From the NCBI RefSeq assembly GCF_047555085.1, contig NZ_CP180230.1, positions 270,001 to 302,000 on the forward strand: 32,000 nucleotides of DNA. The letters run 5' to 3'. The translations under genes were made by a program, and so were the position numbers. Positions 1 through 32,000 of this stretch are shown one piece after another. Position 1 is the stretch's first letter. Each line of letters begins with the position of its first letter. Source of the DNA: Candidatus Saccharimonadota bacterium. Its GTDB lineage: Archaea; Nanohalarchaeota; Nanosalinia; Nanosalinales; Nanosalinaceae. The notes beneath the pieces were generated by a model. That model saw only the letters and a list, made by a program, of their open reading frames with translations. It was not told the DNA's origin and searched no databases.

Positions 1-162
1 GAAGTGATGCGAGTATACCTCTCCAACTTTCTCGGATTCTGTATGATCAGCTATGTAACTGACTACATTCCTCCCTATGTGGCCTATACCTGCAAGGCCC
101 TCTATAAATACCGGATTTTCGACATCAAAATCTTTCTCCATCTCTATTCTTGTAGTCTTCAT
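1..162 (-). CDS. PAC2 / proteasome-assembly-chaperone family protein, first 54 codons (gene runs off the left edge)
   Basis: Not in the ORF track because there is no stop in the window. Hand translation of the minus strand from ATG 160-162 gives MKTTRIEMEKDFDVENPVFIEGLAGIGHIGRNVVSYIADHTESEKVGEVYSHHF. The FIEGLxGIGxxG pattern and the position just downstream of nop10 fit archaeal PAC2 (COG1938-type) proteins. Confidence 0.5.
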   Translation of the reverse strand, partial: MKTTRIEMEKDFDVENPVFIEGLAGIGHIGRNVVSYIADHTESEKVGEVYSHHF

Positions 163-165
163 AAT

Positions 166-312
166 TTATTCAACCTCTTTTTTCGTTTTGCGTCTGTACT
201 TGCCATGCCTGTCCGGGAACGAAAACTTTGGAGGCCTGGCCTTGACAGTTTTCACGCCGTCAAGTTCATCTTTCAACGTGTACCTATTAGTCTCTGGACA
301 CTTTTTAATCAC
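166..312 (-). CDS. nop10: H/ACA RNP protein Nop10 (48 aa, GTG start)
   Basis: Below the ORF-track size cutoff. Hand translation gives VIKKCPETNRYTLKDELDGVKTVKARPPKFSFPDRHGKYRRKTKKEVE. The ARPPKFSxxDxxGKYRR core matches the Nop10 signature, and it sits in the conserved position after aIF2alpha. An in-frame TGA lies 9 nt upstream of the GTG. Confidence 0.7.
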   Translation of the reverse strand: MIKKCPETNRYTLKDELDGVKTVKARPPKFSFPDRHGKYRRKTKKEVE

Positions 313-347
313 GGTAACTTTTTCACCTGAGTTAAAGAAAAAATTTT

Positions 348-1103
348 TCAGGCTCTTGAGAACTCGAAGTTCCCGTCAAGCTCGTCAACTTTTTCCCGAA
401 TATTTCTTACAGAGTTATCGATACGTTTCTTCGCAAGCTCCTGTGTACGGCCCCAGGCAGTGATAGAGTACTCTGGAGCGGAGATGTACTTCACTTCAAC
501 GCCGTCATTTATATCGGAGAGAACTTCCTTGATACGTTCAACTCCGTCTCCCTGAGGGAAAGAAAGCTCCAGTGTACCTTCCAGTTTCTCCTGCTTCAGA
601 TCGATGTTGTCTCTTGCAACGTCCTGAATAGCCGCTACAACATCTTCATCGAACAGATTCTGAAGCTTCTCTTCCTCGGCCTCTGAAATCTCAAATCCGT
701 AGAAAGAGCTTCCGAACTCTTCCTGCATCCTGAACCCGATATCTTCGTATACATCATCGACTTCACGATCCAGTTTCTCGGCAAGATCCTCGATAAAGCT
801 TTCAGCCTTCTGCTCCTTCTTCCAGCGCTCCATCGTATCGCGCTTGTTATTATCATTTACACGCTTCAAAGACAGAGTAACAGTATCTCCCTCTGCGTCA
901 ATAACCTGTGCAACATTCTTCTCACCCTCACTGAGTTCTTTAGTCATATCCTGAACCCAGGAACGTGAAACCTCGGAGATATGGATAAGGCCTTCAACGT
1001 CCTCGTACTCCTCAAGATCTGCATAAGCAGAGTTCTTGTCAACATCAGTAAGAGTTACAACAACAAAATCTCCTTCCTCAGGCCTATCCTTGTACCATCT
1101 CAT
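348..1103 (-). CDS. eif2a: translation initiation factor aIF2 alpha subunit
   Basis: 251-aa ORF with an N-terminal S1/OB domain (GDFVVVTLTDV...GLIHISEVSRSWV) followed by a helical and an alpha-beta domain. Canonical neighbourhood with nop10 and S27e/L44e. Confidence 0.9.
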   Translation of the reverse strand: MRWYKDRPEEGDFVVVTLTDVDKNSAYADLEEYEDVEGLIHISEVSRSWVQDMTKELSEGEKNVAQVIDAEGDTVTLSLKRVNDNNKRDTMERWKKEQKAESFIEDLAEKLDREVDDVYEDIGFRMQEEFGSSFYGFEISEAEEEKLQNLFDEDVVAAIQDVARDNIDLKQEKLEGTLELSFPQGDGVERIKEVLSDINDGVEVKYISAPEYSITAWGRTQELAKKRIDNSVRNIREKVDELDGNFEFSRA

Positions 1104-1126
1104 AAATACACAAAACGCAAGACAAC

Positions 1127-1136
1127 TTTAAAAATA
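1127..1136. promoter_or_regulatory. TATA-like element (TTTAAAAATA) in the divergent spacer between aIF2alpha and the LamG gene
   Basis: A/T box about 25-30 nt upstream of the aIF2alpha ATG (1103, minus) and about 45-55 nt upstream of the LamG ATG (1181, plus). Similar TTTAAA/TTAAAAG boxes sit about 25 nt upstream of several other starts in the window. Confidence 0.4.
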
Positions 1137-1180
1137 AACTGAAAAACATAAAGGCCTCTCCAACTAAAACTCAAGTACAG

Positions 1181-1822
1181 ATGACTTTAATCGGCTACTG
1201 GCCTCTCAACGAAAACTCCGGAAAGGCCTATGATCACTCCGGCAACGATAATCACGGCACAGTGAATGGAGGGGTTACACAGGGAACAACAGGCCTTCTG
1301 GGAGATAATGCCTATAATTTCAACGGGTCAGATAGCTACGTTGACTACGGATTTTCAAAGAACTTCAGCAAGGTATCAATGTTTTGCTGGATATACATTA
1401 CAGATATCTCCAATTACGATTCACTGATCAGCAAGTACGGAGGAGAAAACTCTGTAGGCGGCAGATCTTACGAACTACTTCAAAACGATCAAGGCGGAAT
1501 AAGATTTCACACCTCCGATGATCGCTTCGACTCAGACTCTCAGATCCAGGAATCCCAGTGGCATCACGTAGGCGCCACATGGGACGGAAATCAAGCCAGA
1601 ATTTTCATAGACGGAAAACAGGATAACTCCAGCCAGAACCTGACACATAACACAAACAATATTACCTGGCAAACAGGAAGAAGCCCCAGATCAACTAACT
1701 ACACACAAGGAAAAATCTCCGAAGTCCGTATCTACAATAGGCCTATCACAGAACGTGAAGTCCAGTACCTCTATCAAGTTGGGAGTAGAGGCCTTCAGAC
1801 AACTTCCAAGAAAACTTCCTGA
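1181..1822 (+). CDS. LamG / concanavalin-A-like lectin fold protein (213 aa, no signal peptide)
   Basis: Laminin_G_3-like pattern: LNENSG..AYDHSGNDNHGT..., LGDNAYNFNGSDSYVDYG, WHHVGATWDG..ARIFIDG, GKISEVRIYNRPIT. Paralogue of 9893..10558. Confidence 0.7.
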   Translation: MTLIGYWPLNENSGKAYDHSGNDNHGTVNGGVTQGTTGLLGDNAYNFNGSDSYVDYGFSKNFSKVSMFCWIYITDISNYDSLISKYGGENSVGGRSYELLQNDQGGIRFHTSDDRFDSDSQIQESQWHHVGATWDGNQARIFIDGKQDNSSQNLTHNTNNITWQTGRSPRSTNYTQGKISEVRIYNRPITEREVQYLYQVGSRGLQTTSKKTS

Positions 1823-1847
1823 GATAAGAAAAGGGAGTAGAGAAAAT

Positions 1848-2021
1848 TTATTCTACTTCGAGTTCTTCTACTACTTCTGCATTCAAGTCTGCTTTTCCTC
1901 CTGTAGGATGCGCGAGAACTTCACTGCAGACAAGGCATTGTACTTCTTCGGAAGGCCTTGAGAAGATTACTTGCTGATTTCCACATTCGCTGCATTCTGC
2001 TCTAATAAATTTCTGTGCCAT
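1848..2021 (-). CDS. rps27e: 30S ribosomal protein S27e
   Basis: MAQKFIRAECSECGNQQVIFSRPSEEVQCLVCSEVLAHPTGGKA is a C4 zinc-ribbon S27e signature. The ORF track extends to a GTG at 2033; the ATG at 2019-2021 is the more likely start. Confidence 0.9.
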   Translation of the reverse strand: MAQKFIRAECSECGNQQVIFSRPSEEVQCLVCSEVLAHPTGGKADLNAEVVEELEVE

Positions 2022-2038
2022 TGATATAATCACTTGTT

Positions 2039-2341
2039 TTATCTTTCGATCTCGAACTTTGCAGCTCTGATCGAGTTGTTAGGTTTCCAGGATTTACCGC
2101 ATTCTGTACATGTGAACTGTAGATCCTTGTTGCCTGATGTAGGGTTGCTTCCTCCTCTTGCCCGATTAGCAGGATTCTCGTAAGGGAAGCTTCCGTATCC
2201 GTTATCAATTTTTCTCTGTCGCTTCCTGTGCTTCTTCTTCATAGGGCTAGCTGTTTGATTGGTGACCTCTTTGACTGTCTGGTCGGTGTGTTCATCACAG
2301 CTCGGGCAGTAACGTCTCTGCTCTTTTGGAATCGTAACCAT
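2039..2341 (-). CDS. rpl44e: 50S ribosomal protein L44e (eL42)
   Basis: 100 aa, basic, with CPSC...CTEC zinc-ribbon cysteines and KKKHRKRQRK. Lies immediately upstream of S27e, as in most archaea. Confidence 0.9.
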   Translation of the reverse strand: MVTIPKEQRRYCPSCDEHTDQTVKEVTNQTASPMKKKHRKRQRKIDNGYGSFPYENPANRARGGSNPTSGNKDLQFTCTECGKSWKPNNSIRAAKFEIER

Positions 2342-2399
2342 ACAAAGAACAAATGGTGTTAAACTTTAAAAGGACAACCCCGTCCTCCTGAAAATTCTT

Positions 2400-3032
2400 T
2401 TACCTGTGAATGATCCTTGTCCCGGAGGCCTCTTCAGGACTCTCCAGGTTCTCGAGAGAGGCCTCGAAAATCTTTGTATCTATCATGGAGCGCTCTATCA
2501 AACGCACAGCAGCCTCATCCACGACAGAGTATATACCTGGCTCGTTGCTCCCTCCTGTGATATCCAGAAGCTCTTCGACAGTGATCTCATCGAACTTTCT
2601 GGCGTCTTCAACTTTCTCCGGATCATCGGTGTACACGCCGTCAACAGTAGTCGCGATGTACAGATCAGCATCAAGTAACTCTGCAACAGTAGCCGCAACA
2701 GCATCCGTGGAATAGCCGGGCACAAGGCCTCCCATGACAACATTCATCCCGGAGGAAGCTGCCTTCTGAACTTCTTCAGGCCTTTCAGGTACTTCAGGAT
2801 ACGTATCATCCATAGCCGTCAGCAAAGTCTGAGCGTGAAGCCTTGTAGCCTTTATACCGATCAGATCTTTCTCTCCATTATTTCCCTTTACAGCACTCTG
2901 ATATCTGTTTAATTTTCCGGCTCCTGTAACTACAGCGATCTGCTCATCAGGAAAGGCCTCTGCGAAATCATTGATCCTCTCCAGATTATCCTGTATAACT
3001 GTTCCACCGACGGCAAAAACTTTTTCAACCAT
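2400..3032 (-). CDS. pyrH: amino-acid-kinase family protein, probable archaeal-type UMP kinase
   Basis: 210 aa with FAVGGTVI..., VVTGAGKL, GGLVPGYSTDAVAATVAELLDADLYIATTVDGVYTDDP. These are typical carbamate/UMP-kinase fold motifs and the size fits archaeal PyrH. Isopentenyl phosphate kinase cannot be excluded by eye. Confidence 0.6.
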   Translation of the reverse strand: MVEKVFAVGGTVIQDNLERINDFAEAFPDEQIAVVTGAGKLNRYQSAVKGNNGEKDLIGIKATRLHAQTLLTAMDDTYPEVPERPEEVQKAASSGMNVVMGGLVPGYSTDAVAATVAELLDADLYIATTVDGVYTDDPEKVEDARKFDEITVEELLDITGGSNEPGIYSVVDEAAVRLIERSMIDTKIFEASLENLESPEEASGTRIIHR

Positions 3033-3689
3033 CTATTTCACCACCTCGGCGTTTCCACGATTCACAAGTATCTCTGCATTATCCTCAGGGATTTCTACTT
3101 CATCCCCTTCGTCGAAAGGCCCGTAGGCCTCGAGATCAGTTCCCATGAACTCTGGAACGCTTGAAGTTATCTCAACAAGATTGTAGCCATCCTCAACATC
3201 TACTTCATCTTCGGCCTCTTCGTCTTCTTCACTTTTATCGTCTTCATCCATAGCAGGCCCGTTATCTATTTCCTCAGTAACTTCTTCAGAGGCCTCTTCC
3301 TCCATGCTGGACAGGCCTTTCTCCGTTGACTCTATCATGCTGTCAACTCTGTCATGATGTCTGTCGAACATGTCTTTCATGTCGCGGAAAAGTTCCTGCT
3401 CCTCTGGAAGAAGATTCAGCTTTGAGCTCTTTACACTTCCCGTGTTTGATGACAGACGGGCTTTCTTCACTATTTTCTCCTCTCTGAGTGATATTATCTT
3501 GTCAAGGACTCTGCGAGCATTCTGATATTCTCGTGACTCTCCTTCGGCCTGTTTCTTCTGCTGGAAGTAGTTGGCAGTCCTCAAGAGAAACTTGTCATCA
3601 AGTTCCACAAGTTCCTGCTGTTTGTTCTCCTTCTTCTGTTTTTTCCGGAGTTCGCTGAACGTCAGAACGTTTTCAGAATCCTCACTCAT
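3033..3689 (-). CDS. GINS subunit (Gins51/Gins15-like) with a long acidic linker
   Basis: N-terminal helical A domain (LTFSELRKKQ...LDDKFLLRTANYF...YQNARRVLDKIISLREEKIVKKA). C-terminal B domain (LVEITSSVPEFMGTDLEAYGPFDEGDEVEIPEDNAEILVNRGNAEVV). Located directly downstream of priS, the conserved archaeal priS-gins arrangement. Confidence 0.65.
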   Translation of the reverse strand: MSEDSENVLTFSELRKKQKKENKQQELVELDDKFLLRTANYFQQKKQAEGESREYQNARRVLDKIISLREEKIVKKARLSSNTGSVKSSKLNLLPEEQELFRDMKDMFDRHHDRVDSMIESTEKGLSSMEEEASEEVTEEIDNGPAMDEDDKSEEDEEAEDEVDVEDGYNLVEITSSVPEFMGTDLEAYGPFDEGDEVEIPEDNAEILVNRGNAEVVK

Positions 3690-3737
3690 TATACCTAGAA
3701 CCTGTTATCAAAGCTTTTTATCCTTCAACAAAAACTT

Positions 3738-5090
3738 TCACTCGAAGCATTCCTGAACGTGCTTCTTGTAGTAACTCTCCATCTCGTACTCTTTACCACA
3801 GTAAGGACAGACAAGATCATCTTCATCGTCGTCATCGTCACTACGATTCTTCACCTTTCTGAAAACATAACTCACAGGATTAGAAACTTTCTCCTCGAGA
3901 GAATCTCCCTCATACACCTGCATATCCTTGTAATATCCGTTGGAATCATAGTTCGGAGGAGGAACAATCTCACTTCTCTTCCTGTGCCAGTTAAGCTGTC
4001 CTTTAACATAAGAATCGCGTAAAGGCTCTTTATTTCTCTCATTCCACTCCCAGATCTTCGCCTCTATCTCATCCATTCCGTAGCCAACAGTTCTGTAAAA
4101 ATTAACAAGCACAAACAAAGCTCTTTTTCTGCCGTCCTCCAGGCCTTCCAGAATATTCTTTATCGTTGGCGGAAAATGCTTCTCCGAGATCGCCTCATCA
4201 GGCCTCTCAAAATCTTTATCAGACTTTGATACACGCTTCTCTTTCCTTTTCTCACGCTTCTGCTCCATAAAATCCATGGCCTGGACTACAAGATTCGTGG
4301 CTTCGTTCTCCTCAAAGCTGTCGAGAAATCCTACCTCAAAATCAACTTTATCCATCTCAGCGTCCTCTTTCTCGAAATCATCAATTTCTTCAGGCCTTAT
4401 CGGCAGTGATACAAGCCACGAGCCGTCGTGAAGACTGTAAGGCATACGGAAGAGATGTCTCTGTCCCCAGTCGTTCTCTATATCAGACACTTGATACGGA
4501 TCAAGGCCTTCATCCGTCTCCATCTCCTCCTCAAATCCTGCATCTCGTACCTTCTCTACAAGCTCGTCTTCAAGCTTTTCACGTATGTAATCAACTATTC
4601 CACGCCCCAGCTCTGGATAAAGATTTGCTATGCCTTCGTCGCCTACTTTCTCAGGGAAGGCCTCAGCTCTAACGCCGATATGGAATCCGCGGTTTCCGGA
4701 GAACTTTACAGAGATATTTTCGATACCGTGCTGTCTTAGTTCTTCAATTACAAGTTTAGCTGTCTCCTTTGCCAGTTCAAAGCTGTAATCACAGTCAATA
4801 TCTATCACTAGATCCCAGCTCTTCCTGAGATCATCAAGATTTGATACAGAATCAATCAGCAGAGGATTCCGCCATCTCTCAACGGACGCATGGAACGCTA
4901 CTGCGCCATCCTCCACGAACTGCTGGAAATCTCCAGGAAAATTTATCGCGTCAGGCCTCTGCCCGTAACTTTCTTCATAAGTCGGAACTACTTCACGGTA
5001 CTGGCCTCTGTCCAGAAACCGGTTCACAAGCTCCTCCTGTTCATAATACTGGCGAATCTTCCAGTCCTGCGGTTTTTCCCTCTCCCCCAT
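3738..5090 (-). CDS. priS: DNA primase, catalytic PriS domain fused to a PriL-CTD-like helical domain and a C-terminal C2HC zinc knuckle
   Basis: AEP motifs DLVIDIDCD, SGNRGFHIGV and RMPYSLHDGS. Later, HFPPTIKNILEGLEDGRKRALFVLVNFYRTVGYGMDEIEAKIWEW resembles the FPPC...G..RF.L..FL..IG motif of the primase large-subunit C-terminal domain. The protein ends in an Asp run plus CPYCGKEY...H...C. Confidence 0.85.
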   Translation of the reverse strand: MGEREKPQDWKIRQYYEQEELVNRFLDRGQYREVVPTYEESYGQRPDAINFPGDFQQFVEDGAVAFHASVERWRNPLLIDSVSNLDDLRKSWDLVIDIDCDYSFELAKETAKLVIEELRQHGIENISVKFSGNRGFHIGVRAEAFPEKVGDEGIANLYPELGRGIVDYIREKLEDELVEKVRDAGFEEEMETDEGLDPYQVSDIENDWGQRHLFRMPYSLHDGSWLVSLPIRPEEIDDFEKEDAEMDKVDFEVGFLDSFEENEATNLVVQAMDFMEQKREKRKEKRVSKSDKDFERPDEAISEKHFPPTIKNILEGLEDGRKRALFVLVNFYRTVGYGMDEIEAKIWEWNERNKEPLRDSYVKGQLNWHRKRSEIVPPPNYDSNGYYKDMQVYEGDSLEEKVSNPVSYVFRKVKNRSDDDDDEDDLVCPYCGKEYEMESYYKKHVQECFE

Positions 5091-5190
5091 AACTCAAGTT
5101 TCCCGGTAAACGGTAAAAAGACTTTTCGATAAGTGTTCTTTCCACCAAGTCATTACAGTATTTAAGATTCTGGCCGGATTGTCTAAACCT

Positions 5191-5919
5191 ATGGCAGACT
5201 ACGACGAAGGATATTCAGAGGAACGTTATGGCGCCCTCGGAGGCCAGAATATACTTGAAAAAGAGAACAAGCACTACAGAGAAATGCTTGAAGGCCTCGG
5301 CGCTGAAGAAGGAGACAGAGTACTGGAGCTTGGCTCCAACGACGCACTTCTATCTGAATACCTTTCAGAGTGGTACGAGATGCATTCTGCTGATGTAGAG
5401 AGAAATCCATTAGTTGAAGCCCGTGAAAACGGGAGATCGGAGGCCCAGTACCAGGTGGACGGCCACAGACTGCCTTTCCAGGACAACAGTTTTGATTATG
5501 TTGTTATGCCACGTATGCTGCACCTTGATGTTGTAGATGAGCCTGAAGTAGTACAGGAGGCCTCCAGAGTCGCTGAAAAAGGATTTGCGTTCGATGTATT
5601 CTCCAGAGGAAGCTTCAGATTCCATAATCCTGTCATGCACAAAATAAATGAGAACATGCCGAAAAGCAATCTGAGAAGCAAGGCAGAGATCACTGGATAT
5701 GGGCCTGTAAACGGATGGCTGGAGGAATACGAGGATGATCAGATAGAAACTTTCTCCGATTTCGTAGTCCCGTTCGGAGCCTTCAAGAAGTCCGACAACG
5801 AGGCCTACGTCAACGCTGTAGAACGGATAAACAAAGCTTTCGAGGCCTGGGGACGCTCAGATATCCCGGATCCGAACTCGGTAATCTATACAAGCGTCGA
5901 TATGGAAGACGATTTCTAG
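5191..5919 (+). CDS. class I SAM-dependent methyltransferase
   Basis: Motif I-like VLELGSNDALL, an acidic residue after beta2 (HSADVE), and FDYVVMPRMLH (motif IV region). The ORF track starts at a TTG (5179); the ATG at 5191 is more likely, with a TATTTAAG box about 25-30 nt upstream. Confidence 0.7.
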   Translation: MADYDEGYSEERYGALGGQNILEKENKHYREMLEGLGAEEGDRVLELGSNDALLSEYLSEWYEMHSADVERNPLVEARENGRSEAQYQVDGHRLPFQDNSFDYVVMPRMLHLDVVDEPEVVQEASRVAEKGFAFDVFSRGSFRFHNPVMHKINENMPKSNLRSKAEITGYGPVNGWLEEYEDDQIETFSDFVVPFGAFKKSDNEAYVNAVERINKAFEAWGRSDIPDPNSVIYTSVDMEDDF

Positions 5920-5977
5920 AAATTTTTTCTATTCACAGGCGAAAACAGTATAACTTTTCAAGTAGAAACTTCTTGCC

Positions 5978-6376
5978 GTGAGAAACCTGGCGAAAATCCT
6001 CAACGCACTGAATGAAAGGCCCAGAAACTTCTCCGATCTAAAGAAGGAGACAGGCCTCGCCAACGGAGTCATCCAGCACCATGCCGATAACTCCGAGAGG
6101 ATTGTCAGGGAGAAGGACGTCCTGATGCTCCGCAGTGAATGCGATAACTGTCCTCTCAAAGGCCTCTGCAGGGAAAAATGCATGTTAAACGTTCTTGCAG
6201 ATGAGAAGAAAAAATTCATCGTAGAAAAATTCAATGAATGTTCACAGGCCTCGATCAGCCGCCAACTCGATGTTTCAAGAGCAACTGTACATTACCACGT
6301 CGAAAAGTTACGCGAAGCAGGTGTCATAGAGAACGAAGCAGTCCGGCCTGAAGTAAAATCTGTTCTACAGCCTTGA
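5978..6376 (+). CDS. transcriptional regulator with two HTH-like segments flanking a four-Cys cluster
   Basis: N-terminal ArsR-like LAKILNALNERPRNFSDLKKETGLANGVIQHH, central CDNCPLKGLCREKC, and C-terminal SQASISRQLDVSRATVHYHVEKLREAGVI. GTG start. The 3' end overlaps the 3' end of the convergent cysteine desulfurase gene by 12 nt. Confidence 0.6.
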   Translation: MRNLAKILNALNERPRNFSDLKKETGLANGVIQHHADNSERIVREKDVLMLRSECDNCPLKGLCREKCMLNVLADEKKKFIVEKFNECSQASISRQLDVSRATVHYHVEKLREAGVIENEAVRPEVKSVLQP

Positions 6377-7477
6377 AAGCTTTCTGACTTCTTTAACAAA
6401 CTTTTCCACGTCTTCCTCCGTGTTGTACAGGTGTAGGGAGGCTCTGACAGTTCCGTCAAAGTTTCTGTCATTGAACCATGGATGGACGCAGTGTCTGCCG
6501 GCTCTGACCTTTATGTCTCTCCTGTCAAGGTACTGTGCAGCCTCCCCGTGAGTTACAGAGTTAAAAGCTACAGAGACTATCCCCGGGCCTTCGCAGAAAA
6601 CTTTCACATCTGCTTCCTCCAGGCCTCTGACTATTTCATCCGTTAATTTTTCCTCGTGCCGCTGGATTTTCTCCATACCGATATCCTCTAGGTACTCGAC
6701 TGCGGCCCCGAGGCCTGTGAAGCCGGCGATATTTTTCAGACCAGGCTCGAATCCCTGTGGAAAACTTTTCCGTTCGTTCCCACTGAAACTGGAATTTTCG
6801 ACTGCACCGCCGCCGTACTTCAGAGGCGAAAGATCTTCCTGAACCTTTTTTGCGACGTAGAGGCCTCCTGTGCCTGAAGGCCCCAGCATCTTGTGCCCGG
6901 AGAAAGCCACGAAATCCGGCTCTATACTCTGTACTGAGAAAGGCCTGTGAGGGATACTCTGCGCAGCATCGATCAGTGAGTAAGCTCCCTGTTCATCCGC
7001 GATTCTACAGGCCTCTTCAACATCGAAAACTTTCCCGTCAAGATTTGAGACGTGCAAGACGCTCAGTAAATCGCCTTCACGGAGCTCAGATTCCAGAAAA
7101 TCCGTATCCAGGCCTTCCATGTTCACAGTTTCAACTCCGAGTTCCTGCCACACCGCTCTGTTCGAGTTATGCTCTCTTTCCGTCAGAAAAACTCTTTCAA
7201 CATCGAGGCCTCTGGCAACAGTATTTATCCCTTCAGTCGTTCCCGAGGTAAACATCAGTTCTCCGCGAGAGGCATCGATAAAATTTGCGACTTTTCTCCG
7301 GGCCTGTTCCAGCTCCTTCGAGGCCTTTTGGGAGATCGAGTGGCTGCTTCTCCCGGAGCATCCCGGATATTCCCTGTAGTATCTGTTTACTTTCTCTATG
7401 ACTTTTTCAGGCCTGAGGGACATGCATGCGCTGTCAAGATACGTTACATCGGGTAGAGGGAAGTCTTCACGGTACAA
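6365..7477 (-). CDS. cysteine desulfurase / class V aminotransferase (SufS/CsdA-like)
   Basis: PLP-lysine motif FSGHKMLGPSGTGGLYV and catalytic-Cys motif RAGRHCVHPW. N-terminal FPL..VTYLDSACMS. TTG start at 7477. Confidence 0.85.
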   Translation of the reverse strand: MYREDFPLPDVTYLDSACMSLRPEKVIEKVNRYYREYPGCSGRSSHSISQKASKELEQARRKVANFIDASRGELMFTSGTTEGINTVARGLDVERVFLTEREHNSNRAVWQELGVETVNMEGLDTDFLESELREGDLLSVLHVSNLDGKVFDVEEACRIADEQGAYSLIDAAQSIPHRPFSVQSIEPDFVAFSGHKMLGPSGTGGLYVAKKVQEDLSPLKYGGGAVENSSFSGNERKSFPQGFEPGLKNIAGFTGLGAAVEYLEDIGMEKIQRHEEKLTDEIVRGLEEADVKVFCEGPGIVSVAFNSVTHGEAAQYLDRRDIKVRAGRHCVHPWFNDRNFDGTVRASLHLYNTEEDVEKFVKEVRKLSRL

Positions 7478-7847
7478 GAGTTTCCCACCTCCTTTCCATC
7501 AGCCAGAGGAAGTGCTCGATGCTGCAAGCTCCTCCCGGGTTGCAGGTCCCGTAGATGTACAGATTGTACAGTGACTGGGCGACGTCCACAGTCAGTAAGA
7601 CAGTCAGCAACAGCAGGAACCAGTTGATGGCCTTGAAGTACCGGTTCACGAACCTGGCAATTCCTGGATGAAGCTTCATCGCCAGATCGATGCTCCAGGC
7701 CCTGTACTTCTCATCGAAACCGGTCTCACACGGATTTCTCTGCGCTCTGTTTTTAATACACTGTAAGGCCTCCAGTGCGTACTGCCTGTAGACAGCTGAA
7801 AAAATCCCGAGGAACGCAAAAATTATCAGGCCTACGAAACAGATCAT
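7467..7847 (-). CDS. small membrane protein with four cysteines (hypothetical)
   Basis: 126 aa with two hydrophobic helices (ICFVGLIIFAFLGIFSAV, WFLLLLTVLLTVDVA) and Cys pairs C-x10-C and C-x6-C. The stop overlaps the desulfurase start by 11 nt. Confidence 0.5.
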   Translation of the reverse strand: MICFVGLIIFAFLGIFSAVYRQYALEALQCIKNRAQRNPCETGFDEKYRAWSIDLAMKLHPGIARFVNRYFKAINWFLLLLTVLLTVDVAQSLYNLYIYGTCNPGGACSIEHFLWLMERRWETLVP

Positions 7848-7905
7848 GCAAGAAAATTAGCTGAAAGGCCTCAAATGGCTACTGGTACAGATGTCTAACA
7901 GATCT

Positions 7906-8667
7906 CTATCTGAATTCTTCAGGCACTACGGATGGCGGAAGATAATCTCTTTCTGTTCCAAGGCCTTGACGCTGTAAACTTGATTCAAGTGCATTGATAG
8001 GTTCTTCATCGTAGTCGAGATGGATTGTCTCCCAGTACTCGTCGCCTCCGATTCCGTGTTTCCGCATCTCTTCCTCGTTCCTTGGAGCGGTGACTTCCTG
8101 CTCGTAAAGAGTTATCATCGCTTTGAAGCTCTGCGGGAAAACCGTGACAGAGTTCACGCCAAAAGTTTCAGGCCAGACGGTTACAGGCCCTGTAGAAACA
8201 TGTTTGGTGTAACTGTCGACGTCCATGAATCTGTTGACATTCCCGTTCTGTCTCGTAGTCATCTTGTACATGAACTCGGCATCGAAGTCGTCAAATCCTT
8301 CATCAAGGATCTGCATCAGGCCTCTGAAATCATCGCTTACTTCCACAGAAGCAGGAGAAAGCTCCCTCTGAATCACAGGATAACTATCTGCATCCCACGG
8401 AACGCTTACACTGTTGTCGAGATCGAAGTCCTCCAGAACGTATCTGGAGGCCAGCAAAAGATCTTTCTCCATATCCTCGACAAGCTCTTCGCCAGAATCC
8501 CCGTAGAAAACCACACGCGGCTCCAGAACATCGTCTGAATCAACTTCATCTACAAGAAAAACGTCAAGAGGCCTGAATCCGAAGGCCTCTTTCTCCTCAC
8601 GTGAAGGGAAAATCTCTCCGCTGTAATCTATCGAAAAATCTACCGGAGGCTTTCCCTGGCGGGACAT
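7906..8667 (-). CDS. hypothetical acidic protein (253 aa)
   Basis: Long ORF with the window-typical acidic composition, co-oriented between pcn and the desulfurase block. No motif recognised. Confidence 0.5.
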   Translation of the reverse strand: MSRQGKPPVDFSIDYSGEIFPSREEKEAFGFRPLDVFLVDEVDSDDVLEPRVVFYGDSGEELVEDMEKDLLLASRYVLEDFDLDNSVSVPWDADSYPVIQRELSPASVEVSDDFRGLMQILDEGFDDFDAEFMYKMTTRQNGNVNRFMDVDSYTKHVSTGPVTVWPETFGVNSVTVFPQSFKAMITLYEQEVTAPRNEEEMRKHGIGGDEYWETIHLDYDEEPINALESSLQRQGLGTERDYLPPSVVPEEFR

Positions 8668-8688
8668 AGAAAATCAGGTTAGAGGAAT

Positions 8689-9441
8689 TTAATCCTCTTC
8701 GATTCTCGGTGCCAGTACAAAGCTGAGATCAGCTTTTTCAGGTACAACGAACTCCAGTCTCATCGGGAAGTCATCGCCAAGCTTCATAGCGACAGTATCT
8801 GAAAGACTCTTCCCCTTGATCATCTTTGAAAGATAATCAAGTGAGAACATCGAAGAGGCCTCCGTTCCCTCAAGTGAGATAACTCCTTCGGCGTCGCTGG
8901 AGATCTCGAAGTCCACGTTCGACTGATCTCCCTTCGAGACAATCTGGATGCTTTCCGAGTCAGCGGAAACAGTTACGGAGTCCGAAACTACCATTGCATC
9001 CTTTACAGCGCCTTCAAGTACTGAGGCCTCCAGTTCAGCTTCAACTGTGAAGTCAAGCTGATCTGTGCTTGGGATGTCATCCTCGGAAAGGTTGAGGATA
9101 GGAAGTGAGAAGTTTCGTGTTGAAGCTCCTTCCATAGTGATGTGGAACTTTGACTCATCTTCGTCAAGTTCAAAAGTAATAGTATCGTCAGAATTTGCTC
9201 TTCTGAGGATCGAGTAAAAGTTTTCAAGGTTCAGGCCTACTTTTTCCTCTTCGTCAAGTTCATAGCTCTCGAATACGTCTTCCTGAAGAGTGAAGTCGAC
9301 GAGTGCAACCATCGCTGGATCAGCAGCGATCAACTGGATCCCATCATCGGTTAACTGGAACAGTCCCTCGCTGATAAGATCTGAAATGGTTTTCATGGAA
9401 TCCTTGACAAGTCCGACTTCTTCTAGTTCAGCCTTAAACAA
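8689..9441 (-). CDS. pcn: DNA polymerase sliding clamp PCNA
   Basis: 250 aa. FKAELEEVGLVKDSMKTISDLISEGLFQLTDDGIQLIAADPAMVALVDF is the typical archaeal PCNA N-terminus. Two-domain length and a C-terminal LAPRIEE. Confidence 0.9.
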   Translation of the reverse strand: MFKAELEEVGLVKDSMKTISDLISEGLFQLTDDGIQLIAADPAMVALVDFTLQEDVFESYELDEEEKVGLNLENFYSILRRANSDDTITFELDEDESKFHITMEGASTRNFSLPILNLSEDDIPSTDQLDFTVEAELEASVLEGAVKDAMVVSDSVTVSADSESIQIVSKGDQSNVDFEISSDAEGVISLEGTEASSMFSLDYLSKMIKGKSLSDTVAMKLGDDFPMRLEFVVPEKADLSFVLAPRIEED

Positions 9442-9458
9442 AATTTTTCACCTTATTG

Positions 9459-9797
9459 TTATTCAGTAGTGGATACAACTTTTTTAATCCTACTGTAGTT
9501 GTCCGGATCCACGTCGGAAAAGTCCTGTACGATCTCTCCCTGGATCTCAAAGCTGTCCGGTGTAGGAAGTACGCGTCCGAAGATACGGACTCTCTGACTT
9601 TCCTCCAGATCTTCTATCTTATCTTCTTCCAGAAATACGTCAACAGAACCTGTACTGTCGTCCACAGAGATTGAATCATCATCTATGGAAAGAACAGTTC
9701 CAACTACACGTACACGAATATCTTCACGTGGATCAATATCCTCGATATTTTTAGGCCTTGCAGGCGCTCTACGTTGATTATCTTGAGTATCAGGCAT
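9459..9797 (-). CDS. OB-fold nucleic-acid-binding protein (112 aa)
   Basis: The core IRVRVVGTVLSIDDDSISVDDSTGSVDVFL...RVRIFGRVL is a tRNA_anti/RPA-type OB pattern. The ORF track extends to 9899, but that Cys/Phe-rich extension overlaps the divergent LamG start. The ATG at 9795-9797 (MPDTQDNQ...) is preferred. Confidence 0.6.
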   Translation of the reverse strand: MPDTQDNQRRAPARPKNIEDIDPREDIRVRVVGTVLSIDDDSISVDDSTGSVDVFLEEDKIEDLEESQRVRIFGRVLPTPDSFEIQGEIVQDFSDVDPDNYSRIKKVVSTTE

Positions 9798-9892
9798 GAA
9801 ACAGAAACAGGTTACAAATGTTTTAACTGTACTCCTGCACCAGTCAGCACAAACAAGTAAAAGCAGGCCTGTAACAAAACAGTAAACAGGGA

Positions 9893-10558
9893 ATGACACT
9901 TGTCGGATACTGGCCTTTGAACGAAGAATCTGGATCGAAGGCCTATGATCACTCCGGAAACGAGAATCACGGAACTTTAACTGGAGAAGTCACTCGGCGA
10001 GTTACAGGCCTGCTAGGAGACACATCATACAGTTTTGATGGAGATAATGATTATGTGGGCATTGGTGAGCCCTCTGGATTTGGAAATAGTTCTCTGGGAA
10101 ATTCTGTTTCCGTATCTGGATGGTTCTATCCGAGAGCTGATCAAGGGGATATTTTCAGCCATGCCAGTGATTCAAACAATGATAATTTGAGAGTATTCTG
10201 GAATTCTAGTCGGAACACTTGGGGTAGTTACATCCATGCAAATAACTCCAACACTATGGACTGGAATACTTCGCCAGAATTGAACTCATGGAATCATGTT
10301 GTTTTGATATACGATGGAGAAAATCAATACCAATATTTGAACAATGAACTTGTTGCACAAAAGTCTAATACTGGAGATCTTGCTAGTTCAAAAGGCTCGC
10401 CGTGGACTGTAGGATCTAGAGGAGGAGACAGCTCGTTTTTTGATGGAAAAATTTCTGAAGTAAGACTCTACGACAGGCCTTTGACAGAAAGTGAAATCCA
10501 GTACCTGTATAGTGTTGGAAGTAGAGGCCTTCAGACGACAGTTAAGAAGTCGAGCTAG
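9893..10558 (+). CDS. LamG / concanavalin-A-like lectin fold protein (221 aa), paralogue of 1181..1822
   Basis: MTLVGYWPLNEESGSKAYDHSGNENHGT, LGDTSYSFDGDNDYV, WNHVVLIYDG, GKISEVRLYDRPLTESEIQYLYSVGSRGLQTT. No signal peptide or TM segment. Confidence 0.7.
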   Translation: MTLVGYWPLNEESGSKAYDHSGNENHGTLTGEVTRRVTGLLGDTSYSFDGDNDYVGIGEPSGFGNSSLGNSVSVSGWFYPRADQGDIFSHASDSNNDNLRVFWNSSRNTWGSYIHANNSNTMDWNTSPELNSWNHVVLIYDGENQYQYLNNELVAQKSNTGDLASSKGSPWTVGSRGGDSSFFDGKISEVRLYDRPLTESEIQYLYSVGSRGLQTTVKKSS

Positions 10559-10585
10559 GAGTTTTCTTTTTCAGACAGTTTTTTA

Positions 10586-10813
10586 TTGAGGCCTTGGTAT
10601 TTTCTTGTTGTGGATCAGGAGTCGAAGCATGACTTGGGTTACTGGTTGAGTATCCTGGGTTTCGCAATGGTTGTACTGGTAGGTCTTTTCTACAGTTTTG
10701 TGAGTTTGAATGCTGAGGCTGGCGTGGTTCTCGTGGTTCTTGGCTTCGTCTTGTTTGTGATAGGTGCGGAGCTGGCTCTGAGGAATCAGAAGCATGTGGA
10801 ATCCGGTGACTGA
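10586..10813 (+). CDS. possible small two-TM membrane protein
   Basis: Two hydrophobic stretches (LSILGFAMVVLVGLFYSFV, GVVLVVLGFVLFVIGAEL). Only non-ATG starts are available (TTG at 10586, GTG downstream), so it is uncertain whether the gene is real. Confidence 0.35.
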   Translation: MRPWYFLVVDQESKHDLGYWLSILGFAMVVLVGLFYSFVSLNAEAGVVLVVLGFVLFVIGAELALRNQKHVESGD

Positions 10814-10863
10814 AGCCGATTTTTTGTTAAGCTTCAAATACGTGGATAGTACATTTTTGTTCT

Positions 10864-11472
10864 ATGGGTCTTTTGGGAAGCGGTTCCGGTACGGCTGAAG
10901 GAATAGAGAATATCGCGCAGCGGCTTGAGAACCTTGAGTCGCATCTGAACGCTGTTGACAGCGCAGTACAGGATATAGGAGGCCGACTGGAGAATATCAA
11001 CCAGAACACTGTTACACGTCAGGAGCTTGCACAGATACTTGAACAACCGGATAACGACGACGTCGATCTCGAAGAACTGAAGGATTTCTTCGTCCAGTTA
11101 AGCCGCCAGCAGAAAAAAACAGAGCAGAGAGTCGACGAGATCGAAAATCTTGAATCAGAACTTGTTGAAACGCTTCAAAGCATGCAGAAAACGCTGAAGA
11201 AGGCGCACAAAAACACTAAGAATCTTGAAAGCCGTGTACAGTCTATAGAGAAAAAGGCCTCAAGCTTTGATCGACGTCTAGATGAACACGAGGAGAAACT
11301 TGAGGAAACTACAGAAATAAAGGAAGAGCTGGAGGAAGTTGAACGCGAGGCCTCTGCTGAAAACTCTCAGGAAAGTAAAAGCTTCGAGGAACGTCAGGAA
11401 GACGTTGAAGACGAACTTAAAGAACTCAGAGGATCTATAAAGCAGTTTTCTGAAAAAATTTCAGAGGAGTAA
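10864..11472 (+). CDS. acidic coiled-coil protein (hypothetical)
   Basis: 202 aa with heptad-like repeats rich in E/L/K/Q (LENLESHLNAVDSAVQDIGGRLENI, EIENLESELVETLQSMQKTLKK). No catalytic motif. Confidence 0.5.
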   Translation: MGLLGSGSGTAEGIENIAQRLENLESHLNAVDSAVQDIGGRLENINQNTVTRQELAQILEQPDNDDVDLEELKDFFVQLSRQQKKTEQRVDEIENLESELVETLQSMQKTLKKAHKNTKNLESRVQSIEKKASSFDRRLDEHEEKLEETTEIKEELEEVEREASAENSQESKSFEERQEDVEDELKELRGSIKQFSEKISEE

Positions 11473-11497
11473 AAAATTCCCCTGATTTTTGAGGCCT

Positions 11498-11848
11498 CTA
11501 GTCGTATTCTTTGTGGACGTTTCCGCAGTCACGGCACTTGTAAAATCTTGTAGGTGGCTCGTCGCTGCTTCTTGTCTGTTCCATCCACCATTCATGTTCT
11601 TTCTCATCTTCGTTATCGGATGAACATTTAGGGCATACTTTGTTTGTTGTAGGCCTTGTTGATTCGTTGTTTGCTCCTTCGTTAACGTTTAAACGATCCA
11701 TAGGATCTTCTTCTTTTGTCTCTGTTACTCTGTAGCTGCCGTCGACGTCGTGAACAGTCCCACAGTCACGGCATTTCATCACTGATTCTCCATCTACTTT
11801 TTCAGAGACAAGTAGTCCTCCACAGTCTTCGTCTTTACAGAACTCCAT
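11498..11848 (-). CDS. tfs: transcription factor S (TFS / RpoM-like)
   Basis: N-terminal zinc ribbon (C..C...CRDC). C-terminal ribbon CPKC....QTRSSDEPPTRFYKCRDCG with the acidic DE hairpin typical of TFIIS/TFS domain III. Confidence 0.8.
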   Translation of the reverse strand: MEFCKDEDCGGLLVSEKVDGESVMKCRDCGTVHDVDGSYRVTETKEEDPMDRLNVNEGANNESTRPTTNKVCPKCSSDNEDEKEHEWWMEQTRSSDEPPTRFYKCRDCGNVHKEYD

Positions 11849-11883
11849 GGTTAAGCTACATGTGCACCTTACATTTAAATGGG

Positions 11884-12657
11884 TTAAGCTGATCCACAGC
11901 TCGGAGTGTTATCGATGACGAAAGGCTGATCGCCGCTATACCCCATGAAATCCATCAGTAAAATCTTCACAAGGCCCAGTCGCGGAATCTCCACTGCAAC
12001 TGTTCCATGAATCTGATCAGGCCTCACACTGTCCTCGAACTCCAGCTGCCCGCGATTATTATCTCCCATAGTCTCAACGTGATCATCACTCTTCTCGATA
12101 ACACGGTGGACTATAGGAACGTTCCCGTAAGGAAGATCAGTCAGATAATCTATCTCGATGCTACCTCCAGCGAACTCGTAACTGTTGCCTTCCACAAGAA
12201 CAGAGTCGTCTCCTCCTGATTCAGGGATCGAACCATTGATCCTGAAGATTGCAGAGTCTCTAGAACGATCAGTAGTTGAAGGCCTCACATCAACAAGCTG
12301 GACAGTCCCGATACCTGTCTCAACTGTTTCACTTGGCTGCTCCTCAGAGGCCTCTAAAGTATAACTTTCTCCGTTGACAGTAAACTCTGCTCTGTCAGGC
12401 ACATCGTACACGATTATATCATCCTCCTGTATCTCACTGTAATCCTCGCTCTGGACAACAAGGATATCACCTACCTGGAGCGCAGGACACATCGAAGTCG
12501 AAATAACAGTTACGACAGGTTTCTCCGTTCCAAGGCCTGCTCCAGCCGTCTGAAGGATGCCGAACGCCAGAACAATAGACAGAATCAGAAAGTACGACTC
12601 ATCCAGAAAACGGTTCTCATCGACAAAATCCTTCAAGGCCTGAAGTTCACTGTTCAT
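11884..12657 (-). CDS. signal peptidase I, archaeal/eukaryotic Sec11 type (S26B), with a large insertion
   Basis: N-terminal TM segment. Ser box VISTSMCPALQVGDILVV, GDIIVY-like box (DDIIVYD), His box PIVHRVIEK, and GDNN box (TMGDNNRGQ). Confidence 0.8.
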   Translation of the reverse strand: MNSELQALKDFVDENRFLDESYFLILSIVLAFGILQTAGAGLGTEKPVVTVISTSMCPALQVGDILVVQSEDYSEIQEDDIIVYDVPDRAEFTVNGESYTLEASEEQPSETVETGIGTVQLVDVRPSTTDRSRDSAIFRINGSIPESGGDDSVLVEGNSYEFAGGSIEIDYLTDLPYGNVPIVHRVIEKSDDHVETMGDNNRGQLEFEDSVRPDQIHGTVAVEIPRLGLVKILLMDFMGYSGDQPFVIDNTPSCGSA

Positions 12658-12741
12658 ACAACAAACAGTTTTCCACCACTTATTTTTAAACTGACGACTT
12701 CACTCAAGAAAATCTTCCAGAAAAACTGAAGTAGGAAAAAT

Positions 12742-12860
12742 AGTGCTGGCAGTGTCCTGGAATTCCCGCCGAAAGGCAGTACCGGCCAGATCGCTGAGAA
12801 GCTTAACTTCCGTGTTCGGAATGGGTACGGGTGTAACCTTCACGCTGTGACCGCCAGCAA
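12742..12860 (-). rRNA. 5S ribosomal RNA (stand-alone)
   Basis: The reverse complement reads UUGCUGGCGGUCACAGCGUGAAGGUUACACCCGUACCCAUUCCGAACACGGAAGUUAAGCUUCUCAGCGAUCUGGCCGGUACUGCC...CACUGCCAGCAC. It has the universal CCGAACACGGAAGUUAAGC loop C/helix III region, and the 5' and 3' ends pair (GCUGGCGG/CUGCCAGC). No 16S/23S in the window. Confidence 0.9.
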
Positions 12861-12881
12861 CAAACAAACAGGCCTTAAACC

Positions 12882-12888
12882 TTATAAA
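12882..12888 (-). promoter_or_regulatory. TATA box (TTTATAA on the minus strand) for the 5S rRNA gene
   Basis: Centred about 25 nt upstream of the inferred 5S 5' end. Oligo-T tracts follow the 3' end (minus-strand reading of 12700-12741). Confidence 0.45.
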
Positions 12889-12994
12889 CCATGCCAAAGG
12901 ATAGGCCTCTCTGCCCCGGGGGGAAAGTATTCTCGTGGTGCTTTACCAATCGAAATGTTTATTTTACAGGCCTCGAAAAGTCTTTACTATAGGA

Positions 12995-13261
12995 ATGATT
13001 CTGAAAAACAGAAAAGGCTCGGCTCTGGGAGGAGGAAGCGATAAAGGAAAACTGAAGAAGCTTCTCGAGGGATCAACACTTGTAGATCTTCTTACTCTCG
13101 GAGTTCTCGGATACAACTTCACCCTTCTGAGAGACTCCGGATACGGCTCCTCAAGTCTTCTCCAGATGCCAGGAAGCCAGGAGATGCTCGCCGCCCAGCT
13201 GACAGCCCTAGTAATAGCTATCTACGTTATAGAAGCGATAATCGACAGCGCAGGCGAATAA
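12995..13261 (+). CDS. possible small membrane protein (88 aa)
   Basis: In-frame ATG at 12995 (MILKNRKGS...). Hydrophobic segments LVDLLTLGVLGY and LTALVIAIYVIEAII. The upstream part of the track ORF (from 12935) abuts the 5S promoter region. Confidence 0.4.
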   Translation: MILKNRKGSALGGGSDKGKLKKLLEGSTLVDLLTLGVLGYNFTLLRDSGYGSSSLLQMPGSQEMLAAQLTALVIAIYVIEAIIDSAGE

Positions 13262-13307
13262 AAAAATACAGTCAAGGCCTCAGAGCATTTTATCCATCAA
13301 AAATTTT

Positions 13308-13733
13308 TCACAGAAAGCTCAGAAGCTCCTCTCCACGTCCTTTGGATATCCTTGACGAAACAACTTCATCTTTATACAGGCCACATCCCACAACTTTACC
13401 CTCGAAAACTATAGCAACGTATCCTTCTTCAGAGGCCTCTGCAGGAACCATCTCTCCGTCTAAAATCTCTTTAAGTTCTTCTTTATCCAGTTCTACATTG
13501 TTACGGGAGATCTCATCGCTCAGAAGCTGTAGAGCATACGTAGTAGGCTTCAGAAACTTTCCAGTATCCCGTAAAGCTCTGATTCCACGCGTCTCGGAGT
13601 CAATATCCCTGTCTTCTTTTTCCGAAACTAGCCAGAAATCTCCCGAGATCTTCTCCAGCTCCAGGCCTTCAATATTATCTATATCTACTTCAAAACGTTC
13701 ATCAAAAAATTCAGAGGCATCTTCCACCTTCAT
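13308..13733 (-). CDS. RsmF-type PUA-like RNA-binding domain protein (stand-alone)
   Basis: The C-terminal GYVAIVFEGKVVGCGLYKDEVVSSRISKGRG resembles the PUA-like C-terminal domain attached to RsmF/NSUN methyltransferases. Lies directly downstream of the NSUN gene. The ATG at 13731-13733 (MKVEDASE...) is preferred over the track start at 13772, which overlaps the upstream gene. Confidence 0.5.
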   Translation of the reverse strand: MKVEDASEFFDERFEVDIDNIEGLELEKISGDFWLVSEKEDRDIDSETRGIRALRDTGKFLKPTTYALQLLSDEISRNNVELDKEELKEILDGEMVPAEASEEGYVAIVFEGKVVGCGLYKDEVVSSRISKGRGEELLSFL

Positions 13734-13740
13734 GCTGTCT

Positions 13741-14637
13741 CTACTTTCTGAACCTGGCAACGAATATTCCACCCGAATTCAGATGATGCGGATAAATCCT
13801 CACGGTTTTAGACATTTCCTCTCCAAACTCCAGGCCTGAAAAATTCTCCACTCCTCTCCTACTTTCTACATCTGTATCGATATCTTCAAGCTTCACATCT
13901 TTTTCATCCAGAGCTTTAGATACTACGGCCTCGTTCTCCTCCGGTGCAAAAGTACATGTCGAGTAGACAACTACGCCACCCTCCTTTACTATCTGGAAGG
14001 CCTTCTCCAGCAACTGGTACTGTAACTCGGCCAGGTGCTCTCTTTCATGACTGCTTGAGGCCTCAAAACTTCTTCTAGCATTATTTCCCTCGCCACTGCA
14101 CGGTGCATCAACAAGAACACGGTCAAATTTTTCTGTTCCTGGAATCCTGCGCCCATCGTAGTTCGTTACATCCACGATAGCGGATCCTGTCCTGTAAATA
14201 TTTGCATGAAGACTTTTCAAGCGCCTTGAGGAATCATCATTCGACACGACAAGGCCTCTGTTATCCATCTTCGATGCAATCTGTGTTGTCTTTCCTCCAG
14301 GAGCGGCACACATGTCAAGAACTTTTTCGCCAGGCCTTGGATCGAGAACTTCCACGGGGAGCGATGCACTTTCCTCCTGTACATAGTACTCTCCTCGCCA
14401 GTGAAGCATAGACTTTCCGGGAGATTTGCTGCGTGGAAGCCTGTACACATCACTGTTCCAGTCCGATTTCTCGGCTTCCGGAAAATCTTTTTTCAGAGCC
14501 TGTTCAAAGCTTTTTCGAGCCTTGAGAGGATTTCTTCTTACTGCCGGAACTGCATCCTTCTGACACTCCTCCCTGAAGGCCTCCCAGTCATCTATTATCG
14601 GTTTATAGCGTTCCATAAAATTTTTCTCTTCTCTCAC
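13741..14637 (-). CDS. NOL1/NOP2/Sun family RNA cytosine-C5 methyltransferase
   Basis: VLDMCAAPGGKTTQIA (SAM motif I), DRVLVDAPCSGEG (motif IV with catalytic Cys), YSTCTFAPEENE (motif VI TC), and a C-terminal IYPHHLNSGGIFVARFRK. Confidence 0.9.
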   Translation of the reverse strand: MREEKNFMERYKPIIDDWEAFREECQKDAVPAVRRNPLKARKSFEQALKKDFPEAEKSDWNSDVYRLPRSKSPGKSMLHWRGEYYVQEESASLPVEVLDPRPGEKVLDMCAAPGGKTTQIASKMDNRGLVVSNDDSSRRLKSLHANIYRTGSAIVDVTNYDGRRIPGTEKFDRVLVDAPCSGEGNNARRSFEASSSHEREHLAELQYQLLEKAFQIVKEGGVVVYSTCTFAPEENEAVVSKALDEKDVKLEDIDTDVESRRGVENFSGLEFGEEMSKTVRIYPHHLNSGGIFVARFRK

Positions 14638-15200
14638 AGGTCCGAAAGTTTTTGCTGTCCCGTGTTTTCTTTCCCAAAGGCCTTCCTCAGATCTTTCTCC
14701 AGATCAGGTGTTTTAGATCTGTCGTACAGCGTCGCTGCCGGATGATATATCGGCATAATCTTCTGCCCTTCCCGCGTAAAAATTCTGCCGTGTATCTTGC
14801 TGATGCCTTTGGAAGTATCCAGCATGTGCCTGGAGGCAAAGTTTCCGAGCGTCAAAATTATATCAGGATTCACGTTTTCGATCTCCTTCTCCAGTAGCGG
14901 CGCCCAGGCCTCTATCTCATCGCTTTTCGGATCACGATTGTCCGGAGGCCTGATCTTCACAAGATTCGTGATGTAGATATCTCCACGATCAACGTTGATA
15001 TCTTTCAGTACGTCGTTCATCTTTTCTCCGGCTCTGCCGACGAAAGGCTCGCCTTGCTCTACTTCGTTAGCTCCAGGGGCCTCTCCGATCATCATCACTT
15101 CTGCGTCCTCCGGGCCTACAGCAGGGACGAAGCGTTCTTCGTCAAAGTATTTTTCATCCAGCTGTTCGAAGAATTCGCTGTATTTATCCCGGAAACTCAT
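14634..15200 (-). CDS. udg: uracil-DNA glycosylase, family-4-like, cysteine-free
   Basis: GEAPGANEVEQGEPFVGRAGEKMNDVL (family 4 motif A) and IYHPAATLY (motif B). The protein contains no cysteine at all. The stop overlaps the NSUN start by 4 nt. Confidence 0.85.
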   Translation of the reverse strand: MSFRDKYSEFFEQLDEKYFDEERFVPAVGPEDAEVMMIGEAPGANEVEQGEPFVGRAGEKMNDVLKDINVDRGDIYITNLVKIRPPDNRDPKSDEIEAWAPLLEKEIENVNPDIILTLGNFASRHMLDTSKGISKIHGRIFTREGQKIMPIYHPAATLYDRSKTPDLEKDLRKAFGKENTGQQKLSDL

Positions 15201-15283
15201 ACTCAGAGTTTTGTCGCATAGAACTTTTAATCCAACTGGAGAATACAGGCCTTCACCGCATAATCCTATTATGGCCTCTGAGG

Positions 15284-15700
15284 TTAGCCTGTTGAAAGGT
15301 ATGTGCTGAATATGTTACCTGTCTGTATTTCGCCGTAGGAGTCCACTCTGTAATTCTCTCCTGTTTTCTCACCTGATCTACACTGGATTACCTGTGTCGA
15401 TTCCTCTTCCTGTGCGATCCAGAAAACTCCGGCGTGGAACAGGTATCTCGATCCTGTGCATTCATTACATTCTATCTCTCCTGTCAACGGCGTCGTGTTC
15501 GCCTCCATAGTAGTTCTGTTTATAGAGACCTCTTCACATGGACAGCCTGTTAGCGTGCATGTTCCTCTTCCGAAAGGCGAGATATTTATCAGGCCTGCGA
15601 AGATAAATCCTGAGAAAACTAGCGCCGTCACTGCCAGGCCCAAAAGTTTCCCGCGGTCCGAAGTATCAAGCTCCGAAGGATTCATCGGAAAAGACATCAC
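15284..15700 (-). CDS. membrane-anchored Cys-rich protein (hypothetical)
   Basis: 138 aa with one N-terminal TM segment (LLGLAVTALVFSGFIFAGLI), then a domain with 7 Cys (CTLTGCPCEE, ECNECTG) and N-x-T sequons. Confidence 0.5.
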   Translation of the reverse strand: MMSFPMNPSELDTSDRGKLLGLAVTALVFSGFIFAGLINISPFGRGTCTLTGCPCEEVSINRTTMEANTTPLTGEIECNECTGSRYLFHAGVFWIAQEEESTQVIQCRSGEKTGENYRVDSYGEIQTGNIFSTYLSTG

Positions 15701-15781
15701 AGAAAATTTTCTGAGGCCTCTGCTAAAAAACTTCTGTCCAGATACACCATCTGAAGGAATTTTTCCCGAGGCCTTCGGGAT

Positions 15782-17317
15782 GTGAGAGACAGAGTTAAAT
15801 CAGTGGTTCTGCCATCCTCGGTTGTGAACTTGCAAAATCTTTCTGCGCAAAGTTTCAGGCCTACACGCCAGCAGGCTGCTGTAATTGTTTCAGGGATAGT
15901 CAGTATGGGCCTGGAGATTTTAGCAGGTAGAGTTCTTGCTCCGGAGTTCGGGAACAGTATCTACACCTGGGGATCGATTATAGGTGTTTCGATGCTGGCC
16001 TTGAGCCTTGGATACCACTACGGCGGGAAAAGCTCGAAGAATATTTCTTTCAACGACTTGAGTCGTTACCTGACGTATACTGCGCTTTACATAACTGCGT
16101 TGATCTACTTCGGAGATATGTTCCTGACTTTAAGCTCTGCGCTTCCAATACCTGCGCGTTACTCTGCGATTATACCTGTTGCAGTGCTTTTCGGGCCTCC
16201 GACTTACTTTCTGGGATTTATCAGTCCGTACGCAGTCCAGCTATCGAAGAAGGAAGACAAGGGAGAGGCCTCAGGACATTTCTACGCTGTAGGGACGGCT
16301 GGAAGTATACTTGGAGCTTTCGGAACGACTTTCTTCCTCATCCCGGCGTTTTCTGTCAACAGTATCTATACTTTTTTCGCAGCCCTATCTATAATCCCTG
16401 CGATCTCAAGCTTCAGAGATCCGAAAAGCCTGCTGCTTCCAGGTATAATAATTGCTGGTATTGTCCTGGGAGGTTCAACACCGGTCTCCGGGAACACGGT
16501 CTACGAGGATTCCACTCCGTATCAGGAGCTACGTGTATCGGATAGTGATGGTGTCAGAACGCTTTATCTTGGAGGCCAGCCACAGAGCGCCACATACATT
16601 AATGGATCTGATGATTATGTCTGGGATTACCTTGACTACTTTCACATGCCGTTCCTGATGCGAGATGATGTTGAAAAAGTTCTTTTCATCGGCGGAGGAG
16701 GGTTCACAGCTCCACAGAGATTTGCAGAGATGAATATATCTGTCGACGCCGTGGAGATCGATCCTGGAGTAGTGAAAGCGGCAGAACAGTACTTCAATCT
16801 CTCGGAGTCAGAAAATCTCGATGTCCGTACCGGCGATGGAAGAAACTTTCTGGAGGCCTCTGAAGGAGATTACGATGTGATCTATGTGGATGCGTACAGG
16901 AAGGCCGAGGTGCCGTTCCATCTGACGACACAGGAGTTCATGCAACTCACGTACAACAAGACAGATGAAGACGGTGTAGTTGTCTCCAACGTCATCTCTA
17001 CGGCTTCAGGCCCGGGATCAGAGTTCGCCAGAAGCCAGTACAGGACTATAGACTCAGTTTATGAGTCTGTGTATTATTTCCCGACAGCTGATACTTCTCT
17101 GGCGCAGAACATAGAGATAGTTGCCTCTAAAAACAGCAGGATGTCCAGAGAAGGCCTTGGAGACAGGGCGAAAAGCTATAGAGGCCTGAATCTTTCAGAT
17201 GAGGTTGGAAATCTTGAGGATATCAGTCCTGGAGATGTTCCGGTATTGAAGGATGATTATGCGCCTGTTGAGGAGCTGATGAATCCGTTGATCGGTGAGA
17301 AGTACAATATCAACTGA
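15782..17317 (+). CDS. spermidine-synthase-like protein fused to an N-terminal polytopic membrane domain
   Basis: About 230 aa with multiple hydrophobic helices, then a Rossmann-type KVLFIGGGGFTAPQRF and DVIYVDAY typical of spermidine synthase-family enzymes. GTG start in the track; the true start is uncertain. Confidence 0.7.
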   Translation: MRDRVKSVVLPSSVVNLQNLSAQSFRPTRQQAAVIVSGIVSMGLEILAGRVLAPEFGNSIYTWGSIIGVSMLALSLGYHYGGKSSKNISFNDLSRYLTYTALYITALIYFGDMFLTLSSALPIPARYSAIIPVAVLFGPPTYFLGFISPYAVQLSKKEDKGEASGHFYAVGTAGSILGAFGTTFFLIPAFSVNSIYTFFAALSIIPAISSFRDPKSLLLPGIIIAGIVLGGSTPVSGNTVYEDSTPYQELRVSDSDGVRTLYLGGQPQSATYINGSDDYVWDYLDYFHMPFLMRDDVEKVLFIGGGGFTAPQRFAEMNISVDAVEIDPGVVKAAEQYFNLSESENLDVRTGDGRNFLEASEGDYDVIYVDAYRKAEVPFHLTTQEFMQLTYNKTDEDGVVVSNVISTASGPGSEFARSQYRTIDSVYESVYYFPTADTSLAQNIEIVASKNSRMSREGLGDRAKSYRGLNLSDEVGNLEDISPGDVPVLKDDYAPVEELMNPLIGEKYNIN

Positions 17318-17368
17318 TTCGCTGAACATTTATTCAGTTTTATAAGGTTGTATGCATCGAGATATGTT

Positions 17369-18463
17369 ATGAATAATCCTCTGGAGATGCTTGCAGATCT
17401 TCAGGTCGAGTATTCTCGTGCAATCGTTCTTGGAGGTCTTTTGATGACTGTTGTACTTGCGACAGGCCTTCCAAGCATTCAACTGGAGACTGATTTCCAG
17501 TCAAGTCTGCCGGATACTCTGCCGGAGATCCAGGCGCAGGACAAGGTTGAATCAGAGTTTAGATCCTCAAGCGCCATAATTGTACTTTTCCAGACGAATA
17601 AGGAATCTCTTGAGGAGAACTTTGTAACTGATGTACGTGATCCGCGGATGCTCAGGATGCAGAAGACTTTGACTGAGGAGCTGGAGGCGGAATCGATGGT
17701 CGGCCAGGTACAGTCTCCGGCATCGTTGTTCCCACGGATACCGGATACAAAGGAGCAGGTGAAAAAAGCTCTTGAGGGAACACAGACAGGAAGTTTCTTC
17801 AACAGAGACTACACCGCAACTCAGATGTACGTCAATCTTGAGGACGAGATGACAGAGCAGAATATCCGGGCAGCTACAGAATTAATCGAACAGAATCTTG
17901 AACAGACTCCGAAACAGCCCGGTATAGATATCACTGTTACAGGAAATCCTGTCATCCGTACCGATATGGGAGACACAATGGTCTCCGATTCGATGACAAC
18001 TATCTCGGCTGCATCTCTGCTGATACTTGTACTTCTGGGCTTTGCTCGTGGAAGAATCTACGGGCCTATAACTTTTGTGCCGCTTTTCATAGGCCTGATA
18101 TGGACTCTGGGAATGATGGGGCATCTCGGTATTCCTCTGACTATTGCCACAATCGCTCTCGGAGCTATGATTCTGGGCCTTGGAGTAGAGTACGGATCAT
18201 TCATCACTGAAAGAATAATAGAGGAAAAGGAAAAGCTTGGAGATGTAGAGGCAGCTGTGAAGGATTCGGTACCTACCACAGGCCTAGCCATACTTGGTTC
18301 CTCGACTACAACTATTGTAGGGTTCTCTGCTTTGCTTATCGCGTCTATTTCATTTATCAGGAATCTTGGGCTTACGCTAGGCCTTGGAATCGCTCTGACG
18401 CTTGTTTCAGCGCTTGTGATAACTCCTGCATTGATAATCGAGTACGAGAGGTGGAGAAAATGA
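17369..18463 (+). CDS. RND/MMPL-superfamily exporter, half-size subunit 1
   Basis: Topology of 1 TM, an extracytoplasmic loop of about 190 aa, then 5 TM (LLILVLLGF, FVPLFIGLIWTLGMMG, IALGAMILGLGVEYG, ...), as in HAE3-type archaeal RND proteins. The track start is a TTG at 17348; the first ATG is 17369. Confidence 0.7.
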   Translation: MNNPLEMLADLQVEYSRAIVLGGLLMTVVLATGLPSIQLETDFQSSLPDTLPEIQAQDKVESEFRSSSAIIVLFQTNKESLEENFVTDVRDPRMLRMQKTLTEELEAESMVGQVQSPASLFPRIPDTKEQVKKALEGTQTGSFFNRDYTATQMYVNLEDEMTEQNIRAATELIEQNLEQTPKQPGIDITVTGNPVIRTDMGDTMVSDSMTTISAASLLILVLLGFARGRIYGPITFVPLFIGLIWTLGMMGHLGIPLTIATIALGAMILGLGVEYGSFITERIIEEKEKLGDVEAAVKDSVPTTGLAILGSSTTTIVGFSALLIASISFIRNLGLTLGLGIALTLVSALVITPALIIEYERWRK

Positions 18464-19596
18464 AAAATAGAATGATTGACAGGTATTCACGTCTGATTGT
18501 TCAGAGGCCTTTCGCCTTGCTGACGGTTATGGTAGTTCTTACAGCTTTTCTTGCTGCTGGAGCATCAAAAGTTGAAACAGTAGAGCAGAATCAGGAGGAT
18601 CTTCTTCCTGACAGCATTGATTCTGTAGCCGCATTCGATGTTATAGGAGCAGAATTCGGTCAGGGAGGTGGCAGCGGCGCAACTTTCACTGTATTATTCG
18701 AGACAGATCCGCGGTACGCCAACTCGACCGAGATAAGAGATGTACGGAATCCAGAATTGCTTGAATACATAGAAAGAGTTTCAAATGATCTATCAAGCAT
18801 GAACGACGTCGCTACAGTCTCATCTGCAGCTGATCTTGTCGACGAGCCTTCAAGCAGGAGGGAGGCCTCCAGACAGTTGCGTGAAAGCGGACAGGCCTCA
18901 CAGTTCGTCTCGGATGATTACAGCTTTACTATAATGAGGGTAACATCTACAGATCTTTCCTCTGAAGAGCAGCAGGCTCTTGCGGACAGGATAAAGACAT
19001 CTGTACAGGTCAACGAAAAGCCTGCGGGTATAGAAACAGGGTACACCGGGACGCCTTTCATCAATCAGGCCTTTCAGGAACAGACACAGAGCACAATGAG
19101 CAGTACATCAGCTATATCGCTTATCGGAGTTCTTGTGGTCGTGATTTTGCTTTTCCGATCTATAGCGTATGGATTAAGCTCTTTGACTGCCCTGATTTTC
19201 GGTATAATCGCAGGATTCGGCCTCTACGGATGGCTGGGCCTTAACATGAGTCCTGCAACTTCCGGAGCAGTATCCATGGGGATGGGAATCGCTATAGACT
19301 TTGGGATCCAGACAGTATCACGGTACAGGGAGGAAAGAGAGAAACTGGATATAGGCGAGGCCTTGTCCGAGACTATCAAGGGAATTCTGAATCCTATGAC
19401 TATCGCTCTTATAGCGGCCTTGATAGGATTCACATCGCTGTCTTTCGGAAGGATAACTTTCCTATCCGATATGGGTACAATGCTTACTCTGACTACATTA
19501 TGCGCCTACATCGGTGCTTTGACTATTATACCGATTTCTCTGGTCGTATATGATCGCTATCTGACTAAAATTATGCTAAAGGTGAAACAACAATGA
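18460..19596 (+). CDS. RND/MMPL-superfamily exporter, half-size subunit 2
   Basis: Same 1 TM + loop + 5 TM topology as the upstream gene. The ATG at 18460 overlaps the upstream TGA (ATGA). The track uses the GTG at 18451. Confidence 0.7.
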   Translation: MKNRMIDRYSRLIVQRPFALLTVMVVLTAFLAAGASKVETVEQNQEDLLPDSIDSVAAFDVIGAEFGQGGGSGATFTVLFETDPRYANSTEIRDVRNPELLEYIERVSNDLSSMNDVATVSSAADLVDEPSSRREASRQLRESGQASQFVSDDYSFTIMRVTSTDLSSEEQQALADRIKTSVQVNEKPAGIETGYTGTPFINQAFQEQTQSTMSSTSAISLIGVLVVVILLFRSIAYGLSSLTALIFGIIAGFGLYGWLGLNMSPATSGAVSMGMGIAIDFGIQTVSRYREEREKLDIGEALSETIKGILNPMTIALIAALIGFTSLSFGRITFLSDMGTMLTLTTLCAYIGALTIIPISLVVYDRYLTKIMLKVKQQ

Positions 19597-20816
19597 ACAA
19601 GACACGACTTACGACACTTCTGCTGCTTGCAGGCCTCCTAATGAGCTCTGCGGCAGCTCAACAATCTACACGGGCCTCGACGAATATTGAGGCCTCTCTA
19701 ATCAATTCCGATCCTGTCCCTCTACAGTCCGGGGAACAGGGCGATCTTTCTTTCAAGATCGTAAATAACGGGGATAAAGAGGCCCAGAACGTTGAGGTAC
19801 GGCTTCTTGATAACTATCCGTTTGAGTTGAAGCCGGATAGGCAGAGGAACTATTCTCTCGGCGATATGGTTTCAGGTCAGGAGTACCAGATTTCTACATC
19901 TGTTCTTGTGGCAGATGATGCGCCTGATGGTTCCAACAACTTCAGGGTTCAGATCAGTTACGGAGATTTTTCTGTAACCAGGAACATCCCTGTAGAAGTT
20001 CAAAGCGAGGACATCGAGCTGAACGTGGCAAATCTCAAGACACAGCCACAGCAGCTTATGCCGGATACAGACAACAACATGATGTCTGTAGATATAGTCA
20101 ACAATGGAGAGAAGACGGCTGAAAACGTCGTCCTGAACCTTTACTTCCCTGGGTTCTTCCAGGAGACATCAAGCTTCTCCACACGCCAGGCGCTGGGGAA
20201 CATCCAGCCAGGCCAGATCAAGACAGCAGAGTTCAACTTCGACATCAATGAGACAGCTCCAGCAGGATCAACATCGATCAACGGAGACCTACAGTATTCT
20301 GCAGGAGACTCAACATCAGAGATCACAGATCCTGTAAGCTTCAATCTTTACATGGAAGGCAAGCCACAGTTCCAGATCACAGGAGTCGAAAGCAACCTCA
20401 GAACAGGGAACACGGGAGAACTGAGACTTGAAGTCAAGAACATCGGCGCAGAACAATCATCCTCTACAAGAATCAGAGTACTGGATTCAAGCGACCAGCC
20501 GTTCAGTTATGATTCATCCAGCAAGTACATAGGAACACTTGAACCAGGAAAGACCGGAGAAGCAGTATTCGAAGTAGACACCGAATCCGATGCAGCAGTC
20601 AAGCAATACCTCGTAGACTTTGAGACACGAGGAGTCAAAAGCACTGAAGTATTCGTAGAAGACGAAACAGTACAGGTAGACGTCACTAACGGAAAGACCG
20701 AAGAATCCGGTATTCCTGTGCCTCTACTGGGAGGCCTTATCGTTCTGATCGGAGCAGGAATCTACATTTTCCGCAGAAGAAAATCCAGCAGCGAACAGGA
20801 CGAGGAATCAGAGTAA
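19593..20816 (+). CDS. secreted CARDB/S-layer-domain-like surface protein with a C-terminal TM anchor
   Basis: Signal-like N-terminus (LTTLLLLAGLLMSSAAA). Three repeated beta-rich modules (..G..GDLSFKIVNNGDKEAQNVEV.., ..VDIVNNGEKTAENVVL.., ..LRLEVKNIGAEQSS..). C-terminal TM plus basic tail (LIVLIGAGIYIFRRRK). ATGA overlap with the RND gene. Confidence 0.65.
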   Translation: MNKTRLTTLLLLAGLLMSSAAAQQSTRASTNIEASLINSDPVPLQSGEQGDLSFKIVNNGDKEAQNVEVRLLDNYPFELKPDRQRNYSLGDMVSGQEYQISTSVLVADDAPDGSNNFRVQISYGDFSVTRNIPVEVQSEDIELNVANLKTQPQQLMPDTDNNMMSVDIVNNGEKTAENVVLNLYFPGFFQETSSFSTRQALGNIQPGQIKTAEFNFDINETAPAGSTSINGDLQYSAGDSTSEITDPVSFNLYMEGKPQFQITGVESNLRTGNTGELRLEVKNIGAEQSSSTRIRVLDSSDQPFSYDSSSKYIGTLEPGKTGEAVFEVDTESDAAVKQYLVDFETRGVKSTEVFVEDETVQVDVTNGKTEESGIPVPLLGGLIVLIGAGIYIFRRRKSSSEQDEESE

Positions 20817-20824
20817 ACTTCATG

Positions 20825-20857
20825 GAGGCCTTACGGGAAGAGGCCTCTACATTTTTT
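20825..20857 (+). terminator. hairpin built from two AGGCCT copies followed by T6
   Basis: GAGGCCT (20825-20831) pairs with AGGCCTC (20841-20847) across a 9-nt loop, followed by TTTTTT at 20852-20857. Lies 9 nt after the stop of 19593..20816. Confidence 0.5.
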
Positions 20858-20909
20858 CCTCCTTCCTTTTCCAAAAAAGGACTTAATTTTTACTGATTGA
20901 TAACAACTT

Positions 20910-21296
20910 ATGGATTACAGGGATAGGGAGGTCTACGGAAGATTAACTGACAGCGAGCTCGAGTACTCCCTCAAAAGATCAGCGGAAATGATGGAAGAGG
21001 CCGTACAGAGTTTTATGGCCTCGCTTTATCTTCAGGATACACGGAATAATCTGGACAGCTTGGGATTTGACCGGCTTGTACTTGGCCTTTCCGGAGACGA
21101 AGTCGACGACGCAGAGGAATACATGAATACCGCAAAGTTCGAGTACGATAAAGCACTCAGAGAGGCCTCGTCCAGAGAAAAAGATTTCTCGGATCATATG
21201 ATCGATGAAGATGAAATGCTTGTGGAGACACGTGAATGGATCGAGGAGCTAACTTTTGACCGTATAGGCCTATCAGGAATAGCGAGAAATCTCTAG
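20910..21296 (+). CDS. hypothetical acidic protein (128 aa)
   Basis: ATG-initiated ORF with window-typical composition. No motif recognised. Confidence 0.45.
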   Translation: MDYRDREVYGRLTDSELEYSLKRSAEMMEEAVQSFMASLYLQDTRNNLDSLGFDRLVLGLSGDEVDDAEEYMNTAKFEYDKALREASSREKDFSDHMIDEDEMLVETREWIEELTFDRIGLSGIARNL

Positions 21297-21331
21297 AAGA
21301 TCTATCAAGACACAATACGGAAGTGAAAAAT

Positions 21332-21351
21332 CCGCCTCCCCGATTTGAACG
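21332..21351 (-). repeat. 20-nt exact copy of the 3' end of tRNA-Tyr (T-loop/T-stem/acceptor 3' strand)
   Basis: CCGCCTCCCCGATTTGAACG at 21332-21351 is identical to 21409-21428 inside the tRNA gene, in direct orientation with a 77-nt offset. Confidence 0.85.
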
Positions 21352-21406
21352 TACTAAAACTAGGAGAGTTTTCTGGACAGTCGAAATCGGAAAAATTATA
21401 TCAGAA

Positions 21407-21480
21407 TCCCGCCTCCCCGATTTGAACGGGGGACAAGTCGATCTACAGTCGACCGCTCTGCCAGGCTGAGCTAAGGCGGG
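21407..21480 (-). tRNA. tRNA-Tyr (anticodon GTA), 74 nt, no intron, no encoded CCA
   Basis: The reverse complement folds by hand into a cloverleaf: CCCGCCT-TA-GCTC-AGCCTGGCA-GAGC-G-GTCGA-CTGTAGA-TCGAC-TTGTC-CCCCG-TTCAAAT-CGGGG-AGGCGGG-A. It has a C1:G72 pair, as expected for archaeal tRNA-Tyr. Confidence 0.9.
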
Positions 21481-21584
21481 TACAGTTGAAGGCCTCTTTC
21501 ATGTAAATCTGTTAATCAGGCCCTTCTCTATGTCTAGGAATTAGTGGAAAATATTTAATAGGGTTTGCTGAATACAGTCTCTCT

Positions 21585-22928
21585 TTATCTTTTCTTCGAC
21601 TGTGCTACTGTTTCTCCATCCTCGATTACTTCTGCCTCGGGAAGCTCCATGCCGTCCTCCACTTCTACCTTTGGAGTTACTCTGTACTGGATGACTCTTC
21701 TCTCCCCCGGCTTGAAGTCTTCAAGCGTCCACTCCATCTCTACGCCGTCAGTAGTCTTCCTTATCTCAGGCTTCGCCATCTCAAACTCTTCCTGGAGCTG
21801 TGCAGCATTAGGGACGTAATCTCTGATAGTTACCTGTGGCTTGAAGCCCTCAGTATCATTCACTATCTCCAGTGAAACCTTCAGATCCTCATCAAGTTCC
21901 TCGACTTCTTTACTAATCTTGAAACTGCCTGTCAATCTTCCAAGTACTGCAAGACCCAGGATAATAATTGCTGCAAGCGCCAGAGGAATCCAGTAATTAA
22001 CCTGATAACTGAAAGTCATCTCCTCGCCTGGCTGAAGCTGGAAATCCCAGATATACGTATTGCTGTCTTCTTCTTTCACAGTCCTGCTAGGAGCAGGATC
22101 CAGATCAAGAATAGGATCCAGATACGAAGGGAAAGTAATATTCTCGGATAGATTTGCAACACTGTTTCCATTGTTCTCTACGTTCCTGCTACCTGTAACA
22201 ATAAGGACTCTGTCATCCATCTCTCCACTCCTGTTAATCTTTCTAACTTCTTCAACCTGTACAAGACGCGAGAAAACTCTTTCCTCGCCATCCTGAACAA
22301 GCTTAATCGAGATATTTCTGCTTCCTGGAGAGGCCTCCTGTGAAATATCGTATTCAAAGCTGTAAGTCTTCAGCGCTCCTGGTGCAAGAGGATCAGTATC
22401 CACATCTCTCTGTTCGCCGTCAAAACTCGATGAAATACTGTAATCATCGACTATACGAGGCAGAATATTCTGTACTGTTATAGAGGCCTCTACTGTCTCT
22501 CCTGGAAGGAAGCTTTCCTTGTTCACGTTAAAATCGGGGACGTTCATCCTGTAATCTCTGTTCACACGCATGTAATCAGAGAGAACTTTCGTCTCATCTG
22601 TCTTGAAATCTGTAACAAATATCTTGAAACTGTAACTTTGCTGTAAAGCATCTTCGCCTGGAGAAATAGTAACACGGAAGTCTCTGGATTCGCCGGCAGG
22701 AATCCGTCTGGAGTTATCGAAGTATATCCATCCTGAGCGGCTGAACTCGTAATCCAGAACGAAACGACGCTCCTCCGAGGCATTATTGAAAACTGTAACA
22801 TTGAAAACTGCCTGTTCACCTGGAGAGGCCTCACGATCCACAGGCTCCATCGATGCAGTGAAAGCTGAAGCTGTGAAAATCATTGCAAGAAATGCGAGGA
22901 TCAGAGCAGCTTTTCGCATACCTAACAA
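21585..22928 (-). CDS. surface (glyco)protein with a signal peptide, CARDB/NEW3-like beta modules, one TM and a C-terminal tail of about 110 aa
   Basis: N-terminal AALILAFLAMIFTASAFTA. Many N-x-S/T sequons (NVT, NAS, NIS, NRS, NLS, NIT). TM segment IPLALAAIIILGLAVLG about 115 aa before the C-terminus. Confidence 0.6.
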   Translation of the reverse strand: MLGMRKAALILAFLAMIFTASAFTASMEPVDREASPGEQAVFNVTVFNNASEERRFVLDYEFSRSGWIYFDNSRRIPAGESRDFRVTISPGEDALQQSYSFKIFVTDFKTDETKVLSDYMRVNRDYRMNVPDFNVNKESFLPGETVEASITVQNILPRIVDDYSISSSFDGEQRDVDTDPLAPGALKTYSFEYDISQEASPGSRNISIKLVQDGEERVFSRLVQVEEVRKINRSGEMDDRVLIVTGSRNVENNGNSVANLSENITFPSYLDPILDLDPAPSRTVKEEDSNTYIWDFQLQPGEEMTFSYQVNYWIPLALAAIIILGLAVLGRLTGSFKISKEVEELDEDLKVSLEIVNDTEGFKPQVTIRDYVPNAAQLQEEFEMAKPEIRKTTDGVEMEWTLEDFKPGERRVIQYRVTPKVEVEDGMELPEAEVIEDGETVAQSKKR

Positions 22929-22988
22929 AAACTTCTCAATCCTTCTTTATATTACATTTTACTGTCTCCAGTAAAGAAAAAGGAATTT

Positions 22989-24842
22989 CTACAGATAATC
23001 CTGAAGCTCCTCGCCCAGAATTCTTGAAACAGTTCCTCCATCGGCCTCAACTCTCTCCATGACAAGGCCCATCAAAGCACCCTGAGCATGCTCTCCCTGC
23101 TCCTCAATCATCTCCTGCTTCTGATCTATTACCTCCTGGACAACTTCACGGATCTCATCTTCAGAGGCCTTCCCCGAGACAACTTCTTCGACAGCCTCTT
23201 CAGGACTTGAAGGATTCTCAGCCATCTCTGTCAGAACCTCCTCGAAATCCCCTTTAGCAACTTCGTCCCTATCGAAGGCCTCGAAAAGACTTCTGTAATG
23301 CCTTTTCTCAAGCTTGTCTACAGGAACATTCTCCGACTCCAGCTTGGAGTAAATATTCGTGAAAACGTTCGCAACAAGCTTCGCATCGAAATCATCCTTG
23401 AAGGCCTCGAAAAGAGGCAAAAGCTCCGATGAAACAATCTGAGTGGCCAGTTCTTCCCCTATCTCTTCAGTATACTCTTTTTCACGCTCATCCAATGTCC
23501 TCGGAAGATTTTCATCAACTTCCTCGATTTTCTCATCTGAGATCTTTATCGGAGGAATATCTGTCTCCGGATACATACGGGCTGCTCCAGGAAGAGGCCT
23601 GGAATAACTTGTAGTGAAATCCTGCTCCGCGTTCCGTGTCTCCTCAGGTACCTCTCCAGTATAGAATTTTTCAGCTCTATCCCTGACTGCTTTAGCTGCT
23701 TCACGTGCCTTATCCTCAGGACCTGCCAGTACCGCGATAACATCGTCTTCTGAGGCCTTGAAGATATCTCTCAGCTCTTCAAACTCCTCCTGGATTCCGT
23801 AGTCACGATCTTCATCAGTATGAAGTATCCCCTGGATGCCACGAGTCTTAGCGTAGTCTACAAGTTCAAGCGCCAGGTATCTGTCACCTGAGATTTTCTC
23901 CTTCATCCTTCCTGCGAGGCCCGGGAACTTGAATCCATAGACCGCTCCATCGTTCTCAAGAACTGTTGAAATTATCTGATTCTCCGAGTCCTCGAAAAGA
24001 TGTGTAACATTGTCTCCTACGACTTCCGAGGCCTCTTCTTCAAGTTCGTCTCCAAGTTCGATAAGATTTTTCTGCCTCTCAACTTCGTTTTCAATCAGTG
24101 TATCGATGTTGCGGACGTCCTGGAATCCCTTGATTTCCACTCGTGCACCGCCGTCGATCGAGACGTTGACGTCCTGCCTGATCGTTCCGATCCCTCTGCG
24201 AGCCTTTCCCGTAGATCTGAGAAGCATACCGATTTCCTCCGCTACTTCACGGGCGTGATCCGGATCTTTTATCGATGCATCCGTTCCAACTTCTATCAGT
24301 GGAACTCCAAGCCTTGAGAGATCGTAGACAGCTTTCTTCTCACTTCTATCATTGATTCCTGCGGATTCCTCCTCTAACTCGATGTCCTCGATCGCAACTT
24401 TTCCGGATTCTGTCTCAAGCTCTCCATCGAGGCCTACCATCGAAGTCCTCTGGAAACCGCTCGTATTCGAGCCGTCTACAACCATTTTACGCATGACCTG
24501 GATCTCTCTCGGGATACTGGCGTCGACCATACGTGCAAAAGTCAGAGCTGTATTCAGGGCCTCCTGACTCATCTTGTGCGGAGGCTCCTCATCCAGTTCC
24601 ACGAGACAGTTGTTCCTGTCGTGGTAATGATACATGAACTTTCTCTTCTTCATGGATTCTACTTCTGCGGCCTCATCCTGTTCTCCTGTCTCTCCAGCCA
24701 CTGATCTAAGACGTCTCTGTACTTTCGCGTCCGGGGCCTCGTCCTCGAGATCTACCGGACACCGGCAGAAAAGCTTTGTCTCAGTGTTAAGCTGCTGGTG
24801 AATCTCTATACCGCATTTGAATCCAAGTTCTTCGTAATCCAT
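22989..24842 (-). CDS. gatE: Glu-tRNA(Gln) amidotransferase subunit E
   Basis: 617 aa. MDYEELGFKCGIEIHQQLNTETKLFCRCP is the hallmark GatE N-terminus. It has a GatB-like core and a C-terminal YqeY-like helical tail. Confidence 0.92.
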   Translation of the reverse strand: MDYEELGFKCGIEIHQQLNTETKLFCRCPVDLEDEAPDAKVQRRLRSVAGETGEQDEAAEVESMKKRKFMYHYHDRNNCLVELDEEPPHKMSQEALNTALTFARMVDASIPREIQVMRKMVVDGSNTSGFQRTSMVGLDGELETESGKVAIEDIELEEESAGINDRSEKKAVYDLSRLGVPLIEVGTDASIKDPDHAREVAEEIGMLLRSTGKARRGIGTIRQDVNVSIDGGARVEIKGFQDVRNIDTLIENEVERQKNLIELGDELEEEASEVVGDNVTHLFEDSENQIISTVLENDGAVYGFKFPGLAGRMKEKISGDRYLALELVDYAKTRGIQGILHTDEDRDYGIQEEFEELRDIFKASEDDVIAVLAGPEDKAREAAKAVRDRAEKFYTGEVPEETRNAEQDFTTSYSRPLPGAARMYPETDIPPIKISDEKIEEVDENLPRTLDEREKEYTEEIGEELATQIVSSELLPLFEAFKDDFDAKLVANVFTNIYSKLESENVPVDKLEKRHYRSLFEAFDRDEVAKGDFEEVLTEMAENPSSPEEAVEEVVSGKASEDEIREVVQEVIDQKQEMIEEQGEHAQGALMGLVMERVEADGGTVSRILGEELQDYL

Positions 24843-24845
24843 TAT

Positions 24846-25079
24846 CTATTCATCCTCCACGATCTCCTCGATCTTTCTCTGAGCCTTTTCTCTGTAGGCC
24901 TCTAACTCATCGCCGTTCTTGATTATGGCCTCCTTCGGTCCGTCATATGCTGCTGCTATTGAATTCATCTCCTGAAAACGGTATCCAAGCTTTTCAGAGG
25001 CCTCTTTGATAACTTTCCTGGCTCTATCGCTGTCTTCAAGTTCGTAAGTCTTCTTTATACTTTCCTCTTCAAGATTCAA
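24846..25079 (-). CDS. small acidic helical protein (77 aa, hypothetical)
   Basis: ATG ORF packed between the kinase (11-nt overlap) and gatE (3-nt gap). No motif recognised. Confidence 0.5.
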   Translation of the reverse strand: MNLEEESIKKTYELEDSDRARKVIKEASEKLGYRFQEMNSIAAAYDGPKEAIIKNGDELEAYREKAQRKIEEIVEDE

Positions 25080-25608
25080 TTAATTTTTCCACCTTGTGTT
25101 CCAGTTGTTCCTCTGAGATATCCTCGTTTTTGATCATGTGGTCGCTGAGAGCCATAAGTTTCCCGACACCGTTTTCCACTTCTCTAAGATCTCTTTCATC
25201 GAATCCGTCACCTTTGACATCTTCTTCTCTCTTTCTATCCTCTCTTCTTTCTCTCCGTGTTTCTCTAGAGGTCCAGACAGCCACTACTTCGATATCGTGG
25301 CCTGTCTCCTTTTCGAAACGTTTTTTCTCGCTCCAGCCACGCATCCCGGTGATGACAATCCTTTCTTTCTCCTCCGCCATCTCCTTCAGGTACGGGATCG
25401 AGATTCTGGCTATCGCATCCATGCCGTGTTGAGCTCTCATGTCATTGACCCACTGCCCGGTATCCTCTGTAGCGATATTTCTTTTCTCCATCTCGATACG
25501 GACAACATCCCCCATATCAAGCACCGCAAAGCCATGATCCTGCATGTAATCCGCTACAGTCGTCTTGCCGGACAGAGGCATCCCTGTAACACCGTAGACC
25601 TCAGCCAC
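25069..25608 (-). CDS. P-loop nucleotide kinase, UPF0200 / dephospho-CoA-kinase-like family
   Basis: YGVTGMPLSGKTTVADYM...GFAVLDMGDVVR matches the archaeal UPF0200 pattern (GxTGMPGSGKS...MGDxxR). The C-terminal half is highly charged. Overlaps the gatD stop by 8 nt. Confidence 0.65.
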   Translation of the reverse strand: MAEVYGVTGMPLSGKTTVADYMQDHGFAVLDMGDVVRIEMEKRNIATEDTGQWVNDMRAQHGMDAIARISIPYLKEMAEEKERIVITGMRGWSEKKRFEKETGHDIEVVAVWTSRETRRERREDRKREEDVKGDGFDERDLREVENGVGKLMALSDHMIKNEDISEEQLEHKVEKLIES

Positions 25609-26899
25609 GGTAAACAGACCTCTCGCTTAACTCACCGTTAAGATTTTCCAGGAAAAATTCTTCCGCTTCTTCCATGTCAGAGGCCTGGCCAAGACTCCAC
25701 ATCAACTTGACGTAAGCCAGCTCCGGATGCATATCCTCCGCTCCAACGACTCCGGCCTCCTGAATCTTCAATCCAGCGGAGTAGACATCCATATCAACAC
25801 GTCCGTTCAGACACTGAGACGTCATAACCACGACAGCATCATCAGCGATCTCCTGAAGCTTCTCCAGAATCTCTGCGTGATGCTGTGTCTCATCATCAAA
25901 CGCGTTCACAGGCATATGTCCAAGGCCTGTCCCTTCAACGATGACTCCATCGTAATCCTGCTCCTCGATGAACTCCAGTTCTTCAGGCCTCATTCCAGGC
26001 CTGATACGGAGCCATCCGACATTCCCGTCTAATTCAGTATTTTTTTCGTACTCTTCATCAGAGGCCTCGAAGTTTTCCTCAATTTCCCCTGTCTCATAGT
26101 TTATATGGCCGAGAGGCTCTGCGTTGATCGCTGAAAAAGCATCTCTACGGGAAGTATGCATCTTCCGGACTTTCTGTGGCGGCAAAATATTGCATCTTGT
26201 ATCACTTGAATCTTCATGCATGCATACGCCGAGGCCTGTAAAATCTGTCTCCGTCAAAAACTTTGAAGCACAGTACATGTTCATGGCGGCATCGCTGCTG
26301 GGCCTGTCGCTTGATCTCTGGGATCCGACAAGCATGACGCCTGTATCAAGATTTTGCAGCATCAAACTCAGTGCTGCGCCTGTATAACTCATAGTATCTG
26401 TTCCGTGTCCGATTATGATGCCGTCGTACTCGTCCTTCACTTCATCGATCTTCTCAGCGATCTTCTTCCAGTGTTCTGGCTCCATGTCCTCGGAAAGCAT
26501 CTGTGCGATAACATCGGAGTGGATATTCACTTCCTCCGCCAGCTCCGGATACATCTCCACAAGATCTTCCGGATCGAACGCAGGCTCAACTCCTCCCTTT
26601 TCATATGATACACGTGAGGCGATCGTTCCGCCTGTGTGAAGCACCATGATATCCGGCTTATCCTCAGAATGCTGGACTTCATCCCTCTCATTTTCAGTAG
26701 AGGCCTTTTTCTCGATCAACTCGATATCTTCAGGATCAACTCCGATGTTGTATCCGGAATCATCCTTCAAAATCAATGTATCAGGATCCCCTGACTCCGG
26801 CTTAGGCATCAGAACTCCTTCACGTCCAGAGGCCTTTATCCTGTCACCGGTTTCAATATCTTTCTCGTCAAGTTTATCGAGAATTTTCTCCGAATACAT
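25601..26899 (-). CDS. gatD: Glu-tRNA(Gln) amidotransferase subunit D (asparaginase-like)
   Basis: 432 aa with the asparaginase motifs VLHTGGTIAS and IIGHGTDTM, plus an N-terminal GatD-specific domain. Confidence 0.92.
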   Translation of the reverse strand: MYSEKILDKLDEKDIETGDRIKASGREGVLMPKPESGDPDTLILKDDSGYNIGVDPEDIELIEKKASTENERDEVQHSEDKPDIMVLHTGGTIASRVSYEKGGVEPAFDPEDLVEMYPELAEEVNIHSDVIAQMLSEDMEPEHWKKIAEKIDEVKDEYDGIIIGHGTDTMSYTGAALSLMLQNLDTGVMLVGSQRSSDRPSSDAAMNMYCASKFLTETDFTGLGVCMHEDSSDTRCNILPPQKVRKMHTSRRDAFSAINAEPLGHINYETGEIEENFEASDEEYEKNTELDGNVGWLRIRPGMRPEELEFIEEQDYDGVIVEGTGLGHMPVNAFDDETQHHAEILEKLQEIADDAVVVMTSQCLNGRVDMDVYSAGLKIQEAGVVGAEDMHPELAYVKLMWSLGQASDMEEAEEFFLENLNGELSERSVYRG

Positions 26900-27089
26900 A
26901 GGCCCGATTTACCGTACAAAGTTTAAGAAACTACATCTCGCCCGAAGAAAAATTCTCCTCCATCAACAATTCTCCTCGTCAAGAGGCCTCTCAGTAACAG
27001 GATAATGTTTTCAGGCCTGCAGCCGATTTTCCGGCACCTGTTTTAAACTGTTTTTATAAGAGTCGCCCTAGAATTGTTTTCTGTAAGAC

Positions 27090-27097
27090 TTTAAAAC
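27090..27097 (+). promoter_or_regulatory. TATA-like box TTTAAAAC upstream of the RNase J gene
   Basis: Centred about 22 nt upstream of the ATG at 27115. AAGGTGA (27098-27104) could alternatively serve as an SD-like element. Confidence 0.35.
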
Positions 27098-27114
27098 AAG
27101 GTGAAATTTCTAAC

Positions 27115-28428
27115 ATGAAAGTTTACACATTAGGTGGATATGAAGAAGTTGGTATGAACATGACCGCAGTTGAAGTTGACGGAGAAGTCGTCATCTTTGA
27201 CATGGGTTACAACATGGAAAACGTCATATCCGCAGAAGGACACGTCGACGAAATGACAACAAATCAGAGCCTCGAGATCGGGGCAGTACCGGAAGACGAA
27301 CCGGTTCTAGACAAAAACGTAGTAGGAATCGTCATCGGACACGGACACCTCGACCACGTGGGAGGAATCCCAAAACTGGCAGGTAGCCATGACTGTCCGA
27401 TCTACTGTACTCCTTACACAGCAGAGATCGTAGAGAGAGGATTGGACGACGACCGGAAGAACGCCGGCAACCAGGTAATCAGACTTGAAAAGGGAGAAAG
27501 GATGGATCTGACAGGCAATCTAACTTTAGAATTTGCTCACGTCAACCACAGTATTCCTGATGCAACACTAAGCCTTCTGGAGACACCGGAAGGATACGCC
27601 GTCTACGGAAACGACATGAAGATCGACCGTTCTCCAGTTATCGAAGACACAACCGATATCGACCGACTCAAGGAAGTCGGAGAGGAAGGAGTCAAAGTCA
27701 TGATCCCGGGAACAACAAGAGTCGATTCCCCTGGACGAGCACGCTCCGAAAAGTCAGTTGAAGTAGAACTCAGAGACGTACTTGAATCCTGCTACGACGC
27801 AGGAGGCGCAGTATTCTTCTCAACATTCTCAAGCCAGATCAGCCGCTTGAACTCCGTAATCGACGCAAACGACGGAAGAAGAAAGATCATCTTCGTCGGA
27901 CGCTCACTGAAGGAATACGTTGAATCAGCAGAGAAGCTTGATTTGATCGATACCGATCAGATCGAAGTAGTCAGTTACTTCGACGAAGTAGAGGAGAAGA
28001 TGGACGAAGTTGACGCAGCAAGAGAAGACTACCTTGTCGTCGCAACCGGAAACCAGGGAGAACCTGGCGCACAGCTCGACAAGATGGCTTCAGGAACATA
28101 CCCATTCGACTTCGAGGAAGGAGATCACATGATCTTTTCCAGCAACGTCATCCCTACACCAGTCAACGAAGCCAACAGACACAAGCTAGAGAAGAAACTG
28201 GAAGAGAAAGGAGTCAGGATCTATCCGGGAATCCACACCACAGGACACGCCCACAAAGAAGACCACAGAGACTTCATCAACTTCTTCGATCCAGAACACA
28301 TCGTCCCAAGCCACGGAACAATCCAGAAACTCGGAAGCTACGTAGAACTAGCCCGAGAAGAAGGATACAGCCTAGGAGACAACGTCTACATCTCCGAAAA
28401 CGGCAAATGCATTGACTTGGACGAATAA
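27115..28428 (+). CDS. rnj: archaeal RNase J (beta-CASP metallo-beta-lactamase)
   Basis: 437 aa with VIGHGHLDHVGGIP (HxHxDH), NHSIPDA, and a beta-CASP region ending in TTGHAHKEDH and VPSHG. Confidence 0.85.
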   Translation: MKVYTLGGYEEVGMNMTAVEVDGEVVIFDMGYNMENVISAEGHVDEMTTNQSLEIGAVPEDEPVLDKNVVGIVIGHGHLDHVGGIPKLAGSHDCPIYCTPYTAEIVERGLDDDRKNAGNQVIRLEKGERMDLTGNLTLEFAHVNHSIPDATLSLLETPEGYAVYGNDMKIDRSPVIEDTTDIDRLKEVGEEGVKVMIPGTTRVDSPGRARSEKSVEVELRDVLESCYDAGGAVFFSTFSSQISRLNSVIDANDGRRKIIFVGRSLKEYVESAEKLDLIDTDQIEVVSYFDEVEEKMDEVDAAREDYLVVATGNQGEPGAQLDKMASGTYPFDFEEGDHMIFSSNVIPTPVNEANRHKLEKKLEEKGVRIYPGIHTTGHAHKEDHRDFINFFDPEHIVPSHGTIQKLGSYVELAREEGYSLGDNVYISENGKCIDLDE

Positions 28429-28436
28429 AGTTTCTT

Positions 28437-28466
28437 AGAGGCCTGAAACAAGGCCTCTCACCTTTT
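28437..28466 (+). terminator. perfect 8-bp hairpin from two AGGCCT copies plus a T-tract
   Basis: AGAGGCCT (28437-28444), GAAACA loop, AGGCCTCT (28451-28458), then CACCTTTTATT. Begins 9 nt after the RNase J stop. Confidence 0.55.
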
Positions 28467-28544
28467 ATTGTATTTAATCTTCTTTCCGCTACATTCTCCT
28501 GATTAACCAAACCAAAATAAAATTTGGGAAGAATATTCTGGTAA

Positions 28545-29549
28545 ATGTTTGGTTTTCTGAATATTTGCACTCTGGCGATAATTTTCCCGCTTTTCATATT
28601 AGGGGTATACTATTTTTCGGACTTTTTCTGGTCTCCATTTTCAGTTAGGGTAAGGTTAACCTTGAGATTGCTCAAAACCAATAAAAAGGAGATTTGGAAG
28701 CATAGAGATATACTTAGACTTGAAAGCTTCAACTCGCAAATAATAGTTTCTTCGTTAATGACTGTCGCTATAGGATTTTTGGGGTATTCTCTCTCACATA
28801 TTTTTACAAGCAGTATTTTCGATAATCTAAAAAAGAGTGATCTACAATCTTTATGGACAATACAAGGAACTCTGGTATCTATAAGCTTTATCATACTTAC
28901 TCACTTGTGGGATCAACTCACAGAATTCGTGCCAGAAGGCATAGTTGATTTAATAGCTCGAAAAACGTATAGTTTTCCAATAATTATATTCAACTTTGTT
29001 GTTCTGATAGCAACAGGAGTTCTAGTCTTTCTAGTTTCTGAAGATTCTAGTAACACCCAGTTTACACTCCCAATATTTCTACTGGGTCTTTCAAGTGTCT
29101 TGAGTATAGTGTGGTTGTACTCTAGAGTTTCAAAAATAGTTCTCTACAATGGAATTTCTAATTTTGCTATTAGCCAAGCAAGAGACGAGATAGATGAAGA
29201 ATCTTGGAAGAACACCAAATACCAGATAGGCAATGAAATTCTAGATAGCAAAATCCCATCATACAGAAAAAGTCAGAAATCATTGAATTTAAGCAATGAC
29301 GTAACCATAACTGCTGAAGATTTAGATCTTGAAGGACATATTTCTGATATAAATTATCGAAGACTGAAGAAAATATTTTCTATAATCGATCCTGAAAAAG
29401 TCACATCAGGCCCAAGTTTAGGTCAAGATTTTTCTAGAGAAAATGATGCAGTATTAAGACTGAAGGAAAATATTAGTCAAGAAACTAGAGAAAAATTAAC
29501 TAACCAGTTGAGAAAATCAATTAAGACATCGAAAGGGTTTTCATTATGA
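28545..29549 (+). CDS. hypothetical polytopic membrane protein (334 aa) of the AT-rich island
   Basis: Five hydrophobic segments by eye (about aa 3-24, 64-86, 103-121, 143-164, 173-192), then a charged soluble tail of about 140 aa. The TGA overlaps the ATG of the next gene (ATGA at 29546-29549). No family confidently recognised. Confidence 0.6.
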   Translation: MFGFLNICTLAIIFPLFILGVYYFSDFFWSPFSVRVRLTLRLLKTNKKEIWKHRDILRLESFNSQIIVSSLMTVAIGFLGYSLSHIFTSSIFDNLKKSDLQSLWTIQGTLVSISFIILTHLWDQLTEFVPEGIVDLIARKTYSFPIIIFNFVVLIATGVLVFLVSEDSSNTQFTLPIFLLGLSSVLSIVWLYSRVSKIVLYNGISNFAISQARDEIDEESWKNTKYQIGNEILDSKIPSYRKSQKSLNLSNDVTITAEDLDLEGHISDINYRRLKKIFSIIDPEKVTSGPSLGQDFSRENDAVLRLKENISQETREKLTNQLRKSIKTSKGFSL

Positions 29550-31522
29550 ACGAAAATCTTAATACACTCTTAGACTACTTTGGAAGCCGAGCCTCAAAGA
29601 GTTTGTCTGAAAATGACCTCTACCTCTTCAAGGAAAGATTAGAGGAATATCGGGAAATAATTGAGTATTACTTGGAAAACAGAGCTATACCTAGAGATAG
29701 ATCACTTGGTTCTAGCGTAAGACGCCCTTCAAATCGAATTATCCAAAATCTCATCAACCTCTATGAGGTGGCGATATCGAAGCCAAATACACAGTTTAGC
29801 TTAGAGTTAATCGGGTCAGTACGCTTACTAATTTCAAGAGCCTACTCTGAAAGAGACAGAATGATGCTGGAAAAGTTTCTCTCTGTATATGAAGATTTTG
29901 TTAGATTAGATTTAGAGAAAAATGACTCTGAAATGAGTAGGGCTTTACTTCTTAGATTAAAGAAATCTGCAGACCACATATTATATGATGTAGAAAATAA
30001 TTTAGATACTAAAGATACTTTAGTTGCTCTGGAATTTCTCGCTCTATTCTACAATAGTCAAAAAGAGCTTATAAGAAAAATTATAGTTTCCGAAAACAAA
30101 GAGCTATTCGTTAAGTCCCTCAAGATGTTTGATGAACATAATAGTAAGCTAGATCGAATCAAATCGGATATTAATTTCCGAGATATTTCGGATAACTCCG
30201 AACCTCAAAAAGAAGATTCTGATATACTCGATAAGATAGATGATCTAAATCAAGAATTGGAAGAAACTCCTTTTGGGGTAGGTGCCTGGGTGTTTAGAGA
30301 ATATGAGAACGGTAATCTTGACGAAGATTTCTTTAATAATGTAAGAGAGGAGGTAATAGGGAAATTTGAAAACAAATCTATCGGCGAAATCTCTAGTATC
30401 TACTTTGAAATTCTAGAAAGCACTCCCTCTTACTGGAATAGTTGGCAAATGTCAGAGGAATTAGATGTTTTTGAAGGCGCAACTTCCATGGGAAGCCCTG
30501 CTGCAGTTTCATGGATTCAAAATTTCTACTGCGGTCTAATGATTAGGAATATTAGCGACGATAAAATAGAGGAAATCTTAGAAAGAGAAGAAGAGTTCTC
30601 AAATCCGATATCAGTAAGAAAATCAATCAAAGATAATATTGAAAGTCTCAAAGAACAAACTCAGAATTTTTCAACAGAAGAATCTCTAATGAGAGATATA
30701 GAGGATATCCGGTCAAGAAAAGAAGCAGTAAGCAAAATTTTCGAAAATATTAAATCTGAGATAGAGACGGACGAAAGACAGGAAATAATCAATTCAGAAG
30801 TGTCCGACTCTTTGGTTTCTGAGTTCAAAACAGGGCTTAGAGATAGTTGGGAGTCAAATGCTGATTTCAGGAAACTCTATAATGACTTGGGCAGATTTGA
30901 AGAAAATTCATCAGAAGCTCCTGAAGAAGCTAGAGAGCTAGGGCTGAACAGAGTTTTCTACCGCAGTTATTTTGTGGAAGATTCTCCCAGAAACTGGGTT
31001 AGAAATGTAGATGATAACTGGGGTAGAGCTATAGCAAAAAAGGAAAATGAAGTGATTTTTGAGGAACTATTCGGCTCTATTGAGTTCCAGAAAATTTCAT
31101 GGGAAGAAATAGATTCCAGAATGTTAGATGCTGATATAAGCGGATTTGAGGATTCTCAGCCAATAATGCTTGTAGGAAATAGCCCTCGACTAAAATATAG
31201 AGCTAAAAATATAGAGAGATTAGAAATCAATGAAGAGAAAGGAAAATATCTCTATAACAACAAAGAAGTACCTATATACCATATCAACCATCTTAGAGAT
31301 AAATTAATAATCACAACCGCAGAGAGACTAGGAAGACTTCTCCAGTATTCAGAAGGAGAAAATCTATCAATAGAATTTAGTGAAAATATTCCTTCAGATG
31401 TCTCTAAAAACTTGGAATTAGAAGATCCCGAAACTAGAGTCTTGATTAAAGCATCAGAATCCTTTGAGGTTAAAGAAATACAGCAGGATAGTTCAACCAT
31501 CAGTTATGAAATCCAGGAATAA
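29546..31522 (+). CDS. hypothetical large soluble protein (658 aa) of the AT-rich island
   Basis: Uninterrupted 1.98-kb ORF in AT-rich DNA, where random ORFs of this length are very unlikely. Predicted mostly helical and E/K/N/S/I-rich. No P-loop, HNH, DEAD, PD-(D/E)xK or other motif recognisable by eye. Confidence 0.65.
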   Translation: MNENLNTLLDYFGSRASKSLSENDLYLFKERLEEYREIIEYYLENRAIPRDRSLGSSVRRPSNRIIQNLINLYEVAISKPNTQFSLELIGSVRLLISRAYSERDRMMLEKFLSVYEDFVRLDLEKNDSEMSRALLLRLKKSADHILYDVENNLDTKDTLVALEFLALFYNSQKELIRKIIVSENKELFVKSLKMFDEHNSKLDRIKSDINFRDISDNSEPQKEDSDILDKIDDLNQELEETPFGVGAWVFREYENGNLDEDFFNNVREEVIGKFENKSIGEISSIYFEILESTPSYWNSWQMSEELDVFEGATSMGSPAAVSWIQNFYCGLMIRNISDDKIEEILEREEEFSNPISVRKSIKDNIESLKEQTQNFSTEESLMRDIEDIRSRKEAVSKIFENIKSEIETDERQEIINSEVSDSLVSEFKTGLRDSWESNADFRKLYNDLGRFEENSSEAPEEARELGLNRVFYRSYFVEDSPRNWVRNVDDNWGRAIAKKENEVIFEELFGSIEFQKISWEEIDSRMLDADISGFEDSQPIMLVGNSPRLKYRAKNIERLEINEEKGKYLYNNKEVPIYHINHLRDKLIITTAERLGRLLQYSEGENLSIEFSENIPSDVSKNLELEDPETRVLIKASESFEVKEIQQDSSTISYEIQE

Positions 31523-31696
31523 ACACCTAATTATAAGATCAAATTTCCAATAGGTCTCATATTTGCTGAAGCTACTGAAAAGGAGTTACTGATTAAACTT
31601 TCTGGGCCTCTAATCAATTTTGTGAGTTATTCCAGTCCGGAAAAATCCTTGTATCGAAGATTCTTGATAGAGGCCTCTAGGGAGATGTTCTTGTAG

Positions 31697-32000
31697 ATGG
31701 GAAGGGCGAATAATTGGCGGAAGGAGTCTGAGGATGGCGAGAGTATTGTCTGGCTTCATGAGGGCGGATATGATTTCAGGCTTCGTGCGGATAAGGATGA
31801 GGATAAGAAGTGGGCCTTGAGTTTGTCCAGTGATATTTTGCCGGAGAAGTATGATAAAGAAGTTTTGACGATGGATACGAAGAAAAAGGCCCGGAGTATT
31901 GCTTTTGACTGGAGGAAGTCTCATACAGAATCCAGTGATTTACTGAAGGAAGTAGGCCTTTCTATGAGCAGTTCGAGGAACGTGTTCAATCCTTTCAACA
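31697..32000 (+). CDS. hypothetical protein, 5' part (open to the right edge)
   Basis: Not in the ORF track because there is no stop in the window. The ATG at 31697 opens MGRANNWRKESEDGESIVWLHEGGYDFRLRADKDEDKKWALSLSSDILPEKYDKEVLTMDTKKKARSIAFDWRKSH... with host-like charged composition. The antisense track ORF 31610..31924 looks like low-complexity nonsense. Confidence 0.45.
   Translation, partial: MGRANNWRKESEDGESIVWLHEGGYDFRLRADKDEDKKWALSLSSDILPEKYDKEVLTMDTKKKARSIAFDWRKSHTESSDLLKEVGLSMSSSRNVFNPFN

Follow-up and report, generated by a model that had tools for sequence, protein, structure and literature searches.

AGGCCT, a HIP1-like highly iterated palindrome in the DNA of some Nanohaloarchaea

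Organization of the locus

The host of the DNA considered here is a tiny, salt-loving symbiotic archaeon of the Nanohaloarchaea, within DPANN, and its GatD protein, 100% identical to that of Candidatus Nanosalina sp. VS9-1, identifies it as this organism. The window, that is, the whole 32-kb stretch analyzed (45.3% G+C), carries copies of the palindrome AGGCCT along its length, save for one island. Its main features are the following.

1–28456, no strand: native DNA, 130 of the 132 AGGCCT copies, 4.6 per kb
1104–31609: 25 true spacers, 24 inside 1104–28544, the remaining one at 31523–31609
6365–7477, minus: class-V aminotransferase gene, the densest gene (9 AGGCCT, 8.1 per kb; 9 of 10 permissive places filled)
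12744–12858, minus: 5S rRNA gene, no internal AGGCCT; copies at 12870 and 12903 in the upstream spacer
20826–20860, plus: terminator-like hairpin, two mutually pairable AGGCCT 15 bp apart, 9-nt loop, then a T run
21407–21480, minus: tRNA gene, no internal AGGCCT; one copy, at 21490, 10 bp upstream
22989–24842, minus: GatE gene, 7 AGGCCT
25601–26899, minus: GatD gene, 8 AGGCCT
27115–28428, plus: RNase J gene, 0 AGGCCT
28438–28470, plus: terminator-like hairpin, two AGGCCT 12 bp apart, 7-bp stem (GAGGCCT / AGGCCTC), 6-nt loop
28457–31670, plus: low-GC island free of AGGCCT (about 35% G+C, 0 copies in 3.2 kb)
28545–29549 and 29546–31522, plus: overlapping island ORFs of unknown function
31671–31959, no strand: the word resumes past the island, two copies, at 31671 and 31954

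The copies in native DNA start at:
232, 988, 1080, 1152, 1224, 1291, 1739, 1789, 1953, 2426, 2459, 2725, 2778, 2954, 3125, 3290, 3313
4141, 4200, 4392, 4504, 4658, 4953, 5292, 5558, 5801, 5843, 6052, 6160, 6246, 6621, 6711, 6861, 6941
7009, 7110, 7206, 7321, 7409, 7766, 7828, 7866, 7961, 8318, 8569, 8583, 8856, 9024, 9233, 9753, 9865, 9939
10006, 10475, 10525, 10589, 11255, 11348, 11492, 11651, 12019, 12280, 12348, 12533, 12636, 12870, 12903, 12968
13275, 13433, 13663, 13832, 13998, 14058, 14252, 14332, 14577, 14678, 14906, 14946, 15247, 15591, 15714, 15769, 15857
16266, 16854, 17152, 17182, 17464, 18091, 18280, 18379, 18505, 18863, 18893, 19067, 19358, 19631, 19690
20732, 20826, 20841, 21163, 21266, 21490, 22331, 22484, 22826, 23165, 23276, 23402, 23595, 23753
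24029, 24430, 24896, 24998, 25681, 25923, 25985, 25997, 26062, 26232, 26701, 26830, 26984, 27013, 28439, 28451

Two window genes were considered in connection with the word and set aside: the UDG gene, as a repair candidate, encodes an ordinary family-4 uracil glycosylase, and the m5C methyltransferase gene adjacent to it, as an AGGCCT methylase, encodes an RNA enzyme.

Excess, unit, and saturation of the word

AGGCCT occurs exactly 132 times in the window, about once per 242 bp (4.1 per kb overall), and is the top-ranked of all hexamers. The original prediction had counted about 130 copies against an expectation near 6, and all nine of its example starts (232, 988, 1080, 1152, 1224, 1291, 1739, 1789, and 1953) are correct. 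The zero-order expectation is 6.25 copies, a first-order Markov model expects 7.0, and dinucleotide-preserving shuffles (n = 100) average 6.86 with a maximum of 15, none of the 100 reaching 132, which confirms an excess over chance of about 20-fold. Higher Markov orders expect 20.1 (order 2), 61.9 (order 3; z about 9), and 130.7 copies (order 4), the last being uninformative because the hexamer already contains 132 of the 159 AGGCC and 132 of the 171 GGCCT. Across 33 genes (26 kb), 110 copies stand against 12.8±3.4 (maximum 26) when synonymous codons are permuted with proteins and global codon usage preserved, and against 6.9±2.6 when codon order is shuffled; the count is thus nowhere near a codon-preserving expectation. 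Spacing is Poisson-like (gap CV 0.98).

The hexamer is the unit of the excess. In the NGGCCN table of the window, the A..T combination accounts for 132 occurrences, the runner-up for 18, and GGGCCC for 0; one-off words are far rarer than the full word, as had been claimed (AGGCCC 18, GGGCCT 16, TGGCCT 13, CGGCCT 10, AGGCCA 6), and inner-position variants number 0–10 each. The flanks vary over 16 octamer contexts and are biased only weakly, against a preceding T and a following A. No single peptide motif underlies it: codon phases 0, 1, and 2 hold 23, 48, and 40 copies, respectively, and the peptides DRPEEG, VEGLIH, and EEASG are all present, each with AGGCCT. These observations show a property of the DNA, and not a peptide, a codon preference, or a repeat element.

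Within genes, the word approaches the limit that proteins allow. Window genes fill 110 of their 136 protein-permissive places (81%), and the gene comparisons show that AGGCCT occupies about 80–100% of protein-tolerated places and makes compatible peptides (R-P, x-G-L, and [EKQ]-A-[S/F/Y/L/C/W]) about twice as frequent. RNase J lacks the word because it is a very conserved protein with just one permissive place in 437 aa (97% identical to the loci L001 and L002 introduced below, in N-terminal stretches only), a case that shows how purifying selection limits AGGCCT.

Spacers and hairpins

The strongest excess in the window lies in the true spacers, from which small uncalled genes and RNA genes were taken out. 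These 1,722 bp (n = 25; 36.6% G+C) contain 16 copies, or 9.3 per kb, where 0.19 are expected (observed/expected 85), and the copies are found alike in divergent, convergent, and tandem spacers. They start at 1152, 7866, 11492, 12870, 12903, 13275, 15247, 15714, 15769, 20826, 20841, 21490, 26984, 27013, 28439, and 28451. The spacer copies originally named (1152, 7866, 11492, 13275, 20826/20841, and 28439/28451) are genuine; a spacer placement of the copies at 232, 1953, 24896, and 24998 was rejected, as these lie inside small unannotated genes. Two pairs form terminator-like hairpins. One (20826–20860; GG AGGCCT TACGGGAAG AGGCCT CTACATTTTTTCC) stands directly past the stop of the gene at 19593–20816, and the other (28438–28470), located after the RNase J gene and followed by TTTTATT, is kept in the nearest relative, L153 (counterpart 6020/6032).

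Distribution among relatives

The word is on in two separate nanohaloarchaeal clades, at 3–5 copies per kb, and off in their sister lineages, cultured reference species included, at about 0.3 per kb; each enriched clade adjoins a non-enriched sister at about 82–85% GatD+GatE identity. Non-enriched lineages include the cultured N. constans LC1Nh and N. occultus SVXNc, the one nanohaloarchaeon for which a published methylome was found (PMC11001535). The same enrichment recurs in independent assemblies, one of them a complete genome. Between the window and L153, which is enriched, 91% of AGGCCT sites are conserved against 28% of control hexamers; the figures are 69% against 17.5% for the enriched L002, and 7% against 22.5% for L001, which is equally close but non-enriched. 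Positive maintenance, as originally proposed, is well supported, considering that the excess survives codon- and protein-preserving nulls, peaks in non-coding DNA, and is accompanied by such conservation.

Orthologues reveal how the sites arose. Those of enriched lineages hold 1.2–2.0 permissive peptides per 100 aa, of which 54–100% are realised (79–100% without locus L020), whereas those of non-enriched lineages hold 0.65–1.35, of which 0–14% are realised. At lineage-specific AGGCCT sites, the counterparts differ at all six positions, by transitions and transversions alike, which shows that the word builds up through point substitutions wherever in the hexamer they fall, in spacers as well as in every frame. 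Gains are not confined to synonymous positions: many sites coincide with amino-acid replacements, among them several in GatD relative to non-enriched orthologues, and convergent replacements are seen across the two clades. At columns 1570/1571 of the GatE alignment, the two clades differ in register: the word is read in phase 1 in clade A (EAF), and in clade B it starts one base further on and is read in phase 2 (EGL). AGGCCT is written into the DNA even at the cost of altered proteins.

When 96 kb of enriched and 141 kb of non-enriched loci are pooled and compared, the full word is 13.6 times as frequent in enriched DNA and the outer one-offs AGGCCC/GGGCCT 4 times, while GGCC lacking both correct flanks shows no enrichment (0.8x). 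Inner transition neighbours are slightly scarcer in the enriched loci (AGGTCT/AGACCT 0.6x; AGGCTT/AAGCCT 0.8x).

The island at 28457–31670 serves as an internal negative control for the enrichment: none of its 5 permissive peptide places carries AGGCCT, against 81% elsewhere. Synteny with L153 ends at 28459, the island being non-syntenic, and its ORFs have no match in Pfam, NCBIfam, PADLOC, or viral contigs. It is probably recently acquired DNA. Together, the enriched/non-enriched sister pairs and the AGGCCT-free island suggest, from sequence comparison, that the determinant of the word may be mobile.

What maintains the word

AGGCCT is a HIP1-like word of VS9-1 and a few other nanohaloarchaeal lineages. 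The best explanation that we can offer for it, a tentative one that falls somewhat short of an even chance, is that a mobile AGGCCT-specific reader biases repair or recombination. A horizontally mobile protein would read exactly AGGCCT and tilt mismatch repair or recombination toward the cognate, methylatable hexamer, although it is unknown whether these reduced genomes have a MutS/MutL-type or methyl-directed pathway. A one-off word mutated to AGGCCT would be kept and a mutated AGGCCT restored, a ratchet already put forward for the HIPs of cyanobacteria. The ceiling would be set by protein constraint and codon usage, and AGGCCT pairs may have been secondarily co-opted as terminator-like hairpins. 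Whatever causes the bias must target the hexamer in its entirety, given the differences at all six positions and the shortfall of simulated single- and double-position repair described below. The most plausible candidate for the reader is a StuI-type DNA methyltransferase, orphan or in a restriction-modification system; this is inferred without methylation data or a reader gene. The window and about 0.5 Mb of related loci yielded no gene for a DNA methyltransferase, a restriction enzyme, Vsr, or a MutH-like protein. Enzymes specific for precisely this hexamer are known and do move: in Alcanivorax borkumensis, an active system located beside a transposase gene both methylates and cleaves AgGCcT (PMC12128166). 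In cyanobacteria, alternate HIPs are found together with a methyltransferase whose specificity matches them (PMC4390886).

The main rival of the reader model, unlikely in our judgment but to be taken seriously, is a drive of the kind known for uptake signals, in which a receptor or recombination factor prefers AGGCCT-bearing fragments. DNA exchanged among nanohaloarchaeal cells would be enriched for the word, which would spread by molecular drive and distinguish "self" DNA, with about 4 copies per kb, from other DNA, with about 0.3. Such a drive predicts a whole-hexamer bias, and it accommodates the use of all frames (and, by symmetry, both orientations), the denser spacers, the terminator-like pairs, which resemble those of DUS/USS, the acquired island without AGGCCT, and the reshaping of peptides at weakly constrained positions with very conserved proteins spared; HIP1 itself has been linked to DNA uptake in a recent preprint. 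However, a tag of 6 bp has much lower specificity than the 9–12-bp uptake sequences known, the loci examined contain no competence gene whose distribution follows that of the word, and the same hexamer in two clades with non-enriched lineages between them would require receptor transfer. Archaea are not known to possess uptake sequences or sequence-specific DNA receptors.

Direct selection seems to us somewhat less probable still. Each AGGCCT would be a working site, for instance for a nucleoid or segregation protein or as a strand-discrimination landmark in repair, in a role needing roughly one site per 250 bp, the frequency at which a 4-bp site such as GATC occurs by chance. The observed density of about one per 242 bp suits such a role, as do the strong conservation between enriched relatives and the partial retention of outer-position one-offs, as expected of weaker binding contacts. 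Yet spacing is indistinguishable from random with no enforced maximum gap, sister lineages live without the word, and about 4,000 sites per genome, by extrapolation from the window, imply a minute effect per site despite 80–100% saturation and altered proteins. HIP1 conservation has elsewhere been interpreted as selection for function and not biased repair (PMC5861425); our conservation test cannot separate the two.

Very-short-patch repair alone, in which an m5C methyltransferase at AGGCCT and a T:G-mismatch endonuclease or glycosylase restore the word from deaminated or near-cognate forms, is disfavored and very improbable. It is an established cause of word enrichment in E. coli, and the depletion of inner transition neighbours is in its favor, but even a deliberately generous simulation (instant, error-free conversion of neighbours in unconstrained DNA) reaches a ceiling of only 1.05 per kb with one cytosine and 2.67 with both, against 9.3 in spacers and 4.1 overall. 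The non-enriched pool of AGGCCT plus inner transition neighbours is just 1.5 per kb, and gains occur at all positions, transversions included. A by-product of codon, dipeptide, or amino-acid preference or of a peptide motif is refuted, common as the compatible peptides RP, xGL, and EAS are, by the protein- and codon-usage-preserving null, the use of three frames, the non-coding peak, and the mostly unfilled permissive places of non-enriched orthologues. Equally refuted are an origin in a dispersed repeat or miniature mobile element built around AGGCCT and an artefact of assembly, which have only high copy number in their favor against variable flanks, copies at orthologous codons within conserved genes, and recurrence in independent assemblies.

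Comparison with known systems and significance

The observations establish AGGCCT as a HIP1-like highly iterated palindrome, an archaeal counterpart of those in cyanobacteria. No archaeal description of such a word had been known to the original prediction, and none was found in full-text literature searches, whose partial coverage is not proof. Of the analogues then proposed, HIP1 and DNA uptake sequences hold up; the third, very-short-patch repair with an m5C methyltransferase, cannot give the density on its own. HIP1 (GCGATCGC) and alternate HIPs are short G+C-rich palindromes, 15- to 300-fold over-represented, and, like AGGCCT, occur in all reading frames and between genes, are conserved among related genomes above control words, have one-letter deviations concentrated at outer positions, and are patchily present, with some lineages lacking them and function debated (PMC4390886, PMC5861425). 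AGGCCT differs in its archaeal (DPANN) host, in being a hexamer, not an octamer, and of unrelated sequence, in its higher density (4–5 per kb overall, rising to 9 per kb in spacers, compared with about 0.3–2.7 per kb for HIP1), and in switching on and off between lineages only about 15–18% apart in protein sequence; unlike alternate HIPs, it has no demonstrated cognate methyltransferase.

Other systems offer partial parallels. The DUS of Neisseria and USS of Pasteurellaceae are likewise dispersed words (about one or more per kb) that lie in genes at weakly constrained peptide positions, are scarce in recently acquired DNA, form terminator hairpins as pairs, and can accumulate by molecular drive, but they are 9–12 bp, non-palindromic, and bacterial, with a demonstrated competence receptor for which AGGCCT has no shown equivalent. 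In E. coli, the methyltransferase target CCWGG is also enriched via biased repair (Dcm/Vsr), with its deamination product depleted; that effect is modest and concerns one position, as opposed to 20- to 85-fold and six positions here, where no Dcm/Vsr pair was found. Chi/KOPS-type words are short and kept frequent because a DNA-processing machine reads them, but they are asymmetric and strand-skewed, whereas the palindrome AGGCCT has no orientation. Genomes usually avoid, or are indifferent to, the target of a restriction system that they carry. StuI-type systems such as that of Alcanivorax borkumensis SK2 read the same hexamer, methylate its cytosines, and have adjacent mobile-element genes (PMC12128166); SK2 has 1,674 AGGCCT sites in its genome, whereas the nanohaloarchaeal word is iterated to near saturation.

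Beyond the original prediction, this analysis contributes the identity of the source organism, the switching of the word on and off between close relatives, its mark on protein sequences, and the island that lacks it. The enriched and non-enriched nanohaloarchaeal sisters constitute a natural on/off system for the causes of such words.

Excess of AGGCCT over null models

Direct counting places exactly 132 copies of the palindrome AGGCCT in the 32-kb window, close to the approximately 130 of the original prediction, which had also located its example copies correctly. The zero-order expectation at 45.3% G+C is 6.25, bearing out the roughly 20-fold excess predicted at about 45% G+C, and dinucleotide-preserving shuffles of the window yield an expectation of 6.86 with a maximum of 15. 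Among all 4,096 hexamers, AGGCCT is the most frequent in the window. The codon-shuffled control suggested at the outset leaves the excess in place: coding DNA (33 genes, 26 kb of the window) holds 110 copies versus 12.8±3.4 (maximum 26) under synonymous-codon permutation, which retains every protein and global codon usage, and 6.9±2.6 under codon-order shuffling of the same 33 genes. The companion suggestion of Markov nulls succeeded only in part. Expectations at orders 1–4 are 7.0, 20.1, 61.9, and 130.7; the word remains two-fold over expectation at order 3 (z about 9) but not at order 4. This growth with order is circular, as the sub-words are already part of the hexamer itself (132 of 159 AGGCC and 132 of 171 GGCCT in the window belong to full AGGCCT), and high-order Markov nulls are thus uninformative as a test of the excess. 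Observed/expected ratios in the other enriched loci, namely, related loci that carry the excess, are 16–25, and the over-representation criterion for the highly iterated palindromes (HIPs) of cyanobacteria, a ratio of at least 15, is met.

AAGCTT is the second most frequent palindromic hexamer in the window (31 copies, about three times expectation). It is also the leading palindrome in two non-enriched loci, L004 and L015, and its abundance is probably a codon-level effect.

The hexamer as the unit, and its placement

Words of the form NGGCCN in the window are dominated by AGGCCT (132 copies, against 18 for the runner-up and none for GGGCCC). Its flanks vary over 16 octamer contexts, a preceding T and a following A being only weakly disfavoured. 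Pooled across loci, the full word is enriched 13.6-fold and half-correct words 1.85-fold, while GGCC with both flanks wrong is not enriched (0.8-fold), in support of the hexamer as the unit. Comparison of single-letter variants between enriched and non-enriched loci gives 3.95-fold for AGGCCC/GGGCCT, 1.7-fold for TGGCCT/AGGCCA, and 0.6–1.2-fold for inner variants. Deviations therefore concentrate at the first and last positions, another HIP criterion that is met; one-off HIP words in cyanobacteria likewise deviate at their outer positions (PMC4390886).

That the word is not a single peptide motif, as had been inferred, is evident from its occupancy of all three reading frames (phases 23/48/40), where it encodes R-P, [E/K/Q]-A-[S/F/Y/L/C/W], and x-G-L, and from its presence in noncoding DNA. 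It is realised in 110 of the 136 permissive places (81%), namely, peptide positions where synonymous choice permits AGGCCT, and the majority of those left unfilled would require rare Leu codons. The intergenic copies were confirmed after small uncalled genes had been separated from the spacers. These genes are:

1–347 (−), Nop10-like protein and end of a PAC2-like protein, small genes in a spacer-like stretch
1823–2038 (−), S27e-like zinc-ribbon protein, small gene in a spacer-like stretch
24843–25068 (−), 77-aa ORF flanked by the kinase and GatE genes, kept in three related loci (L153, L157, and L158)

The four copies within them are coding and are excluded from the spacer total. The true spacers amount to 1,722 bp at 36.6% G+C and contain 16 copies (9.3 per kb, 85-fold over expectation); divergent, convergent, and tandem spacers all carry them.

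Spacing in the window is Poisson-like (CV 0.98), with no regular spacing or short-range periodicity found over the 32 kb, a length too short to bear on the 10–90-kb periodicity counted among HIP criteria. Across all enriched loci including the window, copies are never less than 11 bp apart; about eight pairs are expected at 6–10 bp and none is observed. A spike at 11–12 bp corresponds to hairpins with 5–6-nt loops, some of them intragenic, which close pairs form because the word is self-complementary. One intragenic pair in GatD (25985/25997) is kept in L002 (NHA29), L153 (a TARA scaffold, the nearest relative), and L154. The pairs at 20826/20841 and 28439/28451, the latter kept in a relative, directly follow gene ends and are succeeded by T runs, an arrangement seen also in L153 and L025 (SG9); a terminator role is putative.

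The 5S rRNA and tRNA genes of the window contain no AGGCCT. Copies at 12870 and 21490 lie 10–17 bp upstream of these genes, between a TATA-like box and the RNA gene start. This placement upstream of both stable RNA genes may be coincidence, and the protein-gene promoters of the window exhibit no fixed AGGCCT position.

Distribution among relatives

The gene content of the window is archaeal (aIF2-alpha, L44e, GINS, PCNA, GatD/E, and an apparently fused primase), and its GatD matches that of the nanohaloarchaeon Candidatus Nanosalina sp. VS9-1 at 100% identity. AGGCCT density across related loci is sharply bimodal.

Density of AGGCCT in the window and related loci (copies per kb)
Window: enriched, 4.1
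L153 (TARA scaffold): enriched, 4.95
L002 (NHA29): enriched, 4.1
L025 (SG9, complete genome): enriched, 3.5
L017, L018: enriched, 3.0 and 3.4
L020: intermediate, 1.85
L021, L022: intermediate, 0.8–1.0
L001, L157, L158, Nanosalina J07AB43, N. constans LC1Nh, N. occultus SVXNc, and about 15 others: non-enriched, 0.0–0.55

Distance trees of GatE and of GatD+GatE resolve two enriched clades, A (the window, L153, and L002) and B (SG9, L017, and L018), each with a non-enriched sister clade. The window is equally close to non-enriched L001 and L157 (83% aa identity) and to enriched L002 and L153 (82–85%). No substitute iterated palindrome was found in the non-enriched relatives, whose leading words are acidic-codon repeats. 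The published nanohaloarchaeal methylome is that of N. occultus SVXNc (PMC11001535); this species and the cultured N. constans LC1Nh both lack the enrichment, and the methylome is uninformative on AGGCCT.

Viral contigs scanned for clustered AGGCCT returned chiefly tandem-repeat noise, and no nanohaloarchaeal virus was recognised among them. One viral contig of unknown host, L034 (IMGVR_UViG_3300029432_000018, 1–3639, 36% G+C), has 13 copies in 3.6 kb versus 0.4 expected, chiefly in small clusters between ORFs, and scattered copies, about 2 per kb, are present in L119 and L144.

A 450-aa ORF at 3738–5090 (−) has a small-subunit primase domain (aa 103–232) and a weak large-subunit primase match (aa 287–356); judged from these domain matches, its product looks like a fused PriS-PriL primase, a type known from Nanoarchaeum. 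Paralogous proteins of about 215 aa at 1181–1822 (+) and 9893–10558 (+) bear concanavalin-A-like lectin (Laminin_G_3) domains, which are typical of nanohaloarchaeal surface proteins; domains of this type are present too in a 1,415-aa protein of L155, truncated by the locus end. GatE of L153 (9533–11395) is called as two ORFs of 140 and 415 aa, a frameshift, whether from misassembly or because the gene is a pseudogene.

Conservation and effect on proteins

Codon alignments were used to compare AGGCCT sites of the window with control hexamers in each relative.

Retention of window AGGCCT sites in relatives
L153: AGGCCT at 30/33 sites (91%), controls 28%, nucleotide identity 78.6%
L002: 69% of sites, controls 17.5%, nucleotide identity about 71%
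L001 (non-enriched): 1/14 sites (7%), controls 22.5%, nucleotide identity 76.7%

Between enriched relatives, AGGCCT is thus conserved beyond control words, as the HIP criterion demands. The effect extends to protein sequence. Many sites coincide with amino-acid replacements (KAS versus QES in GatD, KAS versus KVD in GatE), and at a single spot in GatE the clade A word encodes EAF while that of clade B, one base further and in another frame, encodes EGL. The replacements QAS, KAS, and PGL recur in both clades, a convergence. Compatible peptides number 1.2–2.0 per 100 aa in enriched orthologues versus 0.65–1.35 in non-enriched ones, and are realised as AGGCCT in 54–100% (79–100% except L020) versus 0–14% of cases. 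Protein constraint sets a ceiling, as RNase J shows: this highly conserved protein, with 97% identity to L001/L002 over N-terminal stretches and 66–86% full-length identity in other relatives, leaves room for the word at a single permissive place in 437 aa, and its gene lacks AGGCCT.

Across the aligned genes at 15782–28428, presence patterns in the order window/L153/L002 are 111:17, 110:8, 011:8, 101:2, 010:11, 100:1, and 001:8, so that L153 has 11 private sites versus one in the window. A drive that is weaker, or on the wane, in the VS9-1 lineage is possible, although convergence leaves the polarity ambiguous: gain and loss patterns are confounded by it, and L153, at 78.6% identity, is too diverged for single substitutions to be cleanly polarised. 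No closer DNA was obtained, as scanning metagenomes added just five loci, all distant.

An AGGCCT-free island

The stretch at 28457–31670, about 35% G+C and not syntenic in L153, contains two ORFs:

28545–29549, multi-pass membrane protein, function unknown
29546–31522, 658-aa protein, function unknown, overlapping the first ORF by 4 bp

It holds no AGGCCT, with none of its five permissive places realised, and behaves as newly acquired DNA not yet reached by the AGGCCT process. Searches of both ORFs against Pfam, NCBIfam, PADLOC, and viral contigs produced zero matches, and methyltransferase motifs are absent from them; a restriction–modification system was rejected on these grounds. Two further ORFs, 10583–10837 (−) and 31610–31924 (−), have odd low-complexity translations without homologues and are probably not genes, and 31523–32000 may accordingly be noncoding or part of a gene leaving the window.

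What drives the enrichment

Whatever its origin, the bias has to act in favour of the whole word and to depend on something that lineages quickly gain or lose. A modest bias that converts one-off words would suffice, given that a simulation converting every such word runs away to over 100 AGGCCT per kb. Our best guess, inferred and not shown, is that a mobile protein reading exactly AGGCCT would be the source. There are precedents in bacteria: in Alcanivorax, a transposase gene adjoins an active system with AgGCcT as its methylation and cleavage site (PMC12128166), and in cyanobacteria, alternate HIPs are each accompanied by a methyltransferase of matching specificity, and a repair ratchet directed by methylation has been put forward for the HIPs (PMC4390886). 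The window and related loci yielded no gene for a DNA methyltransferase, a restriction enzyme, Vsr, or a MutH-like protein, and motif scans for m5C, N4/N6, and Vsr detected nothing in all nanohaloarchaeal loci; neither search extended to the complete VS9-1 and SG9 genomes. We put forward only tentatively, as a possibility that may well prove wrong, that the whole-hexamer bias stems from a transferable reader, be it a methyltransferase, a repair nickase, or an uptake receptor, and that AGGCCT serves as an archaeal self tag against host DNA.

Two rivals are not separated from our best guess by the data. The word could be spread through DNA uptake or recombination, by a drive of the kind attributed to DNA uptake sequences (DUS/USS), and such a drive is now proposed for HIP1 as well. 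AGGCCT resembles DUS/USS in being dispersed (4.1 per kb overall) and in being missing from the probably acquired island (0/5 permissive places); it differs in its length of 6 bp, with weak flank preference, from the 9–12 bp that give DUS/USS their own-species specificity. DUS/USS form inverted pairs that act as terminators; for the AGGCCT pairs with T runs such a role is only putative. Alternatively, direct selection for a chromosomal function could keep the word in place, as argued for HIP1 from conservation (PMC5861425), but near-saturation, altered proteins, and random spacing count against weak per-site selection.

Very-short-patch repair of deaminated 5-methylcytosine, of the Dcm/Vsr type, fares less well. 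An apparent analogue at 13741–15200 (−) consists of a family-4 uracil-DNA glycosylase gene and a NOL1/NOP2/Sun-type RNA m5C methyltransferase gene that overlap by 4 bp; both are housekeeping types, the same genes lie near each other in non-enriched L158, and the pair was rejected. Neither Vsr nor PCQ motifs occur in any locus examined (loci, not whole genomes), and no pair of m5C DNA methyltransferase and T:G endonuclease was found. Instant conversion of inner transition neighbours, simulated in unconstrained DNA, has a ceiling of 1.05 per kb if one cytosine is involved and 2.67 per kb if both are, well short of the 9.3 per kb in spacers; in non-enriched relatives, AGGCCT and all its inner transition neighbours total only 1.5 per kb. 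Moreover, lineage-specific sites vary at all six positions by transitions and transversions, their alternative states including AGGCTT, AGGTCT, AAGCCT, AGACCT, AGTCCT, AGGACT, AGGCAT, ATGCCT, GGGCCT, AGGCCC, and AGGCCA. Conversion of deamination products is insufficient as the sole cause. Codon or peptide bias is excluded by the codon-preserving null, the non-enriched orthologues, and the spacers, a dispersed repeat or miniature mobile element by the variable flanks and the copies at orthologous codons, and an assembly artefact is likewise excluded.

Relation to known systems and implications

Of the analogues originally named, the HIPs fit and Dcm/Vsr-type enrichment does not. AGGCCT meets every testable sequence-level HIP criterion: a palindrome in extreme excess, in all frames and spacers, conserved beyond control words and deviating at its outer positions. 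Its behaviour is that of a HIP, yet it is not HIP1, which is cyanobacterial and GCGATCGC-related; the present word is shorter, unrelated, and nanohaloarchaeal. Nor does it resemble a resident StuI-type Type II restriction–modification target, which is avoided or at most neutral, being in 20-fold excess. The expectation that no such motif had been described in archaea stands insofar as full-text searches, with partial coverage, found no archaeal iterated palindrome and no link of AGGCCT to nanohaloarchaea, an absence of evidence.

The cause of HIP1-type iterated palindromes has been disputed for three decades. One is now seen beyond the bacteria, its host being a DPANN symbiont whose genome measures about 1 Mb, and it is an extreme case: permissive places are nearly saturated, the frequency of compatible peptides is roughly doubled, replacements are convergent, and a DNA-level bias visibly overrides protein-level preferences. 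Because close sister lineages either carry or lack AGGCCT, the driver of iterated palindromes becomes directly testable. As these differ by only about 15–18% in protein, finding the gene that tracks AGGCCT is a tractable question, and since VS9-1 may be cultured, the driver could be identified by comparative genomics plus a methylome. In enriched genomes the word is a built-in marker separating native from newly acquired DNA; it is also a strong binning signal for salt-lake metagenomes and a warning for phylogeny, codon-usage, and selection analyses of these lineages. If the transferable-reader reading were true, no "self" DNA tag would have been described in archaea before AGGCCT, a whole-hexamer conversion bias would be strong enough to rewrite protein sequences, and host-attached DPANN cells would distinguish their own or kin DNA from host DNA for repair, recombination, or uptake.

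Follow-up and report, generated by a model that had tools for sequence, protein, structure and literature searches.

A split membrane-anchored protein pair on a foreign island of a nanohaloarchaeon is a candidate antiviral module

Main

Kiwa (KwaA/KwaB) and RexA/RexB of lambda each combine a small multi-transmembrane (TM) protein with a larger cytoplasmic partner in one membrane complex, and are found in defence islands. Other defence genes, such as BrxU/GmrSD and PARIS, are embedded in BREX loci. The membrane family DUF2254 (Pfam PF10011) is widespread and uncharacterised, and is treated in one paper as a predicted knotted family. SNIPE, a nuclease bound to the membrane, cuts phage DNA as it is injected (bioRxiv 10.1101/2025.11.03.685801).

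We analysed a stretch of 32,000 nucleotides (the window) from Candidatus Nanosalina sp. VS9-1, a tiny salt-loving archaeon (nanohaloarchaea, DPANN). A first-pass annotation had singled out in it an AT-rich island with a membrane protein gene and a gene for a 658-aa protein. Like Kiwa and RexA/RexB, this locus is a two-gene operon for a membrane and a cytosolic protein; the analogy is confined to architecture. The sequences are unrelated, the membrane subunit has five TM segments and a 140-aa tail, and the soluble partner is built from a solenoid and an alpha/beta domain rather than being a DUF4868 or RexA protein. SNIPE, a membrane-localised defence at the entry site that interacts with a virion protein, may be a functional analogue, but it is a nuclease, and no nuclease motif or domain is detectable in the window pair. 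One distant fused homologue (L045) lies within a type 3 BREX operon, as BREX-embedded defence genes do, whereas the window has no BREX gene, the other 11 homologue contexts lack BREX, and the family is not a canonical BREX component.

An AT-rich island behind the RNase J gene

The features of the locus are as follows.

28437 to 28458, plus strand: terminator hairpin of the RNase J gene, AGAGGCCT-gaaaca-AGGCCTCT, then a T-rich tail
28459 to 31590, no strand: AT-rich, AGGCCT-free island of about 3.1 kb, right edge approximate
28514 to 28525, plus strand: TATA-like A/T-rich element, AAAATAAAATTT, read from the sequence
28545 to 29549, plus strand: gene for the membrane subunit, 334 aa, five TM segments
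29546 to 29549, plus strand: ATGA stop/start overlap joining the membrane and soluble subunit genes
29546 to 31522, plus strand: gene for the soluble subunit, 658 aa, predicted cytoplasmic
31697 to 32000, plus strand: 5′ part of the next gene, of host-like composition, outside the island

AGGCCT is the commonest hexamer of the window, with 132 copies against 6.9 ± 2.3 in dinucleotide-preserving shuffles; the host part holds 130 of them, where about 6 would be expected. After copies at 28439 and 28451, none follows until 31671, in agreement with the first-pass count, and this gap of 3,214 bp is indeed improbably long (recomputed P = 4e-7 at the host rate of 130 per 28,458 bp). At that rate about 15 copies would be expected in the island, which has 0. 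Only 0.47 would be expected from the island’s own composition, which makes the island simply motif-naive. It thereby provides an internal control, indicating that the host’s 20-fold enrichment of AGGCCT is a property acquired by resident DNA. The RNase J gene is also AGGCCT-free, over 1.3 kb (P of about 1.5e-3), which is not significant across all 130 gaps.

The claimed AT-rich shift is equally clear, with G+C falling from 0.466 in the host part (0.47 rounded) to 0.345 in the island and third-position G+C (GC3) lying at 0.29–0.31 in both island genes versus 0.35–0.69 in 29 host ORFs; the three sampled 60-nt lines behind the claim (19, 16 and 29 G+C) were recounted with identical results. The terminator hairpin, which contains the last two host copies of AGGCCT, forms the left edge, so that the island does begin just after the RNase J terminator. 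On the right, blastn homology to a second copy of the pair (described below) stops at 31546, and the motif and host-like composition are back by 31671. The gene that follows is host-like in composition and in the AGGCCT copies near it (31671 and 31954), as had been proposed; it has no Pfam match and no homologue beside RNase J in relatives. RNase J, GatD and GatE (Pfam) lie upstream, and the neighbours of the island within the window are housekeeping genes. Judged by archaeal promoter geometry, the TATA-like element, whose centre lies about 26 nt upstream of the start codon at 28545, may be part of the operon’s own archaeal promoter, with a leaderless mRNA.

None of the marks of an integrative mobile element (integrase or transposase, flanking tRNA, terminal repeats) was found. 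An ORF scan of 28459–31670 revealed no integrase or transposase, and there is none among the window ORFs, as first stated. No tRNA target flanks the island, the sole tRNA being 7 kb away, and no candidate flanking repeat or attachment site is convincing, since matches between the boundaries share just the host AGAGGCCT motif.

Foreign origin and purifying selection

The 3′ flank of RNase J in relatives was searched for the pair, which is absent from 32 of 32 related nanohaloarchaeal genomes with this RNase J neighbourhood. What follows RNase J varies between relatives, and many of them have there a gene of about 160 aa and one of about 556 aa. A downstream gene or conserved neighbour that would mark the empty site was sought and rejected as a candidate, because the region is variable and no relative has the window’s downstream gene. 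The possibility that the RNase J gene arrived together with the island is ruled out by its G+C of 0.489 and GC3 of 0.53. As a separate observation, its 5′ end has an odd 94% identity to two MAG contigs.

The only close copy of the pair, 80% identical, lies on a metagenome contig (L001), again in an AT-rich island (0.35), beside a flank of 0.46 that is unrelated to the flank in the window. Absent from 32 relatives, AT-rich and without the host motif, the window’s island is, on these sequence criteria, foreign and horizontally acquired, as the first-pass annotation held. The acquisition is recent. However, both copies are low in G+C despite a dS of 0.45, and AT-richness may thus characterise the gene pool and need not prove a very recent arrival. 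Between the L001 and window copies of the 658-aa gene, dN/dS is 0.23 over 658 codons at this dS, a pattern of substitutions that places the gene under purifying selection and marks it as functional.

Two coupled genes without a described family

The island holds exactly two genes with an ATGA overlap, as originally read (ORFs 28545–29549 and 29546–31522), an arrangement that indicates translational coupling. The overlap has counterparts elsewhere, namely GTGA in L001 and 4 bp in a split haloarchaeal pair (L034).

In the 334-aa protein, the five hydrophobic helices reported earlier correspond to five hydropathy peaks, beginning at residues 1, 66, 103, 146 and 173. The positive-inside rule predicts an N-out/C-in topology with a cytoplasmic tail from residue 194 to 334. 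A motif in this tail, G264-x-[IV]-x-D268-x-N-[YL]-x-x-L274, is conserved, and its GHISDINY, which the first-pass annotation had quoted, is the best-conserved stretch of the membrane subunit, with D268 present in 36 of 39 sequences. GenBank annotates the gene as ACK3SF_01795, with 263 aa from M72 (28758), which is too short; homology to fused relatives starts at residue 12 and supports the 334-aa ORF over this annotation.

The 658-aa protein has no signal peptide and is predicted to be cytoplasmic. The first-pass annotation could assign neither protein to a family, and searches of Pfam, NCBIfam, PHROGs and PADLOC gave no matching model for either; domain searches and conserved residues reveal no recognisable effector or catalytic domain and no nuclease motif in either. 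PADLOC-DB v2 (5027 models), which covers Kiwa, Zorya, Abi families and PDC candidates, gave 0 families at E ≤ 1 for either window protein, and for 58 relatives it gave nine single-member matches (E 1e-3 to 9e-3), none of which recurs.

Fused and split forms of one family

An exhaustive HMMER search recovered 75 distant homologues (clusters) among 1.84 billion representative proteins, distributed over archaea (including haloarchaea) and bacteria. The haloarchaeal members include WP_172824862 of Halorientalis and WP_254810785 of Natronosalvus. By comparison, a word-index protein search with both proteins returned the own genome’s entries and one 80% relative only, and a 76-sequence profile used in the same kind of search returned 3 proteins. 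No relatives were found in metagenome contigs, in IMG/VR viral contigs or, by tblastn with the whole protein and its C-terminal part, in 50,697 phage genomes.

About 41 of the 75 homologues are single proteins of 800–1250 aa with an N-terminal multi-TM region, which in at least 32 of them is homologous to the window’s membrane protein. This protein matches fused N-termini directly (P0034, 5.6e-20; P0013, 1.2e-17), its residues 12–282 aligning to 35–305 of fused proteins, and the subunit as a whole corresponds to their N-terminal region of about 350 aa. Residues 6–491, 15–594 and similar ranges of the 658-aa protein align to 376–873 and 381–970 of such fused proteins. An iterated search united 40 membrane domains, including 37 fused proteins (32 among the 75 representatives) and the separate upstream partner of a split homologue (P0004). 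Both window proteins are thus colinear with single fused polypeptides.

Since about 41 of 75 homologues have the two parts fused in a single polypeptide, it follows that the two genes code for a single functional unit, in keeping with the earlier proposal that they act together. By homology, each gene encodes one half of a protein that belongs to a rare, unnamed membrane-anchored family, and the pair is its split form. With both split and fused forms, the family is a clean case of gene fission from which the interacting partners can be recognised.

As in DUF2254, a multi-TM region at the N-terminus precedes a cytoplasmic domain in this family, and the first-pass annotation had been faintly reminded of DUF2254 by the membrane protein’s tail. 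The resemblance has some basis in relatives, since no other Pfam family is matched by two or more of the fused relatives (DUF2254: 3 of 58 at E ≤ 0.1, best E 1.7e-5). It fails for the window’s membrane protein, which has no match to DUF2254 even at E ≤ 1, and the one match that was inspected (P0010, residues 369–623 on profile positions 40–265) scores 19.1 bits against a cut-off of 28.8. DUF2254 proteins also lack the 650-aa module of solenoid and alpha/beta domain.

Predicted architecture of the soluble subunit

An AlphaFold model of the 658-aa protein has a pLDDT of 92.3 and a pTM of 0.85; a single-sequence model with a pLDDT of 36 was discarded. The model comprises two parts.

29546 to 30886, plus strand: predicted alpha-helical solenoid, residues 1–447, about 20 helices
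30893 to 31522, plus strand: predicted alpha/beta domain, residues 450–658 and the stop codon

The earlier description of the protein as apparently all-helical does not hold for the C-terminal third (about 450–658), which is modelled as alpha/beta (pLDDT 92). Conserved residues of the protein are mostly aromatic or structural. They include the solenoid aromatics W248, Y286, W297, W300 and Y328 and, in the alpha/beta domain, G466, K/R473, F476, G493, E500, P576, Q600 and V632.

The monomer model was searched with Foldseek. Against the PDB, this search and a profile search of PDB sequences yielded designed and natural helical repeats only, matches that reflect the solenoid and its composition, not homology; capsids are absent from the top 50 PDB structure matches, and the profile of the C-terminal domain alone has no match among PDB sequences. 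Against BFVD, the search gave weak capsid matches: among the 31 best, 8 carry an annotation as HK97-type or major capsid protein, and a further 2 as phage structural protein. The capsid matches have target-normalised TM-scores of 0.25–0.51, several with an r.m.s.d. of 5–6 Å over 209–294 columns, but their E-values are weak (6.5e-4 to 0.2).

The predicted domain runs from a beta-hairpin through a 22-residue helix and a mixed alpha/beta region to a long C-terminal strand, which in our reading fits the HK97 order of hairpin, long helix, alpha/beta core and long terminal strand. Neither the window protein nor 58 relatives match capsid or encapsulin families of Pfam (such as Phage_capsid or Linocin_M18) or PHROG, and tblastn of residues 380–658 against 50,697 phage genomes gave no match at E ≤ 10. 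HK97 capsids and encapsulins are free shell proteins, whereas this domain ends a membrane-anchored solenoid protein. We treat the HK97-type likeness of the modelled alpha/beta domain as a tentative lead.

Homologues near defence genes and mobile elements

The genomic contexts of 12 homologues were inspected. By raw count, eight are defence islands or mobile elements:

between BrxC and PglXI-PglZ-BrxA of a type 3 BREX operon (L045), same strand, gaps of 36 and 47 bp
right after HKD-SNF2 and type IIG restriction–modification (R-M) genes, before a GmrSD-like gene
on a Natronosalvus plasmid, beside a PemK toxin–antitoxin pair, DUF955 and type III R-M
adjoining type I HsdM/HsdS and an AAA_15 ATPase
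amid toxin–antitoxin pairs, an SMC/AAA_15 protein, GmrSD_C and a methyltransferase
beside an MNT/HEPN pair and a conjugative type IV secretion module
beside Mrr and an integrase, in an integrated element of Halorientalis
within an element that also carries an integrase and phage-like replication genes

The other 4 of the 12 are neutral or weakly suggestive, two of these lying among ordinary chromosomal genes; one homologue region holds virus-related PHROG genes. Homologues used for context share 15–25% identity with the window protein and could differ from it in function. The neighbourhoods of distant homologues support the accessory conflict or defence role first suggested for the pair, but no homology links the pair to a known defence system, and its own neighbours are housekeeping genes.

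The pair is a candidate defence module not described before, and we put at about even the chances that this horizontally acquired operon encodes a membrane-tethered module of sensor/effector type directed against viruses or mobile elements. Read differently, the same neighbourhoods would make the pair selfish cargo of mobile elements, used for superinfection exclusion, an entry block or the maintenance (addiction) of a virus or plasmid, and in Nanosalina left behind or inserted as a minimal cassette. Several homologues do lie inside mobile elements (conjugative, integrase-bearing, the integrated element of Halorientalis, a plasmid, the region with virus-related PHROG genes), and membrane anchoring is typical of exclusion proteins, among them T4 Imm and P22 SieA. 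We nevertheless consider this rather unlikely, given that IMG/VR and the 50,697 phage genomes hold no relatives, that the island lacks an integrase, repeats and other mobile-element genes, and that the family is embedded in chromosomal-type BREX and R-M operons. The line between this reading and defence is in practice blurred, since a host is protected by exclusion as well.

An accessory membrane function outside conflict, for example as a tethered scaffold or adaptor for the envelope, symbiont–host contact or stress, would suit the lack of a recognisable effector domain, solenoids being generic protein-binding scaffolds, as well as the two homologues amid ordinary chromosomal genes and the weak resemblance of the membrane domain to DUF2254, which has no known link to defence. 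Such a role is quite improbable in view of the very patchy distribution (0 of 32 related genomes; 75 clusters in 1.84 billion representative proteins), the foreign composition and the strong association between homologues and defence genes or mobile elements; direct contact with the host cell is also argued against by a soluble part that is predicted to be cytoplasmic and has no signal peptide. It is extremely improbable that the island is a decaying provirus remnant, with a relic capsid-like gene and its neighbour serving no present function, for although the C-terminal domain has capsid-like matches and the composition is AT-rich and foreign, both ORFs are intact and coupled, purifying selection (dN/dS 0.23 at dS 0.45) already largely refutes a relic, the same colinear architecture occurs in about 75 families of archaea and bacteria, and the island has no other viral genes.

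A model for the candidate module

If the pair is a defence module, the 334-aa subunit would sit in the cytoplasmic membrane through its five helices and expose its cytoplasmic tail. The 658-aa subunit, translated by coupling, would dock on this tail and present the alpha-solenoid and the C-terminal alpha/beta domain to the cytoplasm. There the soluble part might recognise a component of a virus, either at the membrane or at an early stage of infection; the capsid-like fold makes a capsid or another virion protein a possible target. The membrane part could be a mere anchor at the entry site, or an effector that compromises the membrane.

A more specific version, which we judge distinctly unlikely, is that the family is a domesticated viral capsid-fold protein turned to immunity. 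An HK97-like domain on a solenoid arm, tethered by its own five-TM subunit, would recognise or co-assemble with capsid proteins of head-tailed viruses that are entering or being assembled, as a decoy or sensor, and thereby poison assembly or trigger a membrane effector. Were this true, it would be a new class of antiviral mechanism common to haloarchaea, bacteria and a DPANN symbiont, and sometimes plugged into BREX and R-M loci. The capsid-like fold, if it holds, would in itself add a new instance of viral structural proteins put to cellular use.

As a compact two-gene module of an unnamed family found near BREX, R-M, GmrSD and toxin–antitoxin genes, the pair is a concrete candidate for a new defence system, and the haloarchaeal homologues WP_172824862 and WP_254810785 make the family testable in tractable hosts. 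CRISPR and R-M systems are under-represented in DPANN archaea, and compact systems are enriched (PMC12988326). Nanohaloarchaea are infected by at least four groups of viruses, head-tailed and others (bioRxiv 10.1101/2025.02.15.638363). A module of this kind is of interest for DPANN archaea such as these, which have tiny genomes and few recognisable defences and yet are infected by viruses.

A foreign two-gene island

Candidatus Nanosalina sp. VS9-1 is a nanohaloarchaeon (DPANN archaea) whose 1.05-Mb contig carries, directly after RNase J, two genes joined by an ATGA overlap. Both their placement behind the RNase J terminator and their sizes of 334 and 658 amino acids, as given in a first-pass annotation made from the sequence alone, agree with the terminator hairpin and open reading frames (ORFs) found here. 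Pfam identifies the upstream genes as RNase J, GatD, GatE and a small kinase-like ATPase.

Features of the island and its edge (window positions)
28437–28458, RNase J terminator hairpin; the island begins directly after it
28545–29549, membrane subunit, 334 aa (GenBank ACK3SF_01795)
29546–31522, soluble subunit, 658 aa (GenBank ACK3SF_01800)

The GenBank version of the membrane subunit starts at M72 (263 aa) and omits 28545–28757, which drops TM1, a positively charged loop and half of TM2. Because alignments to fused relatives begin at residue 12, the 334-aa ORF is the better gene call and the likely product of this gene. A putative A/T-rich TATA-like box lies roughly 26 nt upstream of its ATG.

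The G+C content of the island is 0.345 versus 0.466 in the host part (1–28458), and GC3 of its two genes is 0.29 and 0.31 versus 0.35–0.69 in 29 host ORFs; the three 60-nt lines quoted earlier indeed hold 19, 16 and 29 G+C. As also noted then, the island has no integrase, and neither an adjacent tRNA nor convincing terminal repeats were found. The soluble subunit is acidic (pI 4.6, 21% Asp+Glu), like proteins of salt-in-cytoplasm organisms, and thus the donor was probably another halophile.

A second line of evidence is the hexamer AGGCCT, the commonest in the host part, where it is over-represented approximately 20-fold (130 copies, where a first-order Markov model predicts 6.3). The window total is 132, versus 6.9 ± 2.3 in dinucleotide-preserving shuffles. 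Copies fall in each of the three codon phases and are denser between genes (6.8 versus 4.3 per kb), and the motif favours GAGGCCTC. It resembles the cyanobacterial HIP1 ‘highly iterated palindrome’, and none of the literature searched links AGGCCT to Nanohaloarchaeota. Between 28451 and 31671 there is no copy, and this 3,214-bp gap, the feature that first drew attention to the island, is real (P ~4e-7 at the host rate). Because the island’s own composition predicts only 0.47 copies, its sequence behaves as ordinary DNA that was never exposed to the agency that enriches the motif.

The RNase J gene (27115–28428), of native G+C (0.489), likewise lacks AGGCCT throughout its 1,314 bp, against about 6 copies predicted by the host rate. 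Taken as one gap this has P ~1.5e-3, and it loses significance allowing for 130 gaps. Among nanohaloarchaeal loci (L003, L005, L006, L023, L025 and L032 versus L002, L026 and L033), enrichment is patchy: 2–4 per kb in M3_22, SG9, NHA29 and others, and absent (<0.5 per kb) in J07AB43 and in L033, although L033 and the enriched L032 are equally close to the window.

An RNase J scan with one genome per species yielded 32 loci from nanohaloarchaea, and roughly a dozen keep gatE–kinase–gatD–RNase J synteny. None of the 32 encodes either of the island proteins (tblastn, blastn), and in many relatives the RNase J 3′ side carries two genes of roughly 160 and 556 aa in place of the island. The island is of foreign origin.

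Two irregularities were seen at these loci. The metagenome-assembled contigs L032 and L033 are 73–77% identical to the window across gatE/gatD, and identity rises to 94% (98% protein) at the RNase J promoter and first 40–80 codons, where both contigs stop (window 27053–27359; L032:9939–10245; L033:9940–10127). This jump could reflect recent RNase J recombination or chimeric contig ends from co-assembled strains. On scaffold GL982576 of Candidatus Nanosalina sp. J07AB43 (L002), a second, partial gatD–RNase J copy (11811–13520; 62% and 87% protein identity to the window genes) directly follows the first, and may be a scaffolding artefact joining two population variants or a real duplication.

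Among 5.8 billion clustered proteins there is one close relative, a protein of 658 aa with 80% identity encoded on L001. This 2,459-bp JGI metagenome contig has the final 55 codons of the membrane gene and, joined to them by a GTGA overlap, the complete second gene. Its flank is unrelated to that of the window, and its G+C is 0.35 in the island part and 0.46 in the flank. Comparison of the two copies gives dN/dS 0.23 (dS 0.45), and therefore the 658-aa gene is under purifying selection.

Split and fused forms

The 658-aa protein has 75 homologues (E ≤ 1e-3) among 1.84 billion representative proteins searched exhaustively with HMMER, and 15 of them reach E ≤ 1e-10. About 41 are 800–1,250 aa long with 4–6 hydrophobic segments within the first ~200 residues, about 26 are soluble (550–770 aa) and the remainder are fragments. 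The membrane subunit directly matches the N termini of the long homologues, best in P0034 (5.6e-20), P0013 (1.2e-17), P0028 (3.2e-17) and P0020 (3.8e-15). An iterated membrane-domain search united 37 fused proteins, 32 of which belong to the 75; the other nine long homologues, missed by this search, also have N-terminal TM segments. It also retrieved a fused protein from a Natronosalvus plasmid and a 381-aa protein whose gene lies immediately before that of the split homologue P0004 and overlaps it by 4 bp. In a colinear alignment, the membrane subunit corresponds to fused residues ~35–340 and the soluble subunit to ~375–1030. This Rosetta-stone pattern, along with translational coupling, shows that the two gene products form one functional unit.

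Judged by pI values and contig marker genes, members occur in bacteria as well as in halophilic and other archaea. Their distribution is patchy and the family is rare, two traits typical of defence genes. One metagenomic member, P0010 (1,254 aa), has an extra transglutaminase-like (cysteine protease fold) domain (residues 48–156, Pfam E 1.6e-9) between its first TM segment and the family membrane domain, which may serve as an additional effector or in processing.

Predicted architecture

The membrane subunit has five hydropathy peaks, and homologues such as P0028 and P0050 have the same five segments. Because the first loop carries 9 Lys+Arg and the 658-aa protein lacks a signal sequence, the positive-inside rule predicts an N-out/C-in orientation, with the tail and the partner cytoplasmic. 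The tail stretch quoted in the first-pass annotation is the best-conserved part (G264-x-[IV]-x-D268-x-N-[YL]-x-x-L274, with D268 kept in 36 of 39 sequences). The likeness to DUF2254 tentatively suggested there survives in part: this is the only recurrent Pfam match among fused relatives (3 of 58), but the single relative match inspected scores below cut-off, the window membrane protein has no match to it, and DUF2254 is itself an uncharacterised family.

For the soluble subunit, AlphaFold2 with a 76-sequence alignment gave a confident model (pLDDT 92.3, pTM 0.85), versus a pLDDT of only 36 from the single sequence. In this model residues 1–447 form an alpha-solenoid of ~20 helices and residues 450–658 an alpha/beta domain, so that the earlier description of the protein as all-helical fails for its C-terminal part. 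Conserved positions (W248, Y286, W297, W300, G311, Y328, E410, F427, R442, G466, K/R473, F476, G493, E500, P576, Q600 and V632) include no recognisable catalytic motif.

Foldseek against the PDB returned only designed or natural helical repeats (query-normalised TM-score ≤0.30), as did PDB-sequence profile searches. Against BFVD viral structures, the 31 best matches include 8 annotated as HK97-type or major capsid proteins and 2 more annotated as phage structural proteins, with a haloarchaeal tailed virus among the matches; target-normalised TM-scores are 0.25–0.51, several with rmsd 5–6 Å across 209–294 columns, and E values are weak (6.5e-4 to 0.2). The order of elements in the C-terminal domain (hairpin 451–472, helix 488–509, mixed alpha/beta, long strand 631–643) is one we take to be compatible with the HK97 fold. 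Sequence comparisons lend this likeness no support: none of 58 members matches capsid Pfam or PHROG families, a C-terminal-domain-only profile has no match in the PDB, and tblastn against phage genomes returned nothing. That the family mimics a capsid is doubtful.

Genomic neighbourhoods

By their gene neighbourhoods, homologues are associated with defence genes and mobile elements: 8 of the 12 contexts read are defence islands or mobile elements, a raw count that amounts to guilt by association.

Contexts of homologues
P0023 (L045), between the BrxC end and PglXI–PglZ–BrxA of a type 3 BREX operon, same strand; PDC-S02 candidate gene next
P0080 (L044), after an HKD-SNF2 protein and a type IIG restriction-methylase, same strand, 13-bp gap; then a GmrSD-like protein
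Fused homologue (L043, Natronosalvus plasmid NZ_CP101159), PemK toxin–antitoxin pair and DUF955 on one side, type III R-M on the other
P0079, type I HsdM/HsdS and an AAA_15/AAA_21 ATPase
P0034 (L037), two toxin–antitoxin pairs, SMC/AAA_15 protein, GmrSD_C, methyltransferase
P0028 (L038), MNT/HEPN pair and conjugative type IV secretion module
P0005 (L039, Halorientalis), Mrr and integrase
P0016 (L041), integrase and phage-like replication genes
P0004 (L034–36, weak), haloarchaeal region with two virus-related PHROG genes
P0012 (L046, weak), PIN toxin–antitoxin pair nearby
P0045 (L040, neutral), ordinary chromosomal genes
P0007 (L042, neutral), ordinary chromosomal genes

At L045, the gene after the BREX type 3 locus (9099–10142) matches the PADLOC candidate family PDC-S02 (E 1.2e-56), and since that locus embeds a family member, L045 stacks at least three defence-type modules. 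About 2 kb separate the archaeal fused P0007 from a beta-CASP ribonuclease gene upstream of it (L042:6722–7999 and 10001–12862), as the window pair follows RNase J, probably by coincidence.

A candidate antiviral module

The suggestion that the island is an accessory conflict system is partly borne out by the split/fusion relationship, the confident structural model and the defence and mobile-element neighbourhoods, although a defence function remains a candidate. We favour, at roughly even odds, the reading that the pair is a membrane-tethered antiviral (anti-mobile-element) module. The five-TM subunit would anchor the solenoid and alpha/beta subunit at the cytoplasmic membrane face. We infer sensing and effect in their entirety: the soluble part would sense some component of the virus, possibly a capsid protein or one involved in entry, and the membrane part would either merely localise the complex at the entry site or be the effector.

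The integrase, conjugative and plasmid contexts also bear on a selfish function for a mobile element, such as superinfection exclusion or maintenance, which we consider unlikely. A non-conflict membrane scaffold, with which the two neutral contexts would fit, is quite improbable. A decaying proviral relic is contradicted by dN/dS and the conserved architecture, and is scarcely credible.

Searches of PADLOC-DB v2 gave no match; Kiwa and RexAB resemble the pair in operon architecture only, and SNIPE in location only (bioRxiv 10.1101/2025.11.03.685801). The one homologue inside a BREX operon is comparable to other defence genes found within BREX loci; BREX genes are absent from the window. The family lies outside every described family and, as a kind of system, would be a new form of compact membrane-associated defence-island module.
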